Virus genome (UHGV): UHGV-1374997 | DNA length: 64,000 nt | From: a virus | Reading direction: 5' to 3' (one strand) | In this document: positions 1 through 64,000 of the stretch, piece after piece | Layout of the letters: every line of letters starts with the position of its first letter | Numbering within the stretch: the stretch's first letter is position 1 | Notes under the pieces: generated by a model | Database searches by the model: none | Seen by the model: only the letters and a program-made list of their open reading frames with translations | What the model was told of the DNA's origin: nothing | Program-made: the position numbers and the translations under genes

Positions 1-44
1 TTGAATTTTTTGGTTGGATAGGTTACTTTGAAAAAATCACAGAT

Positions 45-1658
45 TTGGAGGGAATTATGAGGTTGAGGTATAACGGAAAACTTTTTCAAATACGGGCACA
101 TACACAGGAAGAACGGAGTGCCCTTAGTAAAATGAAACACGTAACATATAATAAGGAAGAAGATTGGTTCGAGACAAAGCTATTCAGGATTGCGAAGGAA
201 TTTATAGAAAGTTCTCACGATTACAGGACTAGAAGCATTCTTGAGAGTTTTTCAGAAAAATGGGATTTTTCTTGGGCCACAGCTCCGTCGAAAGGATTTT
301 CCGTACCATCTAATGAAGGTTTGCAGTATTTAGATTATCAGTTGGCAGGTATAGAATATATGATGAGGAACCCCGGAGTCTTACTTGCTGATGAACCGGG
401 AACGGGGAAAACCATTCAGATTGCCGGATATCTGAACAGCCTTCCGGAAATAAAGAGAGCTTTGATTATATGTCCATCATCCCTCCGGCTGAATTGGAAA
501 AGGGAATTGGATAAATGGCTTGTCGATAAATCCCGTAAAGTAACTTTGGACCCTAAAGACGATGAGGCTTTCGCGCATATCGTAAGCTTTTCGAGTGTAT
601 GGAGGCCGAACGTATTTCCTTTCCTCGACAAGAGAAAATACGATGTTGTGGCTATTGACGAAGCTCATAACTGCAAAAATGACGAAGCGAAAAGGACTAT
701 TCAATCGCTTCATCTCGCAAAAAAAGCATTTCGGAAAGTCTTGATGACCGGAACTCCTTTGGTGAATAGGCCCATAGAATTATTCCCGCTTCTGAACTGT
801 CTTGACGAAAAAAGATGGCCTAATAAATTCGCGTTTGCATTCGAGTATTGTTCCGCGCATTATGAAGATATATACGTATATGATAAGCAAAAAGGACATG
901 CGGTAAAAAAATCCGTACTCAATATGAGTGGAGCTAGCAATCTTCCATCCTTATCTGAGAAGCTCCGTGGATCGATGATGATTCGAAGATTGAAATCAGA
1001 TGTGCTTCCGCAGCTTCCCAAGAAAAGAAGACAAGTTATCGAAATACCTTTGGAGACGAAAGATTGTAAGGCCGCTATCAAAGAAGAAGCCAAACGATGG
1101 GCTAAATTATGTGATCTTTATGGATACGAAGAATGCGTGCGCCAGATGGAGTTTGGTGAGGGAGTCGCGTTTACCGAGATGGCGGCAAAGCGCAAGGAAG
1201 TTGCATTGAGCAAAATACCATTTTGTGTAGAATATTTAAAAGATTTGCTTGAGGGGGTTGACAAAGTCGTCGTTTTCGCGCATCATAGGGCTGTTGTTGA
1301 TTTACTAACTGACGAGCTTAAAGAGTACAATCCCGTAAAAGTTATAGGAGGAATGTCGGACAAACAAAAGCAGGAAAGTGTTGATTCATTTCAAGAAAAC
1401 GATAATGTGCATCTTTTTATCGGAAATATCCAAGCTGCTGGTGTCGGATACACCTTGACAAAAAGCTCAATAGTGATATTTGTAGAATTGGCATTTGTGC
1501 CCGGTCTTATGAGTCAAGCTGAGGATCGTTGTGTACGAATAGGGGCTACAGCGGATTATGTGCTTGTTCAGCATTTAGTCTTAGAAAAATCCCTTGACAA
1601 AGAACTTTGTTCCATGCTTATTCATAAACAGGAAATTGCAGATAAAATTTTAAATTAA
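45..1658 (+). CDS. SNF2-family DNA helicase/ATPase
   Basis: Has the DEXH ATPase motifs (LLADEPGTGKT; DEAHNCKN; TGTPLVN) and a C-terminal helicase domain ending ...QAEDRCVRIG. Typical of phage SNF2 helicases. Confidence 0.8.
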   Translation: MEGIMRLRYNGKLFQIRAHTQEERSALSKMKHVTYNKEEDWFETKLFRIAKEFIESSHDYRTRSILESFSEKWDFSWATAPSKGFSVPSNEGLQYLDYQLAGIEYMMRNPGVLLADEPGTGKTIQIAGYLNSLPEIKRALIICPSSLRLNWKRELDKWLVDKSRKVTLDPKDDEAFAHIVSFSSVWRPNVFPFLDKRKYDVVAIDEAHNCKNDEAKRTIQSLHLAKKAFRKVLMTGTPLVNRPIELFPLLNCLDEKRWPNKFAFAFEYCSAHYEDIYVYDKQKGHAVKKSVLNMSGASNLPSLSEKLRGSMMIRRLKSDVLPQLPKKRRQVIEIPLETKDCKAAIKEEAKRWAKLCDLYGYEECVRQMEFGEGVAFTEMAAKRKEVALSKIPFCVEYLKDLLEGVDKVVVFAHHRAVVDLLTDELKEYNPVKVIGGMSDKQKQESVDSFQENDNVHLFIGNIQAAGVGYTLTKSSIVIFVELAFVPGLMSQAEDRCVRIGATADYVLVQHLVLEKSLDKELCSMLIHKQEIADKILN

Positions 1659-1672
1659 TAAATAGGGATAAT

Positions 1673-2170
1673 ATGAAGCTTAATTTTGATAGTATCGTAG
1701 GTGTGGAGCTAGGTGAATTTCGTGATATCCTAACCTCTGTTCTTGATGGAAATTCATGTTTTATGGAAGAGATTTCTTTGAAAGCTCGTAGGGAATTGGG
1801 GTTTGCATTAGTGAAAGAAGAAGATTGTCATGGCAGGTCATATCTTCCTCTTATTAAAAAGTACGTTAAACTTATTAAATGTCAAGAAAGCTCCGAATAT
1901 GAAAGATTGGTTTTGCATGGCGCAAAATTTATGGGCCTTGAAAGAGAAATTGGTTCCTATGCCATGCGAAATAAGGAAGAACTTATTTTCAGAGATCCGA
2001 GTAAACTAGCCATAATTTCCGTTTATGTGAAAGAAGTTCTTATCCCTGAAATTTTAGATTCTTTGGAAAATATTCCTGTGGAGGAAAGAAAGTCTTTAGC
2101 TATTCTTATAAAAAGTATGTCGGAATCGGAGTTTGCAGACCTTATTTTTGAAAATTTTTTTAATAAATAA
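1673..2170 (+). CDS. hypothetical protein
   Basis: 165-aa ORF preceded by an RBS (aataggga..atg). No recognisable motif. Confidence 0.4.
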   Translation: MKLNFDSIVGVELGEFRDILTSVLDGNSCFMEEISLKARRELGFALVKEEDCHGRSYLPLIKKYVKLIKCQESSEYERLVLHGAKFMGLEREIGSYAMRNKEELIFRDPSKLAIISVYVKEVLIPEILDSLENIPVEERKSLAILIKSMSESEFADLIFENFFNK

Positions 2171-2189
2171 TTAAAGGAGATAGAACTTA

Positions 2190-2993
2190 ATGTGGGCATC
2201 TGATAATATCCGAGTAAATGTGGAAGGTTCCCCCGAAGCGGTTGCCGAGTTTTTCTTGCGTCTTGGAGGAATGAAGTCCGGATTTAATGAAGCAGTAGAA
2301 TCGCCTATTTCTTCCGAGCCACATAAACACGAATCAGTGGTAGAAAAGATTGATACGAAAGATGAAAAGAACACGTCTTCCATCGAAGATAAGCCCGTTG
2401 AAAATGAAGAAGAGGCACCTGACGTAGAAAACAAGCCTACGAATAGTGACGAAGAACGTGAGCATTTGAAGTCTATTCTTACCGAACGCGGCATCGAGTT
2501 CTCTCCTCGTGCACGTCTTGCCACATTGAAGAAGCTCGTAGAAGATTCCGATAACACTGTCGAAGAAACCACCAAAGAACCTGAACCCGAAATTATCGAA
2601 AATGACGATGTTCCTCCCGTCATGGAAGACCCTGCGGCGACTATTTTGCAGAAGACCGGGCAGGAAGAATATAACGGCGAGAAAAGCTGTGCCCCCGAAG
2701 AAGAGGGCTATGAGGATGTTCCTTCCGCTCCGCTCAAGTTTGAGGAAGAGCCCGAAAGAAATTATACTCCCGCAGAATTTCTGGATGAGTGCAAGCGGTA
2801 TTGCAGTCGGGTAATGCGGACTGGCAGAGATCTTGATACGTCCCATAGAATGCTTGCCGATATTCTTCAAAATGTGACGGGTGTAACTCGCAAAGTCATT
2901 GAAGTTGAGGAGAAATATTACAATACGATTGTGACGAAACTTCATAATCACATAGATCTTTTGCGAGAAGACCACAATTCAACCAATGAATAA
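2190..2993 (+). CDS. highly acidic hypothetical protein
   Basis: 267 aa, very rich in E/D, RBS aaaggaga upstream. The central region is low-complexity and acidic. Confidence 0.45.
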   Translation: MWASDNIRVNVEGSPEAVAEFFLRLGGMKSGFNEAVESPISSEPHKHESVVEKIDTKDEKNTSSIEDKPVENEEEAPDVENKPTNSDEEREHLKSILTERGIEFSPRARLATLKKLVEDSDNTVEETTKEPEPEIIENDDVPPVMEDPAATILQKTGQEEYNGEKSCAPEEEGYEDVPSAPLKFEEEPERNYTPAEFLDECKRYCSRVMRTGRDLDTSHRMLADILQNVTGVTRKVIEVEEKYYNTIVTKLHNHIDLLREDHNSTNE

Positions 2994-3013
2994 AAAAATG
3001 AAAGGTAAGTATA

Positions 3014-4276
3014 TTGGGAAAACATAGCAGGATAGGAGCTTCTTCCTCAGAAAGATGGATGGCGTGTCCCGCTTCCGTCAGGATGAGCGTTGGGCTCAAA
3101 AACGAAGGCAGCCCCGCAGCAAAAGAGGGCACGGCGGCCCATGCTCTCGCAGAGTTCTGCCTTAAAAATGAGATGTATCCCGCATGTAAGAAAGGAAAAA
3201 AGATCTACGTAAAGGGAGATTCCTTTGAGATAGAAGAAGAGATGATAAAAAGCGTCTCTCTTTACGTAGGTCACATTCTTTACGTAGTTCATAATCAAAA
3301 ATTGTGGATGGACGAGAATGGCGACCTTGTTCAAATCGACACCGAAAATGCCCATTTTGAAAAGTTTGAGAAAGGGGATAGCAAGAAGCTGTCCGTCGAG
3401 GAAAAATTCGCTCTTACTTGGATAAAGGAAGGGATGTTCGGTACATGCGACTGTAATTACAAAGATTATAAGAATAGGAGACTATATGTATTCGACCTAA
3501 AATATGGAAAGAGCACGCCAGTAACAGCCGTTGACAATTCTCAAATGAAATACTACGCTTTGGGTATTGTAGGAGAGCCATTATCGAATGACGACTTTGA
3601 TGAAGTAGTAATGGTTATTGTCCAGCCGAGAAACGATTGTTTTGGAGTAAGTTCGTATAGTCTAAAGATCGATGATCTCTATCTCTGGGCTGAAACGGAG
3701 TTACGCCCTGCGGCAGAAAAGACAGAAGATCCTGATGCCGAATTTTCATCAGGAGATCATTGTAAATGGTGCCCGGCCTTTGGAGTTTGTCCTCAGATCG
3801 AAAAAGATCTTGGATATTTAGTAAATTATAACAATTATATAGAAGAAAAGAAAAAAAATATTGAACTTCCAGACCCAAGACACTTGACAAGTGAAGAAAA
3901 GTCTCGTATATTGCATCTATCGATTGTGTACGCACCTTGGATCGAAGCGGTGGCAAAATCAGCTTATGAAGACGCTGTCGCGGGAAGATTAGTTCCGGGG
4001 TTTAAGCTAGTTAAAAAAAGAAAATCGAGACGAGTTTGGAGGGACAATGCGCTCACCGCCCAAGAGCTAAGTTTGAAGTATGGAGATGAAATTTTTGAGG
4101 AGAGAAAGTTAAAATCGCCTTCTAAATTAGAAGGTATTTTGACAGGAGAGGAAATTGATCTCTACTCATTTAGACCGGAATCCGGTACGGAATTAAAACC
4201 AGAAAACGATAAACGTAAATCCGTAAATCCATTAACATCTATCGACGAATTTTATTCGCAACAAGAGGAAAACTAA
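3014..4276 (+). CDS. PD-(D/E)XK nuclease with Cas4-like Cys cluster (DUF2800-like)
   Basis: The N-terminus SSSERWMACPAS matches the DUF2800 signature. Also has a DLKYGKS motif and a C-terminal Cys cluster DHCKWCPAFGVCPQ. Apparent TTG start. Confidence 0.7.
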   Translation: MGKHSRIGASSSERWMACPASVRMSVGLKNEGSPAAKEGTAAHALAEFCLKNEMYPACKKGKKIYVKGDSFEIEEEMIKSVSLYVGHILYVVHNQKLWMDENGDLVQIDTENAHFEKFEKGDSKKLSVEEKFALTWIKEGMFGTCDCNYKDYKNRRLYVFDLKYGKSTPVTAVDNSQMKYYALGIVGEPLSNDDFDEVVMVIVQPRNDCFGVSSYSLKIDDLYLWAETELRPAAEKTEDPDAEFSSGDHCKWCPAFGVCPQIEKDLGYLVNYNNYIEEKKKNIELPDPRHLTSEEKSRILHLSIVYAPWIEAVAKSAYEDAVAGRLVPGFKLVKKRKSRRVWRDNALTAQELSLKYGDEIFEERKLKSPSKLEGILTGEEIDLYSFRPESGTELKPENDKRKSVNPLTSIDEFYSQQEEN

Positions 4277-4277
4277 A

Positions 4278-4937
4278 ATGGCAAGAGTTACTAAGCGCGT
4301 TATTTTCAAGGCTTCTATTTCTTATCCTCATCTTTCTGCGCCCGTAGTCAATCCCAATGATAAGAACAAAGACCCCCAGTATAGCATTGAAGCGCGCATT
4401 CCCAAGAGCGACGTAGACACGATTAAGAAAGTGCGCTCCGTGCTTGAGGAAGTTTATACCGAGGGTGCTGGCCCGGATAAGAAGAAGTGGAAAGTTGATT
4501 TTCGTGAGCCCGGCTTTTTTGATACGTATCTGTCGAAGCAAGGCAAGGATGGTTTCCCTCTTCGAGACGGCAAGTATAAGCCGAGCGGCGATTGCGACGA
4601 TATTGTTTTCATGAGCGTCAAAAACAAGTATCCTATTGCTCTGGGCGTAAAGACTGGCCCCACGACTTATCGGAAGCTCGAATCGAAAGAAGAAATCGAA
4701 AAGGAACTTTACGCTGGTTGTATCGCCGATGTCATCATGGACGTTTACTATAATGACAGGCCCGGCACTGAACCCGGATGCTTCCTTTCCCTCAAGGGTG
4801 TCGTAAAGACTGGTGAAGGACAGCGTCTTGCCGGAAGCTCTCCCGTCGACCTTGGCGAACTCTATGGCACCGAAGAAAATAACGATGTAACCTACGGTGG
4901 CTCGGAAGATTCTTCCTCCGATGATTTGCCGTTCTAA
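4278..4937 (+). CDS. DUF2815-like phage ssDNA-binding protein
   Basis: N-terminal pattern MARVTKRVIFKASISYPHL fits DUF2815. Sits between the DUF2800 nuclease and PolA, as in other phages. Confidence 0.55.
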   Translation: MARVTKRVIFKASISYPHLSAPVVNPNDKNKDPQYSIEARIPKSDVDTIKKVRSVLEEVYTEGAGPDKKKWKVDFREPGFFDTYLSKQGKDGFPLRDGKYKPSGDCDDIVFMSVKNKYPIALGVKTGPTTYRKLESKEEIEKELYAGCIADVIMDVYYNDRPGTEPGCFLSLKGVVKTGEGQRLAGSSPVDLGELYGTEENNDVTYGGSEDSSSDDLPF

Positions 4938-4959
4938 TAAAAAATAAGGAAATAAAATA

Positions 4960-5262
4960 ATGTCAGAGAATGAAAAGACCAACAATGTTTGCCGCCGCGA
5001 CTTGACGAATGCCGTCATGCGTATTACCGGATTCCGCCGTGCTGATATCGAAAAGGTTATCAATGCGTATACCGAGGTGATTTATGCCAATCTTAAAGCA
5101 GGGCGTAGCGTGAAGCTGCATCGGCTTTGTACTTTCAAGGTCGTAGACTTGGCCCCTCGTGAGTTCCGTTCGAACCTTACCGGAGAAATTGTTCGTAAGC
5201 CCGCACGAAAACGTGTTCGTGTGAAGCTTTCCTCCCGACTCCAGATTAATGAGAAGAACTAA
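4960..5262 (+). CDS. HU/IHF-family DNA-binding protein
   Basis: 100 aa with HU-like layout: N-terminal helix (LTNAVMRITG...KVINAYTEVI) and a beta-arm segment LTGEIVRKPARKRVRVK. Confidence 0.55.
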   Translation: MSENEKTNNVCRRDLTNAVMRITGFRRADIEKVINAYTEVIYANLKAGRSVKLHRLCTFKVVDLAPREFRSNLTGEIVRKPARKRVRVKLSSRLQINEKN

Positions 5263-5340
5263 AACCCTATAACAAAAGTCCCCGCATCCGAGCTAAAAAA
5301 GCAAAGAGCGGGGACTCTACGTTTATATTGAGAGACCGTC

Positions 5341-5529
5341 ATGACCATATCAAACTGTTTGTACTGTGGAGGTAGAGGAAAACTTCTGATTCGGTCGTCA
5401 TTAAAGAAATACAGGAAAATAGATCTGTATCAGGTTAAATGTAATAAGTGCCATGCTAGAGGCCCTATTTCCGATAGTGAAATCAATGCGATACGTCATT
5501 GGAACGGAAAAGGGTATCCTTCCTCCTAA
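5341..5529 (+). CDS. Lar-family restriction alleviation protein (small Zn-ribbon)
   Basis: CLYCGG...VKCNKCHARGP...AIRHWN matches the Lar family pattern CPFCGG..C..C.A....WN. Confidence 0.5.
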   Translation: MTISNCLYCGGRGKLLIRSSLKKYRKIDLYQVKCNKCHARGPISDSEINAIRHWNGKGYPSS

Positions 5530-5594
5530 AAAGTTCTTGACATGGAAAGCATAATTTAATAGGTTGTAAAAAAACATCAACAAGGAGAGAAAAT

Positions 5595-6644
5595 ATGTCT
5601 ATTCTCAAGTCCAAAGTTTCCGTTATCCGTTTTATCACCGAAGTTGAAGATAATCTTGAAACTATCATCAATGGGCTTAACGCCGCACGTTTTCAGGAGA
5701 AGTGGGAAGCCGGGATGGATTCCATGCAAGGCTTCTGTCCTCTTAACGACCGTTGGGGCTGCTCTGATTTCCACGAAGGCAACATCAAGGCGAATGGGTT
5801 TATTGCATTCTTTTTCCGTACTGACACTAAGCGGGTAGATCCCAATCTTCTCAAGCGTGAAATTTCTGACCGGATTGAGCGTTTCTCTGAAACTCATGGA
5901 AAGAAGCCCAACCGTGAAGAACGTAAGGACATTCAGGTCACTGTGAAGAACAAATTGCTCAATGAAGAAAAAGCCAAGCCTTCTTTCTATCCGGTCATGT
6001 TTAATCCCGAGACGGGGGAAGGGTATCTTTTCGCTACTTCCAATAGTGTCTTTGAGAAGTTCCGGGCATCGTTCAAGTTGGTTGCCGGGATTCCGAATGT
6101 CAAGAATCTCGAAGAAATCGTGGAATCCAGAAACCTTGATTTTATGGTCTATAGCCAGACGTTCCTGACGTGGTTCTGGTGGCGCATGGAGAATGATCCC
6201 ACCAAACCTGTCACTACCGAGAATACTTCCTACGAATGCTCCATGAGCGGCATTGTAACGGTAAGTTCGGCGGAAACCGGGGAAAAGGTCACGGAGAAGT
6301 CGGATCAGCTTCATGAGGCTCGTATGGCCCTTCTGCGGGGTCTTCGTGCGGAAAAGGCGGCGGTTACTTGCTGCGCTGGTTCTGGTGTCAATATTGAGTT
6401 TACTTTGGATAATGAAAGCCTCAATATTTCCGGGCTCCCTATTCCTAAGATGGAAGAAAAGCCGAGCGACGTGTTTGAAGAATTTGAACATGCGAAGATT
6501 CATATTGATGAAGCTTTTGCTCTTATTGATTCTTTGATGGAGGAATATATTGAGCTTAATGCAGTAGGCGACCCGCTGCCTCCTACGCCGCTTATTCATT
6601 GGGGCCGTGGAGATTTTTGTTCCGGAAGCATTGAAATTCTGTAA
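5595..6644 (+). CDS. hypothetical protein (possibly RdgC-like, recombination-associated)
   Basis: 349 aa with a good RBS (aaggagagaaaatATG). Weak overall resemblance to the RdgC architecture. The overlapping antisense ORF 5577..6665 looks like junk. Confidence 0.35.
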   Translation: MSILKSKVSVIRFITEVEDNLETIINGLNAARFQEKWEAGMDSMQGFCPLNDRWGCSDFHEGNIKANGFIAFFFRTDTKRVDPNLLKREISDRIERFSETHGKKPNREERKDIQVTVKNKLLNEEKAKPSFYPVMFNPETGEGYLFATSNSVFEKFRASFKLVAGIPNVKNLEEIVESRNLDFMVYSQTFLTWFWWRMENDPTKPVTTENTSYECSMSGIVTVSSAETGEKVTEKSDQLHEARMALLRGLRAEKAAVTCCAGSGVNIEFTLDNESLNISGLPIPKMEEKPSDVFEEFEHAKIHIDEAFALIDSLMEEYIELNAVGDPLPPTPLIHWGRGDFCSGSIEIL

Positions 6645-6658
6645 GCACGGAGGATATA

Positions 6659-6850
6659 ATGGCAAAAGGAACTTTCAGGGTAGTAGAAAAAATTTGTCCT
6701 TTCTTGAATGCGCCGTGTAAGGAAAAGAGGTGTATGATGTGGGATGAAAAATATCTAGTCTGCCAATTGGCATATCCAGCGAAACGTAGGGTGAAAGGCG
6801 AAAGTATACAGCCGCTTTATCTAAATCACATAAACATGGAAACGAAATAA
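6659..6850 (+). CDS. small Cys-containing hypothetical protein
   Basis: 63 aa with CPF..C..KRC motifs. Followed by a terminator hairpin. Confidence 0.3.
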   Translation: MAKGTFRVVEKICPFLNAPCKEKRCMMWDEKYLVCQLAYPAKRRVKGESIQPLYLNHINMETK

Positions 6851-6858
6851 ATAAAAAA

Positions 6859-6897
6859 AAGATACCAGCGTTTGTTAAAAATTCTGGTATCTTTTTT
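6859..6897 (+). terminator. rho-independent terminator hairpin + T-run
   Basis: gataccag...ctggtatc stem followed by tttttt. Confidence 0.6.
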
Positions 6898-6909
6898 AAT
6901 AAAGGAGGC

Positions 6910-9036
6910 ATGATGAAATCCGTAATTGACTTTGAAACAAGATCCCCTGTAGATATTAAAACTTGCGGAGCTTACGCATATGCTGCGCACCCTGATACTG
7001 AGGTGATGATGCTTGCCGTCCGTATATGTGGACAGGAGGCTCGTGTATGGGTAGCTCCGGCATATAGGCATTTTCTTGATACTGAATTGAGCGACGATGA
7101 ATTGCAGGATATTATTAATAATTGTGAAGAGATTGCAGCACATAACGCCCCTTTCGAAAGAGCCATTTGGAAGTTCAAGATGGAGCCTCTCTGGTTTAAG
7201 CCATTGCCATTAGAGAAAATTCGATGCACGATGTCTCAGGCCCTTATGTGCAACCTTCCCCGTAAACTGGAACAAGCGGTAAAGGTTTGGCGAAAAGACG
7301 CCCCTCAGAAGGATAATGAAGGGCATAAGCTGATGATGAAAATGTCAAAGCCTAGGAAGTTCCGTAAAGCCGAACTTTCCGCATTCCCAGACCCCGAAAA
7401 GGCTAAGGCTACTCAAGAGTACGTCTATGCCGTGCTTTCAAAAGGTGGCATTCCTACCATTAAAAACTACCATCAATATATTGTCTATCCTTGTGACGAG
7501 CCAATGTTTAAACGATATGTTGAATATTGTCGACAGGACGTGGTTGCGGAAGAAGTTCTTTTTACGGAGCTTCCTCCTATCCCTGAGCGGGAGCTTAAAG
7601 TGTGGCGTCTCGACCAGACGATCAATGACCGTGGAGTAGGAATTGACAGGTTTCACGCGGTCAAAATTATGGATATGGTTAATAAAGTAGAAGATATTTT
7701 GACGGAGGAAGCTTCCGAGATTACGTATGGTGCTGTATCTACCATGAAGTCTTCCAAGTCTATTATTGAATGGCTTCAATCTCGTGGGGTTGATACTGAT
7801 TCGGCAAGCAAGCAAGCTATCTCCGACCTTCTTGAACGGACTGATCTCCCCTCCGATGTTCGTAGATTCCTTGAGATTCGTCAGACTATTGCCATGTCTT
7901 CTACGGCAAAATATCAGACTATGCTCTGTACTTCGTGCTATGATGGCAGGGCGCATGGAACGATGATATATCATGGAGCCTCTACGGGAAGATTTGCTGG
8001 TGCTCTTATTCAACCGCAAAATTTGACTAGACCTTCAACAAATAATATGAATATACCCGAAGGTTCCAAGCCTTTGGATAATTATGATATCAGTGAAATG
8101 GATATCGAACTTGCAGCTAGCGGGGATTTAGATCTTATCCAGCAGTATTGGAAAGACCCTAAAGTCCTTGCCTCCGATTGCCTTCGCGCAATGATTCACG
8201 CTAGAAAAGGATACGATTTTATCTGTGCCGACTATAGTGGGATTGAAGCCCGAGCATTGGCATATCTCGCTGGCGAAGAGTATGTTCTTCAAGGTTTTAG
8301 GGATGGCCTCGACCCGTATAAAGTTGCAGCTACGACTATCTATGGAGTGAAATATGAAGATGTGGATAAGAAGCAGCGTCAAGTAGGTAAGACGGCTACG
8401 TTGGCTTGCGGATACGGAGGTGGTTATGGCGCGTTCCTTCGCTTTGGAGCCGATAGAATGGGCATTGATGAAGAGGAGGGAAAGAAGATTATTGCTGCAT
8501 GGAGAGATGGCCACCCAATGACGGTTAAGCTTTGGCACAAACTCGTTGAAGCTGCTGTCATGGCTATGACGAATAAGGGCGGAATTTATTCTTATCGTGG
8601 AGTATCATTCCAATACTATAAGAGATTCCTCCTTATGAAGCTCCCTAGTGGCAGGTTCCTCTTCTACTTCGAGCCTAAACTTGAAGATGTGGAGATGGCA
8701 TGGTCTACGCCAGAAAAGCCAGCGTTCAAGAAGCTTGTTACGGCGATGACCTTGACGCCAGAAAAACAATTTGTGAGAAGGCCGCTTAACCATCTCATAC
8801 TTTCAGAAAATGTTACACAAGCTTTCTGTAGAGATCTGATGGTGAATGCGATGTTCAATCTCGAAGAAGCTAATTATCCGGTAGTGTTTCATGTTCATGA
8901 TGAGATCATTGCGGAAGTTCTTAAAGGGTTTGGGTCTGTCGAGGAATTTGAAAGTATCATGTGCAAACTTCCTCAATGGGCGGAAGGTCTGCCAGTAAAG
9001 GCCGAAGGATGGAGGGGAGAATTTTATAGGAAATAA
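6910..9036 (+). CDS. polA: DNA polymerase, family A (3'-5' exo + polymerase domains)
   Basis: N-terminal exo-like region. Pol A motif A DYSGIEARALAYLAGEE, motif B RQVGKTATLACGYGGG and motif C HVHDEII are all present. Confidence 0.85.
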   Translation: MMKSVIDFETRSPVDIKTCGAYAYAAHPDTEVMMLAVRICGQEARVWVAPAYRHFLDTELSDDELQDIINNCEEIAAHNAPFERAIWKFKMEPLWFKPLPLEKIRCTMSQALMCNLPRKLEQAVKVWRKDAPQKDNEGHKLMMKMSKPRKFRKAELSAFPDPEKAKATQEYVYAVLSKGGIPTIKNYHQYIVYPCDEPMFKRYVEYCRQDVVAEEVLFTELPPIPERELKVWRLDQTINDRGVGIDRFHAVKIMDMVNKVEDILTEEASEITYGAVSTMKSSKSIIEWLQSRGVDTDSASKQAISDLLERTDLPSDVRRFLEIRQTIAMSSTAKYQTMLCTSCYDGRAHGTMIYHGASTGRFAGALIQPQNLTRPSTNNMNIPEGSKPLDNYDISEMDIELAASGDLDLIQQYWKDPKVLASDCLRAMIHARKGYDFICADYSGIEARALAYLAGEEYVLQGFRDGLDPYKVAATTIYGVKYEDVDKKQRQVGKTATLACGYGGGYGAFLRFGADRMGIDEEEGKKIIAAWRDGHPMTVKLWHKLVEAAVMAMTNKGGIYSYRGVSFQYYKRFLLMKLPSGRFLFYFEPKLEDVEMAWSTPEKPAFKKLVTAMTLTPEKQFVRRPLNHLILSENVTQAFCRDLMVNAMFNLEEANYPVVFHVHDEIIAEVLKGFGSVEEFESIMCKLPQWAEGLPVKAEGWRGEFYRK

Positions 9037-9049
9037 TCTAAAAAATCTA

Positions 9050-9096
9050 TTGACATTTGCTTCCGGTTAAAGAATACTCCATTCATCGGAAGCAAA
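9050..9096 (+). promoter_or_regulatory. TTGACA-17-AATACT promoter-like element overlapping a hairpin (tttgcttccg/cggaagcaaa)
   Basis: Lies in the intergenic region upstream of rtcB. Confidence 0.3.
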
Positions 9097-9123
9097 CATT
9101 TTAGAAAGAAGGAGTGTAAGAGA

Positions 9124-10305
9124 ATGTTTGAGGTAAAAGGATCAGTAAGTACAGCTAAGGTTTTCACAGATTATGTGGAGCCGACCGCGTTATCTCAGAT
9201 TATTGAATTATGTAATCAGGAGTTCACCGAAGGAAGTAAAATCCGTATCATGCCTGATGTACATGCTGGCGCTGGATGTGTTATCGGAACGACGATGACC
9301 ATTGAAAACAAGAAAATCGTTCCTAATCTTGTCGGAGTTGATATCGGATGCGGGTTGACATCAGCGCGATATGGTGGTTATGAATTGGGTTTCCTGCAAG
9401 AATATGAAAAAGAAGAAGGCGTATGGGTAAATGATTTTTTAAAAGAATTTGATAGGTTGATTCGGGCAAATATTCCTATGGGCACGAATGTTTGCGAAAA
9501 GTTAATGTACCATCCATTTAGGACACGAATAAAAGAATTGATTTGCGCTAAAAATGTAAATATTGAAAGGGGATATCATAGTATTGGGACTCTTGGTGGT
9601 GGAAATCATTTTATTGAAGTTGGATGCGATATCTTCTCTGAAAATAAAGGGCCTATAGGAGAATTGCGTAGAGATTTTTATATCACGGTTCATTCCGGAT
9701 CTCGTGGTATCGGAAAAGAAGTAGCTACTTATTATCAAAAAATTGCGGAAGAACAATGTAAGGGTGTACCCAAGCATTTAGCGTATTTATCCGGGCAAGC
9801 ATTTGAAGACTATATTCACGATATGCAGATTATGCAGGAATACGCTTCTATCAACCGTGATTGTATAATCGAAAAAGTAACTATGGATTGCGCTTTAATC
9901 GCTCCCTTTCCGGATAGTTACGAAGAAACAATTCATAATTATGTAGAGATTGGAGAAAAGATTATTCTTCGCAAAGGTGCAATTTCCGCGAAAAAAGATG
10001 AAAAAGTTATGATCCCATTAAACATGCGGGATGGTATCATAATCGGAAAAGGTAAGGGCCTTGAGGATTGGAATGAATCCGCGCCTCATGGTGCCGGGCG
10101 CGTACTTAGTCGAGGACAAGCTAAACGGCAATTGTCTGTAGATATTTTCAAGGATCAAATGGAAGGAATCTATTCAACCTGCATAAACGACTCGACGTTG
10201 GATGAAAGCCCTTCCGCATATAAGAGTTCCGATGAGATTTGTAATCATCTCGATTCCGTAGAAATTGTCGGAAGGACTAAACCTATCTATAACATTAAAG
10301 CATAA
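9124..10305 (+). CDS. rtcB: RtcB-family RNA 3'-phosphate ligase
   Basis: IRIMPDVHAGAGCVIGTTMT matches the RtcB metal-binding motif MPDVH.G.G. Size and further His-containing motifs (GGGNHFIE, HSGSRG, HNYV) are consistent. Confidence 0.75.
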   Translation: MFEVKGSVSTAKVFTDYVEPTALSQIIELCNQEFTEGSKIRIMPDVHAGAGCVIGTTMTIENKKIVPNLVGVDIGCGLTSARYGGYELGFLQEYEKEEGVWVNDFLKEFDRLIRANIPMGTNVCEKLMYHPFRTRIKELICAKNVNIERGYHSIGTLGGGNHFIEVGCDIFSENKGPIGELRRDFYITVHSGSRGIGKEVATYYQKIAEEQCKGVPKHLAYLSGQAFEDYIHDMQIMQEYASINRDCIIEKVTMDCALIAPFPDSYEETIHNYVEIGEKIILRKGAISAKKDEKVMIPLNMRDGIIIGKGKGLEDWNESAPHGAGRVLSRGQAKRQLSVDIFKDQMEGIYSTCINDSTLDESPSAYKSSDEICNHLDSVEIVGRTKPIYNIKA

Positions 10306-10951
10306 GAAGGAAAAACAAATGACTAATTTTCGTTTTACAGTTTTGGAAGAATCCGGTTTAGCTAGTGCTATTCTTGGGACAGGGCTTTCTTTTGGCGTTA
10401 CGTCTGATTACGAGTTAACTGAAAGTGGAAGTTTAGCTTTAATTTACGGCAAAGACCAATCTAAGAAAACTCCAGATGAAATCGCGAATAGAATGAAAAT
10501 CGTTATGGAAAAATTGGCTCCTCTTGAAAAAGGAAATAATAAATTTTTAGAATTTTTAATCGTGCATATGGATATTAACGCCCCCCGTTATTGGTGGAGT
10601 CAATTTGACACATACAGAATTGGGGTGACGAGATTGTCCGAATCTACTATGCACACTCTCATGAAAGGTGGCCTGACTAGAGCTAATTTTTCTGAGGACA
10701 CGCCCCAAAGAGCCATTGATACCGTAAATTCCTGTATTCAAGAAGGAGCTTTTGAAGCTGCTAAAGCATCTTTGCCAGAAGGTTTCATGCAAAGAAGAAT
10801 AGTGTGCACGAATGCAAAAGCTATCAGGAATATGTATATTCAAAGAAGAAATCATCGTTTGAAAGAGTGGAAGATTTTTTGGGAGAATGTGGAATGTGAC
10901 GTGGAAAAATATTATACATTCTCCTATGCGCTTAAAGGGTTATTTTATTAG
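10265..10951 (+). CDS. divergent ThyX-like (flavin-dependent thymidylate synthase-like) protein lacking the canonical RHR motif
   Basis: The segment KGNNKFLEFLIVHMDINAPRYWWSQFDTYRIGVTRLSES aligns with the ThyX core GHxSxLEH..F.I...SR....Q..RHRI.S..Q.S. The RHR position reads TYR instead. Surrounded by nucleotide-metabolism genes. Confidence 0.4.
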   Translation: MSEGLNLSITLKHKKEKQMTNFRFTVLEESGLASAILGTGLSFGVTSDYELTESGSLALIYGKDQSKKTPDEIANRMKIVMEKLAPLEKGNNKFLEFLIVHMDINAPRYWWSQFDTYRIGVTRLSESTMHTLMKGGLTRANFSEDTPQRAIDTVNSCIQEGAFEAAKASLPEGFMQRRIVCTNAKAIRNMYIQRRNHRLKEWKIFWENVECDVEKYYTFSYALKGLFY

Positions 10952-10970
10952 AAAATTTTAGGTAAAATAT

Positions 10971-11726
10971 ATGTATGGATATGTTTATTGTACAACAAAT
11001 TTAATAACAGGTTGTATGTATATAGGTAGACACGCATCTAGCGTATTCGATGAAAAGTATTTTGGTTCGGGAAAGATACTAAAACGAGCTATAAAAAAAT
11101 ATGGAGAGAATAATTTTTCTATAGAGATACTTTGCGAAGCGGAGTCTTACGAAGATTTAGCTGAGAAAGAACGATATTATATAGCGCTATCAGATGCAGT
11201 AAACCGTAAAGATTTTTATAATATAGGCAGGGGAGGAGAAGGGTTTCCGTCCGGAGAAAATCACCCAAACTATGGTAAAAAAGGTAAGGACGCTTTTAGG
11301 TGGGGAAAAGTTCATACTGATAAATTTAAAGAATATATGTCGAGAATACGAAAAGGTATGAAATTTTCTTTTGACCATAAGCAAAAATTATCTCAAAAGA
11401 AATTAGGGGATGCTACATTAAATAAAGGAAGGCGTGTATCAGAAGATACAAAGGCCAAATTATCTCAAATAAATAAAGATGCTCAATTAAATAGGAAAAT
11501 GGGTATTAAGCAAAATGGTAGAATAAGGACTTTTCATGAATTTTTACATGGCTTTAAAGTTGCTATTTACTTTACCGATGGGTCGATTAAGACTTTTGAT
11601 AGCATGAAAGCGTGCGCGAGGTATACTTCATTGAAACATAGGGTGCGCCACATAAATACTATAAAAAGGATTATTAATGGAGAGACATTACCTCCAGAAG
11701 GAATAATAAAAATATGCTATATTTAA
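10971..11726 (+). CDS. GIY-YIG homing endonuclease with NUMOD-like repeats
   Basis: The N-terminus GYVYCTTN...MYIGRH...YIAL...N (GIY-10-YIG...R...E...N pattern) matches the GIY-YIG domain. Repeated [ST]EDTKAKLS-like segments follow. Confidence 0.75.
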   Translation: MYGYVYCTTNLITGCMYIGRHASSVFDEKYFGSGKILKRAIKKYGENNFSIEILCEAESYEDLAEKERYYIALSDAVNRKDFYNIGRGGEGFPSGENHPNYGKKGKDAFRWGKVHTDKFKEYMSRIRKGMKFSFDHKQKLSQKKLGDATLNKGRRVSEDTKAKLSQINKDAQLNRKMGIKQNGRIRTFHEFLHGFKVAIYFTDGSIKTFDSMKACARYTSLKHRVRHINTIKRIINGETLPPEGIIKICYI

Positions 11727-11747
11727 AAAATATTAAGGAAGGGGTGG

Positions 11748-12401
11748 ATGTTTAAATTCAATTATTTGGATAGGATTCTTATAGCTCTTTTAATTAGCGT
11801 ATTTATTGCTAATTCAGTACATAATTATGTAACACTTACAAATTTTAGAAAAAGTAAGAATGTTCAGATAGAGGAACTTCATCATAAGATAGAATTTTTA
11901 AGTACAGCGTTAGGAAGTATGGCCTCTGAAAATGCTATTATGAAGCAGAAGTTGGAAGCCCCTTATCAAAAAAAGGAAAATACGTCTCAAGATAAAAAAG
12001 AGACATACGGAGATACTAGAGGATTGCGGAATAACAATCCTTGTAATCTCAAAAGCTCGAAGAATACGAAATGGGACGGTCAAGTCGGAAGTGATGGCAA
12101 GTTCATTATTTTTGAGTCCCCTGAATATGGTATCCGTGCTTGTGCAAAAAATCTAAAGAATTATCAGCAGAAAAATGGCCTTGACACATTGCGGAGCATG
12201 GTGTATAGAATGGGACCTCCTCACGAAAACGATACAAAAAAATATGTTCGTAATTTATCTAATATCGTAGGAGTATCCCCGGATGAAAAAATTAATGTTC
12301 TTAAACATCTCCCCGAGATTATAAAGGGAATCATTTTTCTTGAAAATGGGAAAATGCCCTATCCTGAGAAGATGTTTATCGGATATACAATCTTTAACTA
12401 A
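11748..12401 (+). CDS. membrane-anchored hypothetical protein
   Basis: N-terminal TM helix (ILIALLISVFIANSV). C-terminal domain carries RNNNPCNL...W.G...F.....G.RA. Family not identified. Confidence 0.4.
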   Translation: MFKFNYLDRILIALLISVFIANSVHNYVTLTNFRKSKNVQIEELHHKIEFLSTALGSMASENAIMKQKLEAPYQKKENTSQDKKETYGDTRGLRNNNPCNLKSSKNTKWDGQVGSDGKFIIFESPEYGIRACAKNLKNYQQKNGLDTLRSMVYRMGPPHENDTKKYVRNLSNIVGVSPDEKINVLKHLPEIIKGIIFLENGKMPYPEKMFIGYTIFN

Positions 12402-12415
12402 CAAGGAGAATCTAC

Positions 12416-12871
12416 ATGAGCAATCACATTATCAACTTCAAGCGTTTTCATGAAAATGCCAGTATGCCCCTCCGTGGAACCGATTGGTCCGCTGGATATG
12501 ACCTCCATGCAGTCACCTGCGATATTGATTGGGATAAAGGGCTTGTTACCTATGGAACCGGAATCGGTATGGAAATCCCTGCGGGGTACGTGGGCCTCGT
12601 GTTTCCTCGGTCTTCCGTATTCAAGAAGGAAATGACGCTCTCTAATTGCGTAGGCGTCATTGACTCCGATTATCGCGGAGAGATCAAGGCTGTCTTCCGC
12701 ATTCCTAAGAATTACTTCCAAGATCCTAGCCTTGCGAATAAAATTTATGTAACTGGCGACCGGATTTGCCAGATTGTCATTGTTCCGTACCTCCCTGTCG
12801 ATTGGGTGGAGACTGAGGAGCTTTCCACAACCGTTCGAGGCACTGGCGGGTTTGGCAGCACTGGTGTGTAA
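12416..12871 (+). CDS. dut: dUTP diphosphatase
   Basis: dUTPase motifs present: AGYDL, PRSS, GVIDSDYRGE, RGTGGFGSTG. Confidence 0.9.
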   Translation: MSNHIINFKRFHENASMPLRGTDWSAGYDLHAVTCDIDWDKGLVTYGTGIGMEIPAGYVGLVFPRSSVFKKEMTLSNCVGVIDSDYRGEIKAVFRIPKNYFQDPSLANKIYVTGDRICQIVIVPYLPVDWVETEELSTTVRGTGGFGSTGV

Positions 12872-12882
12872 ATAATAAAAAA

Positions 12883-12920
12883 TTTTCAATGGCTAGGTAT
12901 TGACGCCTAGCCATTGAAAA
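12883..12920. terminator. perfect 15-bp palindromic hairpin after dut
   Basis: ttttcaatggctagg-8nt-cctagccattgaaaa. Confidence 0.45.
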
Positions 12921-12960
12921 TGTATAAAAATATAAATAAATAAAAAAAAGAGGAAAGCAC

Positions 12961-14859
12961 ATGCACATTAAGATTACTTGGGATCAAGAATTCTACGACC
13001 TTATGATGTATCTTATCGCTAAATACGGCAGGGATTTTTTGACCTTGGATGGAATTGGCGATCAGATGGATATCAATAAATTTTCAAAGGATTTTTTCAA
13101 TACGGACACTACTACGGCGGACGTTTCCGTAGATTCCAACGCCAATGTATGTGCGCGGACATCCATCGAGTATAATCATGAAATGCCGAAGCCTGTCAAA
13201 AAGTACAATAGCTATTTCCTTCTCTGGAAACAAATTAAGAAGGATTATGGGCTCCTTGAAGCTAATACTGTCGTTGAAAAAGTGCTTCGTGGGGACCTTT
13301 ATGTAAATGATTCCACAGATGTAGCACTCCCCTACTGCTTTAACTATTCTACTTATGATATTGCTCTTAATGGATTGGAAGGCGTATCTAAGAGAGTCCG
13401 TGTGTGTGCCCCTAAATCTTTGGAAACATTTGTGCGCCAAGTGGAACAATTCATGGTTGTTGCCGCAAATTCAACCTTGGGAGCTACCGGATTTGCAGAC
13501 TTTCTTATTGTGGCTTCTTTGTTTGTGGAAAAAATGAAAAGCACAGGATATGACGGTCGGATTAAGGTTGACGACTATAAAATATATGTGAAGGAAAAAC
13601 TTATTAATTTTATCTATACGGTAAATTGGGAGTTCCGGGGAAACCAGAGCCCGTTTTCTAATCTCTCTGTATTCGACCGTAATTTTCTTGAGTCTCTTTG
13701 TCCTGATTATACGATGGATGGAAAAGCTGCTAATCCTGAAACTGTTCATGAATTGCAGAGTCTTTTCCTCGACGCCATGAATGAAGAGATGCGGAGAACG
13801 CCTCTTACGTTTCCCGTAACGACAGCTTGCTTCTCTATTGATGACGACCGAAATATCGTAGATAAGGACTTTGTAAAATTCATTGCTGAGAAAAACAAAG
13901 AGTTCGGATTTATCAATATGTATAATGGCAAGATGTCAACTTTGAGTTCGTGCTGTCGGCTTAGATCAGACAGGAAGAATGAATATTTTAATTCTTTCGG
14001 CTCCGGAAGCACAAAAATTGGATCTCTTGGTGTTGTGACGGCAAACTTCCCTCGCCTTGCAATGCAGTCGGGGGGAGATGAGGGCGTGTTTATTGATAAG
14101 CTTAGGGATGCGTTTTTTACCGCAGCGAAAATCAATAACGCTAAACGCAAAATCGTACAGCGTCGAATTGATCTGGGGGCCGCGCCTTTGTACACGCATG
14201 GGTATATGGATATTACTAAACAGTATTCCACCTTTGGAGTCACCGGACTGTATGAAGCAGTGAGCATCCTCGGAAAGGACATTTTGGATGAGGATGGGCA
14301 AGATCTTGTGATGCGGACTCTTGAACAGATTAACCTTTGGATTGATGAAGCTCAAGAATTGTATCAAGCTCCTCATAATTGTGAACAGGTTCCCGCCGAG
14401 TCGTCCTCTGTGAAACTCGCAAAGAAAGATAAAGTCCTTGGTTACGATTGTGGAGTATCCTTCTATTCCAATCAGTTTATTCCGCTTATCGCTAAAGCCA
14501 ACATGCTCGACCGTATTAGACTCCAAGGAAAATTCGATGGATTGTTTTCGGGGGGAGCGATTTGCCATGTCAATGTTGGTGAGAGGATCGAAGATACGAA
14601 AAATATCGAAGACCTTATTTTCTATGCAGCAAAATCCGGTGTTGTTTATTGGGCGGTAAACTATCTTCTTCGAATCTGTAATGACAACCATACTTGGGTG
14701 GGTTCTGACAGATGCCCTATCTGTGGCAAAGAATGGTCTGAGGAGATTACCCGTGTTGTAGGGTTCTTTACCAATGTAAAAAATTGGAACAAGGTTCGTA
14801 GAGAAGAAGACCGACCCAATCGTCAGTTCTATAGTAAGGAAGAAATGAAATGCGAGTAG
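12961..14859 (+). CDS. nrdD: anaerobic ribonucleoside-triphosphate reductase (class III)
   Basis: C-terminal Zn ribbon CPICG, and glycyl-radical region ITRVVGFFTNVKNWNKVRREEDR matching RxxGY..PV.NWNKGK..E..DR. Size 632 aa. Confidence 0.8.
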   Translation: MHIKITWDQEFYDLMMYLIAKYGRDFLTLDGIGDQMDINKFSKDFFNTDTTTADVSVDSNANVCARTSIEYNHEMPKPVKKYNSYFLLWKQIKKDYGLLEANTVVEKVLRGDLYVNDSTDVALPYCFNYSTYDIALNGLEGVSKRVRVCAPKSLETFVRQVEQFMVVAANSTLGATGFADFLIVASLFVEKMKSTGYDGRIKVDDYKIYVKEKLINFIYTVNWEFRGNQSPFSNLSVFDRNFLESLCPDYTMDGKAANPETVHELQSLFLDAMNEEMRRTPLTFPVTTACFSIDDDRNIVDKDFVKFIAEKNKEFGFINMYNGKMSTLSSCCRLRSDRKNEYFNSFGSGSTKIGSLGVVTANFPRLAMQSGGDEGVFIDKLRDAFFTAAKINNAKRKIVQRRIDLGAAPLYTHGYMDITKQYSTFGVTGLYEAVSILGKDILDEDGQDLVMRTLEQINLWIDEAQELYQAPHNCEQVPAESSSVKLAKKDKVLGYDCGVSFYSNQFIPLIAKANMLDRIRLQGKFDGLFSGGAICHVNVGERIEDTKNIEDLIFYAAKSGVVYWAVNYLLRICNDNHTWVGSDRCPICGKEWSEEITRVVGFFTNVKNWNKVRREEDRPNRQFYSKEEMKCE

Positions 14860-15293
14860 CGGGCACGGAGTTTAATTTGGCTCATCGAGCATTGGAAATA
14901 TATCTTTCCGGATGCAAAGCCCCCCATTGCGAAGGGTGCCACAATAAAGAGCTTTGGGAATTTAATCAGGGGATTCCGTATCAAGAATGGATTAAAACCC
15001 AAGAAAATTCTGGACTTTTTAAAGATAGTCAGATATTAATAAAAAGGGTCTGGATTTTGGGGGGTGAGCCTCTTGACCAGAATTTGATTTCCCTTCAAAA
15101 CTTCATTACCCAGTTGTATGTGTATTTTCCAGAGATTTGGTTGTGGACAAGGTATGAAAAAATCCCTAGGCCACTCCACCATCTACTAAGATATGCTAAA
15201 CTCGGAATGTATGATAAGACAAAACCATCTTATACGGAGCCTTTGTTCGAGATAAAGCTGGCGTCGAATAACCAAAGAATCATAGAGTTGTAG
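14850..15293 (+). CDS. nrdG: anaerobic RNR activating protein (radical SAM)
   Basis: LSGCKAPHCEGCHNKELW resembles the NrdG cluster GCxxxCxGCxN. The gene overlaps the nrdD stop. Confidence 0.65.
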   Translation: MRVAGTEFNLAHRALEIYLSGCKAPHCEGCHNKELWEFNQGIPYQEWIKTQENSGLFKDSQILIKRVWILGGEPLDQNLISLQNFITQLYVYFPEIWLWTRYEKIPRPLHHLLRYAKLGMYDKTKPSYTEPLFEIKLASNNQRIIEL

Positions 15294-15342
15294 CTTAATC
15301 TGAGGTACGTAATCGTATTTAGTTTTACGTACCTCAGATTAA
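15294..15342 (+). terminator. 17-bp stem hairpin after nrdG
   Basis: ttaatctgaggtacgta...tacgtacctcagattaa. Confidence 0.5.
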
Positions 15343-15356
15343 ATAAAGGAGGATCT

Positions 15357-15602
15357 ATGGAGTTTACGAATCGAGAAGGTGCGGTAGTTTCCGCATTTAC
15401 TGGATTTCTGATGGGTGCATGGAGCGAATATCATTCTTATGTTGAGGAACTTTTTGGGCGGCCCGTAACCCACGTAGAAATGTGCGACCCTGATTTTAGA
15501 AAGGAGCTTAGAGAAAAAGCCCGTCCAGACTTTGTGGGTATATGCGATATTCTTTATGAGGAATGGCTTAATAGTGGAAAAGAAAATACTAAGGAGGCAT
15601 AA
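15357..15602 (+). CDS. hypothetical protein
   Basis: 81-aa ORF with RBS aaaggagga. Confidence 0.35.
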   Translation: MEFTNREGAVVSAFTGFLMGAWSEYHSYVEELFGRPVTHVEMCDPDFRKELREKARPDFVGICDILYEEWLNSGKENTKEA

Positions 15603-15604
15603 AG

Positions 15605-16075
15605 ATGAGCGAGTTATATCAAACTATTATAGAAATACCTAAATTCACACTGTTCATCCCTACCGAAGAACGCCCCATCCATAGAATTGTTCTTGGAACT
15701 CATAGATGCAGAATTGTGGGTATTGGGGATGACGCCTTTCCTATCGAGGATGGAACTCTCTCTTTTGCAAATGGTCTTAACCTTTTTCGGGTTAAGGGAC
15801 GCTATTCTCAATATGATCTTCTTTTTAAGGAGCAAATACCAGAAGAAGAAATTGATAAATACGATAAGGACGATTCTGAAATCTATTATGCTCGTAAGCA
15901 TTGGTTTTCAAATAAGAAAGTGGCGTATGGGGATGGATGGTGCAAGTTAAAAGAAAAAAGGGAAATTGATATAATTTTCAAAGCTCCTTTGCATCTTAGT
16001 ATAGCCCTCATCCCTTTGGAGCAGCGAGAAGAGCTTTGGGAAGATTTGATTAAGAAAGGAGCCGTATGTATATGA
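15605..16075 (+). CDS. hypothetical protein
   Basis: 156-aa ORF with RBS taaggagg upstream. Confidence 0.35.
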   Translation: MSELYQTIIEIPKFTLFIPTEERPIHRIVLGTHRCRIVGIGDDAFPIEDGTLSFANGLNLFRVKGRYSQYDLLFKEQIPEEEIDKYDKDDSEIYYARKHWFSNKKVAYGDGWCKLKEKREIDIIFKAPLHLSIALIPLEQREELWEDLIKKGAVCI

Positions 16076-16647
16076 AGGATACTAAAGTTATCAATCTTTA
16101 TGGAGGCCCCGGATGTGGGAAAAGTACCGGAGCCGCCCATATATTCTCGGAGCTAAAGCTGTGTGGGATTTCTTGCGAGCTTGTAACTGAGTTTGCTAAA
16201 GATTGTGTATGGGACAATAGCGTCGACCTACTGAATGATCAATTGCTCGTTACCGCGCAGCAATGGCATCGAGTAGATAGGCTTCTTGGGAAAGTCGATT
16301 ATGTTATTACGGACTCGCCTATCCTGATTGGACTGGCATATATCGCTCCTAAGTCGTATTATTACACACCTTTATTCGAATTGATCCTCAATCTGCATCG
16401 CTCCGTAAAGACAATGGATGTTTTTGTTAAAAGGGTGAAAAAATATTCTATGGTAGGTAGAATCCAAACGGAAACGGAAGCAAAAGAGAAAGACATAATT
16501 CTTAAAGAAATTTTTGAAAAACATACTAATTTGTCTTCTCAATTCTATATCATTGGAGATGAAGATGGATACAACGCCGTGATTGATGAAATTCTTCTAA
16601 ATCATAAAGGGAGCCATCATAGACAACAATCCATTTATGAGTGGTAA
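16066..16647 (+). CDS. P-loop NTPase, putative (d)NMP/nucleoside kinase
   Basis: Walker A motif LYGGPGCGKST close to the N-terminus. Confidence 0.45.
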   Translation: MYMKDTKVINLYGGPGCGKSTGAAHIFSELKLCGISCELVTEFAKDCVWDNSVDLLNDQLLVTAQQWHRVDRLLGKVDYVITDSPILIGLAYIAPKSYYYTPLFELILNLHRSVKTMDVFVKRVKKYSMVGRIQTETEAKEKDIILKEIFEKHTNLSSQFYIIGDEDGYNAVIDEILLNHKGSHHRQQSIYEW

Positions 16648-16744
16648 GGAGCAATTTTAGGCCCTTAGTGTTCTATAAAGAGCGATTATACTTCGTTTTT
16701 ATAATATGTACTTTGATTATTTTTGATATAAATAAAAATTAATA

Positions 16745-16772
16745 ATGGGGCGTATTTACGCCCCATATTTTT
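16745..16772 (+). terminator. GC hairpin + T-run
   Basis: ggggcg-tattta-cgcccc followed by atattttt. Confidence 0.55.
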
Positions 16773-16800
16773 CCTATTTTACAATTTTGTCAATTTTTTA

Positions 16801-16829
16801 CTTGACAAAGGAAAATATATGTCGTATAG
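16801..16829 (+). promoter_or_regulatory. sigma70-like promoter candidate upstream of portal
   Basis: TTGACA-17-TATAGG. Confidence 0.35.
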
Positions 16830-16865
16830 GACGTAGTAGTAAATTTTTACCGTAGGGCAGGTACT

Positions 16866-18194
16866 ATGGGTTTTTTAAATATTTTCGATAACTTCCGAAA
16901 AAAGGACTCAGAATATAAATCGAATATGGATGATTCGTTCTTAAATTCGATTTCTGTTTCCGATTCCGGTACTCCCGTTACCACACGGACAGCACTTGAT
17001 TGTTCTGTCGTCTTGGCTTGTGTTTCCGTTATTTCCAATGGTATCGCTCAGGTTCCTTTTCGTTTGTATCAAAAAAAGGGAAATACTAGAAAGCCAGCGG
17101 AAAATCACCCATTGTATTGGCTTTTTGAGGAAGGCCCAAACCCATATCAAAGCCAATTTGAATTTCGGGAGACTCTCGGCTTGCATCTCGCGCTGACTGG
17201 AGAGGCTTTCGTTTGGCTTGTAAGAGTACGTGGAGAGATTAAGGAGATGTATCCTTTCCCTCCCGGCATGGTTAATGTTCAGATGGATGAATCTGATTCT
17301 CTTGGGCTTCGGTCAAAATATTTTGTAACGACCGAAAACGGACGATATATTGAAATCCCTGAAAAGGATATGTGGCATTTGAAGTGGAGAGGATACGATG
17401 TTATTCGTGGCCTGTCCCCTGTCAAACTGGCTAAAAATGCTATTGGTCTTTCTTTGTCTTCGGATAAATATCTTGGAACATCTTTAAAGAATGGAGTTAA
17501 ACCTTCCGGAATTCTTACCGCAGTAAATGACTTGACAGAGGAACAGAGAAAGCGTATTCGTGAGACGTGGGAGAGAGAATATAGCGGTTCAAGAAATGCC
17601 AATAAGACAATTATCTTGAGCAACGATTTTCGATATCAGCAGATGTCCATGACTAATCAGGACGCTCAGTTTGTTGAGAATCGTCAATTCCAAGTTGCGG
17701 ATCTTTGTCGAAATTGGGGAGTGATGCCAATCATGGTCTTTGATTATATGAAGACCACAACGTACGCATCTTCCGAACAGCTTTTCTTGCAGCATAAAAT
17801 TCATACGCTTGATCCGTGGTATCGGCGTATTGAAACGAGTGCCAATAAATTCTTGCTCACAGAAGAACAGCGTAGAAAGGAAGGTCTGTATTTCAAGTTC
17901 ATGGATGATGGATTGCTTCGTGGCGACGCGAAAAGCCGTGCCGAAGTTTACCGCACTGCCATCAATTCCGGGTATATGACTCCTAATGAAGTTCGAGCCC
18001 TGTCTGAAATGAATCCCGTCAAGGGCGGCGATGAGCTATTTATGCAGGGGGCTATGAGGACTGTAGAATCCATTGTTAAGGAAGCGGACGTAATGGACGC
18101 ACAGATTCCTCAATCAGGTAGTACAATTCCGAAAAAACCTAAAAACGGAGAGACGAACAATGACGATCAACGGAATGACGAAAACAATGAGTAA
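16866..18194 (+). CDS. portal protein (HK97-type module)
   Basis: 442 aa. It is the first gene of a portal-protease-capsid cluster downstream of a terminator and promoter. Assignment rests on position and size. Confidence 0.6.
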   Translation: MGFLNIFDNFRKKDSEYKSNMDDSFLNSISVSDSGTPVTTRTALDCSVVLACVSVISNGIAQVPFRLYQKKGNTRKPAENHPLYWLFEEGPNPYQSQFEFRETLGLHLALTGEAFVWLVRVRGEIKEMYPFPPGMVNVQMDESDSLGLRSKYFVTTENGRYIEIPEKDMWHLKWRGYDVIRGLSPVKLAKNAIGLSLSSDKYLGTSLKNGVKPSGILTAVNDLTEEQRKRIRETWEREYSGSRNANKTIILSNDFRYQQMSMTNQDAQFVENRQFQVADLCRNWGVMPIMVFDYMKTTTYASSEQLFLQHKIHTLDPWYRRIETSANKFLLTEEQRRKEGLYFKFMDDGLLRGDAKSRAEVYRTAINSGYMTPNEVRALSEMNPVKGGDELFMQGAMRTVESIVKEADVMDAQIPQSGSTIPKKPKNGETNNDDQRNDENNE

Positions 18195-18363
18195 AGATCA
18201 AGCCACCCTTTCTAAGCTTATTTATTTCAAGAAACGTGATTTGGATTGGGTAGAGGAGCTTTTGCGGCAAGGCGTCGACCCAACCTGTACTGAATATGAA
18301 CTCATTAAAAAAGAGTTGGCGGAACTGGAGAGCGAATTTAAAGGAAATTCGGAGAAAAAATAA
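18160..18363 (+). CDS. hypothetical small protein
   Basis: 67-aa ORF between portal and protease. Confidence 0.3.
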   Translation: MTINGMTKTMSKDQATLSKLIYFKKRDLDWVEELLRQGVDPTCTEYELIKKELAELESEFKGNSEKK

Positions 18364-19289
18364 TGACAGTTGAAACGAAACAATTTTATGCTTTCAATGA
18401 TCTTGAATGTAAAAGCGATGATGGAGATCAATATACGTTTTCCGGCTATCTCGCGGTTTATAATAATGTTGATCAAGGACTCGATGTTATTATGCCGGGC
18501 GCATTCAAAGACTCTCTTCGAGAATGGAAAAAGAAAGGATACTATCCTCCGATGTTAAAGCAGCATGGAGGATTTAAGATCAATGCTGATGACCTTGAGC
18601 CTATCGGAAAATGGACGCTCATGCGTGAAGATGATAAGGGGCTTTATGTTGAAGGAAAGCTCTTTAGCACCACGTCTGGAAGAAATATATGGACGGTCCT
18701 GAAAGAATCTGATCCCGGCTCAATGGGTATGAGTATTGGATATCAAGCCAGAGATTATAAATACGTTGAAGGGAAGAAATACGGTAAACAATATTCTGGT
18801 TATACTATTCGAGAATTAAATAAAATTAATCTTAGCGAAGGGTCAGTGGTGACATTTCCCATGAATACGGAAGCTACTATTGACGCGGTGAAAAATATCG
18901 GCACCCTGCGAGATGCCGAACAATTCCTCCGTGAAAAAGGTTTTTCCAATAAGGAAGCCAAAGATATCGTTGTCCAGCTTAAATCCATTATCTCCGCTGA
19001 TATTGATGCGGAAATTAAGGGAATTAAACAGCCGGAAGAATCTAAGGAAGCTCATGAGGAACCTAAAGAAACTCAAGAGGAATCTGTAAGTATTTCCGAA
19101 AAGTCGAATGAGTCTGAAAGCAAAGCCCCCGAAAACATTGCTGAGGATAAAACGAAAGACGAAAATACGGAAGAAGCTAAAATGGACGAAGAACTTTCTG
19201 CATGGCTTGATGAGGCTATTGCTACCAAGCGTAAAGAAAATGCGGAAAGGGAAACTCTGGAAGCACTGGAAGCGTTGCTCCGAAAATAA
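18363..19289 (+). CDS. prohead protease (HK97 family) with acidic scaffold-like C-terminal tail
   Basis: N-terminal half resembles HK97 prohead proteases (GYLAVYNNVD...IMPGAFKDSL...PMLKQHG...GMSIGY). The C-terminus is acidic and coiled-coil. Confidence 0.7.
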   Translation: MTVETKQFYAFNDLECKSDDGDQYTFSGYLAVYNNVDQGLDVIMPGAFKDSLREWKKKGYYPPMLKQHGGFKINADDLEPIGKWTLMREDDKGLYVEGKLFSTTSGRNIWTVLKESDPGSMGMSIGYQARDYKYVEGKKYGKQYSGYTIRELNKINLSEGSVVTFPMNTEATIDAVKNIGTLRDAEQFLREKGFSNKEAKDIVVQLKSIISADIDAEIKGIKQPEESKEAHEEPKETQEESVSISEKSNESESKAPENIAEDKTKDENTEEAKMDEELSAWLDEAIATKRKENAERETLEALEALLRK

Positions 19290-19317
19290 TTTTTAATAAA
19301 AAAAATATGACTGATTA

Positions 19318-19357
19318 TTACGCCGTTTTCTTAATTGAGACGGCGTAATTTTTTTGT
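19318..19357 (+). terminator. rho-independent terminator
   Basis: attacgccgt...acggcgtaat stem followed by ttttttt. Confidence 0.65.
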
Positions 19358-19374
19358 TCTTTTTAAAAAAGGGG

Positions 19375-19403
19375 TTGACAAAAATGTAAAAATATGATTT
19401 ACA
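19375..19403 (+). promoter_or_regulatory. TTGACAAAAATGTAAAA motif (shared with 49951)
   Basis: Identical 17-mer upstream of the capsid gene. The -10 is less clear here. Confidence 0.35.
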
Positions 19404-19501
19404 CTATCAAAGTCAATATTGGCAATGCCTCAGTTCGGGATGAATGGGAGGTGCTTTTTACTTTATCTATTTTAAAAATCTCGAAAAGAGGAAGTATTTT
19501 T

Positions 19502-20803
19502 ATGGCTGAAAATCCTATTGTAGAAAAGATTAATGCTCTCTGGGAAGAACAGAAGGCTACTCTTGACAAGCGTGACGAGGCTTTGAAGAAAGATCATACC
19601 GCAGCTATCTCCGACCTCAAGGAAATGCTTGCTAAACAGGATGAGGACTTTAAGAAGTATAAGGCCGAAGCGGACGAAGAGATTAAGCGTCTCAAGATTT
19701 CGAGTGCCCCTTCTGGTGATCCTAAGACCCGTGAAGATATGGTTAAGTCCGCTTTCTTCCGTACCGTCCATAAGACCAACTATCAGGATCTTCCCGAGGA
19801 ATCAAAGTCAGCCCTTATTGAAGCTGAAATGCGTGCCGCGAAAGCTTATGGCCTTCCCAAGTCAGAAATGGAAATGAAGACTCTCCTGTCAGGTATTGAT
19901 ACCTACGGTGGCATCTTCGTTCCGGTCGAAGTTGAACAGGATATTCTGAAACTCGCCCGTGATGACTCTGCGATTTATCGTCTTGCTGAAAAGAAGACTA
20001 CGGGTACGTCCAGTTATGAACGCCCCGTCCGTCTCTCCGAATCATCCGCTGTGTGGACTGGTGAAGTCGAAACCCGCCGCGAAACCAAGACCCCGGATTA
20101 CGGTCAGCTCAAGTTGGATGTTCATACGCTCATGGCGAAGCCCACCTTGTCCTCCGAACTCATCGAAGACTCTTATGTCGACATCGAAGCCGAACTCATG
20201 GACAGCACCCGTATTGCCTTTGGCGAAACGATTGCTCATGCTCATGTGTGGGGCAATGGCGTGAAGAAGCCTTTCGGCATTCTTGCCTATCCCGTTGCCG
20301 AACAGACTGGCAAGGCTGGTGTTGATTGGGGCAAGCTCGGTTTTGCTAAGACTGGCAAGGCTGGCGCGTTCCTCCCTTATGACCCTGCCTCTAAGGATAA
20401 AGGCCCCGCCGATTGCCTTATCGATATGACCACCTTCCTGAAACGCGGCTATCGTCAGGGTGCTAACTGGCTGATGAACTCCTTTACCGAGTCCTCCGTG
20501 CGTAAGCTCAAGGATAACGATGGTAACTATCTGTGGCAGCCGTCCTTGCAGATGGGTAAGCCGAATACCCTGCTCGGCTATAACATCGAAATTGACGAAA
20601 ATATGCCCGACATTGAAGCCAATGCTTTCTCTGTAGCCTTCGGCAACTTCCGTAAGGGGTATCTTGTTGTCGAACGTCGCGGTATGCGTATCCAGCGCGA
20701 CACCGTGACCAAGGCTCCTCTCGTTATCTTCAACATTGACCTGCGTACTGGCGGCGGCATTCAGAACTTTGAAGCTATTAAGCTGCTCAAGTTCGCGGCC
20801 TAA
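19502..20803 (+). CDS. major capsid protein (HK97 fold) with N-terminal coiled-coil delta-like domain
   Basis: Start reassigned to the ATG at 19502 (RBS aagaggaag). Follows the protease gene. GC-rich optimal codon usage suggests high expression. The N-terminal region is coiled-coil. Confidence 0.65.
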   Translation: MAENPIVEKINALWEEQKATLDKRDEALKKDHTAAISDLKEMLAKQDEDFKKYKAEADEEIKRLKISSAPSGDPKTREDMVKSAFFRTVHKTNYQDLPEESKSALIEAEMRAAKAYGLPKSEMEMKTLLSGIDTYGGIFVPVEVEQDILKLARDDSAIYRLAEKKTTGTSSYERPVRLSESSAVWTGEVETRRETKTPDYGQLKLDVHTLMAKPTLSSELIEDSYVDIEAELMDSTRIAFGETIAHAHVWGNGVKKPFGILAYPVAEQTGKAGVDWGKLGFAKTGKAGAFLPYDPASKDKGPADCLIDMTTFLKRGYRQGANWLMNSFTESSVRKLKDNDGNYLWQPSLQMGKPNTLLGYNIEIDENMPDIEANAFSVAFGNFRKGYLVVERRGMRIQRDTVTKAPLVIFNIDLRTGGGIQNFEAIKLLKFAA

Positions 20804-20823
20804 GCAAAAAAGGAGAAATCATT

Positions 20824-21174
20824 ATGGCTATGAAAGATCTTGCATCTCATATGAAGGTGGTCCCGGTTACTTCGGGAACTCCTATTGACATTCAGGGGTT
20901 TAACTCCGTCACCTTTATTCTTGAAGGTGACGGCACCAACGATGCTTCGCTTGCTATCACGCATGGCGACACGTCTTCCGGCGCTACGGAAGCTCTTGAA
21001 CCTCTGGACCTCACTAAACCTATTGCGGACGTGAAAGTCACTGCGTCAGTAACTAGTGCTAAAGTCGGTTACATCGGTAGCCGCCAGTTCGTGAAGGTTG
21101 AAGTTACTAAGTCCACTGGCACCCCGACCGTTCATGCGGTTCTGATGCGCGCTGACCTTGTTCCGGTGGAGTAA
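20824..21174 (+). CDS. hypothetical head-associated protein
   Basis: 116 aa directly after the capsid gene with RBS aaggaga. Confidence 0.35.
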   Translation: MAMKDLASHMKVVPVTSGTPIDIQGFNSVTFILEGDGTNDASLAITHGDTSSGATEALEPLDLTKPIADVKVTASVTSAKVGYIGSRQFVKVEVTKSTGTPTVHAVLMRADLVPVE

Positions 21175-21180
21175 TTCCCT

Positions 21181-21492
21181 ATGGCTATCAACGAAGCGAT
21201 TACCAGCGTAGCATCTCCTGTAGAAGCCGCCGCTGATGAAACCCCGAAGTCTTCCGCGAAGCCTAAATCATCAAAAGAAATTGTGAGTGGGGCGGATACC
21301 GCCCCCTCCGTTTCAGAAGATGTTATGGGTATCGTAGAAGACCTGAAAAAGGCCGGGCTTGATGAACGACTTAAAAGGGAAAATCTGACTATCGTTGCTT
21401 TTGTCGGTGGTCGTTCCGGTTTCGGTTCCGCCGAGATTGTTCTTACCGAGCTTGCCGATAAAGTAAAGCATAAAATCAACGAAGGGAAATAG
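21181..21492 (+). CDS. hypothetical protein
   Basis: 103-aa ORF. Confidence 0.35.
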   Translation: MAINEAITSVASPVEAAADETPKSSAKPKSSKEIVSGADTAPSVSEDVMGIVEDLKKAGLDERLKRENLTIVAFVGGRSGFGSAEIVLTELADKVKHKINEGK

Positions 21493-21497
21493 ACGAT

Positions 21498-22460
21498 ATG
21501 AGTCTTGACATGACCATTGCCCCTAAATGCTATCCTGTTTCTGTGGAAGAGGTCAAGCAGCATTTGAGGCTGAATACCACAACTGCGGAAGAAGATTTTT
21601 ATATTGAAAATCTTATAGCTTCCGCTACGACTCACGCGGAACAGAAAACCGGGCGAGTTTTTGTAGATTCAGAATGGTCGTGGACTCCCTCCGAAAAAGA
21701 GATGAATGGATCTGCGGTTCCTCTCCCCGTGGTTCCCGTTACATCCGTAGAAGTGTTTGACTCTTCGGGCCAGCCTGTCTCTCCTGACCTGTATACTGTT
21801 GAATACCCTGCGTTGTCGCCGCAAGGAAATCCGCTTATTGGATCTCTCTCCCCTTTGAGCGGATTTCCTCTCAATCCAAAAATTGTTCTTCGTGCCGGAT
21901 ATACGGTAGAAGAAAAATCCGAAAAAATCGTAACTAACGAATCTCCTTTCGTCGAACCCACTAAGGCCGGATTTACCGAATCTAGCGTTACTCTCGTATT
22001 CAATCGACCCATTATGGGTGATGCAAAACCAGAAAATTTTCAAATCTATGATTCCGTTGGAAACAACGTACCTGTGCTTGCCGTCTTTGTCAAGGATGAT
22101 GTTGTAAAAATTCAGACTACGGAAGCATCAATTGTGAAAGGCGCGTCCCTCATCATAAATTATGCTGGCGGTTTCCTTCACGATGAATTTCATAATTATG
22201 TAGATGCCCAATCTGTAAAGATTCCTCCTATCGCGGAAATTCCGAAATTACATATTGCTCCGGATGCAATTCCAACTCAAAAAGTTTTTGTAAGCAATTG
22301 TCCTCATCCTTTGAAACAATGGATTATGGTTCGTACAGGAACGCTCTTTCAGCAAAGATCCGAGATAGCTTTGAGAGCAGGAAAATCTAACGACGCACTA
22401 TTTCCAAGCAATTTTATAGATAATATATTGGACACATTTAAAATTATAGGATTTGTTTGA
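21498..22460 (+). CDS. head-tail connector (gp6-like) with C-terminal extension
   Basis: N-terminus VSVEEVKQHLRLNTTTAEEDFYIENLIASATTHAEQKTGR matches the gp6-like head-tail connector family pattern. Confidence 0.6.
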   Translation: MSLDMTIAPKCYPVSVEEVKQHLRLNTTTAEEDFYIENLIASATTHAEQKTGRVFVDSEWSWTPSEKEMNGSAVPLPVVPVTSVEVFDSSGQPVSPDLYTVEYPALSPQGNPLIGSLSPLSGFPLNPKIVLRAGYTVEEKSEKIVTNESPFVEPTKAGFTESSVTLVFNRPIMGDAKPENFQIYDSVGNNVPVLAVFVKDDVVKIQTTEASIVKGASLIINYAGGFLHDEFHNYVDAQSVKIPPIAEIPKLHIAPDAIPTQKVFVSNCPHPLKQWIMVRTGTLFQQRSEIALRAGKSNDALFPSNFIDNILDTFKIIGFV

Positions 22461-22812
22461 TATGCTTGATTATACTTCAAATCCTGCCGTATTAAATAAA
22501 AGAGCGACATTGCTTAAAGAAGTTCGATCAAGAGACGTTACTGGCTCACCGACAAGTTTATATCATCCTGTAGCTGACATCTATGTTGGCATTGAATATA
22601 TGTCTGGGAGAGAATATTGGATTGCTTCTCAGTCTCAAGGCGAAGGGACGATACGAATTTCCATGAGATTTCGTTCGGATGTTTCAGACAGAAGTAGATT
22701 CATATTACATTCGGATCATGAAGGCGATATTGTTTTGGAAGTAAAGTCACCTCCTATAAATAAAGAAAATACTTATCTTGAAGTTATGTGTAGGAGACTT
22801 TCCGATGCTTAA
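22453..22812 (+). CDS. head closure / head-tail adaptor (SPP1 gp16-like)
   Basis: The pattern GSPTSLYHPVADIYVGIEYMSGREYWIASQSQGEGTIRISMRF matches this family. Confidence 0.5.
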   Translation: MFDMLDYTSNPAVLNKRATLLKEVRSRDVTGSPTSLYHPVADIYVGIEYMSGREYWIASQSQGEGTIRISMRFRSDVSDRSRFILHSDHEGDIVLEVKSPPINKENTYLEVMCRRLSDA

Positions 22813-23215
22813 TACGCCGCTAAAGCTTGTCCAAAGAGCAGAAACAAAACTTTTTCAACTTTTCATAAAGTCTCAAGAAGTAAAAAAATTTTTTGGTGAA
22901 AATATCTTTCAGGGGATCGTCGAAGCGAACACCGTAGCTAATACTAAACGCTTCGTTCTAATTCATAGAATTTCCGGAGATCCCTTGGATAAAACACTTT
23001 CTGATAGGGGAGACTTATTGCGGTCAGTCCGTGTTCAGGTTGACGTAATGAGTACCAATTATGCGGAGGCCACAGAGGGCTCTGAAATTATCAGAAGTTT
23101 AGCGGAAACGGAGTTTCCATCCTGCGTAGATGGAGATCATTATGGAACAACGCAGATTGGACAAAATATTTGGCATATTCAATCTGTAGATTTTATCCTT
23201 GAAGAAGGAGCTTAA
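22778..23215 (+). CDS. hypothetical neck/tail-completion protein
   Basis: 145 aa between the connector proteins and the major tail protein. Confidence 0.35.
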   Translation: MKLCVGDFPMLNTPLKLVQRAETKLFQLFIKSQEVKKFFGENIFQGIVEANTVANTKRFVLIHRISGDPLDKTLSDRGDLLRSVRVQVDVMSTNYAEATEGSEIIRSLAETEFPSCVDGDHYGTTQIGQNIWHIQSVDFILEEGA

Positions 23216-23217
23216 CA

Positions 23218-24021
23218 ATGGCTGTATCTTATCAAGCCAGAACGAGTAAAGGACTGAAATTCTATCGTGGTACGGGAAATTCCTTTGCTACGGCAGTGTG
23301 GGAGCATGTTCCGGGAATTTCAGCTTGGAATGGACCTAATATTTCCAAGCCCACAATTACCGTTACGACCACTCAATCGGAAGCCGTAGAAAAAATCTCG
23401 GATATTCCTGATAACGGTACTATCACTTTTAACGGTTATGTTGATGACCTTTGCGAAACGCATCAGAATTTGCTGACGCAAGATTTGTACTCTCGTGATT
23501 ATCGTCCGTGTAAGGTAGAGTTCCCCACGGGTACGGTTATGTACTTCATGGGCCAGCTTACCGGGATGCCGCTTTCTGGTGGCGTCGGTGCTGCGAATAC
23601 GACCACGTATACTTTCGACGTTTCTGGTAAGATTGAATGGGTTTTTGGTGGTAAACGCGCCACTCTGAGTTGGGATAGCACACTCGCTGGTACTGAATCG
23701 ACTGGCGCTGTGACTGGTAAAGTCACTGTAACGCTTATCCCGGGCAAGGAATCAACCGCTAAATTTACTACGAGCGTTACTAACGACGCGAACTTTACTG
23801 CAAATACGCATTATAAATTGGCTAATGTCCCGGCTGGACTTGTTGGTGCCCTCAAGAAAGTTAGTGATACGGTTGCCGAGTTGTCTTTCACCGGAGCCGC
23901 TACTACTAAGGTGGATGTTTCTAACGTCGCCTTGACTTTCATGGATAGCGCCTTTACTAACGCTGACGCTAACCTCATTTCCGGCAGCACGAAGACCGAC
24001 ATTGCTATTACTTTCGTCTAA
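23218..24021 (+). CDS. major tail protein
   Basis: Sits just upstream of the G/GT chaperones and the tape measure. The N-terminal domain has a paralog at 43925. Confidence 0.6.
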   Translation: MAVSYQARTSKGLKFYRGTGNSFATAVWEHVPGISAWNGPNISKPTITVTTTQSEAVEKISDIPDNGTITFNGYVDDLCETHQNLLTQDLYSRDYRPCKVEFPTGTVMYFMGQLTGMPLSGGVGAANTTTYTFDVSGKIEWVFGGKRATLSWDSTLAGTESTGAVTGKVTVTLIPGKESTAKFTTSVTNDANFTANTHYKLANVPAGLVGALKKVSDTVAELSFTGAATTKVDVSNVALTFMDSAFTNADANLISGSTKTDIAITFV

Positions 24022-24092
24022 TCTATAACAACCAAATAAAAGAGAGGGAGAATTGTCTCCCTCTCGAAAAAAAAATTCAGGAGAGGAATTAT

Positions 24093-24464
24093 ATGGCTAT
24101 TCTTACTATCGAAAAGTTTGCGGAACTGCGTAACAGTCTTACTGTTGTGAAAGACAAGTTTTACATCCCCGTGTGGGACGCGGAAGTTTACATGCGTAGA
24201 CTGAGCGCCGGGGAAGCAATGAAAATTTATAGTCGCGCCGAGAAAGTTCAAGACGAGGATAAAAAGGTCGAAGAATATAACTTTGCGATGTATCGTATGG
24301 TTATTGCTTGCCTTGTCGATGAGAACGGCAACCAGATGCTTACCGAGAATGACATTAACTGGCTTTTGAGTCAGGATGTTCAGGTTGTTACTGCCTTGGT
24401 CGAAGCCGCGTCCAAAATGAATACCATCAATGAAAAGGCTCAGGAAGAGGCTGAAAAAAACTAA
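24093..24464 (+). CDS. tail assembly chaperone (gpG-like)
   Basis: Located between the major tail protein and the tape measure. Ends at the slippery site A_AAA_AAC. Confidence 0.55.
   Translation: MAILTIEKFAELRNSLTVVKDKFYIPVWDAEVYMRRLSAGEAMKIYSRAEKVQDEDKKVEEYNFAMYRMVIACLVDENGNQMLTENDINWLLSQDVQVVTALVEAASKMNTINEKAQEEAEKN
24455..24461 (+). other. -1 programmed ribosomal frameshift slippery heptamer A_AAA_AAC
   Basis: 0-frame codons are GAA AAA AAC TAA. The -1 frame reads without a stop into ORF 24482..24703, which is in frame 2. Confidence 0.55.
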
Positions 24465-24481
24465 CAACTGGCTGGCTTTGG

Positions 24482-24703
24482 ATGTTCGCGTATTCTCTTG
24501 CGCGTGATCTTCATATGACGGTAAATCAGCTTTTAGAAAATATGGACGTAGAAGAGTTCATGGGATGGGTTGCTTACCATAAGATTAAAAATGAAGAACA
24601 AGAGAATGAAGAAGGGGGTCAATCTCCTAGAAAAAGAGAAATGACCCCCGAAGAACAAGAAAAGGCGATGTTCGCTCTTTATGGCGGAAAAGTTATTGAA
24701 TAA
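24482..24703 (+). CDS. tail assembly chaperone extension (gpT-like; expressed as G-T fusion via -1 frameshift)
   Basis: In the -1 frame relative to G, with no stop codon between the slippery site and its ATG. Confidence 0.5.
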   Translation: MFAYSLARDLHMTVNQLLENMDVEEFMGWVAYHKIKNEEQENEEGGQSPRKREMTPEEQEKAMFALYGGKVIE

Positions 24704-24712
24704 AAAAGTCGT

Positions 24713-24973
24713 CTACTTCTTCACAGCGTTTTCTTTATCCAGCCGTTTGCGTGCTTCCCATTCTTTACGCATTGAAACAATCTGATTGATGCCCGGAATA
24801 ATTGCGCTTTTGACTAACGCATGGCAACTCAATGCCACATACAAACCGATTATGCCTAACTTTGTACCATAAGGTTTTCCGTTCACGTCCGCAAAAACGC
24901 CAAAGGCAAAAATCAAGGCACCAATGATTTCAACAGAAACAAAGACCCTAAGCAAAACGTAAAATTTTTTCAT
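24713..24973 (-). CDS. small membrane protein (moron-like, opposite strand)
   Basis: 86 aa with two hydrophobic helices and RBS agggag. It is the only minus-strand gene in the structural module. Confidence 0.5.
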   Translation of the reverse strand: MKKFYVLLRVFVSVEIIGALIFAFGVFADVNGKPYGTKLGIIGLYVALSCHALVKSAIIPGINQIVSMRKEWEARKRLDKENAVKK

Positions 24974-25004
24974 TTTTATTCTCCCTTAAAAAGCCCGTAA
25001 TGGA

Positions 25005-25592
25005 TTGGAGGTGTACATGGCTTTTAATGTACAACAACTCCCGCTCAAACTTCTCTCTGAAATTTCATTTCAAATAGAGACGGAGGGTGCGAAAGTCCTT
25101 ACGGGCTTTTCTAATGCGCTCCGTCTTGAGATGATAAAAAATGCTAAAAGTGTCCCCCTTTCCAAGAACCCTTGGTACGTAACGCCCAATGAAAATTTTA
25201 GAGAAACGCCATTTGTCCGTCCATCAAAAAGAATACCGAAAAAAGCCAAACTTGTTGACGCTGGAGCTTGGTATGCACACTTTCTTGAATACGGTACGGA
25301 GCCCCATGTTGTCAAGGGAAAAAGAAGTCCTAAAAAATGGATGCGATATGAAGACAAACTTGGCGTACCTCCCGGTATAGTATTCAGAGATCCAGCTACG
25401 AAAGAAATTATCAGATTTACGGAAAGAAGTAAAGTAGACGGAAAAGTCTACGTTTTTTCAAAAAAAGAAGAGCATGGCATTCCCGGTAAATCCACGCCAA
25501 ACCCTTTTCAACCTGCGGGATATGTGCGTAAAACTGCGGACTCAGCCGAAAAAGTGCTTGAAAAATATTTGTCCACGGAAGAGGGATCTTAA
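25005..25592 (+). CDS. HK97 gp10-family phage protein
   Basis: AKVLTGFSNALRLEM...GAWYAHFLEYGTEPH matches the gp10 family pattern TG.L..S...YA.YVEYGT. Confidence 0.45.
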   Translation: MEVYMAFNVQQLPLKLLSEISFQIETEGAKVLTGFSNALRLEMIKNAKSVPLSKNPWYVTPNENFRETPFVRPSKRIPKKAKLVDAGAWYAHFLEYGTEPHVVKGKRSPKKWMRYEDKLGVPPGIVFRDPATKEIIRFTERSKVDGKVYVFSKKEEHGIPGKSTPNPFQPAGYVRKTADSAEKVLEKYLSTEEGS

Positions 25593-28500
25593 TGGCGACT
25601 AAAAGACTCACACGGCTAGTTATTCCGGTGGAGCTTGACGATAGTAAAACAGCAAGCACTCTCACCAATCTTAAAGAAGTAATCACTCAAACAAGCCAGC
25701 AAATTTCTCGGAGCATGGAGAAAGCCCTGCCCGTTGCTGATATTACTAATGCTTCTATAAATATTATCAGGTCAATCGGAAGTATTCAAGCGTCCGCCAA
25801 AACCGCCGCCGCAGGAATTAAAAGTGAGACTGATAAAATTGGGAACGCTCTGCAAGGTGCTTTCGGCGTAGATGCGACGAAAGCGTCTTCTATGATGCAA
25901 AAATTCCTTGAGATGCGCGGTGTTGAAAGGGCGGTAACTCAGTTAAAACGGATGCAGCGTGAGTATGGGCTTACATCCGCCGAAGCTATTGAGTTTGCGA
26001 AAAGCATCAATGCGTCTGACGAGGTTCTTCGTCGATTTGCTGACACTCAGGAACGCACAAAACAGGGTGGTAGAGGCGTTTCCGGGCTTCTTACGCCGTA
26101 TTCCCTTACTTCTGGTGTTCAAGCCGCAGCGGGCGCTGTAGGTGTTTCTTTCGGTATGTACGGAATGGTCGAGCTTACCAAGTCCGTATTTAACGCTACC
26201 ACCGCTCTTGATAGCTTACAGCTTTCTTTCAAGTCGATTTACGGAGAATCCGCAGTAGCCGAGCAATCCCTCGGATTTGTACGTAAAGTAAGTGATGAAC
26301 TTGGATTGTCTTTTATCGACACTGCGCAAGCTGCAAAAGCTCTGTTCGCTTCCGCGAAAGGCACTGTCTTAGAAAACGACGCTCAGATGATTTTTAAAAG
26401 CTTCTCCCAGATGGGCGTTGCGCTTAAACTCACTGGCGAACAGATGGATTCCGTGTTCCTCGCTATCTCTCAGATGATTTCTAAGGGTAAGGTCAGCGCG
26501 GAAGAACTTAGATTACAGCTTTCTGAAAGAATGCCCGGTGCAGTGAATCTTTTTGCGAAAGCTATTGGAGTGACCACAAAACAACTTGACGATATGCTCC
26601 AAAAAGGCGAAGTTGGACTTGAACATCTTCGTACCTTTGCGGAAGAAGTCGGAAAGACGTATGCTAAGGGAGCGGAAGAAGCTTCTCACGGTTTACAAGC
26701 CGAGCTTAACAGGTTGGCTACTGCATGGTTTGACCTCAAATCCGCAATGATGGATTCCGAGGGCGCGGCAGCTTTTATTCGTGTACTTACGGAAATTACG
26801 AAATTCATTGGGCAGAACATTGATTCAATAATGAATTTCGTAAAGTGGCTTGGAATCGTATATGCGACGCTTAAAGTCACTACGGCTTTCGGTGTTGCGG
26901 TAGATGCGCTCAAGAATCTCAGAACTGCTTTCACGCTGACAGGAGTAGCCGCAGCAGAAGCGTCCGGCATAATGAAAGCCGCGCAAGCCGTAATCGCTAA
27001 ATTCGCACTTGCTTTTAACGCCAATCCTATCGCACTTACTGTCACCGCGCTAGTCGCTGTAGGTACTGCGGCATACGCTCTTAGCAACCAGATGTCTGAC
27101 TCCGAAAAGTTTATTTCCGGATATGCCAAGAGCTTCGACGAGATTGCCAGTAAGTCTGAAAAGGCTGCGGCAAGCCAGAACAATCTTTCAAATTCCAATA
27201 AACGACTCCAAGAACAATATCTTAGCGGTGAATACGTAAAGCGCCAGATGGACTTTATCCAAGCCCTTCAAGAGCTTCCTAACGTATTCTCTTCTACTAA
27301 GGTGATTAGTTTTTTTGATTCCATACTCGGGCCTCTTTCCGATACTGATTCAGAAGCTCTCTTTACATTAAGAAGTCAAGCCGTTAAGCTTGCTAAAGAG
27401 ACTCGTGATGCTATTGATAAAGCATTAAACGAAGAAACCGACCCGAAAGCCAGAGATGAAATGATTAAGAACACTCTTGATCGTTTCAAGATCATGTTCC
27501 GTACTATCAAAGATGGCATGAAAGAAGCTGGTGCATCTGACGAAGTTATTAAGCAATGGGACAATTTCGGTGGGGCCATTCTCAATGCGAAAGATACCGC
27601 AGATGCAGCTAAAGCGGCGTTGGAAGCGCTCACCGGAGAAGCGAACAAAAGCGGAAACAGCATAGCTAAATTCGCGGAAGCCTATGAAGCTATTCGTAAA
27701 GGAACAAAGACCACAGAATTTGGCAAGCAGCTTGCCGGGCAGGAAGACTTCGAGGCTCAGATTCGCGGACTTCTCCAGATGTCCGAAGCTCAAGAGCAAC
27801 TAGAGAGCAAGACTCGGAATCTCCTCGCAGCATATACCGAACAGCAGAACGCCAATACTTTGACCGAAGAAAAGATGAGAGAGCTTGAATCAGCTTTTGA
27901 TTCTATGTCTAGTCAGTCCGGTCAACTTGACAATGCTTTCCGGCTTGTAGCTGAGGCGGCAGTATCCTCTGGAGCGGACGCTTCTACTCTCGATTCAATT
28001 ATTGAAAAACTTGGGGAGACTTTCCATCTTTCATCTCAGGATATTGACGAGTTTAGAACAAAACTAAATTCTGCGTTGTCTGTTGCGGCACTCCAATCTG
28101 CGGAACAAAAACTCGCTGCTATTGAAGGTAAATTAGCAACAGTAGGGAGTAAGACCTCTCGTGCTGCTTTGACTACCCTTTCATCAATGAAAGAACTTCA
28201 AAAAGGGCAGGAGAAACAGATATTAGAAGCTATAGAATCCGGCGATTTTACGAATCTCCTTAATGCACAAGGAAATAAAATAGCCGAAGATGTAGCTAAA
28301 GTTTATAAAGAAATTGCGGAAAAATCCGAAGCTCTTGTTACTGCGGAAGAGGCTAATCGCAAAGCAAAAAGAGACGCAAATAAAAAGCCAAAGAAAATCC
28401 CTGAATTTGATATTGAAGGATTTGATGTTCGCGTACAGAAGTTATTTGGAACCGAAACGAACTTCGCAAAAATTGTTGAAGCCGAAATTGAAAAATTAAA

Positions 28501-29692
28501 CGCTTCACTGGCTACACATAAACTTGATATTAAAAAAGTCGCGGAAATCTATAAAGACGAGCTTCCTGATGGATTACATTCCGTTGCCGAGGCGCAAGAG
28601 TTCCTGAGCAACAAGCTCAAAGAAGGATTGTTCGCCAAGCAAGCGGAAAAAGAAAAGAAAGCCGTCGATGATCTTCGTGAAAAATTGATGGACTTTGAAA
28701 GGGCTTATTCTGAAATCGTTTCGGGCGATAAGGGTGAAGCCGCACTTAAATCCTATGAAAAGCAATCTAAGCAATGGAAAGACACTGCTGAGAAGCTCTA
28801 TAGGTCTATATCTAATTCCGCATTTTCTTCCGCAGAAGAAAGAATTGCTGCTGAACAAGAATATGCTGATACGGTTGCCCGTATTGATGAATGGATGGCG
28901 GAACAGAGAATCCGTACTTCTGGTGGTGTTTTAGATAATCTGAAACTCGGTATCAAAGACTACTATGATCAGCACAAGAACTATGCTCTTGGATTGGGTG
29001 AAGTAGTAACATCTACCACAGATAGTATGGCAGCCGCCTTATCTGATTTTGTGGTAGGAGGTATGCGAGACTTTAAGTCCTTCGGAGAGGCATTTGATAG
29101 CTTGGTCAATGACATGATCAGAAGCCTGTCAAAATTGCTTGCGCAACAGCTTATGTCCGGCATTCTCCAATCTGCGCTTGGCCTCTTCACCGGAGGTATT
29201 GGCGGTGGAGGCGGTGCCGATAATGCGGTTTCATTCTCGTCTTGGTTCGGCGGTATTAATAGAAAAGCCAATGGTGGCGTGATGACTGGAATTTCTGGTC
29301 ATAGCAATTCGATAGTAACTTCACCGACTCTTTTCTCTTACGGAAAAGAAATCAGCCAGTATGCCAATGGTGCTGGATTGATGGGAGAAGCTGGACCCGA
29401 AGCTATTATGCCTTTGACGAGAACAAGCTCAGGTAAACTCGGCGTCATTTCTAAACGAGAAAATGAGTCGAGCCGACCCACATCTTCTTCATCTTCCGAG
29501 GTGTTTGTAAATGTTTATAACTCTACTGGTCAAAAGGCACAAACCAAACAAACTCAGAATGCAAATGGGTCAAAAAGCATAGATGTTATAATTGGTGATG
29601 TCGCCGCACAGCAGATGCTTACTCCCGGCACCAAAGCCAATTATGCTATCAGAACTCAAACCGGGGCTACTCCCCCGACGATTAAGCGGTGA
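25592..29692 (+). CDS. tail tape measure protein
   Basis: 1366 aa. Has a TP901-family TMP core (SAEELRLQLSERMPGAVNLFAKAIGVTTKQLDDMLQKGEV), coiled-coil Ala-rich stretches and a Gly-rich C-terminal part. Confidence 0.9.
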   Translation: MATKRLTRLVIPVELDDSKTASTLTNLKEVITQTSQQISRSMEKALPVADITNASINIIRSIGSIQASAKTAAAGIKSETDKIGNALQGAFGVDATKASSMMQKFLEMRGVERAVTQLKRMQREYGLTSAEAIEFAKSINASDEVLRRFADTQERTKQGGRGVSGLLTPYSLTSGVQAAAGAVGVSFGMYGMVELTKSVFNATTALDSLQLSFKSIYGESAVAEQSLGFVRKVSDELGLSFIDTAQAAKALFASAKGTVLENDAQMIFKSFSQMGVALKLTGEQMDSVFLAISQMISKGKVSAEELRLQLSERMPGAVNLFAKAIGVTTKQLDDMLQKGEVGLEHLRTFAEEVGKTYAKGAEEASHGLQAELNRLATAWFDLKSAMMDSEGAAAFIRVLTEITKFIGQNIDSIMNFVKWLGIVYATLKVTTAFGVAVDALKNLRTAFTLTGVAAAEASGIMKAAQAVIAKFALAFNANPIALTVTALVAVGTAAYALSNQMSDSEKFISGYAKSFDEIASKSEKAAASQNNLSNSNKRLQEQYLSGEYVKRQMDFIQALQELPNVFSSTKVISFFDSILGPLSDTDSEALFTLRSQAVKLAKETRDAIDKALNEETDPKARDEMIKNTLDRFKIMFRTIKDGMKEAGASDEVIKQWDNFGGAILNAKDTADAAKAALEALTGEANKSGNSIAKFAEAYEAIRKGTKTTEFGKQLAGQEDFEAQIRGLLQMSEAQEQLESKTRNLLAAYTEQQNANTLTEEKMRELESAFDSMSSQSGQLDNAFRLVAEAAVSSGADASTLDSIIEKLGETFHLSSQDIDEFRTKLNSALSVAALQSAEQKLAAIEGKLATVGSKTSRAALTTLSSMKELQKGQEKQILEAIESGDFTNLLNAQGNKIAEDVAKVYKEIAEKSEALVTAEEANRKAKRDANKKPKKIPEFDIEGFDVRVQKLFGTETNFAKIVEAEIEKLNASLATHKLDIKKVAEIYKDELPDGLHSVAEAQEFLSNKLKEGLFAKQAEKEKKAVDDLREKLMDFERAYSEIVSGDKGEAALKSYEKQSKQWKDTAEKLYRSISNSAFSSAEERIAAEQEYADTVARIDEWMAEQRIRTSGGVLDNLKLGIKDYYDQHKNYALGLGEVVTSTTDSMAAALSDFVVGGMRDFKSFGEAFDSLVNDMIRSLSKLLAQQLMSGILQSALGLFTGGIGGGGGADNAVSFSSWFGGINRKANGGVMTGISGHSNSIVTSPTLFSYGKEISQYANGAGLMGEAGPEAIMPLTRTSSGKLGVISKRENESSRPTSSSSSEVFVNVYNSTGQKAQTKQTQNANGSKSIDVIIGDVAAQQMLTPGTKANYAIRTQTGATPPTIKR

Positions 29693-29696
29693 TTAT

Positions 29697-30083
29697 ATGA
29701 GTATTACTTGGCCCGCAGATCTTCCTCAAGTACCCTTCGCAGACGGAGGGTACTCCGAATCAATGCCGTCCAACCTTCTTGTGTCTACTATGGATACAGG
29801 TCCGAGTAAAGTTAGACGGAGGGGAAGCGCGACTCCCGGAAAAATGAATGTATCTTTTAAAATGACTACGGCAGCTACTAAAAAATTAGAAACCTTTATC
29901 CGAACAATTCTTGGCGGTGGGGCAAAAGCCTTTGAATTTCCTCATCCTAGACTTGACAAAAATGTAAAAGTACGTATAATGCCGAAGTCGGACACGGAAT
30001 TGTATGAAATAAATTTCATCGCTCCCGGCCTATGGAAAGTAGATTTTACCTTTGAGGTTTTTTACGATGCCCCTCTCGCCTAG
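29697..30083 (+). CDS. minor tail protein (lambda M-like position)
   Basis: Start reassigned to the ATG just after the tape measure stop. Small protein at the head of the tail tip operon. Confidence 0.4.
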   Translation: MSITWPADLPQVPFADGGYSESMPSNLLVSTMDTGPSKVRRRGSATPGKMNVSFKMTTAATKKLETFIRTILGGGAKAFEFPHPRLDKNVKVRIMPKSDTELYEINFIAPGLWKVDFTFEVFYDAPLA

Positions 30084-30588
30084 TACGGTGGCGTCGATGA
30101 TGGCGCAGGAAACGGATAACGCCGACATAGTTCTTTTGACAATTACGCATCCAAGCTGGACGGAACCTATTTATCTATCGTCCGACCCTACGGTTTTTCT
30201 TAGGAATGATACGGAAACTAATCTTCCTATCTACGGAACGATATCCCGTGGCAAAGAATTTCTTTATATTCCCATGAGAGCTATTGCCCCGGACTCCAGA
30301 CAAGAGACACCTCCTGAATGCAAAATTTCAATCGACAATGTTTCTCGGTATATAGCACCGTATCTTGTTAAAACAGATCGACGCACTCCTAAAGTAACTT
30401 TTGAAATAGTTACCACCGCTTTTCCGGATATTGTTGATACTGTGTATCCGGAATTTGATTTATCTTCCGTAACAATCAACGCCCAAACTGTAGATGCCAG
30501 CATTTCCTTGAATACGGCTTCTCAAGAGCCCGTGCCGTGGCTTAGATTTGTGCAAGCATACTTTTACAGTCTTTTTTATAATGGATAA
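30052..30588 (+). CDS. minor tail protein (lambda L-like position)
   Basis: 178 aa between the M-like gene and (after the IS insertion) the K-like NlpC/P60 gene. Confidence 0.4.
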   Translation: MRFFTMPLSPSTVASMMAQETDNADIVLLTITHPSWTEPIYLSSDPTVFLRNDTETNLPIYGTISRGKEFLYIPMRAIAPDSRQETPPECKISIDNVSRYIAPYLVKTDRRTPKVTFEIVTTAFPDIVDTVYPEFDLSSVTINAQTVDASISLNTASQEPVPWLRFVQAYFYSLFYNG

Positions 30589-30599
30589 GGCGCACCTTG

Positions 30600-31895
30600 A
30601 CCGGAATTTTTACTCTGAAAGTATCTCTTAACATTTCCCTATAAACTGAGTATAATTTAATCATGAAAAGAATGCAAGCATATAAATTCCAGTTACGTCC
30701 TAAAGCCAAGCAAGCAAATCTCATGTTGGGTTTTGCCGGATGCTGTCGCTTTGTATGGAATAAGGCGCTTGCATTAGAGAAAGAAACCTATCAAGAGGAG
30801 GGCAAACGTCTTGGGTATTATAAACTTGCTGGTTTGCTCAAAGATTGGAAAAAGGAAGAAGAAACATCTTTTCTTGCTAGAGCACACTCTCAGATATTGC
30901 AGCAGGTACTAAAAGATCTTGATCGGGCTTACAAAAATTTTTTTGAGAAGCGTGCGGATTTTCCACGATTCAAGAAGAAGGGTGCCCACAATACCTTTCG
31001 ATATCCGCAAGGCTTCAAGTTGGATGAAGGAAATAGTCGCGTTTATCTTCCCAAAATAGGTTGGGTGCGTTACAGAAAAAGCAGGGCTATAGAAGGGACG
31101 CTAAAGCAAGTAGCGGTTTCTCTTTCTGCCGGAGAGTGGTATGTCTCCATCCTGACTGAGAGGGAAGTAGTTGAACATATCCATCCCTCTCAAAGCTCTA
31201 TTGGTATTGATATGGGTGTTGCCCATTTTGCAATGCTCTCTGATGGAAGCACAATTGAACCGTTGAACAGCTTTCGCAAATATGAAAAGAAGTTGGCAAA
31301 ACTGCAACGCAAACAAGCGAGATGCAAAAAGTTTTCCGCCAACTGGCAAAAGGTCAAATCACGCATTCAACGCTTGCACCTCCACATAGCTAATGCTCGC
31401 AAGGACTTTTTGCACAAGGCAAGCACAATGATTAGCAAAAACCACGCTGTTGTTGTACTTGAAGACTTGAAAGTGCGGAATATGTCCAGCTCAAAGACCG
31501 GAGGAAAACGCAAGTCAGGATTGAATAAATCTATATTGGATCAAGGGTGGTTTGAGTTCCGGCGGCAACTGTCTTACAAGCTGGCATGGATGGGTGGATC
31601 TTTGACCGCAATTCCTCCTCAGTATACCAGCCAGACCTGTAGCCGTTGCGGATGTGTAGATAAACAAAACAGACAAACGCAAGCCAAGTTTAAATGTATA
31701 GCTTGCGGATTTGAGATTAACGCCGATCACAATGCGGCGTTGAATATCTTGGCGGCAGGGCTTGCCGTTACAGCCTGTGGAGCGGGAAAGGCTCAAGCGC
31801 CCGCGTTGAATCAGGAACCCGCCTATAGTTTGGCCTAATTGGGCTTTACTGATAGGAATCCCTTGTTTGTAAGAATAAGGGAGGATGCCAAAACG
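30600..31895 (+). mobile_element. IS200/IS605-family TnpB-only element, copy 1
   Basis: Left end lies near ctgaaag (30615). Right end is taattgggctttactgataggaatccc + hairpin + gggaggatgccaaa. No tnpA. Inserted between the L-like and K-like tail genes. Confidence 0.7.
30663..31838 (+). CDS. tnpB: TnpB (OrfB_IS605) RuvC-like RNA-guided nuclease
   Basis: RuvC-I IGIDMGV, RuvC-II VVLEDL, Zn finger CSRCGC...CIACG, RuvC-III NADHNAALNI. 391 aa. Confidence 0.9.
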   Translation: MKRMQAYKFQLRPKAKQANLMLGFAGCCRFVWNKALALEKETYQEEGKRLGYYKLAGLLKDWKKEEETSFLARAHSQILQQVLKDLDRAYKNFFEKRADFPRFKKKGAHNTFRYPQGFKLDEGNSRVYLPKIGWVRYRKSRAIEGTLKQVAVSLSAGEWYVSILTEREVVEHIHPSQSSIGIDMGVAHFAMLSDGSTIEPLNSFRKYEKKLAKLQRKQARCKKFSANWQKVKSRIQRLHLHIANARKDFLHKASTMISKNHAVVVLEDLKVRNMSSSKTGGKRKSGLNKSILDQGWFEFRRQLSYKLAWMGGSLTAIPPQYTSQTCSRCGCVDKQNRQTQAKFKCIACGFEINADHNAALNILAAGLAVTACGAGKAQAPALNQEPAYSLA

Positions 31896-32042
31896 GATAA
31901 AATATGAAAATGAGAGACAAATTTTCAAAATACACAGTAATCCTCCAACTTTAGGCTGGACAGGATGCCAAAACGGATAAAACATGAAAATGAGAGACAA
32001 GTTTTCAAAATACATAGGAATCCCTTTTGTGGATCACGGAAT
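31883..32042 (+). repeat. tandem direct repeat, 2 x 80 bp (about 60 bp conserved)
   Basis: ggatgccaaaacggataaaa(t/c)atgaaaatgagagacaa(a/g)ttttcaaaataca... at 31883 and 31963. The second copy holds the real RBS and start of the NlpC/P60 gene. Confidence 0.8.
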
Positions 32043-32403
32043 AACTTCCGAAGGCTGTGATTGCTACGGCCTTGTGCTTCTCGTGTATAAAGAGGAGCTT
32101 GGCATTGATCTTCCGTGGCTCGGGGATTCCTATTCTCATGCGTATCGTAGAAAAGACGTAAACTCCACGGTAAAAAAGAACATTGATCTTGGTTGCTATA
32201 TAGACGTTACGAATGAGCCTCGCAAACCTCTTGATATTATTATTTTTAGGACTGGAGGTCTTGAAACACATATCGGACTTTGGGTTGAGGATGGATGGCT
32301 TTTGGACATACTTGAAGGGGCGCATAGTACGATTCGTAGGTACGATACGTCCGAATGGAAAAACAGAATTACGAGAATTTTGAGGCACGTAGATGCGCGG
32401 TAA
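31984..32403 (+). CDS. NlpC/P60-family peptidase, lambda K-like tail tip protein
   Basis: Cys-His catalytic motifs CDCYGLV and HIGLW. Confidence 0.65.
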   Translation: MKMRDKFSKYIGIPFVDHGITSEGCDCYGLVLLVYKEELGIDLPWLGDSYSHAYRRKDVNSTVKKNIDLGCYIDVTNEPRKPLDIIIFRTGGLETHIGLWVEDGWLLDILEGAHSTIRRYDTSEWKNRITRILRHVDAR

Positions 32404-35400
32404 AGCAATGAAAAAGCGAGCCTCTCGTAAAAGAGGGGAAATCACAGTTCTTGGTCGGCATTGGGCAAGTTCGTCTCGTGTCTCGCTCACAGTCCAAGAA
32501 GGACAATCCCTTGAAAACATCATCACAGACTCCGTAAAAATTCTTCGGGCTAACCAAGCTATTACTCCTGCATATGCTGAATATCTAAAGAAGCATTGTG
32601 TTTGCCGTGTGGATTTTATCAATATCCCTAAAGAAAAATGGGCCGTCACCTATCCTGTGGATGGTCAGCGTGTCGAATTTTTCATTAAGCCCGGTAAAGG
32701 TGGCGGTAAAAATCCTTTTGCTACAATCCTTAACATTGTTGTAGCTGTCGCTGCTATCGCAGTGCCCGTACTTGCTCCGGCTTCATGGGGGTTGATGACA
32801 GCGGCGGGAGCCTTGACTTGGACTGGTGCCGCAGTAAGTTTTGGTATCTTAACGGTTGGCTCACTCGCTGTCAATATGCTTTGCCCTCCTGCAACGCCTA
32901 AACTTAGCGGACCTAAATCTTCCGAAAAAGAATCTCCTACCTATTCAATCTCCGGAGCAAGAAATGGAGCGAATCCCTATGGTTTTGTTCCGCTTATCTT
33001 CGGAAGGAATAAGGTCACTCCTCCTTTGGCAGCGAAATCTTGGACAAATATTGAATCGGATAAAACCTATTTCAATATGTGCGTTATCTGGGGGCACCCA
33101 GATATGTCCGTAAGAGATTTTAAAATTGGGGATACGCCTTTAGAAAACTTTAAAAATATTGACCACAGATTCCATCCTTCTACCACTGGTGAAGGGCTTG
33201 TCTATTTTGGCAAATCCTTTAATGAAGAAACCGTGGGGACTTTAATCTCGAAAGAAGCTGGATATATTACTCGGACAATGGGAGAATGCGATACAATCAG
33301 CTTAGACATTACGTTCTCCAAAGGGCTGACTTCCATCAATGAAAAAAATGGAGATAACTATGATCGTACCGTTGAGTTTGAAGCTGAATATAAATTAAAG
33401 AATGATACGGTATGGAAAGGACTTGTCGGGGGGTCATTCCCTATTCGTGGGACATCTATCGAGCTTAAAAGAAAAACTGGCTTTTATTTAAACGCCGGAA
33501 GAAACTCTATTGTCTATAGTGATTTTTCTGGTAATATCAATATGGCTGATGGAGAAACAGCTCCAGTTAATACCGTTCCATTAGCAAAAGTTATTCTTGT
33601 ATCAACTCCTCATTATGAATTTGATGATGATGGAAGACAGCGGGTAACATATACATATTCATATACTTGCGAAGACTTGCGGGTAAGTTCTGTATCCGGT
33701 GCCGCTCCATATATTAATGAAGTAAAACATTATACGAAAAAATGCGGATATGGACTTGGAAGCAGATGGGGATATACTTGCGTCGAAGTTTATGATTATT
33801 CGACTTATGAAATTGTCATTCCTGACCAATATGTGAATGGCATTAACAAATTTGCCATCTCTGGACAGCAATTAAAGCCCTTGACCCGTACTTATACTGT
33901 GAATGTTCCTCACGGAGATTACGATGTTCGTATTCGAAGACTTACTGATGATAATTCAAATAAGTATATCTATGATGAAGCTACGTGGGCGACGAAAAGG
34001 GCTATTGTAAATCGTCAATCTTTTTCAACTCCTGTTCCCGTATGTGTTTCTGAATTGCGTATTCAGGCATCGGAACAGCTTTCTGGATACGTCGATAACT
34101 TTAATGCTATTTGCACGGCATTGATTCCAGACTTTAACACTAGCAATAATACGTGGGAATGGAGAGAAACGAGAAATCCCGCATCCGCTTATAGATACGC
34201 ATTGACCTCCCGTCACGCTTTGAATACGCCCTATACGGAAGATAAACTCGACGAACCGACATTGCGGGAGTTCCATAAATATTGTACCCGAATGGGTTGG
34301 ACTTTCGACTTTGTTTGTGATACAGAAGAAAATCTGTGGTCACGTCTTACCCAGATAGCTGCGGCAGCACGCGCTTCCGTAAGTACGGAGATAGATGGAA
34401 AGTATGGTGTAGTAATCGACGATAAGGATAAGGTACCTGTGCAGCAGTTCAACCAGCGTAATAGTTGGGGGTTCAGCATGGAAAAACTTTTCCCTAACGT
34501 CCCTCACGCGCTCAGAATCAAATTTGTTAACAGTGAAAATAATTTCCTGCAATCGGAGGATTTCTGCTATGCGGACGGATTTGATAAAAACAATGCCACG
34601 GATATTCAAGAAATTGATTTTCCCGGCATTACTACGTGGACAAACAACTGGAAGCAAGGAAGATATCATTTAGCCTCACAGCTTCTTCGTCCTTTAAGCG
34701 TTACAATCAATGCTGATTGGGAGCACAGAATGTGTCATCGCGGAGACGTTATTGAAATTTTCCATGACGTTCTCATGAACACTTTCGGGGCGGCTCGTGT
34801 TGTAGGGTTGATTTATCAGGATACGGAAGGGGCGGAATACATTGTTTATGAAAACTCCGAAAGGCCCATTGATACTCCTGCTGTAGGCGTCGTTCTTGAC
34901 GATTCCATTGTTTTTAGTGAACGAGATGTACTTTATGGTATTGCAATCAGAAATCCATATGGAAAGACGGTCACATATCAAATTAGACCCGAATTTGGAG
35001 AAGAGCATTCCTATATCTATTTCACTTTTGCAATATCATATGCTACTACTCCCTATATTGGAGATTTAGCTAGCGTATCATTAATGGGCGAGGCGAATGA
35101 TAAATACCTCGTAACTCAGATTGCCCCCGCTGAAAATTCCTCGGCGGAAATTAAGGCGATTCCATATTCTCCCGAAGTCCTCGACGCGGATAAAGGAGAA
35201 ATTCCTCCTTGGAATCCTCCTATTATCATTGATAAATTGCCTACCTATACTATCCCCAATCCTACTATTATACAGATAATTTCCGATGAGTCCATGCTCG
35301 TTAAGATTGGGCAGAATATCATTCCTCAAGTCGGTATCTGGTTTAAAGTTGGGGATGGAACCTCGTTAGATTGTGTGGTTTATGCTCGTGCAAAGAAAAC

Positions 35401-37633
35401 ACAAGAAACAGCTTGGGGCAATACTGTCCGAACTTCCGTATCCGAAGGATATGTAGTCATCTCGAATATGGAGTCTGGCGAGCTATATGACTTGTCTATC
35501 CAAGTTACCGATCCTGTACGGGGAATTAGCAGTGATTGGATAACTCAAACCGGATATTTCGTTATTGGAAAAACCGCGCCGCCTCCTGATGTGGACGGCG
35601 TTACCGCTGAGCTTCTTCCTCCGTCCGGGGTAAAAATCAGTTGGAATCCCGTAGCCACTCTTGATATAGATTACTATGCTGTTCAAGGGGACATTACAGG
35701 GAAAACGATTGACACGAGTATCATACTTCCCGTCCCAAATAAATTCGGCACATTGAATATGACAGTTAGCGCAGTGGATACGCTTGGAAATTTTTCCTTG
35801 CAACCTGCCCCCGTTTCTGTTACTATTCAAAAACCTAAAAACCCTGTCATTAAAACGGAAGTCACTATCGATGGCCTTAAATTGAGTTGGACAGATTGTA
35901 CAACTTCTTGGCCTATCAAGAATTATGAAGTTCATGATGAATATATGTCAAGAACGGAATTTTCTAATGTGACTTCAATATATGTGTCGCCAAGACCTGT
36001 GGGTAATTATAAATTCACAGTGAAAGCTATAGACATTTTTGGAAATGAATCTGGTACTGTTCCTGCATTTATTGAAGTGGATCTTCTCGGGAGGGTCCAG
36101 CCGACAGCAAGAATTGATGGCGCTGATATTCTGTTAGAATGGCCTATTGTATCGTCGGCGTTTCCGATAGATGAATTCGAAATCGTTGAAGGGGATTTCA
36201 CTCCGGTAGGTAGGGCTAAAGTCAACTATTTCCGAGTTCCTGCGGGAGCTGTCGGGTTTCATGAATGGAAAATCCGAGCACGAGATATCGTCGGTAACTA
36301 TGGAGATTGGGGTGAAGTTTCTATCGAGATTAAAGCCGCCGCAGCACCAACTGTAAAAGCGACAATTCAAGAAGATAAAATCCTTATTTCTTGGGTAGCG
36401 CCTTCAACAATCAATTTACCAATAACTGAATACGAGATAGAAAATAGTACGACAGGAGAATCTTTCGGAAGGATTAATGCGACACAGATAGTCGTACCTC
36501 CTGAAAAAACCGGAAACCACATTTTCAGGGTTCGTAGTTGGGATACTGGAGGAAATGCTGGAGCATGGGGTCAAACGAGTTTCCGAGTCGAAGCTCCCGG
36601 CAGAGTTTATATAACTCCTACCGTCATCGACAATAACGCGCTTCTTGTTTGGACTGAACCTTCCACGGTATTCTTTCCAATTCATCATTATGAGGTACTT
36701 CGTGGGGATGAATTGGAATACGCGGAACTTATTTTCAATGTCAACGCTTTGATTGTCAATATCTTTGAAGCTGTATCCGGTAATTATACATATTGGGTTG
36801 TTCCGGTAGACGTAGCAGGTAACAAAGGCACCGCAACTCCCATTACTTGCGTAATTTCTCAGCCTCCGGATTATGTTCTTTTCTATGATTGGGATTCCGT
36901 TTTCTCTGGAACACGCCATAATTTTGTTCTTGATGGCATTGGAGGGATGATTGGCCCTATCGTAGATGAGAATGAAACGTGGGCACAGAATATTGCACGA
37001 TTCGGTGGAACGACAGCGAACTCTACATGGAAAAACAAGGTGGATATTGCCGGACCTACTTGGATGGAACCAGCAGGTACAGAGGGGTGGTATCAAGAAG
37101 AATTTGATTATGGACAAATCATGCAGTCCATCAGACTTGTGGTCACACCTACGGTTCAAATTCTTTCCGGCACGCCTCTGTATTATGTTAAAGTTGAATT
37201 TAAAGTGGATGTGAATGACCCGTGGGAATTAGCCGCAGAAAATGCTACGCCGGTGTTTTTACAGCGATTCCGGTATATCCGATTTACACTTGGAATGCTT
37301 CCGGACTCCACGGGACTTATCCGAGTGTCCGAACTGAACCTTAAATTCGACGTTAAAATTCGAAATGACTCTGGTGTCGCTTTGGCTGAGGCAAATACGA
37401 ACGGTCCAGAATGGCCCGGAAACGCAAATGATACTGGAAATCTGGTAAACTTTTCTATGCCGTATCTCGATGTATGGGAAGTTACGGCTGCACCTGAAAG
37501 TGAAGATGCGGGATTGGTCGCCTTGGTTTCTTTCCAAGACATTCCTTCCCCCAAGTTTTTCAGAGTATCTCTTTTCAATAATAAGGGCGAACGCACTACG
37601 GGGAACGTAGTGTGGAAAGCAGTAGGAATATAA
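32393..37633 (+). CDS. tail tip host-specificity protein, lambda I-J-like fusion with five FN3-like repeats
   Basis: N-terminus resembles gpI (KPGKGGGKNPF followed by a hydrophobic segment). Large J-like body. Five tandem repeats of about 85 aa (W..P....I..YEV...) span roughly 35570-36870. Confidence 0.7.
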   Translation: MRGKAMKKRASRKRGEITVLGRHWASSSRVSLTVQEGQSLENIITDSVKILRANQAITPAYAEYLKKHCVCRVDFINIPKEKWAVTYPVDGQRVEFFIKPGKGGGKNPFATILNIVVAVAAIAVPVLAPASWGLMTAAGALTWTGAAVSFGILTVGSLAVNMLCPPATPKLSGPKSSEKESPTYSISGARNGANPYGFVPLIFGRNKVTPPLAAKSWTNIESDKTYFNMCVIWGHPDMSVRDFKIGDTPLENFKNIDHRFHPSTTGEGLVYFGKSFNEETVGTLISKEAGYITRTMGECDTISLDITFSKGLTSINEKNGDNYDRTVEFEAEYKLKNDTVWKGLVGGSFPIRGTSIELKRKTGFYLNAGRNSIVYSDFSGNINMADGETAPVNTVPLAKVILVSTPHYEFDDDGRQRVTYTYSYTCEDLRVSSVSGAAPYINEVKHYTKKCGYGLGSRWGYTCVEVYDYSTYEIVIPDQYVNGINKFAISGQQLKPLTRTYTVNVPHGDYDVRIRRLTDDNSNKYIYDEATWATKRAIVNRQSFSTPVPVCVSELRIQASEQLSGYVDNFNAICTALIPDFNTSNNTWEWRETRNPASAYRYALTSRHALNTPYTEDKLDEPTLREFHKYCTRMGWTFDFVCDTEENLWSRLTQIAAAARASVSTEIDGKYGVVIDDKDKVPVQQFNQRNSWGFSMEKLFPNVPHALRIKFVNSENNFLQSEDFCYADGFDKNNATDIQEIDFPGITTWTNNWKQGRYHLASQLLRPLSVTINADWEHRMCHRGDVIEIFHDVLMNTFGAARVVGLIYQDTEGAEYIVYENSERPIDTPAVGVVLDDSIVFSERDVLYGIAIRNPYGKTVTYQIRPEFGEEHSYIYFTFAISYATTPYIGDLASVSLMGEANDKYLVTQIAPAENSSAEIKAIPYSPEVLDADKGEIPPWNPPIIIDKLPTYTIPNPTIIQIISDESMLVKIGQNIIPQVGIWFKVGDGTSLDCVVYARAKKTQETAWGNTVRTSVSEGYVVISNMESGELYDLSIQVTDPVRGISSDWITQTGYFVIGKTAPPPDVDGVTAELLPPSGVKISWNPVATLDIDYYAVQGDITGKTIDTSIILPVPNKFGTLNMTVSAVDTLGNFSLQPAPVSVTIQKPKNPVIKTEVTIDGLKLSWTDCTTSWPIKNYEVHDEYMSRTEFSNVTSIYVSPRPVGNYKFTVKAIDIFGNESGTVPAFIEVDLLGRVQPTARIDGADILLEWPIVSSAFPIDEFEIVEGDFTPVGRAKVNYFRVPAGAVGFHEWKIRARDIVGNYGDWGEVSIEIKAAAAPTVKATIQEDKILISWVAPSTINLPITEYEIENSTTGESFGRINATQIVVPPEKTGNHIFRVRSWDTGGNAGAWGQTSFRVEAPGRVYITPTVIDNNALLVWTEPSTVFFPIHHYEVLRGDELEYAELIFNVNALIVNIFEAVSGNYTYWVVPVDVAGNKGTATPITCVISQPPDYVLFYDWDSVFSGTRHNFVLDGIGGMIGPIVDENETWAQNIARFGGTTANSTWKNKVDIAGPTWMEPAGTEGWYQEEFDYGQIMQSIRLVVTPTVQILSGTPLYYVKVEFKVDVNDPWELAAENATPVFLQRFRYIRFTLGMLPDSTGLIRVSELNLKFDVKIRNDSGVALAEANTNGPEWPGNANDTGNLVNFSMPYLDVWEVTAAPESEDAGLVALVSFQDIPSPKFFRVSLFNNKGERTTGNVVWKAVGI

Positions 37634-37652
37634 TATATGGAGAACCCCCGAA

Positions 37653-39623
37653 ATGGCAGAAGTACCTTCTAAAGTTGACGTTATTGTCGGCATGAAATCC
37701 GCATTTAGGTCTAATTTGAGTACGGATTGCGTAAGATGGAATTATTCAAAACGCAATTTTGAGTACTGGAATGGAACTGAATGGGTGCTTGTCGGGGGTT
37801 CCTCTACCGGGGAAGGACGGTCAATTCAAGACAGCTTGTCTCTGTTCAATGTCCTTCCTCGGAATCCCTCCCTCAATCTTTTCGCGGACGAATATGAATA
37901 CTCGTGGGGAAAGATTCCTCCGCAAATTGCATTCACCCGTAATTCGTCAGCTACGTATTGGGGGCCTGACGGCGTATCTCATATCGCTGCGGCAGGAGAA
38001 CCTCGTATTGATCATAATCCTGTTACGGGTGAATGCCTTGGCTGGCTTAGGGAGCCTCAAAGAACAAATTTTATAGATAATGTTGTTGTTAAAGGCGTAG
38101 GAACAGACGGAGCGCACTATGTAGAACCTTCTGCTAGCTTTAATTTTAAATTTAGATCCAAAGTATATAAATATCGGGCGGGTACGCCTACGAATACTCA
38201 ATTTGGTATTTATACCACAGGGATTATTCCAAAAGAAAATCAAACGTATTTTAGTTCAATATTTTTTAGATGCGATAAAAATAACCCACTATCTATTATA
38301 AATATCGACACTCCGAATTATGTTGTTATCCAAGGCGGTGGGTTATCCGTAGATTTTAATTTCAAAACCAATACTATTATTAGAAAATCTGCCGCTATAA
38401 CTGAAAATAATTTTGGTCTTGAGGATGTCGGGGATGGATGGTTTAGAGCATGGTTCCGTTTTAAAGGAGCAGAAAACGCAAATCTAAAAACGGGTATACG
38501 TATATATTTTAAAGACTCTACGGGGCTTGTTACAACTTTTGACGGAGATGGTAAGTCCACCTTCTGGTATGCTTGCCCCCAAATGGAAGAATCCGAAGAT
38601 TTTGATACTAAACCAACATCCCCGATTCCTACGGAAGGAACCGCCCAAGTTACAAGAGCCGAAGACAAGTTTTCTATAAATAACGGGATTACGTTTACTA
38701 GAGCATCACAAGCTACGTATTTTGATGCGGAAGGATACATGAGAACTGTCGGAAATGATGTTGAACGGCCTTTATATGATAATAAAACGGGTAAATTCAT
38801 TTCTACGCTCACTGAAAAACAAAGAACGAATTATGCGACAACTTTCCGGCTTGGTCAAATTACAAAAGAAGAAACCCAAGATAAGTTCATTGGTCCGGCA
38901 TATATCTTAAAACTTGATTCAAGTTCGAGTGCATCCCATTATTTAGAGCATAAATTGTACGCACCTACTGATATTCCAAATCACATAGGTGAGGACATAA
39001 CCTTTTCGGCAGTAGTAAAACCTATAAACCATAATTATATTTGGCTTAGAATAGGCTCAGATATTTCGGGAATGGTAGGTCGTTATTCTGCTTTATATGA
39101 TCTAGAAACAAGCTCTATCATAAAAGTTAGTAAACCAACATCCCCAAATGTAGTGTGGAGAGCTACCATAGAAAAGATGCGGAATGGATGGACCCAAGTT
39201 TCTATTGGAGCAAGAATATTAGAAGAATACTCTGAGGTAACAGATTGGAAGGGGTTTTTTTCCGCTTTAATTTTTGCTGATGCTACAGGAAATATCATAA
39301 TCGATGGAGATTCATTTTCGTCTATTTTAGTTGGAAATATTCAAACTGAGATCGGAATTGGATACTCATCTTATATCCCTATTGTCAATAATACCGCAAC
39401 TACTCGTGCTATGGATAACTATACTAACGTATTTCCGACAAAGGACTCTCCATTTTTATTTAACCCGGTAAAACAAGCATTCTTCTTTAATGAGGGTGAT
39501 GGAAAACGGGCATATAACTTAAAAACTACTAGAACAATCGAATTTTCTATGGGCACCACGAAACAGTGCGTCGTTTTCCCCGCGCATTTAACAAATAGCC
39601 AACTTTCAGATTTAATTAGATAA
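37653..39623 (+). CDS. putative tail fibre / receptor-binding protein
   Basis: 656 aa, immediately downstream of the J-like gene. Confidence 0.4.
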   Translation: MAEVPSKVDVIVGMKSAFRSNLSTDCVRWNYSKRNFEYWNGTEWVLVGGSSTGEGRSIQDSLSLFNVLPRNPSLNLFADEYEYSWGKIPPQIAFTRNSSATYWGPDGVSHIAAAGEPRIDHNPVTGECLGWLREPQRTNFIDNVVVKGVGTDGAHYVEPSASFNFKFRSKVYKYRAGTPTNTQFGIYTTGIIPKENQTYFSSIFFRCDKNNPLSIINIDTPNYVVIQGGGLSVDFNFKTNTIIRKSAAITENNFGLEDVGDGWFRAWFRFKGAENANLKTGIRIYFKDSTGLVTTFDGDGKSTFWYACPQMEESEDFDTKPTSPIPTEGTAQVTRAEDKFSINNGITFTRASQATYFDAEGYMRTVGNDVERPLYDNKTGKFISTLTEKQRTNYATTFRLGQITKEETQDKFIGPAYILKLDSSSSASHYLEHKLYAPTDIPNHIGEDITFSAVVKPINHNYIWLRIGSDISGMVGRYSALYDLETSSIIKVSKPTSPNVVWRATIEKMRNGWTQVSIGARILEEYSEVTDWKGFFSALIFADATGNIIIDGDSFSSILVGNIQTEIGIGYSSYIPIVNNTATTRAMDNYTNVFPTKDSPFLFNPVKQAFFFNEGDGKRAYNLKTTRTIEFSMGTTKQCVVFPAHLTNSQLSDLIR

Positions 39624-39638
39624 AGGAAAAATCTCATT

Positions 39639-39977
39639 ATGAATACTGCTATAGCACCAATGCCTTCGGAGCTTATCAATGCGTATACAGATTTCTATTT
39701 CGCCGCTCCTAATGTAGCCGCCCTTGAAGAATCATTGGGAATCTCTCTTAACGATCCTCCGGAAGGTGTTTATGTCGATTATATTGGAAAAGCCGAAAAA
39801 ACTCCTCCGATATATTCAAACGATGACCCAGAAAATGCTACTATCGTTACTCCGGCTACTTATTATGATTTTGAATTGGTCAATATCCGAATTTCGAGTT
39901 TCGTAATTCCAGACAAATTCGTTAACTCGAAATTCCTTATTCCTGAGCCTAAGACTCCAGTTAGAGTGTGGTTTTAA
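39639..39977 (+). CDS. hypothetical protein
   Basis: 112-aa ORF with RBS aaaggaaaa. Confidence 0.35.
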   Translation: MNTAIAPMPSELINAYTDFYFAAPNVAALEESLGISLNDPPEGVYVDYIGKAEKTPPIYSNDDPENATIVTPATYYDFELVNIRISSFVIPDKFVNSKFLIPEPKTPVRVWF

Positions 39978-40040
39978 AATGAATAATACTCAAATTTGGG
40001 CGGAACTTAACGCTGCACATGAAACAAAAACTTCTGAGAA

Positions 40041-40307
40041 TTGAAATTAATAACTTCAATCCCTGCAACTGGTGGCATCATTACCATAAATTATACTGGT
40101 ATTTTACTGGGATACGGAACGTCAACAGACGTTGTTGGTTCGATGTGGCTAATTAATAAAAGAACGGGAGAAGGTTCAAGCGGATATTCTGGGGGAGGCT
40201 CAGGAAATGCCTTATATGCAAATATCCATGTTACCGCTGGAGATCAAGTTCAAATTTACTATAGTAACGTAAAAATAGATAGATTGGCTATTGCTTTGTT
40301 TGCATGA
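40041..40307 (+). CDS. Gly-rich hypothetical protein (TTG start; possible frameshifted continuation of the 39978 ORF)
   Basis: A 21-codon ATG ORF at 39978-40043 ends 1 nt into this ORF, in a different frame. Confidence 0.25.
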   Translation: MKLITSIPATGGIITINYTGILLGYGTSTDVVGSMWLINKRTGEGSSGYSGGGSGNALYANIHVTAGDQVQIYYSNVKIDRLAIALFA

Positions 40308-40366
40308 TAGAAAAATACTATTGACATTTTTTTCGATATCTGATAGACGAATAAAATAAAATCTTA

Positions 40367-40633
40367 ATGGAGAGAAATATGAATCTCGAAAAAATTAATG
40401 AAATTGTTAAATTTATTGATGAGAATCAGCATAAGGTAAATGACGATTATGCTATGCTTACGCAGCTTAGAAGCACGCTGTATTTTGTAGACAAGTCTCT
40501 TGAAAAGAAGCAAAAAGACCTTGAGGAAGCTTCCGAAAAATTGAAAAGCCTTTTTTCCGTGATTATTGCCCCGGATAAAGAAGAAGACGATAAAATCGCA
40601 GAAGTAGTTTCATCGGACAAACCCTCGGCCTAA
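40367..40633 (+). CDS. hypothetical coiled-coil protein
   Basis: 88 aa with RBS ggagaga. Confidence 0.35.
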   Translation: MERNMNLEKINEIVKFIDENQHKVNDDYAMLTQLRSTLYFVDKSLEKKQKDLEEASEKLKSLFSVIIAPDKEEDDKIAEVVSSDKPSA

Positions 40634-40695
40634 ATAAAAATTGAATCTATAGAAGTCTAATCTAAGAAGCCTAATCTTTAGAAGGTAATCCTTAC

Positions 40696-42291
40696 ATGGC
40701 AAATCCTAATTTTTCAGCACCAGCAATATCCAATAAAATAGCATCGGATATTGATTCCATTCGAGAACTTGCAAAACTTATTGCGAGGATGCGAGGGGAT
40801 CTTGCTGACAATGCTCCGGAAGGTACTATCATCTTCAATCAATCTGCAATGAATTTCCAAATGAAAAGCGGAACGGTTTGGAATGCTCTGGATAACGGTA
40901 CTGGCAAGTACGCTTTCAATGTTGATAGGCTCGACGGGTTTCATGCTAATGCAGGGATTATTGCCAATTCCATAGTAGTCCGTGATTCTAAGGGCGTGAT
41001 TCCCGGAAACATCTCCGGGCGCGCCCCTAATGCTACACAAGCTGATGAGCTTACTACGGTTAACCCCATTGCGAAAGGGGGGACAGGAGCTTCTACCGCT
41101 GCACAGGCTCGCGCCAATCTCGGTACGAATGACGTAGGTAATCTTACGGCTGGAGTTCTTCCTTTCGCACGGGGCGGTACAGGTCGCACAGATGGTAGCG
41201 CGAATGATGTTCAAACTCCGGATGTAGTAGTAGACGCTAATGTCACTACCGCAAAAGGGAGGGGTCAAATAGGTGTACTTGCAATGGGCCGAGGTATCGG
41301 TACAGATGCGAATTTATTTACGGGAAATGGTAGATATTGGTTTAATAATGGCGATGCATTAGTAAATTTCCCAAAGAATAATGTAGGCGGGTCATTGGAT
41401 GTCCGTGCTTATGCCACGTATTCTCATCAAGACTATATTAATTACAATAATACAGGTCGATTTTGGAGAATAACTCAAAATACCGGAAGTACGTGGTCCC
41501 CGTGGTATCGTGTCCCCGAAGGTTTAACGGATAATTACACCACAAACTCATCTGTCGTCGCCGCATCAGCAAAAGCATTGATGAATCTCAAAGCTTACGC
41601 AGATACGAAATTGTCTTTGGATGGCGGGGCTATGACCGGAAGGATTAACGGATTGCGGGGGACTTATAATAGTTCGGTTATTGCTAGATATAGTACCTCA
41701 GCATTAGAAATTAGAGAAAATGATGGTGTTGGAAATACGCAATCAGACATAGGGTATGCTCCATCAATTGGTTTTCATTGGGCGAATAGAGTTGCGGGCC
41801 TGCTTGCGCTGCGAAGCGACGGCATATTTTCCTTTATGAAGCAAAACGGAACGAGAGCCGTTGTTGATTGCGATGTCCCATATGCGTCACTTAGTGCTGT
41901 GGCTAATCATTTAAATGTTTCGGGCCAGTCTACCATTTGGCGTTGGGAGGGTCAAAGTGGGCAGCCTACTTGGGTATGGGGGGGCGGTGACGGCGTAAAT
42001 ATGGCGGTCTGGAATCCTTCAAACTTCTCTGTAAATTATGCTAATTCTTGTAATTGGGCAAATAATGCTGGACAGGCCACTCCAACTATTTATGCAACTT
42101 GGCAATCGCATGGTCAAGCAAATCTACCTGCGGGAGGGACTTGGTTGTGGTTAAAGTACGCAAATTATCCGGATCGAAATAATTTCTGCTATTGTGGTGT
42201 CGCCGCTGGCGGATCATGGATTGGAGACGCATCCGGTATCGGAGGCAAGACTTCGGGTGTATCTATTTGTGCTTTTAAAATTAGCCAGTAA
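40696..42291 (+). CDS. side tail fibre protein (Stf-like)
   Basis: Contains phage tail-fibre repeat motifs KGGTGASTAAQARANLG and FARGGTGRTDG. Confidence 0.65.
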   Translation: MANPNFSAPAISNKIASDIDSIRELAKLIARMRGDLADNAPEGTIIFNQSAMNFQMKSGTVWNALDNGTGKYAFNVDRLDGFHANAGIIANSIVVRDSKGVIPGNISGRAPNATQADELTTVNPIAKGGTGASTAAQARANLGTNDVGNLTAGVLPFARGGTGRTDGSANDVQTPDVVVDANVTTAKGRGQIGVLAMGRGIGTDANLFTGNGRYWFNNGDALVNFPKNNVGGSLDVRAYATYSHQDYINYNNTGRFWRITQNTGSTWSPWYRVPEGLTDNYTTNSSVVAASAKALMNLKAYADTKLSLDGGAMTGRINGLRGTYNSSVIARYSTSALEIRENDGVGNTQSDIGYAPSIGFHWANRVAGLLALRSDGIFSFMKQNGTRAVVDCDVPYASLSAVANHLNVSGQSTIWRWEGQSGQPTWVWGGGDGVNMAVWNPSNFSVNYANSCNWANNAGQATPTIYATWQSHGQANLPAGGTWLWLKYANYPDRNNFCYCGVAAGGSWIGDASGIGGKTSGVSICAFKISQ

Positions 42292-42300
42292 GGTAAAAAA

Positions 42301-42837
42301 ATGAAAGTTATCCTGCGTATCTCAGATGATTCGTTTGTTATCCAAAAATATGGGATGCCTTATCAAGTTCATCCATATATTAAAGAACACGCTAAATTGT
42401 GGGATGAAATTAATACTTATATTACGAATCATCCCGAATGTGTAACAGAAGAGTATCCTCATATTCCCCCAGAACCAACTTTTGAAGATGTAAAAGCATT
42501 AAAACTTGAAGAGATTAATACGGCTGCGGATTCAGCTATTTCAAAAATTGTATCTACGTACCCTGAAAAAGAGATCGATTCTTTTGGAAAACAAGAACTA
42601 GAGGCACGCGCATATCTTAAAAACCCAGAATCTCCTACGCCTTTTCTTTCTATTCTTGCTAAAACACGAGGAATCGCATTGCCGGATCTTGTAAATAAGG
42701 TTATTCTTAAAGCAGATAAGTTTTCGATTTTATCGGCACGTATTATTGGGCAACGACAAGCTCTAGAAGACAAACTTAAAATTTGTACTACTATTGACGA
42801 AGTAAAGGCGATAACCGTAGATATTATTACTGCTTAA
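42301..42837 (+). CDS. putative tail fibre assembly/chaperone protein
   Basis: 178 aa directly after the tail-fibre gene. Confidence 0.4.
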   Translation: MKVILRISDDSFVIQKYGMPYQVHPYIKEHAKLWDEINTYITNHPECVTEEYPHIPPEPTFEDVKALKLEEINTAADSAISKIVSTYPEKEIDSFGKQELEARAYLKNPESPTPFLSILAKTRGIALPDLVNKVILKADKFSILSARIIGQRQALEDKLKICTTIDEVKAITVDIITA

Positions 42838-42849
42838 AAGGATTTTAAC

Positions 42850-43086
42850 GTGCAGTATTTAAGAAAAGTTCTTATTTCTATAGATCAATTAATCAATACG
42901 CTCCTCGGCGGCTGGCCCGACGAAACATTATCATCTAGGTGTTATAGATGGGCAAAAGATGGTGTCTATATATGGCCTCAAAGGACAGTAAACTCTTTAT
43001 TCTTCTGGCAAAAAGACCATTGTAAAAGTAGCTATGAAAATGAAAGGAAAGGAAGACAGCTTCCTCCCGAATTGCGTAAAAATTAA
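42850..43086 (+). CDS. hypothetical protein (GTG start)
   Basis: 78-aa ORF. Confidence 0.3.
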   Translation: MQYLRKVLISIDQLINTLLGGWPDETLSSRCYRWAKDGVYIWPQRTVNSLFFWQKDHCKSSYENERKGRQLPPELRKN

Positions 43087-43106
43087 ATATATAAGGTAAA
43101 GTTTTA

Positions 43107-43286
43107 ATGGAAGACCTCTCTTTTCAAAATAATATTTTTTCTATCCGTGGAATTAAGAAAAATGCGGACCAATCTTTTACCATAACTCTTGGTATTGGTG
43201 ATCAGACTGCGGAATTTATTATCCCGGATACCGATGAATATGAACTTATTTATAACGGAATCAAAGAATTTCTTGATAACAATTAA
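43107..43286 (+). CDS. small hypothetical protein (59 aa, below ORF-track cutoff)
   Basis: Plus-strand ATG ORF with RBS-like taaggtaaag. Preferred over the antisense ORF 43104..43322. Confidence 0.3.
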   Translation: MEDLSFQNNIFSIRGIKKNADQSFTITLGIGDQTAEFIIPDTDEYELIYNGIKEFLDNN

Positions 43287-43304
43287 AAAGGACAATATAC
43301 GAAT

Positions 43305-43664
43305 ATGAGCGACACACATCAAACAGTTACGGTAGGCGGTGGGGAGAAAACGGACGGAATTTCTAGTGCTATTCTTGCATTCGCTAAAGATATTCCGAGG
43401 GAAGTTTCAGATCATGTATCTACGCTCTTTTGGAGGATGCTGACGTTGCTTCTTATCGTCATGTTCCTTCTTACCGGGGGAGCTTCCTATTATTTTTCAT
43501 CAAGAATCAATGATATGGAAGCTCAAATCTCTGAGAAAAACAGAGCTATCGAATCAATTAATCGTAGACATAGAGATCTGGTTAGGGCTATCGGCAAGGG
43601 AGATATTCAGTCTCTTTCTAAAGCGAATATTAAATCAGATTCAAATCATGAAATTTCAGAATAA
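43305..43664 (+). CDS. membrane protein with TM helix + coiled coil (holin/spanin-like topology)
   Basis: TM helix LTLLLIVMFLLTGGASYYF followed by a coiled-coil region. Confidence 0.35.
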   Translation: MSDTHQTVTVGGGEKTDGISSAILAFAKDIPREVSDHVSTLFWRMLTLLLIVMFLLTGGASYYFSSRINDMEAQISEKNRAIESINRRHRDLVRAIGKGDIQSLSKANIKSDSNHEISE

Positions 43665-43682
43665 AAGTGGCAATGGTAAACA

Positions 43683-43925
43683 ATGGCTACATCCGAAGCT
43701 AATATTTGTCCCGTTTGCAAAGAAAGGGCTTTTTATCAAACAACCGTAGTAGCTTTTGAAGATACTCATTTACATCGATTAGGAATGGAAGAGAGATCGA
43801 CCTATACTTGTGCCGTATGCGGAGCGACTTTTTTGAGAAAGGTAAAACCTGAGTTTTATCAAGTCAAAACTCAAACGCCTCCAGCTTGGCTAGTAAGGAA
43901 ATTAAGCAAGAAGGAGGCTAAATAA
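43683..43925 (+). CDS. Zn-ribbon protein
   Basis: CPVCK...CAVCG. Confidence 0.4.
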   Translation: MATSEANICPVCKERAFYQTTVVAFEDTHLHRLGMEERSTYTCAVCGATFLRKVKPEFYQVKTQTPPAWLVRKLSKKEAK

Positions 43926-45205
43926 TGGCATATGCTCCGCGTACCAGCAAAGGTCTTCGATTTTTCCGGGGAACAGGGACAGACCTTGCAACGACATCAT
44001 GGCAGATAATTAATGGTATTTCGGATTGGGCGGCCCCAACACCCACCATCCAATCTATCGATATGACGACGATTAAGGATGAAGCCACTGTATACGCTCC
44101 CGGAATCCGAGAGAGTGGAAGCTCATCTATGACCCTGTATTTTGATGATTTGAATACGATCCACCAGAATCTTTTGATTGCCGATAGTAAATCTGCGGTC
44201 AATATTCCTTATCGTATTGATTTTACAGAAACGGGAACTAGCGTAGCTTTCATGGGGCATCCGACATCCGTTCCAGTATCCGGTTCTGTAGGGTCTGCAA
44301 ATTCAGCAGCTATCACTTTCTACGTTTCAGGCGACCCTGTGTGGGCTTTCGGTTCGGGAAGCAGCCCTGAGCTTGACCCTTCCCAATTTCCGGAATCCAT
44401 AAAAGAAAGATTCGTTATTGTTACCAATGAAGCCGCGATGCTTTCCTTAACAATCACTGATATCCAAAATGGCGATTCAGTGATTGTCAAAGAGCCAAAG
44501 CCTCTTATGTATGCTGTAATCGATGACGGCGCGCTTGGTACAATGGCGGCATTTTATGCGTATCAGTCAAAATCCGATTGGAGTCTTCTTTCCAGCATCC
44601 CCGCCGCATTTAAACCTTCCGCACATGCAGATGAAAGCGCGACATACGGATTAGCAACAACAACTCTGTATGGTCATGCAAAAATAACGACAACTACGCC
44701 AAAAGCTCTTGGCGTAGCCAATATAGGTTCGGAAGACGCATTCGCTAGAGGCGACCATGTTCATCCTGTTCAAAAAGATGTATCAGGGAATGCCGCGACA
44801 GCTACGCAATGGGAAACTCCTAGGACATTCTATATTTCCGGAGTATATAAAGCAGAAGCTATTGTTAATGGAACCCAAAATATAGATTTCGCGTTGGAAA
44901 GAAATATCCAAAGTTTGTCTTCTGGCGCAGGAAACGTTTCTGTTGAATTAATTCCTTCCGTAACCCACATCGTTACAGTGGACCGCGCTTTTACCGTAAC
45001 GCTTCCAGCGGGATTACAATCTGATAAATTCTATGAGTTTCATGCTATACTTAAAGCCGCGAATGCCTCCGCCGCATTAACGATTTCCGAACCTATCCAA
45101 TGGGAAAACAATACGCCTCCTTCTTTGATCGAAAATAAAGTTACTGAAATTCAAATACAAATCTATGGCAATATAAAAATTGGAACATACCGCATATTCA
45201 GTTGA
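43925..45205 (+). CDS. major-tail-protein-like N-terminal domain fused to C-terminal domain (fibre/knob-like)
   Basis: The first 145 aa are paralogous to the major tail protein at 23218 (MAYAPRTSKGLRFFRGTG... versus MAVSYQARTSKGLKFYRGTG...). The C-terminal 280 aa are unrelated. Confidence 0.55.
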   Translation: MAYAPRTSKGLRFFRGTGTDLATTSWQIINGISDWAAPTPTIQSIDMTTIKDEATVYAPGIRESGSSSMTLYFDDLNTIHQNLLIADSKSAVNIPYRIDFTETGTSVAFMGHPTSVPVSGSVGSANSAAITFYVSGDPVWAFGSGSSPELDPSQFPESIKERFVIVTNEAAMLSLTITDIQNGDSVIVKEPKPLMYAVIDDGALGTMAAFYAYQSKSDWSLLSSIPAAFKPSAHADESATYGLATTTLYGHAKITTTTPKALGVANIGSEDAFARGDHVHPVQKDVSGNAATATQWETPRTFYISGVYKAEAIVNGTQNIDFALERNIQSLSSGAGNVSVELIPSVTHIVTVDRAFTVTLPAGLQSDKFYEFHAILKAANASAALTISEPIQWENNTPPSLIENKVTEIQIQIYGNIKIGTYRIFS

Positions 45206-45213
45206 TTTTAACC

Positions 45214-46493
45214 CTGAAAGCACTTCTTGACATTTTCTTACAAACAAGCTATGGTTTAAGCCATGAAAAGAATGCAAGCATATAAATTCCAGCTCCGCCC
45301 CAAAGCCAAGCAAGCAAATCTCATGTTGGGTTTTGCCGGATGCTGTCGCTTTGTCTGGAATAAGGCGCTTGCATTGGAGAAAGAAACCTATCAAGCGGAG
45401 GGCAAACGTCTTGGGTTTTATAACCTTTGTAAGGCCCTCCGCGATTGGAAAAAGGAAGAAGAAACATCTTTTCTTGCTGGAGCACACTCTCAGATATTGC
45501 AGTTTGTATTGAAGGATCTTGATCAGGCTTACAAAAATTTCTTTGAGAAGCGTGCAAATTTCCCACGATTCAAGAAGAAGGGTGTCCACAATACCTTTCG
45601 TTATCCGCAAGGCTTCAAGTTGGATGAAGGAAATAGCCGCATTTATCTTCCCAAAATAGGTTGGGTGCGTTACAGAAAAAGCAGGGTCATAGAAGGGACG
45701 CCAAAGCAAGTAGCGGTTTCTCTTTCTGCCGGAGAGTGGTATGTCTCCATCCTGACTGAGAGGGAAGTAGTTGAACATATCCATCCCTCTCAAAGCTCTA
45801 TTGGTATTGATATGGGTGTTGCCCATTTTGCAATGCTCTCTGATGGAAGCACAATTGAACCGTTGAACAGCTTTCGCAAATATGAAAAGAAGTTGGCAAA
45901 ACTGCAACGCAAACAAGCGAGATGCAAAAAGTTTTCCGCCAACTGGCAAAAGGTCAAATCACGCATTCAACGCTTGCACCTCCACATAGCTAATGCTCGC
46001 AAGGACTTTTTGCACAAGGCAAGCACAATGATTAGCAAAAACCACGCTGTTGTTGTACTTGAAGACTTGAAAGTGCGGAATATGTCCAGCTCAAAGACCG
46101 GAGGAAAACGCAAGTCAGGATTGAATAAATCTATATTGGATCAAGGGTGGTTTGAGTTCCGGCGGCAACTGTCTTACAAGCTGGCATGGATGGGTGGATC
46201 TTTGACCGCAATTCCTCCTCAGTATACCAGCCAGACCTGTAGCCGTTGCGGATGTGTAGATAAACAAAACAGACAAACGCAAGCCAAGTTTAAATGTATA
46301 GCTTGCGGATTTGAGATTAACGCCGATCACAATGCGGCGTTGAATATCTTGGCGGCAGGGCTTGCCGTTACAGCCTGTGGAGCGGGAAAGGCTCAAGCGC
46401 CCGCGTTGAATCAGGAACCCGCCTATAGTTTGGCCTAATTGGGCTTTACTGATAGGAATCCCCCGCTTTTAGGCGGGGGAGGATGTCAAATAA
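45214..46493 (+). mobile_element. IS200/IS605-family TnpB-only element, copy 2
   Basis: Left end cctgaaagcacttcttgacatttt. Right end taattgggctttactgataggaatccc + ccgcttttaggcgggg hairpin + gaggatgtcaaataa. Confidence 0.7.
45263..46438 (+). CDS. tnpB: TnpB (OrfB_IS605) RuvC-like RNA-guided nuclease
   Basis: 391 aa. The C-terminal 230 aa are identical to copy 1. The N-terminal region matches copy 3. Confidence 0.9.
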   Translation: MKRMQAYKFQLRPKAKQANLMLGFAGCCRFVWNKALALEKETYQAEGKRLGFYNLCKALRDWKKEEETSFLAGAHSQILQFVLKDLDQAYKNFFEKRANFPRFKKKGVHNTFRYPQGFKLDEGNSRIYLPKIGWVRYRKSRVIEGTPKQVAVSLSAGEWYVSILTEREVVEHIHPSQSSIGIDMGVAHFAMLSDGSTIEPLNSFRKYEKKLAKLQRKQARCKKFSANWQKVKSRIQRLHLHIANARKDFLHKASTMISKNHAVVVLEDLKVRNMSSSKTGGKRKSGLNKSILDQGWFEFRRQLSYKLAWMGGSLTAIPPQYTSQTCSRCGCVDKQNRQTQAKFKCIACGFEINADHNAALNILAAGLAVTACGAGKAQAPALNQEPAYSLA

Positions 46494-46582
46494 CTCCGTC
46501 GACGGTCGTGGACGCATTTCAATATTTAAAACTCTGCGCTATATTGCCCCCATGATGTTAATCATCACTTGGGGGCTTTATT

Positions 46583-47098
46583 ATGTCTAACGCAACTACA
46601 GGATTTAATCAATCCACATATTCTTCTCCTACGCAGCGTTCTTCTATGCCTATGAACACATATAGCTATGCGATGGTAAGTTCTGATGGTGTTATTTACA
46701 CATGGGATGTCAACGCCGGGAACCAGCCTATCGGGGTAGCCACGGAGATTCACGAAAAACTCAAGGCGCAGCTTATACAAGCGATTGATAAGGCAGAGTC
46801 TTATTATAAGATGCTCGTAGAAAACGGGATTATAAAGCCTGAACCTACGCAAGAAGAAGTTCTTAATAACGCTTTGAAGGAATTGCAGGAATCCCGTGCG
46901 CAGAATGCTAAATTGGCGGAAATGATTGCTGGCCTTACGGATAAGATTCAAGTCATTTCATCGAATATCGCTTCAAATAAATCCGTCAACGAAGAAACTC
47001 AGGACACTCCGAAATTCGTAGATGACGTGATTAAGGAAGATGCAAAGAATCCTCCAGTTAAAATGGAACAAGGCAACAATAGAGGTAATAAACGATGA
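46583..47098 (+). CDS. hypothetical protein
   Basis: 171 aa with a coiled-coil central region. Confidence 0.4.
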   Translation: MSNATTGFNQSTYSSPTQRSSMPMNTYSYAMVSSDGVIYTWDVNAGNQPIGVATEIHEKLKAQLIQAIDKAESYYKMLVENGIIKPEPTQEEVLNNALKELQESRAQNAKLAEMIAGLTDKIQVISSNIASNKSVNEETQDTPKFVDDVIKEDAKNPPVKMEQGNNRGNKR

Positions 47099-47463
47099 AC
47101 GTACAAAAGATCATGAGCATTGTAAATACCTTGTCCGGAGGAAACTCAAAGGTAATTGACGCCGCGCAAAAGGCTATCTCCGAATCTCGTAATTACCAAC
47201 CAACTCTTGAGGGCGCGCTTCAAGTCGCCCAGAAGTTTGGTATTGATGCTCAAATCCTTGCGGGGATGAAGAAACATTTGGACAATCCTGCTATTAAAAT
47301 GGGGCTGAATACCATAGCTCCCGGAAGCATCGACAAAATTACCGAGATGGGGAATCAGCTTGAGGCCGCGCTTCGTCAAAGAGGTCCAGCTCCTGCCTCA
47401 AATGCTCCTAATCCCGGAAATGACGAATTGGCTAAACGCCTTCAAAAACTTGGAATAAAATAA
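47095..47463 (+). CDS. hypothetical protein
   Basis: 122-aa ORF. Confidence 0.4.
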   Translation: MNVQKIMSIVNTLSGGNSKVIDAAQKAISESRNYQPTLEGALQVAQKFGIDAQILAGMKKHLDNPAIKMGLNTIAPGSIDKITEMGNQLEAALRQRGPAPASNAPNPGNDELAKRLQKLGIK

Positions 47464-47542
47464 TACCTTCGGTGATTCGAGAAGAAATTCGCAGTTTCTT
47501 CTCTTCACATATACCCAAAAACTTTTTTATGGAGAATGACTT

Positions 47543-48112
47543 ATGGAATCTGAACGCGAATCTTCCATGAACTTCGGCTGGATCTTTATCGTGCTGCTCC
47601 TGTTCTTCGGGATCTTCGGCGGTGGCTTCGGCTGCGGTGGCAACGGCCTGTTCGGTCGTGGTAATTGCGGTGGTGCCGCTGCTGTTGCTGGTACTGAGCT
47701 TGCTGATCTGGTCGCGCTGCGCTCCGTGCTTGGTCACAAGACCATGACGGATAACTGCCAGACCGACCGCGATGTTCTGGAACTCAAGTGCAACATGACT
47801 GCGCAGAACGCTGTGCTGACGCAGCGGCTTGAAACTGCCTTCCGCACGATTATCTCTAATCAGGACGCTGGTTTCTCGGCTCTGCGTACTCAGATGCTCG
47901 AAGACCAGATTCGTACCCGCGACATGACCCTGATGGCTCAGAACAACGAAATTCAGGGGCTCAAGGCGCAGATGTACAATGACGGTCGTTTCAACGCTCT
48001 GGAACGCTCCATTGAAGCTGGTTTCTGCCAGACTGTCAAGCGTCCGCCCTTCTTCCCCGTGGGTTGCTCCCCGTGCGTGAATCCTTGTGGTTGCGGTGGC
48101 GTCACCGCCTAA
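47543..48112 (+). CDS. membrane protein with Gly/Cys-rich segments and coiled coil; GC-rich codon usage
   Basis: RBS ggagaa. TM helix followed by GGGFGCGGNG, and a C-terminal CSPCVNPCGCGG. Local GC is around 58% against roughly 42% overall. Confidence 0.5.
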   Translation: MESERESSMNFGWIFIVLLLFFGIFGGGFGCGGNGLFGRGNCGGAAAVAGTELADLVALRSVLGHKTMTDNCQTDRDVLELKCNMTAQNAVLTQRLETAFRTIISNQDAGFSALRTQMLEDQIRTRDMTLMAQNNEIQGLKAQMYNDGRFNALERSIEAGFCQTVKRPPFFPVGCSPCVNPCGCGGVTA

Positions 48113-48136
48113 CACGGGCTGATTTCACCTTGATAT

Positions 48137-48164
48137 GAGAGGGGCGCAATTAAACCCCTCTCAT
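48137..48164 (+). terminator. hairpin tgagagggg...cccctctca
   Basis: Directly after the 47543 gene. Confidence 0.45.
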
Positions 48165-48189
48165 TAACCACAATGTACGGAGAATTACT

Positions 48190-48627
48190 ATGTGCAATCG
48201 CTGCTGCATTCCGTGCATCCGTGTAGCAAGTATCACTACAACCGCCACGACTGCGACTCTTACTCTGGCTACCAGTATCCCGGTAGGAAGATTTGATATC
48301 GTAGTTGGAAAGAACTTGTGCATCAGTCCTTGTGCTGATGAAAAAGTTCAGATTGTTGCTGGAGGCGATACGTTTACGAACGTACTCAACACCTCTGGGA
48401 ACTATCTTACCCTTGGACAACTTTCTCGTTTCGTTCGATGCGGCTGCCGCATTCGTATGACTCAAACGAGCAATCCTGCGGGTAACATCATGGCTATTGA
48501 TGTGTCTTGCCCCGGCCCTAACGGAGTACCCATCGTAAACTGCGGGACATCTTTGCTTCCCGCAACCGCCTCTGCTTCCCTCGCTTCCCCGGAACTTGAC
48601 AAGTCGGAAGCCCCCGCTAAGAAATAA
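48190..48627 (+). CDS. Cys-rich hypothetical protein
   Basis: N-terminus MCNRCCIPC. 145 aa. Confidence 0.4.
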   Translation: MCNRCCIPCIRVASITTTATTATLTLATSIPVGRFDIVVGKNLCISPCADEKVQIVAGGDTFTNVLNTSGNYLTLGQLSRFVRCGCRIRMTQTSNPAGNIMAIDVSCPGPNGVPIVNCGTSLLPATASASLASPELDKSEAPAKK

Positions 48628-48734
48628 AGTATCCGGGATTTGGGAACATACGTAGCCTATGACTACGTAACCCCTACCGCGCAGCGTGGGACGATTTTTA
48701 TCTTCTCGCGCTGCGTTTTTATTAAGGAAATACC

Positions 48735-49124
48735 ATGTTTAGATTAGGACTCGGTATCCTGTTAGGATGGCTTATCTTTGATGAAGAAGGGAAAAAGGCT
48801 TCGAATAAGGCTGGTAAATTTATCAAAGATAAATCCGGTGAAGCCATAGACTATGCGTCTAAGCATATTGATACGGATAAAGTCGCTGATTTCGTTAAAA
48901 AGCAAATTTCCCCGAAAGGCATCGCTGAAAATATCGCCCAAGACGTAGCTGAGGATGCTATCATAGATACGGTTGCAGAGGAAGCTGTGCTTGGTAATGC
49001 CGCCGGAGGCATTCTAGCCGGAGAAACTTTGGCTACCGAACGAAACAACGAAAATTTGAATCAAATTGATCTTCTTCAACAGCGCGTGGATGCTTTGACA
49101 GCGGAAACCACGCCCATTATATAA
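48735..49124 (+). CDS. hypothetical protein with N-terminal hydrophobic segment
   Basis: 129-aa ORF. Confidence 0.4.
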   Translation: MFRLGLGILLGWLIFDEEGKKASNKAGKFIKDKSGEAIDYASKHIDTDKVADFVKKQISPKGIAENIAQDVAEDAIIDTVAEEAVLGNAAGGILAGETLATERNNENLNQIDLLQQRVDALTAETTPII

Positions 49125-49144
49125 CCACCACAAGGAAATGAATC

Positions 49145-49669
49145 ATGCACGATAGCAAATCCGCCGAAAAGATTGCAAAAGAAGAGTATAAAGAAGAACT
49201 TGCATTCTTGGAAGAACTTGAACATGAAATTGGCGAGCATTGTGAAGCTGGCGTCAAATCAATGCCCCATGTCGAAAACACTCGTGAACTACTTAAAGCA
49301 CATAAAGAATTGTGCCATTATCTCATGTATAAGTGCGCTATTCATGAAATGTCGGAATATTCCGAAGTGTATCATGAGATTGAAGACGTTATTGAAAATC
49401 CGCCCCATACGTGGTATCCCTACATGGATAAACCGGGCGGGCACATGAATATCATTGAGATGGAAGTCGGAGAGATGATGCACGCCTATGAAGGAATGCG
49501 CGCCACGCCTCCCACGATGACCCATGCTCAATTCGTACACGAGCTTAAACATGCCGCCGCCGCAATCTGCTACGCTCTGGAAGAAATGACCTGCTCTGAC
49601 AAGGAATACCATAAAAAGCACCATTTCCATAAGCCGTATCCCGAAGAATACGGTTCTAAGGCGAAATAA
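49145..49669 (+). CDS. His-rich hypothetical protein
   Basis: 174 aa with many His and Glu residues. Confidence 0.4.
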   Translation: MHDSKSAEKIAKEEYKEELAFLEELEHEIGEHCEAGVKSMPHVENTRELLKAHKELCHYLMYKCAIHEMSEYSEVYHEIEDVIENPPHTWYPYMDKPGGHMNIIEMEVGEMMHAYEGMRATPPTMTHAQFVHELKHAAAAICYALEEMTCSDKEYHKKHHFHKPYPEEYGSKAK

Positions 49670-49671
49670 TC

Positions 49672-49881
49672 ATGAACATCGAATCTGATCGCGGGATAGA
49701 TACAGGACAATCGGAATCTAAGACTTTCGGATGGATACCTTGTGCATTATGCAAGGCATGGATTCCGATTGTCAAAGACGGAGTACACGAACCTCCGAAA
49801 CACGGTATCTGCCCGTATCGGAAGCCCTCTAAATGCAAAACGGAACCTAGCTTCGGTTGTCGTTGGGGCTTTACTGCTTAA
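49672..49881 (+). CDS. hypothetical small protein
   Basis: 69-aa ORF. Confidence 0.3.
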   Translation: MNIESDRGIDTGQSESKTFGWIPCALCKAWIPIVKDGVHEPPKHGICPYRKPSKCKTEPSFGCRWGFTA

Positions 49882-49916
49882 TCAGAAATTCTCCCTACCT
49901 CCTTCCCATCCCTCCC

Positions 49917-49950
49917 TTAAAGGCGTCTATCCGGACGCCTTTTTCTTTTC
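49917..49950 (+). terminator. rho-independent terminator
   Basis: aaaggcgtc-tatccg-gacgccttt followed by ttcttttc. Confidence 0.6.
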
Positions 49951-49979
49951 TTGACAAAAATGTAAAATGAAGCTATACT
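49951..49979 (+). promoter_or_regulatory. sigma70-like promoter TTGACA-17-TATACT upstream of terminase
   Basis: Consensus-like hexamers with 17-nt spacing. Shares the 17-mer TTGACAAAAATGTAAAA with 19375. Confidence 0.55.
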
Positions 49980-50022
49980 TCTTTGATAATACCATTTTTG
50001 TCAGATAAGGAGAGGAGTTTCA

Positions 50023-52158
50023 ATGGCTAATGTAAAACCCATAACGACTAAACAATTCAATCAAAATAAAAAGCATATCACCGACATCCATTGGTACGCC
50101 GACAATGTTCTTAATGGAAATGTTCAGGTCTGTAAATACATTAGAGCATTATGCAAGAACTTTAAAGATGACCTCGCCAATAAAGACCTTGATTTTTATT
50201 TTTCAGAAGAATCAGCTATCCGAGTAATTTGTTTTATCGAAAATATGGTGCATGTCAAGGGCGTTCTTACCGGGCAACGGTTAAAACTTGAACCTTGGCA
50301 GAAATTTTTTGTCGGTAACATCTTCGGCTGGCTGGACAAGAAAAACAATCTCCGCAGATACAGAGAGGCAGCTCTTATCGTTCCCCGAAAAGCTGGCAAG
50401 GCTTTAGCTGTAAGCACTCCAATCCCTACTCCCGAGGGTTGGGTCACGATGAATGATTTAAAGCCCGGAGACGCCGTTTATGGGCCAAATTCGGATATAC
50501 GGAGAGTAGTAGCCGCAACGGAAGTGATGTACGGAAGGCCGTGCTACGAAATTTCTTTCAATGATGGTTCTTCTATTACGGCTGACGCGGAACATCTTTG
50601 GAAAATTGATGGTAAGAATATCGTAACCTCCGAAAGTCTGCATCAAATTTTGTCTCACAATGGCAGAAAGCCTAAAGTATGGGTAGCCCCGAATGTAAAA
50701 CGGCATGATGGCGAGACGGTACCTGTGGTAAGATTCATTACGGATTGTAAGCCTGTGGAAAGCGTTCCAGTGAAGTGTATACAGGTTGATAATGAGGACG
50801 GAATGTATCTTTGCGGGGAAACGTATATTCCGACTCACAATAGCAGCCTTGCGGCGGCTATTGGACACTATATGTTGGTTGGTGAAAAAGAAAAAGGTTC
50901 GGAAGTATACTGTGGCGCAACCACGGAAGTTCAGGCATTTGTGCTGTTCAACATTGCTCGGGACATGATTGTCGCCAATAAAGCATTTGAAGAGGCATTC
51001 GGCCTGACTTATACTAAAGAGTCTATTCATGCACAATCAACACTTTCTACGTTCAAGCCTATTATCGGAAGCCCAAAGGACGGTAGTAACCCTCAGTGCG
51101 CTATCGTTGACGAGTATCATGAACATCCTTCGGACGCGCTGTATGACTCGTTGAAGCTCGGTATGGGCGCTAGACAACACCCCCTCTTGCTTGTTACTAC
51201 TACCGCAGGGACAAACATCAAAGGGCCTTGCTATCGTTACGTTGAGCAAGGCAGAAAGGTCGTGTTGGGGAAAGCAAAGAACGATAGATTATTTTACATG
51301 GAGTTTACCATTGATGACACGGACAAATGGGAAGATTTTTCGTGCTGGATTAAAGCCAGTCCAAACTTCGGAGTTTCCGTATCCGAAGAGTTCTTGCGCG
51401 AGCAATACGAAATAGCCAAATCATCACAGTACAAGCGCTCATCTATTCTTACCAAAATGCTGAATGTTTGGAACAACGAATCGGTGGGATGGATTGACTT
51501 TCCTAAATGGCTTAATTGTACTGACAGAAATCTAAAGATGGAAGATTTTGAAGGCGAGAAATGCTGGATTGGCATTGACTTAGCCTCTAAAGTCGACTTA
51601 ACTGCAATGGTTGCCGTCTTTAAGCGCGATGGTAAATTCTATGTTTTCGGAAAATACTATCTTCCTTCTGATACTGTAGATAGGCCGGAGAATGACCATT
51701 ATCGGGGCTGGCGAGATGAAGGCTGGCTGACCGTAACGCAAGGGGCTCGAACGGACTATCACGCTCTGGAAGAAGACCTGCAAAATTGGGCTGATAAATA
51801 TGCTATTCAGGAAGTAGCATACGACCCTAGAGAAGCCGAATATCTTATGCAGAATATCCGGGAATGGGCAGCTTTTGAATGTATTGAGTTTACCCAATCC
51901 TCTGCCACTTTCTCTGAGCCGATGAAAGAGTTTGAAGCTGCGTACCTTAACGGGGAACTTTTCCACCAGAATGACCCTATCCTCAATTTCGCAGCAGGGA
52001 ATGTCGTCCTGAAATCCACAACGAACAAACTTGTCTATATGACCAAAACGGCAAATGAAAATAAAATCGACCCGATGGTTGCTATGATTATGGCAATCGC
52101 TAGAGCAATGGAAGATAAAGAAGAAGAGGCGTCAGATCCGTTTATTATGTTCCTTTAG
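50023..52158 (+). CDS. terL: terminase large subunit, interrupted by a mini-intein
   Basis: Removing residues 127-273 joins the Walker A motif PRKAGK|SSLAAAIG, matching the canonical VPRKNGKS[TS]LAAA. The C-terminal nuclease domain is present. Confidence 0.8.
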   Translation: MANVKPITTKQFNQNKKHITDIHWYADNVLNGNVQVCKYIRALCKNFKDDLANKDLDFYFSEESAIRVICFIENMVHVKGVLTGQRLKLEPWQKFFVGNIFGWLDKKNNLRRYREAALIVPRKAGKALAVSTPIPTPEGWVTMNDLKPGDAVYGPNSDIRRVVAATEVMYGRPCYEISFNDGSSITADAEHLWKIDGKNIVTSESLHQILSHNGRKPKVWVAPNVKRHDGETVPVVRFITDCKPVESVPVKCIQVDNEDGMYLCGETYIPTHNSSLAAAIGHYMLVGEKEKGSEVYCGATTEVQAFVLFNIARDMIVANKAFEEAFGLTYTKESIHAQSTLSTFKPIIGSPKDGSNPQCAIVDEYHEHPSDALYDSLKLGMGARQHPLLLVTTTAGTNIKGPCYRYVEQGRKVVLGKAKNDRLFYMEFTIDDTDKWEDFSCWIKASPNFGVSVSEEFLREQYEIAKSSQYKRSSILTKMLNVWNNESVGWIDFPKWLNCTDRNLKMEDFEGEKCWIGIDLASKVDLTAMVAVFKRDGKFYVFGKYYLPSDTVDRPENDHYRGWRDEGWLTVTQGARTDYHALEEDLQNWADKYAIQEVAYDPREAEYLMQNIREWAAFECIEFTQSSATFSEPMKEFEAAYLNGELFHQNDPILNFAAGNVVLKSTTNKLVYMTKTANENKIDPMVAMIMAIARAMEDKEEEASDPFIMFL
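50401..50841 (+). other. mini-intein (147 aa, Ala1, class-3-like WCT features) in terminase P-loop
   Basis: Block A ALAVST. Block B TADAEHLW. Blocks F/G VKCIQVDNEDGMYLCGETYIPTHN followed by extein Ser. There is no homing-endonuclease domain. Confidence 0.7.
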
Positions 52159-52165
52159 CGTACGT

Positions 52166-52247
52166 TAACACATACAATAGCACCCGATTAATCGCGGAAT
52201 CAATGGAAAGAGATTCATAGATTAATCGGGTGCTATTGTATGTGTTA
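52166..52247. repeat. 30-bp perfect inverted repeat with 22-nt spacer
   Basis: gttaacacatacaatagcacccgattaatc ... gattaatcgggtgctattgtatgtgttaac. Lies between the convergent terL (+) and the 52262 gene (-). Confidence 0.8.
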
Positions 52248-52261
52248 CTAGTTAAGAACTA

Positions 52262-52678
52262 TTAAAGGAACAATCCTTCTCCTCCAAAATGATATTCAGG
52301 TTGCTTATACCGCTCAATGACAAGACCCGGAGAGGAAAATCTTTTAATCAGATACAGGATCATATCAATATATTCTTCCGCGTTAAGTTGATCAAAATCA
52401 AATCCTCGATAAATATTGCTTTTATAATGATCAAGATATCCGGAAGATTTCAAGAAAGCCACACCTTTACTTCTTTTATCCAGATAAGAGTCGCTTCTCG
52501 TAAAATCAAAATTTTTAAGCACCCTTTCATATGCTACTTCAAATTGAGCTACATCAGAGACTCTATATTTGAATGTTTTCTTTTTACCATCTCCCAAAGT
52601 GACACTGATTTTGATGATTTCCATATGTTCATTCCTTATTAATTGATTTAAGAAATAATGTATGAACGCATCTATCAA
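52262..52678 (-). CDS. hypothetical protein
   Basis: 138-aa ORF. Confidence 0.4.
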   Translation of the reverse strand: MIDAFIHYFLNQLIRNEHMEIIKISVTLGDGKKKTFKYRVSDVAQFEVAYERVLKNFDFTRSDSYLDKRSKGVAFLKSSGYLDHYKSNIYRGFDFDQLNAEEYIDMILYLIKRFSSPGLVIERYKQPEYHFGGEGLFL

Positions 52679-52856
52679 TTATGAAACAAACGCTAATGAT
52701 AGGCAGTAAAAAGAAGAAAAAGGTTATACTAAAATCTTTTGATCTTAGTTCATCGGAAAATAGAAGTAATCCAATCGCAAAGATTATGGAGCTTATTGTC
52801 AGGTCATAGTATTTAAGAGCCTGTAAATTCTTTGCGAAGAATATTGATCGCTTCAT
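52629..52856 (-). CDS. small membrane protein
   Basis: 75 aa with two hydrophobic helices. Confidence 0.35.
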   Translation of the reverse strand: MKRSIFFAKNLQALKYYDLTISSIIFAIGLLLFSDELRSKDFSITFFFFLLPIISVCFIIDRCVHTLFLKSINKE

Positions 52857-53061
52857 TTATGGCATCCTCTCCTTCGGTCGTATCGAAAATGATATCGTGT
52901 GTTAATCCTTCCTTTAAAAATATAGTTATGACATTATCTTTCTTCTTAATTCCGACAATACTGTCAATTTCAAAAAATTCAATATCGGATGATAGGGTAT
53001 TGTCAAAAATAAGATAATTTTTTTTTGAGCGTAAAGGCTTTTCATCAAGATTATAATACAT
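52813..53061 (-). CDS. hypothetical protein
   Basis: 82-aa ORF. Confidence 0.35.
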   Translation of the reverse strand: MYYNLDEKPLRSKKNYLIFDNTLSSDIEFFEIDSIVGIKKKDNVITIFLKEGLTHDIIFDTTEGEDAINEAINILRKEFTGS

Positions 53062-53329
53062 TTTTAATCCCCTTTTTATTTACGACATAAAAACGCTGAC
53101 CTTTCGGTGGATCTGGCCTTTCAGGGCAAACCCACCCTTTTGGATGCGAGACTATATGGGCTCCTGCTTTGTCATCTTCATTCCCTAGTAGGTAGAATAA
53201 CAGAAGGATAAGAAGCGCGGAGAATATTATGATAAACACTGTCTCTATCCTCCTTTGAAGGAAATACAAATCTTCGATCAAAAATTTCAGTTTTAGTTTC
53301 CAACGATATGACCAATTCATGGTAGTCAT
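53051..53329 (-). CDS. hypothetical membrane protein
   Basis: 92 aa with a hydrophobic helix. Confidence 0.3.
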   Translation of the reverse strand: MTTMNWSYRWKLKLKFLIEDLYFLQRRIETVFIIIFSALLILLLFYLLGNEDDKAGAHIVSHPKGWVCPERPDPPKGQRFYVVNKKGIKNVL

Positions 53330-53421
53330 CGTAGTCCCCGCGCATAAGAATGATGCGGTCTAAATCAATAGCTATTTTCCTTTCAAGCGTGACGCCATAC
53401 TAAAAGCTATAAAGTTTCATT

Positions 53422-53643
53422 CTACCCCCTATTACTACTCATTATGAGAAGTCTAGAAAATGCTTCATCTCTACATTCCTCGGAAGAAAAAGAATACTCA
53501 AAAACATGGTCTTTATTGCTTCCGCATAGTATAATTTGAAGTTTCATACTGCCATTTTCCTTACTCATTGAGATTATTCTATGCGTGTCAATGGCTTCTA
53601 CGAATTCGTTATTCATTCCAAATCGAAAATTTACCAATTTCAT
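53422..53643 (-). CDS. hypothetical protein
   Basis: 73-aa ORF. Confidence 0.3.
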   Translation of the reverse strand: MKLVNFRFGMNNEFVEAIDTHRIISMSKENGSMKLQIILCGSNKDHVFEYSFSSEECRDEAFSRLLIMSSNRG

Positions 53644-54011
53644 GCCGATCCCTTCCCTTTCCGATAGTCGGAGGTTATTTTTGAATGACAGGATTTACAT
53701 AACGCCATAAGGTTGTTTTCGTCAAGTATTTTTCCACCCTCGTTAATAGGAATGATATGGTGGACTTCGTTAGCCACGTTAGGGAATGGGGTCGTTTTCT
53801 CGCATTCCTCGCAGAAGGGGTGCTTCCTGAGATAACGCTCACGAACTTTCTTCCACCTTGAATCGTACCCTCTTTCCGCCGGGGTTCCGCGCTTCATATC
53901 ATATCGTTTATCTGACGAGATTCTGTGCTTGGCACAATCTTCGCAGTACCCCGAAGGGTGATCCGTTGGCTTTTTACAGTGCTTACATGGTTTTTTTGGT
54001 CTAGGGGGCAT
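53640..54011 (-). CDS. HNH endonuclease
   Basis: Cys pairs CKHCKK...CEDC and CEEC...HHIIP...N...LCKSCH. Confidence 0.75.
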   Translation of the reverse strand: MPPRPKKPCKHCKKPTDHPSGYCEDCAKHRISSDKRYDMKRGTPAERGYDSRWKKVRERYLRKHPFCEECEKTTPFPNVANEVHHIIPINEGGKILDENNLMALCKSCHSKITSDYRKGKGSA

Positions 54012-54107
54012 ATATGGACCTCCATAATTAATCGTATTTTATTGATAAGGTTCCAGCGGAAAGAAACCACGCCAGTCTATAGACAGCTCCACTAAGTTGG
54101 TCTTTGC

Positions 54108-55375
54108 TTATTTGACATCCTCCCCCGCCTAAAGTCGGGGGATTCCTATCAGTAAGGCCCAATTAGACCAAACTATAGGCGGGTTCCTGATTCAACGCGG
54201 GCGCTTGAGCCCTTCCCGCTCCACAGGCTGTAACGGCAAGCCCTGCCGCCAAAATGTTCAACGCCGCATTGTGATCAGCGTTAAATTCAAATCCGCAAGC
54301 TGTACATTTAAATTTGGCTTGCGTTTGTCTGTTTTGTTTATCCACACATCCGCAACGGCTACAGGTCTGGCTGGTATACTGAGGAGGGATTGCGACCAAA
54401 GATCCACCCAACCATGCCAGCTTGTATGTCAACTGCCGCCGGAACTCAAACCACCCTTGATCCAATATAGACTTATTCAAACCTGACTTGCGTTTTCCTC
54501 CTGCCTTTGAGCTGGACATATTCCGCACTTTCAAGTCCTCAAGCACAACAACAGCGTGGTTTTTGCTAATCATTGTGCTTGTCTTGTGCAGAAAGTCCTT
54601 GCGAGCATTAGCTATGTGGAGGTGCAAGCGTTGAATGCGTGATTTGATCTTTTGCCAGTTGGAGGAAAACTTTTTGCATCTTGCTTGTTTGCGTTGCAGT
54701 TTTGCCAACTTCTTTTCATATTTGCGAAAGCTATTCAACGGTTCAATTGTGTTTCCATCAGAGAGCGTTGCAAAATGAGCAACACCCATATCAATACCAA
54801 TAAAACTTTTAGACGGATGAATAGGCTCCGGAGCTTCACGCTCTGTCAGAATGGATACATACCATTCTCCAGCAGAAAGAGAAACCGCTACTTGCTTGAG
54901 AGTCCCTTTTATAGCCCGGCTTTTTCTGTAACGCACCCAACCTATTTTGGGAAGATAAACGCGGCTATTTCCTTCATCCAACTTGAAGCCTTGCGGATAG
55001 CGAAAGGTGTTGTGAGCACCTTTCTTCTTGAATTGAGGGAAATTTGCACGCTTCTCAAAGAAATTTTTGTAAGCCTGATCAAGATCCTTCAATACAAACT
55101 GCAATATCTGAGAGTGCGCTCCAGCAAGAAAAGATGTTTCTTCTTCCTTTTTCCAATCACGGAGGGCCTTACAAAGGTTATAAAACCCAAGCCGTTTTCC
55201 CTCCGCTTGATATGTTTCTTTCTCCAATGCAAGCGCCTTATTCCAGACGAAACGGCAGCACCCGGCAAAACTCAACATGAGATTTGCTTGTTTGGCTTTA
55301 GGACGTAACTGGAATTTGTATGCTTGCATTCTTTTCATGGCTTAAATTATACTCAGTTTATAGGTAAATGTCAAG
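54108..55375 (-). mobile_element. IS200/IS605-family TnpB-only element, copy 3 (inverted)
   Basis: The right end matches copy 2 through gggggaggatgtcaaataa. The left end carries a 68-bp copy-specific segment with a G9 tract. Beyond that, 55443-55476 matches the upstream flank of copy 1. Confidence 0.7.
54163..55338 (-). CDS. tnpB: TnpB (OrfB_IS605) RuvC-like RNA-guided nuclease
   Basis: 391 aa. Motifs IGIDMGV, VVLEDL, CSRCGC...CTACG and NADHNAALNI are intact. About 93% identical to copies 1 and 2. Confidence 0.9.
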   Translation of the reverse strand: MKRMQAYKFQLRPKAKQANLMLSFAGCCRFVWNKALALEKETYQAEGKRLGFYNLCKALRDWKKEEETSFLAGAHSQILQFVLKDLDQAYKNFFEKRANFPQFKKKGAHNTFRYPQGFKLDEGNSRVYLPKIGWVRYRKSRAIKGTLKQVAVSLSAGEWYVSILTEREAPEPIHPSKSFIGIDMGVAHFATLSDGNTIEPLNSFRKYEKKLAKLQRKQARCKKFSSNWQKIKSRIQRLHLHIANARKDFLHKTSTMISKNHAVVVLEDLKVRNMSSSKAGGKRKSGLNKSILDQGWFEFRRQLTYKLAWLGGSLVAIPPQYTSQTCSRCGCVDKQNRQTQAKFKCTACGFEFNADHNAALNILAAGLAVTACGAGRAQAPALNQEPAYSLV

Positions 55376-55559
55376 TTATTTTTTTTTCGGGATAGGGGGG
55401 GGGGTTATCGCAAGTCTTTATAGTCTATTATTCATGAGTAAAGGCAAAAATTCCAGTTAAGGTGCGCCTTATATCCTCCCCCTAAAGAGAGAGAGAGGTT
55501 TTACGGCGCGTCCGATAAAAAGCATATAATGTGGCTTACGAAATTATTATTCATGGATT

Positions 55560-55943
55560 TTACTTTTCCTCAGACATAAAAATGTAAAAATGATTTTTTG
55601 CGGGCTCGCAATATTGCCATTTGAGTATATGAGACGTATCAGTTGACCTACTCCCCATATATTTCAACTCACCTTCTTGTATCTTCTTATTAAAAAATCC
55701 TATATACCACACTTTTTTATCGTCGCTAAAAGCTACAAGTTCTCCCTCCCGAAATTCCTGATCTGGGGCATCGTAAGTCCCCGCAAGATGTTCGTTACCT
55801 TCGTAAGGAATGCAATACTTACACACAATCAAGCTGGTATCTTTAAAAGCGTCCCCTACCTTTCCCGAAAAAAGCGCGGGCTCCCAAATTTCATGTTCAG
55901 AATCTCGCATCAAGACTTTATCAAAAGGCTTAAAATCGTACAT
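55560..55943 (-). CDS. hypothetical protein, paralog of 56264..56641
   Basis: Shares FDKVL.RDSE..IW....F.....YCIP..GNEHL.GT...CEPAKNHF. Confidence 0.45.
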   Translation of the reverse strand: MYDFKPFDKVLMRDSEHEIWEPALFSGKVGDAFKDTSLIVCKYCIPYEGNEHLAGTYDAPDQEFREGELVAFSDDKKVWYIGFFNKKIQEGELKYMGSRSTDTSHILKWQYCEPAKNHFYIFMSEEK

Positions 55944-55967
55944 TATGTAATCTCCTTTTTAAGCTGG

Positions 55968-56252
55968 TTAAAACAATACATGTTTCATTTTACGGTCAAA
56001 CAATCCTTCAAGATAGTCAATTTCTTCCTCAGAAAAATTGAAATTAAAACCTAGCATAAGATGATTACGTGCGAAAGGGTCAAGTTTCCATGCTTGAAAC
56101 CTTTCTTCTTTTTGATTGTCTCCCCATTTGATAGTACATTCCCGATAAAAAGCATTCGTTAAAGTCTTTTCTTGCCCATCCACTGTGAGAGTGAGCCACC
56201 CATCAGTAATATCTGAGTTCCATTCGTAACGTATGAGCTTGATTTCACGCAT
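55968..56252 (-). CDS. hypothetical protein
   Basis: 94-aa ORF. Confidence 0.4.
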   Translation of the reverse strand: MREIKLIRYEWNSDITDGWLTLTVDGQEKTLTNAFYRECTIKWGDNQKEERFQAWKLDPFARNHLMLGFNFNFSEEEIDYLEGLFDRKMKHVLF

Positions 56253-56263
56253 TATCTATTCTC

Positions 56264-56641
56264 CTAAGAATTAAATTCAAAGTGATTTTTTGCGGGCTCG
56301 CAACAGTCCCATTCTTGACATCCGCTAGATGAAGTGCACCCGAAGGTGACAAAGAGCTTTTTATCGTTACAGATTATTATTTCTTTAAAAATTCGCAAAT
56401 GCCAAACAGATTCATAGTTGTCTCTAACCGCCACAAGGTCGCGTTGCTTAGGCACCCATTCACTATTCTTTGTCCCCACAAGATGCTCATTGCCGAGGGC
56501 AGGGATGCAATATTCCCAAAGAGCTTCATTAATAGCTATAACCTTCCCATCTCTTCTATAATGAGAGAAAAATGTTGCGACCCAAATATCATCTTCGGAA
56601 TCCCTAACCAAAACCTTATCAAACATTTTAAACTCAGGCAT
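56264..56641 (-). CDS. hypothetical protein, paralog of 55560..55943
   Basis: Same conserved motifs as its paralog. Confidence 0.45.
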   Translation of the reverse strand: MPEFKMFDKVLVRDSEDDIWVATFFSHYRRDGKVIAINEALWEYCIPALGNEHLVGTKNSEWVPKQRDLVAVRDNYESVWHLRIFKEIIICNDKKLFVTFGCTSSSGCQEWDCCEPAKNHFEFNS

Positions 56642-57024
56642 TAGATTTCCTCCTTTATTATATTTTGTTCCGCCATAATAAATGCCGCATCAATTTCCTT
56701 AGCTATTTGGTCAGCAATATAATCCTCATCTTTAACTCCATCTTTCTCTACAGACATGGACGCTAGGCATAAAAGAGCATCCGAAAGAATCTTGACCGAC
56801 TTACACGCCGCAACGATATACTTAGCGTTGGCAAGCTGTTGCTCTCTCAGGACGTTTTGAGCAGGATAGTCCTTACAGACATACATGCTTACCATTGCGA
56901 TATGCTTGTCTCCGCAGTTAATGGCTCCATGACAATGAGACTCGTCAAGATGCCAATCGCCTCCATTCGTAGCGGCTTTCCTTAGCTTTTCCAATCCTGT
57001 AAGGAATCTAAGACTTTCGTTCAT
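56641..57024 (-). CDS. hypothetical Cys/His-containing protein
   Basis: Start reassigned to MNESL with RBS aaaggatgg. Confidence 0.4.
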   Translation of the reverse strand: MNESLRFLTGLEKLRKAATNGGDWHLDESHCHGAINCGDKHIAMVSMYVCKDYPAQNVLREQQLANAKYIVAACKSVKILSDALLCLASMSVEKDGVKDEDYIADQIAKEIDAAFIMAEQNIIKEEI

Positions 57025-57385
57025 ATCTCGCCATCCTTTCTTCATGTTCCATTTCCGCCTCGACCATAAGTTCAGCTTCACGCAAAAGGCACCAATTACC
57101 GCAACCGGGGAAGCTTCCACCTTTGCGCGGACACAAAGCCTTCATACTGTGAGCGCAAGGTACATCATTGTAATCCATGCTAATCAGTTTAATCTTTACG
57201 CGAGACTCGAACATAAGAGCGTCATAATAGTCAGGATACAAGGAATCAAAATACCCTCTTTCCGGACAATCTCTGCACATAAGGGAGGATTGATATTCAC
57301 AATTTTTGCATTGATCGATAAAATAAACTCTGTTTTTAAGCCACTCTTTTTCCTTGTTTGTAAGACCGTACTTGTTTTTTCTCAT
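57008..57385 (-). CDS. Cys-rich hypothetical protein
   Basis: CKNCEY...CRDCPERG...CAHS...CPRKGGSFPGCGNWC. Confidence 0.4.
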   Translation of the reverse strand: MRKNKYGLTNKEKEWLKNRVYFIDQCKNCEYQSSLMCRDCPERGYFDSLYPDYYDALMFESRVKIKLISMDYNDVPCAHSMKALCPRKGGSFPGCGNWCLLREAELMVEAEMEHEERMARYERKS

Positions 57386-57407
57386 GATGTCAATTCTCCT
57401 TTAATTT

Positions 57408-57620
57408 TTATCGGTTATCTGGCAATCCCAAAGTTATAAGCCTCGTAAGAACATGAGGTTTCGGAACTCCGAAAAGCATTGAGAGCCTAGTAATACTATA
57501 ATTATGTTCCTCTGCTTTCTCTCTAAACAATTCCTCCGGCATCAAAAGCTCGTATGCGAATAGGTTAGCTTCAATCTCTTCTTCTCTCGTAAATTGCTTT
57601 GATTCGTTTTTCATGCCCAT
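57408..57620 (-). CDS. stand-alone ImmA/IrrE C-terminal-domain mini-protein (no HEXXH)
   Basis: EANLFAYELLMPEELFRE...FGVPKPHVLTRLITLGL matches the family pattern EAN.FA.ELLMP....RL..LG. Has its own promoter and RBS agggagg. Confidence 0.5.
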   Translation of the reverse strand: MGMKNESKQFTREEEIEANLFAYELLMPEELFREKAEEHNYSITRLSMLFGVPKPHVLTRLITLGLPDNR

Positions 57621-57641
57621 TTCCTCCCTCTCTTGAAATAG

Positions 57642-57670
57642 ATACTACGAAATTATATTGGAGGTGTCAA
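57642..57670 (-). promoter_or_regulatory. sigma70-like promoter TTGACA-17-TAGTAT (leftward)
   Basis: The minus-strand sequence is ttgacacctccaatataatttcgtagtat. It lies 30 nt upstream of the ATG at 57620. Confidence 0.5.
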
Positions 57671-57691
57671 TACTTTTTTGTTTAAACTACA

Positions 57692-57741
57692 AGATAAAAA
57701 TAAAGACTTGTGACGATTCAGGTTGTCACAAGTCTTTATTT
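57692..57741 (-). terminator. 13-bp stem hairpin with flanking A/T runs (terminator of SPFH operon, possibly bidirectional)
   Basis: aaagacttgtgac-gattcaggtt-gtcacaagtcttt. Confidence 0.55.
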
Positions 57742-57745
57742 GCAT

Positions 57746-58630
57746 TTATTCGAGGGGGATATTCAGCATCGGAATATTCTCGCCAGTAACCTTGGGCAAT
57801 ACTCCATTCCATCCTGTAGCCATGATGTATCGGATAAGCTCAGGGGTAAGGGACTCAGCGAGCTTCTTATTCGCTGTATATTGAGCTTCCGCTTTCTTCG
57901 TAATGGAATATGCCTCGGCGTCCGCAATCTTTCGCATAGATTCCGCACGGCCTTCCGCCTCGGCTTTCTTCTTATCCGCCTCAGCTTGCGCAGTTTCAAT
58001 TTCTGTGCGACGCTGCGTAGCAATCTGAATAGCGCCTACCTTAGCATCAATCGCTTCCTTTACGTTCTGGGGAAGCCAGATATTGCCAACAATGGCAATG
58101 TAATCAATCTTAATCCCAAGAGGCGCAAGACGTTCACGAACGGCCTCCGTCACCTGCATGATAAACTCGGTCTTCTTTTCCCCGTAAAGCTGCTCAGAAG
58201 TCCTCGTAGAAGCGGCACGGACAATCTCGTCTCGAATCATATTGTAAACGTATACGTTCGTGATTTCGTCAATGCCCTTTCTGTACGTCTGGAAAAGCAA
58301 AGACACTTTATCGGGATCAACGGAGTAAGACAGAGAAACGTCAGCACTGAGAGAAAGCCCTTCCTTGGATTGGAATTGGAATGCGCCGCTATTTCCGGTT
58401 CCCCGCCATTCCTTTGTCTGCTGCGCCGTAGAGAACGTGAAAAGCTGTTCATTGATGCCTACCCAATAGCGGCCTACACCAAGCTTTTCAGTATCCACAC
58501 CTTTCGACGAGCCAAGCAAATTCACCTTTACGCCGACATATCCAGCCTCGACTTTCTCAATACAAGTAAGAGCGTAAATGCCGAAAGCAAGGACAAAAAC
58601 AAGAGTAACACACGCGATAATCTTTTTCAT
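57746..58630 (-). CDS. SPFH/band-7 (HflC/flotillin-like) membrane protein
   Basis: N-terminal TM helix. SPFH core (AGYVGVKVNLLG...) and the Ala/Glu/Lys-rich coiled-coil tail AEADKKKAEAEGRAESMRKIADAEA typical of band-7 proteins. Confidence 0.75.
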   Translation of the reverse strand: MKKIIACVTLVFVLAFGIYALTCIEKVEAGYVGVKVNLLGSSKGVDTEKLGVGRYWVGINEQLFTFSTAQQTKEWRGTGNSGAFQFQSKEGLSLSADVSLSYSVDPDKVSLLFQTYRKGIDEITNVYVYNMIRDEIVRAASTRTSEQLYGEKKTEFIMQVTEAVRERLAPLGIKIDYIAIVGNIWLPQNVKEAIDAKVGAIQIATQRRTEIETAQAEADKKKAEAEGRAESMRKIADAEAYSITKKAEAQYTANKKLAESLTPELIRYIMATGWNGVLPKVTGENIPMLNIPLE

Positions 58631-58890
58631 TATACATCTTCCTTAGAAATAATTTTAAAAATTTTATAACTCAAAAATACAGTTACGGGGAAACTAATAA
58701 TCAATGCCGCTCCGGTCAGAACCAAAGCCGTAGATTCGGAACTAATCAAAAACGGCAGAAGAAATCCAAACAGCCCAATCACATAAACCAGATTGATCAA
58801 GACGTAAACCAAAAATAGGAGAATATCATCTTCCGTCTTTTGTAGAATTGAAGCACCCTTTTCCGTTTTTTCGTTATTCATCGGAACCAC
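58630..58890 (-). CDS. small two-TM membrane protein, putative SPFH partner (NfeD/YqiJ-like role)
   Basis: 86 aa with two TM helices. Its stop overlaps the SPFH start, indicating translational coupling. Confidence 0.45.
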   Translation of the reverse strand: MVPMNNEKTEKGASILQKTEDDILLFLVYVLINLVYVIGLFGFLLPFLISSESTALVLTGAALIISFPVTVFLSYKIFKIISKEDV

Positions 58891-59146
58891 CTTTATGATC
58901 TAGTTTTTCCCGGAGCTTCCATTCTTGGATAGAACGCTGGAGATATCCTTTTTCCCATTCTTCCACTCCTACCTCCTTTTTTACGGCTACCATAGCGTTT
59001 CTTACTTCCGCGCAAGACCGTTTCAATGCTGCGGTATACGTTACTCCAGCATACTCGTAGCCAAGAGCGGCTACGAGCCTTGCCCGTTCGAGAAATCTTT
59101 CGCACTCAAAGATTGCGGTGTCTACGGTTTTCTTATTAATACTCAT
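58874..59146 (-). CDS. hypothetical protein
   Basis: 90-aa ORF. Confidence 0.4.
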   Translation of the reverse strand: MSINKKTVDTAIFECERFLERARLVAALGYEYAGVTYTAALKRSCAEVRNAMVAVKKEVGVEEWEKGYLQRSIQEWKLREKLDHKGGSDE

Positions 59147-59241
59147 TTTTCAAGCTCCTCCTTTTTTATATGGGTTATCAGTACAAATCTGTTTATCTAT
59201 ATTAGGGGGGCTTAATGCCCCCACTACTTTACAAAATCCAA

Positions 59242-59412
59242 TTATTCGGGCTTCGCGTAATTCGGAGCTTTTACGGGCTTACGAAATTCCGCCTTGCACT
59301 TGTCGCAAAGCTGAGTCCCTCTTACGCGGGGCTTTCCACATTCTGCACAACGCAACGCCTTTTCGGGATTCTTCTTGCCATAGAAAAAGCTGGTAGGAAT
59401 CATAATAGCCAT
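59242..59412 (-). CDS. small Zn-ribbon protein (56 aa, below ORF-track cutoff)
   Basis: Translates by eye to MAIMIPTSFFYGKKNPEKALRCAECGKPRVRGTQLCDKCKAEF..., with RBS ggagaga. Confidence 0.3.
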   Translation of the reverse strand: MAIMIPTSFFYGKKNPEKALRCAECGKPRVRGTQLCDKCKAEFRKPVKAPNYAKPE

Positions 59413-59530
59413 GTTGATCTCTCCTTGTCGATTAAAATGTTTAGATTAAAATGGTTTGATAGAATATTTCCGTGTTCCCTTTCTCTTGAAAGGCATACTA
59501 TGAAATTTTCGTTACCTTGTCAACACTTTT

Positions 59531-60031
59531 TTAAAAATTATTTTCAATGCTCCATTCAATCCAATTCATCCTATCTTTATGCGCGGTTCCATTGGGCTTC
59601 GCTACAGGCCAATAATAGCCCTTCGGATAGCGACCTAACGAGTCCTTGCTAATGCCGCCAAAAAACTTTTTCGTATGATAGTAGTCAAAGTCCTTACGCA
59701 AGAGATTGACCCTTTGCGAGAAGTGGAAAAGCCCATCCCCAAGCCAGAAAGGTTTTTCGGTGGATTCAAAACTGTATAATCTGACACCACTCAACCTCTC
59801 ACGAGTCGCATGTGACTTTCCGAATCGCATATAATATTCGGAACACAAAGTTGCGATATATCTACTCAAATCGTATTCATGCCCTTCCCACATAAGACAA
59901 GCTGGATGGTTCTTTGTGGGCACACGACCAGAAAAAATCTGATAGGCTTCCACGATTTGCTTATTCAGCCTCTTGTTGTCGAGAATCTTAGCCGTTTCAA
60001 GGAAGCCTGGAACGGGAAGAAATGTCTGCAT
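59531..60031 (-). CDS. pyrimidine-dimer DNA glycosylase-like (DenV/Pyr_excise-like) protein
   Basis: N-terminus MQTFLPVPGFLETAKILDNKRLNKQIVEAYQI...NHPACLMW resembles the bacterial and viral endonuclease V-like family. Confidence 0.4.
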   Translation of the reverse strand: MQTFLPVPGFLETAKILDNKRLNKQIVEAYQIFSGRVPTKNHPACLMWEGHEYDLSRYIATLCSEYYMRFGKSHATRERLSGVRLYSFESTEKPFWLGDGLFHFSQRVNLLRKDFDYYHTKKFFGGISKDSLGRYPKGYYWPVAKPNGTAHKDRMNWIEWSIENNF

Positions 60032-60049
60032 GACAATTAACCTCTTTCT

Positions 60050-60403
60050 TTAAGAATTAAAAACGGTGCGCCTACGAAGACTAGAGCATCCTTTAACACG
60101 ATGATTTTCGTCCCGTACAAGTTCGTCGGGGCAAAGCAAATCAATCCTGTCAGACGAATCAAAAACCATGTTCGTTACGATGTACATAACACCCAATTCC
60201 GGAGCGGGCAAGCCTTTAATCTCTCTTTCCACAATTTCACTTACGGGAACAAACCCCTTAGGGTCATGAGCAGACAAAACAGTATCATATTCTCGGGCAT
60301 AGTTAACCCGAGCCATGCCTTCCGGTTCAAAACGAAATAATTCTGTAGTCCCAGAAGGATTGTAAACATTAATCTGGTGCCCGGTGAAATTACGAATCTT
60401 CAT
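60050..60403 (-). CDS. hypothetical protein
   Basis: 117-aa ORF. Confidence 0.4.
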   Translation of the reverse strand: MKIRNFTGHQINVYNPSGTTELFRFEPEGMARVNYAREYDTVLSAHDPKGFVPVSEIVEREIKGLPAPELGVMYIVTNMVFDSSDRIDLLCPDELVRDENHRVKGCSSLRRRTVFNS

Positions 60404-60531
60404 TTTTATCCTCTTTTAGTTTATTTTATACGGGAAGAATAGAAAACACAAAGACCACTATAGCAGCGACAATCATCCTTTCAACGAAACTGAATGTATC
60501 GAAACTTTTCATAGGAGTCAACCATTTTTTT

Positions 60532-60894
60532 CTATTTTTTAAATTTTACGGAGAAATTTGCAAGGCACAAAGTAAGTTCCGTTCCGCAGGAATCACACTT
60601 GAAAATGACATTCGTATGCTCAGAGCCATGTGCTGTCTTATAGTGCATCTTACCCTTACACTGAATACACTTGACATCAATAAATCTGTGGATCAAATGA
60701 GTAGTATTATCGGTCGAAGAAAAATCTGTGCCTTCCGCCAACATCAAAGCAAGCGCGGAATCCCTATAATCAATGCTTCCCGGTCTGGTGTTTTTCCTAA
60801 AGTAATAGTGCTCCGCAAGCTGCATAGGATTAACTTCAAGGTCATCAAAATACCGATCATGTGGGAACATTTTCAAACATTCAGAAAGATTCAT
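60532..60894 (-). CDS. hypothetical protein with C-terminal Zn ribbon
   Basis: Start reassigned to MNLSECL with strong RBS aaggagtg. C-terminal CIQCKG...CDSCG. Confidence 0.4.
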   Translation of the reverse strand: MNLSECLKMFPHDRYFDDLEVNPMQLAEHYYFRKNTRPGSIDYRDSALALMLAEGTDFSSTDNTTHLIHRFIDVKCIQCKGKMHYKTAHGSEHTNVIFKCDSCGTELTLCLANFSVKFKK

Positions 60895-60910
60895 ATTTTC
60901 ACTCCTTTTT

Positions 60911-60951
60911 ATATGCAGCGTGTCCGAGATCGATAAAGACACGCTGCATAT
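60911..60951. repeat. 14-bp inverted repeat (atatgcagcgtgtc / gacacgctgcatat) in the intergenic region
   Basis: Lies between the stop of the 60966 gene and the RBS of the 60894 gene. Confidence 0.6.
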
Positions 60952-60965
60952 AGTGAGTTTATAGT

Positions 60966-61943
60966 TTAGATATCAAAAACAATTTCAGCCATATCAAAGT
61001 ACAGGTAATCACTATAAGTAATAGCTCCGTTACTATTCTCTGTCGCGGAGATTGCGCGTCTCCGAATTTCCGAGATTACCCTAGACAGTTCCGTAATACT
61101 TCTATCCTGATAGGCGTCCGCAAGTTCATGCAAAAGCTGCCTACGGCTCACTGCGTAGGAGCATTCCGTGCTTCTGACAAAAAGATCTCTCTGACTTTCA
61201 GCGGTAAACGCCACAGGTACAGTCTTGCGTCGCGTAAAAACGCCCTTGTAAAAAATAATCTTTTCTTCTTTCACCATGAAAGCATAGTAGCATCGAACAG
61301 GGGATTCCTTAGTTTCCTGCGCAATATCCTCCTGAGTATTAACTTCCTGTGTATGAGCTTCTCTCTGGATGTTAGCTTCTCTCTGGATGTTAGCTTCTCT
61401 CTGCATAGTAGCTTCCTCCTTTTCCTTTACATACAACTTAAGTTTATCCCAATCGTCAGCAGTGATTTCTGAGCACAACTTATTATCTCCAAAAGGGCAC
61501 TCAACATCCTTATTTACGAGAGGACACGTATTGTAGCCGTAGAGAATTTTATTATTACATTGTCTGGCAAGATCTTCAACCAAATTTTCTTCAAACAAAG
61601 ATTTATAAGAATCTATGCCTTCATCAAGAAAACTGGAGTCAATGAGAGGAAAAGGTGCTTCGACCTTCTTCGGCTGGTCTTCATGTTCTACGCTTTTCAA
61701 TTTATTATCCTCCTTTTTTTCTACCATAGCTCTCACCTCGCTCCAATGACTTTCATCTACGTTACCACACATAGCCTTGAGCGGGCATCGACCTTCTTTT
61801 GCATCTGGGCAGACTGCATATACCGTGCAACGCCTGGATGATGTTCTACAAAGATGAGCTAGCTCTTTATCCGTCTTTCTACTTAAAATGAGAGTAAAAA
61901 GTTCTTTCCTTCGCTCTACGTTCCTCTGATAAATATTTGACAT
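60966..61943 (-). CDS. hypothetical Cys-rich protein with internal 18-bp tandem repeats (REANIQ x3)
   Basis: Contains CPDAKEGRCPLKAMCGN and CPLVNKDVECPFGDNKLC. The tandem repeat ttctctctggatgttagc x3 lies around 61360-61415. Confidence 0.45.
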   Translation of the reverse strand: MSNIYQRNVERRKELFTLILSRKTDKELAHLCRTSSRRCTVYAVCPDAKEGRCPLKAMCGNVDESHWSEVRAMVEKKEDNKLKSVEHEDQPKKVEAPFPLIDSSFLDEGIDSYKSLFEENLVEDLARQCNNKILYGYNTCPLVNKDVECPFGDNKLCSEITADDWDKLKLYVKEKEEATMQREANIQREANIQREAHTQEVNTQEDIAQETKESPVRCYYAFMVKEEKIIFYKGVFTRRKTVPVAFTAESQRDLFVRSTECSYAVSRRQLLHELADAYQDRSITELSRVISEIRRRAISATENSNGAITYSDYLYFDMAEIVFDI

Positions 61944-62028
61944 TTCATCCTCCTTGATAAATTCTTCGTAGATAAACTCTTCGTGAACACACTATGCCGA
62001 ATTTTCGCTAGCATGTCAACAATTATGT

Positions 62029-62349
62029 TTATTTAAAAATATACACGATAAGAATTGTAAACAAGACCACCGCACCAAATCCGGCTAGAGAAGCAACTAC
62101 TCCATATGCAAATGATTCGGGAAACTTTTCAACAAAACGCCTTTTCATGACATACATTCTTTGGGAAATCTCTTTTGAGGGAACTTCATATTCACGCCCA
62201 CACATTGTGCATTTCCAAATAAAAACCGCCTCCCCATCTCCTCTTAGTTCGTTCCCATCCTTTTGGAAAACCGTATGTGAACCACCACAAACAGGGCAGT
62301 CCCTTCCAAAATCATATGCTGGCACTGAGATACGAATATCGTTTTTCAT
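62029..62349 (-). CDS. Zn-ribbon + C-terminal TM anchor protein (paralog of 62374..62706)
   Basis: CPVCGG...CTMCG, with a C-terminal hydrophobic helix. Confidence 0.45.
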   Translation of the reverse strand: MKNDIRISVPAYDFGRDCPVCGGSHTVFQKDGNELRGDGEAVFIWKCTMCGREYEVPSKEISQRMYVMKRRFVEKFPESFAYGVVASLAGFGAVVLFTILIVYIFK

Positions 62350-62373
62350 TTAATTATCTCCATTTTTTTTAAA

Positions 62374-62706
62374 TTACTTAAAGAGTGATTCGAAAAGCAG
62401 GAGTCCCAAACAACCTAACCCAAATACACCTATAAAGACCAATGCGGAGCATATCAAAGTTTTGGCTAAATCCTCCCAAAAAATTTTAATAAAAATATAT
62501 TTTAGATGTTCGGTCTTTTGGGAAACCTTTTTCCCCGGAACTACGTAATTATAGGAGCATCTCCGGCATCTCCAAACGAATACCGTTTCTCCATCTTCCG
62601 TTGTTTTTATATCTGGTGTATAACCATTCAAAGGCCAGTCCTCACAGATAGGGCATTTATCCGGGGCCTTATATGCTGGCCTATCCACAATATCGCTGTA
62701 TTTCAT
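62374..62706 (-). CDS. Zn-ribbon + C-terminal TM anchor protein (paralog)
   Basis: CPICED...CRRCS, with a C-terminal hydrophobic helix. Same architecture as its paralog. Confidence 0.45.
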   Translation of the reverse strand: MKYSDIVDRPAYKAPDKCPICEDWPLNGYTPDIKTTEDGETVFVWRCRRCSYNYVVPGKKVSQKTEHLKYIFIKIFWEDLAKTLICSALVFIGVFGLGCLGLLLFESLFK

Positions 62707-62847
62707 TTTAAGATACCTCCTCTTTTTTATCGTTTCGTCCCAATAATCGTAAAGAAGAAAATCACGCTAAGAATTGCTATAACGTAAATAAAATTATCTG
62801 GAATCATGTATGTTTTCCTTTTTTCGTGATTTTATGACTTCGTGATT

Positions 62848-63336
62848 TTATGATTTATTAAATTCGTTTCGCTTCTGCCTCCATATCTCACCACCCAAAA
62901 TTCCCGGAGGAACAATCCATTGATTTGTTCTTCCATAATTTGCACCGTTATTTGCTTCGCGGTAATTTCTGATATACATTTGCATCCACGTATCACTCAA
63001 AGCACCATTCTCTTTTACAAAATACGGAGTTCCTCTATAAGGTAATCTGGACCTATATATAAAAATCTCACGCCCTCCACTCTTCCAATACTTTCTCGTG
63101 TTTTCAAAATTAAAAGAGAACTTTACCTTTTCTACGAGCATCACAGCAGGTTCAAATTCGCCTTTATTGGGATTAAAAACCTCAAGCATCCCCGCTTTAA
63201 CTCTGTCCCGGCGATTGGTTACAAACGATTTTACGAAACCAAGAATTTCATTGGAATCAACACCAATGATAACACCTGTGATATTATGCGTGTGAAGGTA
63301 TCCTATGAAATGACGAGTTTCCGAGTTATCTTTCAT
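62848..63336 (-). CDS. hypothetical protein (first gene of leftward operon)
   Basis: Start reassigned to MKDNSE with RBS aaggag. Confidence 0.4.
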   Translation of the reverse strand: MKDNSETRHFIGYLHTHNITGVIIGVDSNEILGFVKSFVTNRRDRVKAGMLEVFNPNKGEFEPAVMLVEKVKFSFNFENTRKYWKSGGREIFIYRSRLPYRGTPYFVKENGALSDTWMQMYIRNYREANNGANYGRTNQWIVPPGILGGEIWRQKRNEFNKS

Positions 63337-63433
63337 TACCTCATCTCCTTGTGTTAAGATCAACCTACCCTACTTTGAGTTTTCATGCAACAAAATTTTC
63401 TATTTTATGAAAAAATTTTAGCTCCGAAAATAC

Positions 63434-63590
63434 TCCCCACCTGTCCCAAAAATGTTAGCTTGGATCGAGATCCCCACCTCGTCCAAAAATGTTAGCTTGC
63501 CTCGCATCCCCCACCTCTTTCGTTTACGTTAGCTCGGCTGGCATTCCCCACCTGTCCCAAAAATGTTAGCTTGGATCGAGATCCCCACCT
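63434..63590. repeat. array of about 4.3 direct repeats of roughly 37 bp (iteron-like)
   Basis: Units begin TCCCCACCT....AAAATGTTAGCTTG. Units 1 and 4 are identical (63434-63470, 63545-63581). Units 2 and 3 are diverged. Confidence 0.8.
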
Positions 63591-63950
63591 TGTATTAGAG
63601 CGCACGCGACCTTGATTGACTGCACAATCAGAATAGATTGATTGTACGCGCAACCAATATTGCCCCACGGGTACAGAGCAAGAGCGCGTCCATAGATGTA
63701 AGAGCGGGACGCCACAAGGTGAAGCGCGGCCACGTAAAAACGCGAGCTTATACACTAGACACCGTCCATAAGTTTTTTATGGCTGGAGGATGTCCTGCAC
63801 CAGTAAAACGGCTCATTGTCTAGTACTTTGTTCCCACATAAATCGTTTCTGTGGCCTTTTCTTCTCTTTCATGGGTTAACCTCCATGTCTCTTTAAAGAG
63901 CCACTTAAATAGGCATTTTTGAGCGTCTTTTTTCTGTAGTCTAGGTAAGC

Positions 63951-64000
63951 GGGTTAGACGTGCTCAAGCTGTACCGTGCTCAAGCTGTACCGTGCTCAAG
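63951..64000. repeat. 16-bp tandem repeat cgtgctcaagctgtac x about 3 (truncated by window end)
   Basis: Seen directly in the sequence. Confidence 0.7.

Follow-up and report, generated by a model that had tools for sequence, protein, structure and literature searches.

Three tnpA-less IS200/IS605-type TnpB elements in a human-gut phage genome and their variable insertion sites among sister phages

The window analyzed here comprises 64,000 nt of the virus genome UHGV-1374997. It originates from a metagenome-assembled contig (JGI 3300045988, 88,380 bp), and hence the linkage of the three insertions on a single molecule depends on the assembly. Genes for capsid, portal, terminase, tape measure and a gpJ-like tail tip around the tnpB copies show that the surrounding genome is that of a phage. 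The family is a human-gut phage family with genomes of roughly 85-90 kb, in which GIY-YIG and HNH genes are abundant. The portal protein shares less than 40% identity with that of the nearest cultured phage, a megablast search of the INPHARED phages with copy 1 gave no match, and a tRNA scan found no tRNA. The three elements and their parts are as follows.

30589..31891, + strand: element copy 1, with truncated left end, promoter, tnpB and right end with terminal GCCAA
30628..30656, + strand: promoter-like TTAACA-17-TATAAT of copy 1, ATG 6 nt downstream, without Shine-Dalgarno sequence
30663..31838, + strand: tnpB-1, 391 aa (ORF, Pfam and residue checks)
31760..31891, + strand: predicted omega-RNA scaffold and right end of copy 1 (model R1, full length, 69.5 bits, E=2.5e-21)
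31892..31911, + strand: predicted guide of copy 1, AACGGATAAAATATGAAAAT, preceded by TTAT in empty alleles
31892..31971, + strand: 80-nt scar after copy 1 (repeat D4), from empty-allele comparison
45212..46489, + strand: element copy 2, starting at CCCTGAAAG, left end shorter than that of copy 1
45227..45255, + strand: degenerate promoter of copy 2, TTGACA-17-TATGGT
45263..46438, + strand: tnpB-2, 391 aa (ORF and Pfam checks)
46360..46489, + strand: predicted omega-RNA scaffold and right end of copy 2 (R1, 93.9 bits, E=2.2e-29)
46490..46509, + strand: predicted guide of copy 2, ATAACTCCGTCGACGGTCGT, from empty-allele comparison
54092..54111, - strand: predicted guide of copy 3, ATAAGCAAAGACCAACTTAG, preceded by TTAT in empty alleles
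54112..55514, - strand: element copy 3, with complete left end, deleted tnpA, promoter, tnpB and right end
54112..54241, - strand: predicted omega-RNA scaffold and right end of copy 3 (R1, 97.4 bits, E=1.5e-30)
54163..55338, - strand: tnpB-3, 391 aa (ORF and Pfam checks, alignment with the ISDra2 TnpB)
55346..55374, - strand: promoter of copy 3, perfect sigma-70-type TTGACA-17-TATAAT, 7 nt from the ATG
55439..55514, - strand: left end of copy 3, with homology to that of relatives with tnpA and tnpB, preceded by TTTAT

The sequence-only reading had described three full-length TnpBs with intact RuvC and zinc finger motifs. Our data bear this out, as ORFs, Pfam domains and residues agree: the 391-aa ORFs lie exactly at the positions given above, and each protein scores above the Pfam cut-offs of the profiles HTH_OrfB_IS605 (PF12323), OrfB_IS605 (PF01385) and Cas12f1-like_TNB (PF07282). 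Each aligned with the TnpB of ISDra2 (8EXA/8H1J) over residues 3-369 (phmmer E=8e-56). The RuvC triad, D183 (GIDMG), E267 (LEDL) and D355 (NADHNAA), is unbroken, as is the CxxC...CxxC zinc finger in each of the three. The described locations were also correct. Copy 1 is flanked by the gene of a minor tail protein on one side and an NlpC/P60 (K-like) gene on the other, copy 2 stands after a 426-aa tail-like gene, and copy 3 adjoins an HNH gene in the leftward block.

The same reading had noted the lack of a Y1 TnpA, and here too the searches agree. For the 64-kb window (the first ~24 kb of the contig lie outside it), tblastn with four TnpAs of the family yielded noise only, and a profile HMM of 21 TnpAs gave a best E of 0.45 against the six-frame translation. 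Nor was a TnpA found in the IMG/VR contigs of the family or, in relatives, over the 10 kb preceding the window. Since tnpA is lacking, the copies have the TnpB-only layout of the IS1341 type and not that of an autonomous IS605. In Desulfovibrionaceae relatives of the elements, a divergent 138-aa HUH TnpA is encoded 20 nt upstream of tnpB.

Of the window copies, only copy 3 has retained the left-end hairpin. This left end shares 89-100% identity with those of the Desulfovibrionaceae relatives and is predicted to fold into a long imperfect hairpin (GCGCC...GGCGC); approximately 65 nt of filler stand where tnpA would be located. Copy 1 begins at GGCGCACC, corresponding to the 3' arm of the left-end hairpin, with the left-end motif at 30589-30610. 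Its left edge is based on empty alleles in relatives, which fuse window position 30588 to ~31972, and its right edge was positioned by the covariance model. Erosion of the left end is graded, from the full form in copy 3 and in the sister phage contig L303 through copy 1 and copy 2 to the shortest form at a further insertion site in sister phages, site A, where the TTGACAT joint is a 9-nt microhomology deletion. A left boundary in the TTGACA -35 box with TTGAC as target was rejected, the true left end being located ~150 nt upstream after TTAY. The sequence CTTTAGGGGGAGGATATAA upstream of copy 3, considered as a second right-end remnant, belongs in fact to the left-end hairpin; resemblance of this hairpin to the right end is seen in other IS605 elements. 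Judged from the sequence, the tnpB mRNA of copy 3 is probably leaderless.

The covariance model R1 was trained on non-phage relatives only. It found exactly three full-length scaffolds, each ending at TCAA beside the presumed guide, and thus the omega-RNA suspected at the 3' ends has a predicted counterpart in every copy. Of the 25 base pairs predicted in the right-end structure, 20 show compensatory changes. In the alignment 93.7% of the cells are paired versus 38-49% in slid controls, and double-change cells number 232 versus 41-63; none of 500 shuffles reached the observed values. The terminal hairpin of copy 1 is a variant (CCCTTG...TAAGGG). Together with the D-E-D triad, a putative structured RNA spanning the tnpB 3' end and the right end is what is expected of an OMEGA system, but the structure could equally act as a single-stranded DNA hairpin for TnpA. 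No Rfam family reached the gathering threshold in the whole window; hence no curated omega-RNA model covers this group, and no group I intron is present. The 5' group I intron of IStrons was correspondingly not found; the elements have only 50-150 nt upstream of tnpB. At every site the predicted guide is flanking phage DNA, its length of 20 nt being an assumption by analogy with characterised TnpBs, and TTAY beside the guide match in empty alleles is consistent with a target-adjacent motif.

Comparison with related phages revealed occupied and empty alleles. Sister phages are occupied at seven further sites, designated A, B, C, D, E, 3' and F, and the lineage occupies at least 10 different sites in this one gut-phage family. 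Three of the empty alleles in the window are:

5543..5558, + strand: site A, unoccupied here but carrying the element in 21 or more contigs from many gut samples
9037..9153, + strand: site B, unoccupied here and upstream of RtcB; L006 and L007 carry the element
57588..57722, - strand: site C, unoccupied here; L272 carries the element

A search for the same elements at the same loci gave a divided answer. The copy 2 allele (site 2) is also present in the independent sample L304, whereas sites 1, 2 and 3 are empty in all 9-10 IMG/VR relatives. The phages polymorphic for insertions are 93-98% identical, which points to recent movement. At site A the elements of L003 and L005 share 94-96% identity and their flanks 98-100%; the element thus being more diverged than its flanks, there is no simple signature of co-conversion.

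Since the contig derives from a metagenome assembly, reads of a repeated IS, derived from the host or from more than one strain, might have been stitched into one phage contig. The identity of copies 1 and 2 over nt 500-1173, a stretch of ~670 nt, would fit such an artefact and could reflect assembly consensus rather than gene conversion. However, the copies differ by 4-8% overall (pairwise identity 91-95% for DNA over ~1.27 kb and 92-96% for protein), both flanks of each copy are collinear with the relatives and the joints are exact, and the alleles of sites 2 and A recur in independent assemblies from other samples. We therefore consider an artefact extremely unlikely.

The junctions follow the rule of the IS200/IS605 family, insertion 3' of a fixed motif without target duplication, with exceptions at sites 1, 3, C, 3' and F. 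TTAY is found at every intact left junction. All five phage copies with a full left end stand after TTAT or TTAC, as do all relatives, and in the Desulfovibrionaceae relatives the left end follows TTAC or TTAT and the right end finishes in GGATGTCAA. Right-end joints in empty alleles are TTAT at three sites, TTAC at one, TTAA at three and CTAA at one, the TTAA and CTAA joints being ambiguous by 1-3 nt because the right end terminates in AA. Copy 2 is a precise insertion after TTAA with neither duplication nor loss. A textbook clean insertion is not what is seen at sites 3, C, 3' and F, where each end adjoins a target site of its own and the phage DNA in between is missing. Copy 3 stands in place of 71 nt of a small membrane-protein ORF, which every relative retains. 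At site C in L272 the left end stands after TTTAT and the right end after a TTTAC at a distance of 133 nt. Site 1 bears a non-identical 9-nt repeat (AATGGATAA / AACGGATAA). The 80-nt scar at this site opens with a diverged duplicate of the target and of codons 1-15 of the NlpC/P60 gene and closes with a lone right-end remnant (31937-31971), whose hairpin is of another type. It is the sole repeat near a tnpB, and no CRISPR array such as accompanies a type V (Cas12) effector was found there. Its interpretation as a proto-CRISPR array was rejected because there are just two units whose "spacers" both match the same target, and because the second repeat is the degenerate right end of another hairpin type.

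In GTDB representative genomes the nearest TnpB shares 76% identity. Identical insertions in the host chromosome, which would have marked the copies as trivial passengers, were accordingly not observed in these genomes. Relatives at ~76% with both tnpA and tnpB occur in gut Desulfovibrionaceae; the genomes with the nearest TnpB have a GC content of 56-62% versus 42-46% for phage and element. Among the matches listed, the clade with at least 88% TnpB identity was found only on contigs of 19-92 kb or fragments of 1-5 kb, and every contig examined was phage-like. The lineage is phage-resident and actively evolving; elements of this kind are already known.

TnpB is under purifying selection. Ten phage-family copies from nine sites are all full-length ORFs with D183, E267 and D355 retained in 10 of 10, and show a median dN/dS of ~0.16 at dS up to 0.39. 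This argues strongly against the copies being decaying passenger IS relics that have lost all activity, as does the retention of the right-end RNA structure in all three window copies and the insertion polymorphism among phages of 93-98% identity. The missing tnpA, the truncated left ends of copies 1 and 2 without hairpin, and the degenerate -10 element of copy 2 are what decay would produce, but on balance we hold this explanation to be very improbable.

Most probably, and with high confidence on our part, the copies are non-autonomous tnpA-deleted IS200/IS605 derivatives of the IS608-like type, resident in the phage family, probably inserted by a Y1 transposase in trans and later eroded, and perhaps capable of homing. 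The sigma-70-type promoter directly before the start codon would drive tnpB. The right end would encode the omega-RNA scaffold and finish in TCAA, with the adjacent phage DNA as guide. A Y1 TnpA acting in trans, probably from a host-borne relative, would mediate new insertions, as the joints are exact after TTAY and after TCAA in the manner produced by Y1 chemistry. Left ends may subsequently have been eroded through deletions between short repeats, which would render copies 1 and 2 immobile. TnpB with its omega-RNA would cut the TTAY-flanked empty allele; within a cell, an excised copy would thereby be restored, and in a mixed infection an empty sister phage might be converted via recombinational repair involving the phage's own recombination genes. 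Homing is what TnpB natively does, and its RNA-guided form may plausibly operate from one co-infecting phage to another. Against this interpretation we count the missing TnpA source in the window and in the IMG/VR family contigs, TTAA or CTAA instead of TTAY at several right-side targets, the loss of phage DNA at sites 3, C, 3' and F, the element being more diverged than its flanks at site A, the identical stretch of copies 1 and 2 that could be assembly consensus, the degenerate promoter of copy 2 and the altered terminal hairpin of copy 1.

A bolder view regards the TnpB elements as free-standing RNA-guided homing endonuclease genes, of which the TnpA-immobile copies (sites A, 2 and 1) spread by cutting the empty allele of a co-infecting sister followed by repair from the occupied genome. 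On this view, such repair between two phage genotypes would have left the AATGGATAA / AACGGATAA repeat and the site 1 flank of donor type as scars. We propose this only tentatively and think it rather unlikely. As with the free-standing Seg/Mob homing genes of T4, which are associated with intronless homing and marker exclusion, a nuclease gene lies amid conserved phage genes, is polymorphic among relatives, and the occupied allele would be immune because its target is split. In contrast to these, recognition would be RNA-based, and a clear co-conversion signature was not seen (site A).

IS colonisation and co-option by the phage had been left as alternatives in the sequence-only reading. Colonisation is favored by the IS200/IS605 ends, the TTAY motif, the right-end RNA and the variable sites. 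Co-option, with the TnpBs as regulators or as RNA-guided weapons (anti-defence, superinfection exclusion) directed at the host or at rival phages and no longer selfish, seems improbable to us. It would agree with the dN/dS of 0.16, with a clade restricted, among the matches listed, to phage-like contigs or short fragments, with the wide persistence of left-end-eroded TnpA-immobile copies (site A, at least 21 contigs) and with the strong promoters that the elements bring along. Yet the guides are flanking phage DNA at all sites and thus lack a dedicated target, sites vary among sister phages with most relatives devoid of the window's copies, copy 3 destroyed a conserved ORF, and no CRISPR-like array was found in the window. 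The nuclease is also intact. TldR is a nuclease-dead TnpB-like prophage repressor that has lost its RuvC residues and uses a dedicated guide against a host promoter. The window proteins resemble it as TnpB-family proteins in a phage genome, but they keep D183, E267 and D355 and have flank-derived guides, and consequently are not repressors of the TldR type.

IS608 of Helicobacter pylori is the reference member of the IS200/IS605 family, with a TTAC-type target, a right end in TCAA and subterminal hairpins. The phage copies share the insertion 3' of a TTAC-type tetranucleotide, the TCAA right end, hairpins at both ends (at the left end only in copy 3) and the position of tnpB by the right end. 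They differ in the lack of tnpA, the preference for TTAT, the loss of the left-end hairpin in two of the three window copies, and the loss of DNA between two target sites in several insertions of the lineage. With ISDra2 TnpB they have in common the domain order, D-E-D triad, zinc finger, predicted guide RNA over the tnpB 3' end and right end, and a guide from the flank, but the proteins are distant homologues (E=8e-56), the RNA in the window matches no Rfam family, and the target-adjacent motif is TTGAT in ISDra2 versus the inferred TTAY here. Like IS1341-type elements and PATEs they are tnpA-less and non-autonomous with IS605 ends kept, whereas residence in a phage family and stepwise left-end erosion set them apart.

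Phage genomes commonly carry TnpB elements (617 phage records), and it is known how these basically work, with TnpA moving the element and TnpB restoring it. As an object the element is therefore ordinary. Its value lies in the natural population: dozens of near-identical gut phages in which the same element is present or absent at no fewer than 10 sites with exact empty alleles, the elements ranging stepwise from TnpA-competent to TnpA-immobile. This family thus offers material for asking whether an RNA-guided nuclease drives through a phage population as protein homing endonucleases do, and would provide a compact 391-aa TnpB with a defined predicted RNA scaffold and a likely TTAY motif. According to a 2026 review, "transposon non-restorative homing" into co-infecting phages is still theoretical (PMC13565253); were the homing view true, the elements would be a natural case of it. 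The tnpB of cyanophage A-1(L) is likewise present in one phage and absent from close relatives, and its identity with five copies in the host marks it as a recent passenger (bioRxiv 10.64898/2026.02.14.705889). In the present case, by contrast, the nearest genomic relative is at 76% and the clade is listed only on phage-like contigs or short fragments. The tnpA-deleted architecture also occurs in the Desulfovibrionaceae relatives L008, L184 and L186, and a miniature consisting of left end and right end is present in L067.

Three repeated segments of about 1.27 kb, 91-95% identical in a self-comparison, lie in the window, and each contains one tnpB open reading frame.

30663-31838, + strand: tnpB-1, 391-aa ORF of copy 1
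45263-46438, + strand: tnpB-2, 391-aa ORF of copy 2
54163-55338, - strand: tnpB-3, 391-aa ORF of copy 3

The three proteins are 92-96% identical, and all of them exceeded the curated Pfam cut-offs for HTH_OrfB_IS605, OrfB_IS605 and Cas12f1-like_TNB. The ISDra2 TnpB structure (8EXA/8H1J) aligned with residues 3-369 of each protein (E=8e-56), and the RuvC residues D183, E267 and D355 as well as the CxxC...CxxC zinc finger are kept throughout. These data confirm the sequence-only reading, which had proposed three full-length 391-aa TnpBs at these positions with intact RuvC and zinc-finger motifs. Its claim that the window lacks a TnpA was also supported: four TnpAs of this IS family, used as tblastn queries, gave only noise, and a profile of 21 TnpAs run against the six-frame translation of the window found no Y1 transposase (best E=0.45).

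Among reference genomes, the closest TnpBs come from gut Desulfovibrionaceae (Desulfovibrio, Mailhella) at 75-76% identity, and several of these loci encode a 138-aa HUH/Y1 TnpA divergently, 20 nt upstream of tnpB. Comparison of these tnpA+tnpB loci showed how elements of the family are built. Their left end starts right after TTAC or TTAT (TTAY) and folds as a long imperfect hairpin, GCGCC...GGCGC, while the right end terminates in ...GATAGGAATCCCCCG-loop-CGGGGGAGGATGTCAA. The family shares two hallmarks of IS608, the TTAC-type target and TCAA at the right terminus. Copy 3 retains a left end (55439-55514) that is 89-100% identical to those of Desulfovibrionaceae, followed by about 65 nt in place of tnpA, a perfect TTGACA-17-TATAAT promoter 7 nt ahead of the ATG, tnpB and the right end. 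The left-end hairpin of copy 1 is reduced to its 3' arm, GGCGCACC, where the copy begins, and the left boundary of copy 2 lies 35 nt further in. An element on an ENA fragment (L303), 98.4% identical to copy 2, has a complete left end after TTAC and, judged by its sequence, displays the layout of the progenitor of copies 1 and 2. A (CT)n run in the left-end hairpin loop varies in length from copy to copy (window 55380-55500, - strand; 1330-1460 of the relative contigs L272 and L275), as does a poly-C/poly-A filler tract upstream of the promoter, e.g. CCCCCCCCCC versus CCCCGCCCC, resembling microsatellite slippage within the element. An unrelated IMG/VR contig (L067:1700-1770 and 4120-4190) carries miniatures made up solely of the left-end hairpin and the right-end terminus, fused to each other (TTACC followed by TAGCGCGCCGTAAAGC...GAGGATGTCAA); these are PATE-like offshoots of this IS family.

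The right ends were aligned for 58 sequences, whose TnpBs are about 34% to 100%, mostly 53-77%, identical to those of the window. The consensus fold has 25 pairs, 20 of them with compensatory changes. In this fold 93.7% of cells are paired and 232 cells show double changes, compared to 38-49% and 41-63 when partners were slid by 1-3 columns; none of 500 shuffles reached the observed values. A covariance model trained on 49 right ends, all from outside this phage family, matched the window exactly three times, each time over its full length and with the match ending at TCAA.

54112-54241, - strand: right-end match, 97.4 bits, E=1.5e-30
46360-46489, + strand: right-end match, 93.9 bits, E=2.2e-29
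31760-31891, + strand: right-end match, 69.5 bits, E=2.5e-21

Position and layout of this structure, which covers the tnpB 3'-end and the right end, are as expected for a TnpB guide-RNA scaffold, and the 16-20 nt past TCAA would be the predicted guide. Since TnpA would also bind the terminal hairpin as single-stranded DNA, the structure by itself is no proof of an RNA role. Rfam holds no family matching the right-end RNA.

Sites 1, 2 and 3, the insertion points of the three copies, are empty in all 9-10 IMG/VR contigs that are 90-98% identical to the window, and the site-2 allele recurs with identical joints in an independent assembly (L304). Sister phages are occupied elsewhere.

Between window 5543 and 5558: site A, with identical TnpB in at least 21 contigs across many samples
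Upstream of RtcB: site B
Window 57722/57588: site C
Tail region: site D
Accessory block missing from the window: site E
Small ORF of copy 3, 50 nt apart from copy 3: site 3'
Directly upstream of the HNH gene: site F

Phage copies whose left end is complete all lie directly 3' of TTAT or TTAC. On the empty alleles, the right-end joint follows TTAT (sites 1, 3 and 3'), TTAC (C), TTAA (A, 2 and F) or CTAA (B), each ambiguous by 1-3 nt because the right end itself terminates in AA. The IS605-type ends, the TTAY target, the right-end RNA and the sites varying between sister phages support colonization by an insertion sequence, one of two readings offered from the sequence alone; the other, co-option by the phage, is unsupported. 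The block at 53600-56700 (- strand), whose gene content differs strongly from relative to relative, is a hot spot of insertion: TnpB elements have entered it at least three times independently (copy 3, L276/L277 and L303), within about 250 bp around the small membrane-protein ORF and the beginning of the HNH gene. At the empty site-2 target of one relative (L096:5250-5330), a stretch of about 34 nt (AATAGGAGCATACCGTATATTCGGATAATCTTAAA) is present twice in tandem. In one site-B copy (L006:8259-8270) the tnpB stop TAA is changed to CAA and the ORF continues into the right-end region.

The right joint is exact in all cases, and the left joint of truncated copies always lies where target and element share a short sequence: TCTTGACAT at site A, GGAT(AT)AA at sites 1 and B, and GA-TTTTA at site 2. 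The occupied site-A allele lacks 16 nt exactly between this shared sequence and the right-end insertion point, consistent with a complete element having inserted first and a deletion between short direct repeats having followed. Sites 3, C, 3' and F have their left and right element ends attached to separate TTAY/TTAA sites, with loss of the phage DNA in between (71 nt, 133 nt, >1 kb); copy 3 thereby truncates the small membrane-protein ORF, which is kept in all relatives. A scar lies downstream of copy 1.

31892-31971: 80-nt scar

Its first part is a second copy of the target and of the first 15 NlpC/P60 codons, with variants of another phage genotype (as in the relative L081), and its second part is a lone right-end remnant with a hairpin of the other type. 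The 9-nt repeat on either side of copy 1 differs between left (AATGGATAA) and right (AACGGATAA), both variants occurring among relatives. Scar and repeat together suggest recombination between two phage genotypes at site 1.

All ten copies compared, from nine sites, have a full-length ORF and the catalytic triad. Between pairs of them dS is at most 0.39 and dN/dS is 0.16 at the median, showing that the TnpBs of this phage family are under purifying selection. Copies 1 and 2 differ at 39 positions in the first 500 nt and at none in the remaining 670, and copy 3 compared with a site-A copy shows the reverse clustering. Such clustering points to gene conversion among copies; for copies 1 and 2, an assembly consensus is a possible source of the identical 670 nt. 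Exchange among elements is also suggested by same-site elements in two phages, which are more diverged (94-96% identity) than their flanks (98-100%); a clean co-conversion signal was not seen in this comparison.

Protein, ends, target and RNA identify the elements as tnpA-less derivatives of the IS200/IS605 family, a TnpA of their own being the sole family character that is absent. TnpB homologues occur in 617 of 50,697 deposited phage records, and TnpB-only and miniature derivatives, also seen among the relatives here, are well-known kinds; the elements therefore belong to an already known kind. An identity as TldR was rejected on the intact catalytic triad, as IStron for want of an Rfam family match in the window, and as CRISPR effector because a repeat search of the window turned up no CRISPR-like array. 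Less ordinary are the three copies in one assembled genome, the population-level record of insertion, erosion and exchange, and what by sequence comparison is a phage-resident clade, the closest genome copy being 76% identical. The GC content of the elements matches the phage and not Desulfovibrionaceae.

The elements are polymorphic IS605-family units that lack tnpA and consist of a promoter, tnpB and a right end of conserved structure. As exact joints at a fixed tetranucleotide are a signature of Y1 TnpA chemistry, we infer that TnpA acted in trans; no source was found in the window, the IMG/VR contigs of the family or the 10 kb upstream of the window in relatives. It seems rather probable that a host-borne TnpA moves forms with a full left end, such as copy 3, into TTAY sites by single-strand 'peel and paste'. 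Chances are about even that TnpB loaded with the right-end RNA has any cutting activity at all on a TTAY-flanked empty allele. The carrier would be immune, because in the occupied allele TCAA instead of TTAY precedes the guide match. A cut in the genome of a co-infecting sister phage might convert it to the occupied state by means of the phage's own recombination genes, which are those for a DUF2800 nuclease, an Enc34-type ssDNA-binding protein and a RecE-like exonuclease. RNA-guided homing between phages would be a plausible outcome of this scheme. The role established for TnpB cutting is the recovery of excised copies (Meers et al., PMC10055086), and a 2026 review regards such homing into phages as theoretical, with evidence from plasmids only (PMC13565253).

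The window, positions ~24358-88357 (by the L001 offset) of an 88,380-bp JGI metagenome contig, encodes a tailed phage with helicase, RecE-like exonuclease, RtcB, NrdD, portal, capsid, large terminase, tape measure, minor tail protein, NlpC/P60 and a gpJ-like protein. Its relatives derive from human-gut metagenomes, and the phage family counts over 70 indexed assemblies. GIY-YIG and HNH homing endonucleases are abundant in the family. In the window, a free-standing 123-aa HNH endonuclease (53640-54011) adjoins copy 3, and a likewise free-standing homing-endonuclease-like gene for a 251-aa protein lies at 10971-11726, the equivalent of which in relatives gave faint SegE GIY-YIG/NUMOD3 matches. 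The DNA polymerase A gene is intact in the window (6910-9036, 707-708 aa) and variable among sister phages (L300-L302, L262-L270): in L301 a 282-aa GIY-YIG gene divides it into parts of 454 and 370 aa, and in L302, L264 and L269 it measures 1081-1082 aa, possibly due to an intein or fused insert. RtcB is intact, absent or split among sister phages. The large terminase (50023-52158) is unusually long with 711 aa, and terminase profiles match it in two stretches, at residues about 15-245 and 273-705, which suggests an inserted segment or a fusion. Near the window end (63418-63593), three overlapping direct repeats with 37/74-nt spacing (TTAGCT...CCCCACCT..CCAAAAATG) could be iterons or repeated promoter/operator sites.

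Follow-up and report, generated by a model that had tools for sequence, protein, structure and literature searches.

The window, the whole 64-kb stretch of phage DNA analysed here, carries three copies of an IS605-type TnpB element. The copies are repeats of about 1.27-1.29 kb that are about 92-96% identical to one another, and their features are summarized in Table 1. They are surrounded by genes for phage structural proteins, among them a 1366-aa ORF in the tape-measure position and one for an NlpC/P60 tail protein. Each tnpB copy (n = 3) ends with TAATTGGGCYTTACTGATAGGAATC, followed by a hairpin and then by GGAGGATGYCAA. This module had been reported at 31839-31895, at 46439-46493 and, on the minus strand, at 54108-54162, and it is present at all three positions; because the modules sit within 1.27-kb repeats of 92-95% identity, their presence is not a matter of chance. 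A fourth, decayed copy that the original prediction overlooked (RE#2 in Table 1) lies within an 80-nt tandem duplication (31882-31943 / 31962-32023).

Table 1. Features of the three TnpB element copies and of the decayed right-end module in the window. LE, left end; RE, right end.
Feature	Coordinates	Strand	Evidence
Copy 1 left end, truncated, beginning with GGCGCACC downstream of the LE hairpin	30589..30662	+	Homologous to Desulfovibrio internal LE
Copy 1 promoter-like site TTAACA-17-TATAAT	30628-30656	+	Promoter scan
Copy 1 tnpB ORF, 391 aa	30663..31838	+	Pfam OrfB_IS605 + Cas12f1-like_TNB + HTH
Copy 1 predicted minimal omega-RNA scaffold	31744..31891	+	Shortest stretch kept in tnpB-less partial copies L005/L001; helices covary
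Copy 1 terminal hairpin, AT-rich: UCCCUUGUUU-GUAA-GAAUAAGGGA	31859..31882	+	-13.9 kcal/mol, z -2.8
Copy 1 invariant 3' tail GGATGCCAA, element end after CAA	31883..31891	+	Alignment A3
Copy 1 predicted guide AACGGATAAAATATGAAAAT	31892..31911	+	Empty sites of sister phages
Decayed second right-end module (RE#2), ACAGTAATCC-TCCAACTTTAGGCTGGAC-AGGATGCCAA	31934..31971	+	nhmmer E 6e-4; fold lost, z -0.18
Copy 2 left end, truncated further, with -35-like TTGACA motif	45200..45262	+	
Copy 2 tnpB ORF, 391 aa	45263..46438	+	
Copy 2 predicted omega-RNA scaffold; terminal hairpin 46459-46480, tail 46481-46489	46344..46489	+	
Copy 2 predicted guide ATAACTCCGTCGACGGTCGT	46490..46509	+	Empty sites of sister phages
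Copy 3 predicted guide ATAAGCAAAGACCAACTTAG	54092..54111	-	Empty sites of sister phages
Copy 3 predicted omega-RNA scaffold; terminal hairpin 54121-54142, tail 54112-54120	54112..54257	-	
Copy 3 tnpB ORF, 391 aa	54163..55338	-	
Copy 3 left end: full-length LE start CGGACGCGCCGTAAAACC + CT-expanded hairpin + GGATATAAGGCGCACC..., after TTAT	55339..55514	-	

TnpB proteins and left ends

All three tnpB ORFs match the Pfam families HTH_OrfB_IS605, OrfB_IS605 and Cas12f1-like_TNB, and all three are open at an amino-acid divergence of 4-8%. The phage TnpB is homologous over residues 3-369 (E 2e-58) to the TnpB of ISDra2, in which D191 is a catalytic residue (PMC8612924). D183, E267 and D355, together with the cysteines C326/C329/C345/C348, are invariant in the three copies. 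By motif, D183, E267 and D355 correspond to the catalytic residues of ISDra2 TnpB, which makes up an intact RuvC D-E-D triad, and the four cysteines are those of the zinc finger. The closest TnpB relatives come from gut Desulfovibrio and Mailhella (75-76% aa), followed by many Proteobacteria (54-60%), and more relatives are found in other viral contigs. A megablast search of GenBank phages with the copy 1 region returned no match.

Of the 80 bacterial relatives, 61 carry a divergent HUH tnpA, placed between their LE and tnpB. Their insertions follow TTTAC, TTGAC or TTAY, directly after which the LE starts, and the LE has a GC hairpin of its own with a TTCA loop. The 64-kb window contains no tnpA (tblastn, best E 0.26), and none lies beside any sister-phage copy. 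The phage copies are thus not autonomous members of the IS605 group: they have no Y1/HUH TnpA, and an LE hairpin is left in copy 3 only, where it is CT-expanded. Copies 1 and 2 start within the LE, downstream of the LE hairpin, so TnpA would be unable to move them. In copy 3, alignment with the Desulfovibrio LE shows that tnpA has been deleted and that the TTGACA..TATAAT motif follows, and about 85 nt of sister-phage DNA are gone between two TTAT sites. A promoter-like TTGACA...TATAAT segment lies directly 5' of tnpB in every copy.

At the copy 1 junction, phage sequence ...AATGGATAA, which includes a stop codon (...GGATAA), is fused to the LE-internal sequence GGCGCACC; in Desulfovibrio, the same LE sequence is preceded by GGATATAA. 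The apparent 9-nt repeat AAYGGATAA is accounted for by a putative crossover at the GGATAA/GGATATAA microhomology, in favor of which a target-site duplication was dropped. The crossover restores the final codons of the upstream gene (N-G-stop). A left boundary at CTTGACA with a TAM of TTTAA before the ATG, where the phage copies start aligning, was also rejected, because in the bacterial relatives about 510 nt, including tnpA, separate the true LE from tnpB downstream of it, and because AAAAAGTTCTTGACAT is a phage promoter-like motif that occurs outside the elements.

Element boundaries, empty sites and predicted guides

An exact-pattern scan of viral contigs yielded seven further copies, all from sister phages of one metagenome; a second, broader pattern scan for the module in viral contigs gave at least 120 stretches, a number that is of no use as a census of sister phages. 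Orthologous regions from 9-10 sister phages, whose proteins are 95-100% identical, were fetched through the genes flanking the window copies. The sites of copies 1-3 are unoccupied in all of them. The empty allele reads ...TTTTATAAYGGATAAAACATG at the copy 1 site, ...GGATAATCTTAA|ATAACTCCG at the copy 2 site and ...GCAGATTAT|ATAAGCAAAG at the copy 3 site.

Seven different flanks and the empty sites place the element end right after CAA, at 31891, 46489 and, on the minus strand, 54112. The final a of 'caaa', which had been counted as conserved, belongs to the flank: conservation stops after ...GGATG(T/C)CAA, and the flank begins with A in all three copies by chance. Over the 102 homologues of the covariation alignment described below, the first flank column (261) is random (T30/A24/G24/C24). 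In all, the last 3-4 bases of the earlier intervals are thus flank. The guide had been placed just beyond the module, and the empty sites bear out that the flank is the would-be guide, although its start lies 3-4 nt earlier than implied.

The 20 nt past CAA match the empty alleles at 19-20 of 20 positions. The copy 1 guide matches the empty site of one sister phage (L016) at 20/20 after TTTTAT and those of eight others with 1-3 mismatches. The guides of the other two copies match at 20/20, that of copy 2 in 9 sister phages after CTTAA/TTAAA and that of copy 3 in 10 sister phages after GATTAT. The window, for its part, carries the empty alleles of three sister-phage insertions, with targets that begin at 5560, 9159 and 19403. 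The motif before the guide match in the empty allele is TTAT, TTAA (or TAAA), TTAT, TTAC and CTAA at five sites. At a sixth (L002), TTAA stands at the junction, and an extra A in the window allele breaks the guide match. As a background, TTAH occupies 1.6% of window positions. The motif preceding the target in the empty alleles is the target motif of the transposon, and the predicted scaffold stops at the transposon edge, with the guide taken from the flank. The likely TAM of the phage TnpB elements, as read from these sites, is TTAH. Mapping the TAM and guide on the empty sites of related phages had been proposed as a check on the module, and the outcome is that guide matches adjoin TTA[T/A/C].

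The right-end module and its fold

A conserved, omega-RNA-like structured region lies on the tnpB sense strand in all three copies and overlaps both the tnpB 3' end and the RE. In copy 1, tnpB ends with its stop codon at 31836-31838, and the predicted scaffold takes in the final 95 nt of the gene together with the right end of 53 nt. The terminal hairpin varies. In copy 1, an AU-rich stem of 10 bp is capped by GUAA, and copies 2 and 3 have a GC stem of 7-9 bp, with a UUUA loop in copy 2 (CCCCCGC-TTTTAG-GCGGGGG). Copy 3 and four sister elements are near-identical to the copy 2 form; the copy 3 hairpin is CCCCCGACTTTAGGCGGGGG, which differs from copy 2 at two positions and not at one as first described. 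Among the other sister-phage elements, L005 combines the copy 2 stem with an inverted loop (CTAAAA), and L001 and L007, likewise loop-flipped, share CCCTCGTCTAAAAGCGGGGG. The AT-rich hairpin occurs in copy 1 and in L202 (CCCTTGTTTGTAAGAATAAGGG and CCTTTGTTTATAAGAATAAGG), both with a GCCAA tip. Each of the five hairpin forms still folds, always in the same place (z -2.5 to -4.5), and RE#2 does not.

The module is widespread and closes more than 100 related TnpB elements, which range from gut Desulfovibrio (75% aa) to many Proteobacteria. When up to 2 mismatches are allowed in the 12-mer, it is found as GTAGGAATC-hairpin-GGAGGATGTCAA in 113 of 126 TnpB-relative loci, and in those 113 loci G-TAGGAATC, the hairpin and GGAGGATGTCAA follow one another just 3' of tnpB. 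The original prediction saw a compensatory change in the stems of the three copies. What separates copy 1 from copies 2 and 3 is a replacement of the whole hairpin rather than point compensations, and the genuine covariation support comes from the wider family and not from the three window copies. The alignment used for covariation holds 102 distinct homologous sequences, in which conservation reaches 96-100% in the blocks on both sides of the hairpin, including the tail columns 252-260 of alignment A3. In the terminal hairpin stem, 94.6% of cells are paired, compared with 47-70% when the partner is slid, and there are 104 double-sided changes, compared with 30.6 in shuffles; the observed values were reached by 0 of 500 shuffles. 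The upstream helices covary too (RNAalifold), with 14-49 double changes per pair, as in a helix in which GCGGC/GCCGU alternates with GGGC/GCCC and GCGCG/CGCG. Conserved secondary structure, the lack of which had been named as grounds for giving up an RNA, is therefore present in both parts of the region. When single sequences of the region, about 147 nt long, are folded, they do only slightly better than their shuffles (z -0.9 to -2.2).

The region also resembles known RNAs. Rfam at gathering thresholds gives no match over the whole window. A permissive, E-value-based Rfam scan of the copy 2 3' region (341 nt) gives HgcC (RF00062) at 46380-46497, with 33.3 bits and E 3e-6 (below the gathering threshold of 50), and RAGATH-18 (RF03064) at 46374-46417, with 33.6 bits (below the gathering threshold of 44.9). 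Both the hairpin (8 bp, UUUA loop) and the GAGGAUGUCA tail fall within the HgcC alignment, and it is the consensus ...CCccCGcccUUuAgggCGggGAGGAGGUCA that aligns to the module hairpin and tail. For RAGATH-18, the inner helix CCUGUGGAG...GAAGCAGGAA aligns, in the stretch CCUGUGGAG...GAAUCAGGAA. HgcC differs in that the family is defined in archaea, and the AT-rich hairpin of copy 1 is off the family consensus. At the 3' ends of IS1341-type tnpB genes, sotRNAs have been described whose RE-like tetraloop is common to them and HgcC (Gomes-Filho 2015, PMC4615843).

The cryo-EM structure of the ISDra2 omega-RNA contains stems 1-4 and a pseudoknot (Nakagawa 2023, PMC10097598). Its stem 4, capped by a UUUA tetraloop at -20..-17, contacts the WED domain mainly through electrostatic and backbone interactions, nucleotides -5..-3 form the pseudoknot, and -1A adjoins the guide (PMC10097598). 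In copy 2, the UUUA loop lies at -22..-19 and is followed by GGCGGGGG-AGGAUGUCAA. This loop position and tail layout suggest that the variable hairpin is the equivalent of stem 4 and that the invariant tail is a pseudoknot strand plus linker. For the tail UGUC (-6..-3), one candidate partner is GRCA (46359-46362), which lies in the first helix's loop; 95.3% of cells are paired and 5 are compensatory. All three GCCAA variants have a G partner, and there are two U-A swaps. A second, mutually exclusive candidate, AYRU (AUAU at 46344-46347), lies further 5'; it is 92.5% paired, which is not above shuffles. The phage elements share with ISDra2 a layout in which the RNA, predicted in the phage, is encoded where the 3' end of tnpB meets the RE, with a UUUA stem about 20 nt from the scaffold end, a conserved tail and a guide from the flank, and in both the TAM is the transposon target site. 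They differ in the motif (TTGAT in ISDra2, TAM-like TTA[T/A/C] in the phage elements) and in helix spacing, the candidate pseudoknot partner being about 130 nt upstream in the phage compared with about 105 nt. They also differ in being phage-borne and tnpA-less.

The structured RNA of the original prediction, an omega-RNA 3' region, is supported by the covariation in 102 homologues, the Rfam likeness, the ISDra2 layout and the empty sites. We consider it highly probable that the repeated module forms the 3' end of an omega-RNA (guide RNA) and the right boundary of the three phage IS605-type TnpB elements. Judged by its sequence, it is the standard TnpB omega-RNA/RE junction of a widespread ISDra2-related clade, with a predicted RNA that is HgcC/RAGATH-18-like. 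In the bacterial ancestors, the hairpin with GAAT upstream and the TCAA tip was very likely also the recognition and cleavage site of TnpA. In the phage copies, from which tnpA and the greater part of the left end have gone, the RNA role alone can remain under selection.

It is quite improbable that the module is instead a DNA signal only, that is, an IS605 right end whose hairpin is bound by TnpA, with GAAT guiding cleavage and TCAA being cut, and with no RNA role in the phage. The geometry invites this reading. We take it to resemble that of IS608 from Helicobacter pylori, with target TTAC and RE tip TCAA: the shared features are a subterminal hairpin with GAAT immediately 5' to it, a TCAA tip and a TTAC-like motif at the left flank. 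The bacterial relatives with a divergent tnpA are arranged as in IS605, and their GC-rich LE hairpin with its TTCA loop is similar. Moreover, T-G wobbles in the hairpin are confined to the top strand, in keeping with top-strand pairing in either DNA or RNA. The hairpin covariation fits an RNA hairpin and, in tnpA-bearing relatives, TnpA's top-strand DNA hairpin equally well and cannot separate the two. In the bacterial ancestors, the hairpin with GAAT upstream and the TCAA tip was very likely also the recognition and cleavage site of TnpA.

The phage copies themselves argue against a DNA signal alone. They lack tnpA, as do the surroundings of the sister-phage copies, and two of the three lack the LE hairpin. 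TnpA-driven movement of any phage copy would require a host enzyme in trans, and for copies 1 and 2 the missing LE hairpin would still stand in the way. Despite the loss of tnpA, the RE and the tnpB ORFs are intact. Sister phages hold tnpB-less partial copies that keep just the RNA-coding stretch of about 147-230 nt (L005, L001), and in one case a promoter-like TTGACA motif immediately precedes this stretch. The invariant tail and the upstream helices reach far past what a TnpA site needs. The phage junctions show microhomology, a 9-nt repeat and a deletion of about 85 nt, none of which clean peel-and-paste yields.

We also give little credence to the idea that the copies are recently acquired, decaying remnants, inert in the phage, in which the module is conserved for want of time to diverge. 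Their left ends are indeed truncated and joined by microhomology, the RE copy at 31934-31971 is visibly decayed, and at 92-96% identity a recent origin could partly explain the conservation among the phage copies. Decay is, however, hard to reconcile with three open 391-aa ORFs whose catalytic residues are invariant at 4-8% amino-acid divergence, with a promoter-like motif in each copy, and with hairpin variants that change in sequence yet stay paired. The tnpA-less design also recurs at six or more sister-phage sites in a presence/absence pattern, each time beside a TAM-like motif. Lastly, an intrinsic transcription terminator of tnpB or of flanking phage genes, suggested by a GC-rich hairpin just past the stop codon, is practically ruled out, as there is no U-run after the hairpin on either strand, the terminator scan made no call, and the hairpin is followed by an invariant purine-rich 12-mer at a fixed distance to the element end in more than 100 elements.

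A possible role in homing

In ISDra2, the 3' end of tnpB and the adjoining RE give rise to the reRNA, in which about 16 nt of flank serve as the guide (Karvelis 2021, PMC8612924). ISDra2 TnpB cuts TAM-adjacent targets, and repair from the occupied copy has been proposed (PMC8612924). For plasmids, a TnpA-independent gene drive by TnpB has been shown, and reviews have proposed one for phages (PMC11870625; PMC13565253).

With an omega-RNA 3' end at the module, the phage copies most likely persist by RNA-guided homing. We infer RNA expression, TnpB binding, cleavage and homing for the three elements as follows. Transcription through tnpB would give an RNA whose last 150 nt or so fold into several helices. 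The variable hairpin would be the counterpart of ISDra2 stem 4; because the WED domain holds stem 4 mainly through the backbone, the hairpin sequence would be free to change as long as pairing lasts. The invariant GGAGGAUGUCAA tail would act as the pseudoknot and linker that place the guide, which would consist of the 16-20 nt after CAA. TnpB and its RNA would then cut the uninterrupted allele, recognized by TTA[T/A/C] and the guide match, either in a co-infecting sister phage or after loss of the element, and recombinational repair would copy the element into the cut allele. Self-cleavage would be avoided because the guide match in the occupied genome is preceded by CCAA or TCAA and not by TTAH.

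A broader proposal, which we offer tentatively, is that this phage family, probably one of Desulfovibrio, may use tnpA-less TnpB cassettes for RNA-guided homing or allele exclusion against co-infecting sisters, that solo omega-RNA modules may be served in trans, and that the cassettes may spread by break-induced recombination instead of transposition. If so, each cassette guide would aim at the uninterrupted allele of a competitor. In some genomes, the tnpB-less, promoter-proximal 'solo' omega-RNA modules (L001, L005, L007) could rely on a TnpB from another locus of the same genome. To test or reprogram nucleases of the ISDra2-related clade, one needs to know precisely where scaffold and guide meet and what the likely TAM (TTAH) is, and the module gives both. 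The omega-RNA/RE type as such is already known; its setting here is one of multiple tnpA-less copies with variable occupancy. Near-identical phages of one metagenome differ in the occupancy of at least six sites and hold several tnpA-less copies per genome, and this occupancy pattern is a natural data set for a direct test of TnpB-driven homing between viral genomes.

Sister-phage insertions and their uninterrupted sites in the window

Three sites that are occupied by TnpB elements in sister phages are uninterrupted in the window (Table). Because these empty alleles match the 20-nt guides of the sisters' elements, which lie just past the terminal CAA, apart from an indel at one site and a single difference at another, the window phage is a potential target of sister-phage guides. 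Directly before the empty allele at 9159, sister contig 122762 carries an element of the copy-1 type (L202), with an AT-rich hairpin, in place of about 120 nt of phage DNA; the lost segment takes in a promoter-like stretch and codons 1-12 of the downstream gene. The hairpin of this element contains no stop codon in the frame of the downstream gene and reads through, and translation of the gene might begin anew inside the right end.

Table. Coordinates of features in the window and in sister phages
Feature	Position	Strand	Details
Empty allele	window 5560-5580		after TTTAA; extra A (indel) relative to sister's guide
Empty allele	window 9159-9178		after GCTAA; 0 differences from sister's guide
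Empty allele	window 19403-19422		after TTTAC; 1 difference from sister's guide
Copy-1-type element	L202:1500-2729		sister contig 122762; compared with window ~9040-9158
Solo module L007	1212-1460	-	sister-phage contigs 125712 / 150955 set
Solo module L005	2873-3019	-	sister-phage contigs 125712 / 150955 set
Solo module L001	4952-5091	-	sister-phage contigs 125712 / 150955 set
80-nt tandem duplication	window 31882-32023		units 31882-31943 and 31962-32023
Decayed right end	window 31934-31971		within the 80-nt tandem duplication
C10 run, then A9 run	window 55390-55450	-	gataaCCCCCCCCCCtatcccgAAAAAAAAAtaa
37-nt unit repeated in tandem ~4-5 times	window 63411-63590		TCCCCACCTGTCCCAAAAATGTTAGCTTGGATCGAGA; 70-80% matches
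Perfect 16-nt x 2.6 repeat	window 63959-64000

Solo modules without tnpB

Three partial copies in sister phages (L007, L005 and L001) lack tnpB and keep only the last ~147-230 nt, comprising the RNA scaffold and the right end (RE), each with its own flank-derived guide. Contig 125712 holds one full tnpB and two such modules; L007 sits exactly after TTTA(C/T), just 3' of a TTGACA -35-like motif. The solo modules could serve as guide genes in trans, or could be no more than what deletions left behind. The L005 hairpin has a stem identical to that of the copy-2 hairpin (window 46459-46480; CCCCCGC/GCGGGGG), and its loop, CTAAAA, is the reverse complement of the copy-2 loop, TTTTAG. This flip, present in all three solo modules, looks like a palindrome-templated inversion.

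Duplication at the right end of copy 1 and other repeats

In the tandem duplication at the right end of copy 1, the RE tip is joined to the 9-nt AACGGATAA and to codons 1-11 of the NlpC/P60 gene, with unit borders at ATAGGAATCC, which is common to the RE and to codons 11-14 of that gene. The SNPs in the first unit match the L016-type allele and those in the second match the L008-type allele, so the locus appears to have arisen by recombination between two phage alleles.

The copy-3 homopolymers lie between its left end and a promoter-like site, where tnpA was lost. Neither of the two repeats closest to the end of the window is related to the TnpB elements; both could be iterons or binding sites.

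Follow-up and report, generated by a model that had tools for sequence, protein, structure and literature searches.

Within the 64,000-nucleotide stretch of phage DNA analysed here, referred to as the window, the junction between the right end of an IS200/IS605-type insertion sequence and its target has been duplicated in tandem, and we consider it likely that this duplication is a scar of short-homology recombination at that junction. Its boundaries fall on a short direct repeat that the unduplicated parents already carry. The scar itself probably serves no function. Its consequences are that the downstream tail gene keeps its native 5' context and coding sequence, and that a 16-codon pseudo-ORF has been created.

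The window comprises part of a siphovirus-like tail module. The tape-measure gene (25592-29692) is followed by two small genes and then by the insertion. An upstream tail gene in the lambda L position (30097..30588, + strand, by ORF and gene call) ends ..TTT TAT AAT GGA TAA; its Pfam match to DUF1833 is weak (E=0.003, below the curated cut-off), and its C-terminus, YNG*, is the same in relatives lacking the insertion. Downstream lies an intact K-like NlpC/P60 tail gene (31984..32403, +; Pfam NLPC_P60, E=3e-10), referred to as K, whose protein is 100% identical in four related phages (L001-L004), and after K comes a 1746-aa J-like gene. A TnpB-only insertion sequence thus sits between two phage tail genes. 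The tandem structure is known from one contig (Ga0495776_018387) of one metagenome (JGI 3300045988), a sample that holds many related strains; positions 52020-59195 of the contig record correspond to 27663-34838 of the window, tnpB copy 1 with some 3 kb to either side. Among INPHARED phages, no close relative of this region was found.

The insertion sequence, copy 1 of three in the window, spans 30589..31891 (+), as delimited by alignment of the window copies with copies elsewhere. It encodes a 391-aa TnpB (30663..31838, +) identified by Pfam and structure matches: OrfB_IS605 (1.8e-25), Cas12f1-like_TNB (5.2e-23) and HTH_OrfB_IS605 (7.7e-16), together with a match to ISDra2 TnpB structures over residues 3-369 (E=2.1e-58). 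The GIDMG, LED and NADHN motifs are in place, as befits a RuvC-like, zinc-ribbon TnpB (OrfB). Further tnpB copies lie at 45263-46438 (+) and 54163-55338 (-). Upstream of tnpB in copy 1 is a near-consensus promoter-like site, TTAACA-17-TATAAT (11/12; 30628..30656, +), and a site of the TTGACA-17-TATAAT type is kept in all phage copies. A hairpin within the 3' end of tnpB (31774..31817, +) matches Rfam RAGATH-18 at a sub-threshold 33.6 bits (E=4e-4; gathering score 44.9) and reads as part of a putative guide-RNA scaffold. Copy 1 contains no tnpA, nor do the other phage copies. The nearest bacterial relatives are in Desulfovibrionaceae, where Desulfovibrio and Mailhella elements (75-76% identity) have a divergent ORF starting directly upstream of tnpB, presumed to be tnpA. 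The phage-borne element is a previously undescribed member of the IS200/IS605 family, of the TnpB-only, IS1341-like kind.

To locate the right boundary of the insertion sequence, the three copies of the window were set against those of related phages (L021-L029) and of Desulfovibrionaceae genomes (L202-L208). Right ends run to ..GGAGGATG(T/C)CAA and then diverge at once, as at least eight independent contexts show. The last base of copy 1 is accordingly 31891 (..GGATGCCAA), and its right end is complete, finishing ..GGAGGATGCCAA. An alternative right end in ..ATAA, with ATAA or TAA as the insertion motif, was dropped, since at least eight independent flanks follow (T/C)CAA and nine full left ends show TTAT. 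The terminal (T/C)CAA resembles a cleavage site and sits 10 nt past a subterminal hairpin that is found in every copy. In the subtype shared by copy 1 and L025, both arms of this hairpin have changed together; the copy 1 version has a 10-bp AU-rich stem, and outside copy 1 the subtype occurs at a single site, in L025. All right ends examined carry the motif ATAGGAATCC, which in two bacterial copies has one substitution. Copy 1 is itself a mosaic, showing 0 mismatches to copy 2 over about 750 nt up to ATAGGAATCC and then switching to the L025-like hairpin. Judged by these junctions and by those of the duplication described below, the motif appears to have acted repeatedly as a breakpoint.

Full left ends, which consist of C..GCGCCGTAAAA.. 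with a hairpin and GGATATAAGGCGCACC, are directly preceded by TTAT in 9/9 independent contexts, and TTAT is therefore taken as the insertion motif and putative target-adjacent motif (TAM) of the element. Insertion thus occurs 3' of a fixed motif of 4-5 nt, and neither a target-site duplication nor terminal inverted repeats are found. At the present locus TTTAT (30575..30579, +), the putative TAM and TnpA target, directly precedes AACGGATAA in the empty sites of nine relatives (L001-L009). The left end of copy 1 is truncated: it starts with GGCGCACC at 30589 and lacks the first 46 nt or so, including the left-end hairpin. Copy 3 has this hairpin, as do bacterial and other viral copies, and it is missing from copy 1, copy 2, L021-24 and L025. 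Subterminal hairpins at the two ends are what the Y1 transposase TnpA recognises, and copy 1 in its present state has only the right-hand one. Between TTTAT and GGCGCACC lie nine nucleotides of native sequence, AATGGATAA (30580..30588, +; T allele), which preserve the YNG* terminus of the upstream gene. The C allele of the same nine nucleotides, AACGGATAA, recurs twice to the right of the insertion, at 31892-31900 and 31972-31980. A 9-bp target-site duplication (AAYGGATAA) was considered and rejected, as other copies have none and the alleles differ between the two sides. The simplest explanation is that the left junction arose by a secondary exchange, in which an IS-less genome (..GGATAA) would have recombined through short homology with GGATATAA, the stretch found just before GGCGCACC in full left ends. 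Excision of the present copy 1 by TnpA is not to be expected.

The preliminary description reported a tandem duplication with an 80-bp period immediately after the end of the insertion sequence. The period is borne out by a repeat search, which returns a direct repeat of 62 nt at 94% identity (31882-31943 versus 31962-32023; period 80), the only one of its kind in the 64-kb window. Tandem Repeats Finder does not report it, because fewer than two copies are present and the 5' part of the unit has diverged. The structure is larger than first described, and it does not begin after the insertion sequence: the well-conserved part already includes the last 10 nt of the element. The true unit, about 80-82 nt long, joins the last 38-40 nt of the right end to 42 nt of target flank, so that neither unit is made of target sequence alone, as had been supposed, and what was duplicated is the junction of right end and target. 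Unit I (31852-31933, 82 nt) and unit II (31934-32013, 80 nt) are bounded by three copies of one motif: ATAGGAATCC at 31852 in the right end, a degenerate ACAGTAATCC at 31934, and ATAGGAATCC again at 32014, in codons 11-14 of K. The 5' part of unit I (31852..31891, +) is the functional right-end terminus, with the ATAGGAATCC motif, the 10-bp hairpin of the L025 subtype (CCCTTGTTTG..AAGAATAAGGG) and AGGATGCCAA; its 3' part (31892..31933, +) is 42 nt of target flank, holding the guide-encoding segment AACGGATAAAATATGAAAAT and a pseudo-start of K with alleles of the L009 type. In unit II, a decayed right-end remnant, ACAGTAATCC-TCCAACTTTAGGCTGGAC-AGGATGCCAA (31934..31971, +), precedes 42 nt of native flank (31972..32013, +) with the allele of L002/5/7 and, as the preliminary description had it, the real start of K at 31984. 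The pseudo-start was also correctly recognised: the ORF MKMRDKFSKYTVILQL* occupies 31904..31954 (+) and, read from the sequence, has its ATG at 31904 and a TAG at 31952-31954. It shares its 22-nt upstream context with K and ends 29 nt before the ATG of K.

An identity between K and the 3' segment of the insertion sequence had likewise been noted, as an 11-nt match. It is real and longer: the 13 nt of ATAGGAATCCCTT at 31852-31864 in the right end recur at 32014..32026 (+) in K, where they encode IGIPF, mark the right boundary of the duplication and are present in all IS-less relatives. When the flanks were shuffled, an identity of 13 nt was reached by 0/300 sequences and one of 11 nt by 8/300.

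The apparent spacer between the units as first described (31934-31961), together with the head of the second unit, proves to be a right-end terminus of 38 nt in degenerate form. This remnant (ACAGTAATCCTCCAACTTTAGGCTGGACAGGATGCCAA) and the common right-end terminus (ATAGGAATCCCCCGACTTTAGGCGGGGGAGGATGTCAA) are of equal length, align without gaps and are identical at 30/38 positions. Its junctions downstream of the insertion sequence are AAATAC joined to ACAGTAATCCTCC on one side and ..GGATGCCAA joined to AACGG on the other. The eight changes destroy the pairing of the hairpin; minimum free energies are -13.9 (z -3.2, copy 1) and -14.1 kcal/mol for intact right ends and -7.0 kcal/mol (z -0.09) for the remnant. 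In origin the remnant belongs to the common GC-rich hairpin type, unlike the hairpin of copy 1 itself. Its sequence recurs neither elsewhere in the window nor in IMG/VR, and the window holds no further right-end remnants. A variant of the insertion sequence with the remnant's hairpin (CTCCAACTTTAGGCTGGA) as a genuine right end gave 0 matches in IMG/VR, as did the exact junction pattern. The junction pattern gave 21 matches in the metagenome collection, all due to chance, and since that collection evidently does not include the contig of the window, its silence carries little weight. One candidate, L098, which reads as a right end followed by AACGGATAAAAC, was rejected because no tnpB lies upstream. 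The sequence AAATACACAGTAATCCTCC can serve as a tag for locating the contexts of the remnant in the reads of sample 3300045988.

Comparison with related phages that lack the insertion, a course the preliminary description had proposed, allowed the empty site to be reconstructed from nine relatives. These phages (L001-L009) come from the same metagenome, have K proteins 96-100% identical to that of the window, and carry neither the insertion sequence nor the duplication. The empty site reads TTTTTTAT joined to AAYGGATAAAAYATG..., with the consensus ..CAGTCTTTTTTAT up to the insertion point and AA(C/T)GGATAAAA(C/T)ATGAAAATGAGAGACAA(G/A)TTTTCAAAATA(C/T)ATAGGAATCCCTTTTGTGG beyond it. In these relatives the ATG of K follows the upstream stop codon by 3 nt. 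The flank after the right end of copy 1 (AACGGATAAAATATG..) corresponds exactly to the sequence after TTTAT in the empty site, and the right junction is therefore that of a canonical insertion (TTTAT joined to AACGG). The differences between the two flank copies are not random drift; they coincide with natural alleles of the 5' region of K. Both of them are exactly such polymorphisms: at flank positions 12 and 29, flank I reads T and A like L009, and flank II matches L002/5/7 throughout. Over the following 200 nt, K has 25 mismatches to L009 and 0 to L002/L005. Since each flank copy carries a different natural allele, recombination between lineages is their probable source. In this group of phages, insertions occur often and are polymorphic; five sites are occupied among the relatives. 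Across at least ten co-occurring phages we see polymorphic TnpB insertions, eroded left ends, precise right ends and, in the IS-less relatives, intact targets.

These observations can be arranged into a course of events. As the comparison with empty sites shows, the insertion sequence entered 3' of TTTAT in ..TTTTTTAT joined to AACGGATAAAAYATG.., a site extending from the final codons of the upstream tail gene into the start of K, with the geometry that is canonical for this element. By coincidence, ATAGGAATCC(CTT) of the right end is matched over 11-13 nt by codons 11-14 of K, 42 nt further along the flank. The anatomy suggests that these two sites then served for ectopic short-homology recombination or template switching, which would duplicate all the sequence between them and yield two tandem units, each with a right-end terminus (hairpin and AGGATGCCAA) ahead of 42 nt of flank. 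From the reciprocal product, the guide segment, the hairpin of the right end and codons 1-10 of K would be missing; since the start of K would go with them, only the duplication would be viable. Of the two right ends in the present sequence, the upstream one is part of the intact insertion sequence and has kept a stable hairpin, and the downstream one is a free remnant. The suggestion in the preliminary description of recombination between the element's end and its target is supported, given nine relatives with neither feature and sequence identity exactly at the unit boundaries; its reading of the second unit in terms of homing and a TAM does not.

A single slippage on one molecule would not account for the locus. 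Because the flanks carry different alleles and copy 1 is a mosaic, at least one step must have involved exchange between phage genomes or copies of the insertion sequence. A one-step duplication in situ is likewise insufficient, as the hairpin of the remnant resembles the common type and not that of copy 1. Taken together, the flank alleles, the right-end hairpin subtypes and the mosaicism of copy 1 show that the history has more than one step. Several observations sit awkwardly with a recombination scar. No intermediate was found, that is, no simple insertion at this site and no solo remnant, and the remnant is 21% diverged, whereas the adjoining flank differs by 0% from a natural allele. This gap implies either that the event is old and recombination has since renewed the flank, or that the source element was not sampled. 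A further event, distinct from the first, is called for by the left junction, where nine native nucleotides are kept and the left-end hairpin is missing.

The sequence just outside the right end offers a second perspective on the locus. The match to the putative guide 80 bp downstream had been taken as support for TnpB homing; it is a trivial outcome of the duplication. That match, AACGGATAAAACATG at 31972, has one mismatch, at guide position 12, and where a TAM-like motif might have been sought 5' of the second unit stands the right-end terminus GGATGCCAA, not TTAT. Both guide matches in the window are preceded by GGATGCCAA, so neither has the putative TAM, and the phage would accordingly not be predicted to target itself. 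The relatives present a different picture. At the orthologous IS-less site, all of L001-L009 carry TTTAT followed by a 20-nt guide match, with 0 mismatches in L009, 1 in L002/5/7 (position 12), 2 in L001/3/4 and 3 in L006/8; the variants among the relatives fall at guide positions 2, 3 and 12. For copy 3, the guide matches at 20/20 positions after TTAT in 10 IS-less relative loci, which are all that were retrieved; for copy 2, it matches at 20/20 in all 9 IS-less loci retrieved, but there after TTAA(A). From the sequences at hand, the population around the scar appears to fit the logic of TnpB homing.

There is some chance, though we judge it a small one, that the duplication is a by-product of RNA-guided homing. 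TnpB of a phage bearing the insertion would have cut the TTTAT-flanked target of a co-infecting relative, repair would have copied the insertion sequence along with donor flank alleles, and one end would have resolved aberrantly at the ATAGGAATCC short homology. Such an origin is a specific version of the recombination scar and not an alternative to it. It would account for the donor-like (L009-type) alleles in flank I beside a recipient-like K, and it draws on the guide matches just described, those with 0-3 mismatches after TTTAT in IS-less relatives of the same sample as well as the perfect ones at the sites of copy 2 (9 loci) and copy 3 (10 loci). It would also suit elements that, for the most part, lack a usable left end and hence cannot be moved by TnpA excision. 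Non-restorative homing of TnpB elements into co-infecting phages, with co-conversion of the flanks, has been raised as a possibility elsewhere (PMC13565253). Yet standard repair copies one right end only, and a remnant with a different hairpin would call for an extra source. The mosaic alleles, moreover, may equally reflect ordinary phage recombination or a chimeric assembly. The boundary of the duplication lies 42 nt from the TAM, whereas ISDra2 TnpB cuts about 15-21 nt from it. Were this improbable version nonetheless right, the scar would be a fossil of RNA-guided homing between co-infecting phages, in which TnpB-only elements without left ends would persist and spread by cutting the TTAT-flanked target sites of relatives, repair copying both the element and the donor's flank alleles.

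A chimeric assembly deserves consideration in its own right, since the structure comes from a single contig, Ga0495776_018387, of a metagenome with ten or more closely related phages, its identity pattern is a blockwise mosaic, and the two units carry alleles of different strains. Reads of co-occurring strains might have been joined into a tandem that exists in no one molecule. We nevertheless hold this to be quite unlikely. The 28-nt core of the remnant (ACAGTAATCCTCCAACTTTAGGCTGGAC) is unique and must stem from real reads, and the junction between the K 5' fragment and the right-end remnant must exist in some molecule, whatever lies upstream. The final k-mers of assemblers are usually expected to be longer than 21 nt, and 21 nt is the longest exact word common to both units; the repeat alone would not have made the assembly path ambiguous. 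Still less credence can be given to a double insertion, in which an element with the common hairpin arrived first, a second with the copy 1 hairpin entered at the same site, and most of the first was then deleted. The differing hairpin subtypes and the frequent, polymorphic insertions of this phage group at five occupied sites would be in keeping with such a sequence of events. After a first insertion, however, TTAT adjoins the left end, so that a second would give a tandem of two elements with no 42-nt flank between them; the K 5' fragment between right end and remnant would be left unexplained, the flank contains no TTAT, and the unit boundaries fall exactly on the shared ATAGGAATCC motif and not at TTAT.

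It is equally far-fetched, in our estimation, to regard the duplication as a functional element, either a duplicated leader and 16-codon upstream ORF that tune translation of K after the insertion broke its coupling, or a decoy for the guide RNA. The 3-nt spacing between the upstream stop and the ATG of K in relatives does suggest translational coupling that the insertion abolished, no terminator lies between tnpB and K, and the pseudo-ORF, with its K-like upstream context, stops 29 nt before K. But a simple insertion would give K the same upstream context, and the duplication adds nothing obvious to it; with only one example there is no conservation to assess, and no sign of function was found at the locus. 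We know of no role for a DNA decoy without a TAM.

The recombination scar is best placed beside systems that share parts of its anatomy. Tandem duplications formed at microhomologies have the same A-x-A'-x'-A layout, here with an 11-13-nt direct repeat that pre-existed in both parents, the right end and K; such a layout with a pre-existing repeat is the signature of ectopic short-homology recombination or template switching. The present case departs from them in the unequal divergence of its parts (8/38 in the right end, allelic differences only in the flank) and in alleles of different lineages, which likewise argue for a history of more than one step. Solo-end remnants and PATE-type derivatives of IS200/IS605 elements are comparable in that an end fragment persists without the coding part; the remnant here comprises only the last 38 nt of a right end, has no left end and a destroyed hairpin, and should not be mobilisable by the known mechanism. 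With ISDra2 of Deinococcus radiodurans and IS608 the element shares its TnpB homologue, insertion 3' of a short motif and the lack of inverted repeats, and, as in those elements, the sequence just outside the right end matches the empty site beside the motif. In IS608, the right end has a subterminal hairpin with the cleavage site beyond it, a geometry matched here by the right end with (T/C)CAA 10 nt past its hairpin. Unlike ISDra2 and IS608, the putative TAM is TTAT, not TTGAT or TTAC, the phage copies lack tnpA and, except for copy 3, the left-end hairpin, and guide RNA and nuclease activity are predictions. Phage homing endonucleases provide a further parallel: T4 SegF and the td intron, too, place a mobile nuclease gene between conserved phage genes, polymorphically and with donor-type alleles adjoining. 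In the present phages, specificity would reside in a guide RNA and TTAT and not in a protein.

The duplication alone is of little importance. It looks like an ordinary kind of feature, a short-homology tandem duplication at the junction of an insertion sequence and its target that leaves a neutral-looking scar and an intact tail gene, and not like a working device. As a worked example it has more to offer, in that empty sites pin down three features of an uncharacterised phage TnpB element, namely where exactly its right end falls, its TTAT motif and its guide; it also cautions against taking a guide match for a target where the motif is missing. Should the scar prove to be a product of homing, it would document, from nature, TnpB homing in phages that is non-restorative and accompanied by marker co-conversion. 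The value of the finding lies mainly in its population context, for these phages form a natural system in which TnpB homing between phages could be studied.

Among all the phage copies of this TnpB-only element that were compared (copies 1-3 of the window, together with L021-24 and L025 from related phages), the right junction is precise and the left junction is irregular. The junction regions of copy 2 lie at 45205-45262 and 46489, and on its left side 12 nt of native DNA have been lost along with part of the IS left end. Copy 3, on the minus strand (54112 and 55339-55500), retains a complete left end after TTTAT, but 77 nt of native DNA have been lost, as far as a second ATTAT. The junctions of L021 and L025 were compared with window positions 5543-5558 and 9037-9154: in L021-24 the IS left junction replaces 16 nt of native DNA, and in L025 the replaced segment comprises 118 nt and includes a gene start. 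Left junctions tend to fall at short homologies; that of L021-24 is CTTGACAT, common to the -35 elements of the native promoter and the IS promoter. Preceding the flank, copies 1 and 3 have TTTAT or ATTAT as the five native nucleotides; the corresponding sequences are CTTAA for copy 2, TTTAA for L021 and GCTAA for L025.

The L021 left junction falls within a similarity between phage and IS promoters. The phage's own promoter-like sites (9033-9063 and 40304-40334) share the word TATTGACATTT with the promoter of the IS tnpB (CTTGACATTTACC..TATAAT); that promoter lies at 30628-30656 and 45228-45256, with a minus-strand instance upstream of 55338. Because this word occurs in both, the IS promoter may have been adapted to phage promoters, or may derive from them. 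Toward the right end of the window, two short direct-repeat arrays (63418-63593 and 61347-61415), one of ~37-nt units (TTAGCT..CCCCACCT..CCAAAAATG) and the other comprising three copies of the 18-nt repeat CTGGATGTTAGCTTCTCT, might be iteron-like or regulatory.

Rearrangements in two IS-less relatives, L116 (~4250-4325) and L115 (~4270-4305), fall exactly on the copy 2 target site. L116 carries a 35-nt tandem duplication, AATAGGAGCATACCGTATATTCGGATAATCTTAAA occurring twice, which ends at a TAM-like TTAA; unlike this change, that in L115 is a replacement of ~23 nt. An additional A separates TTAA from the match to the putative guide in L116, L117 and L120. Such changes could reflect a hot spot, or could represent escape from putative cleavage.

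IS copies 1 and 2 share a tract of ~750 nt with 100% identity (31100-31860 versus 45700-46460), which stops at the ATAGGAATCC motif, but differ by 5-15% elsewhere, a contrast that indicates recent gene conversion between them inside one genome. Around copy 1, the tail-gene region (27579-33971) is a fine-scale mosaic of the nine IS-less relatives L001-L009, when compared over the 3 kb flanking the insertion site (30579) in each direction, with IS copy 1 and unit I, the first unit of the tandem duplication, excluded. Counted per 200 nt, blocks in which one of the relatives differs by 0-2 mismatches alternate with blocks of 20-70 mismatches; the alternation implies either intense recombination in the population or a strain-chimeric assembly.

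The closest bacterial relatives of TnpB, at 70-76% identity, are encoded on genome contigs of gut Desulfovibrio and Mailhella (L202-L208). In most of these, a divergent ORF, presumably tnpA, starts immediately upstream of tnpB. These relatives offer hints as to host range and to a possible source of TnpA acting in trans.
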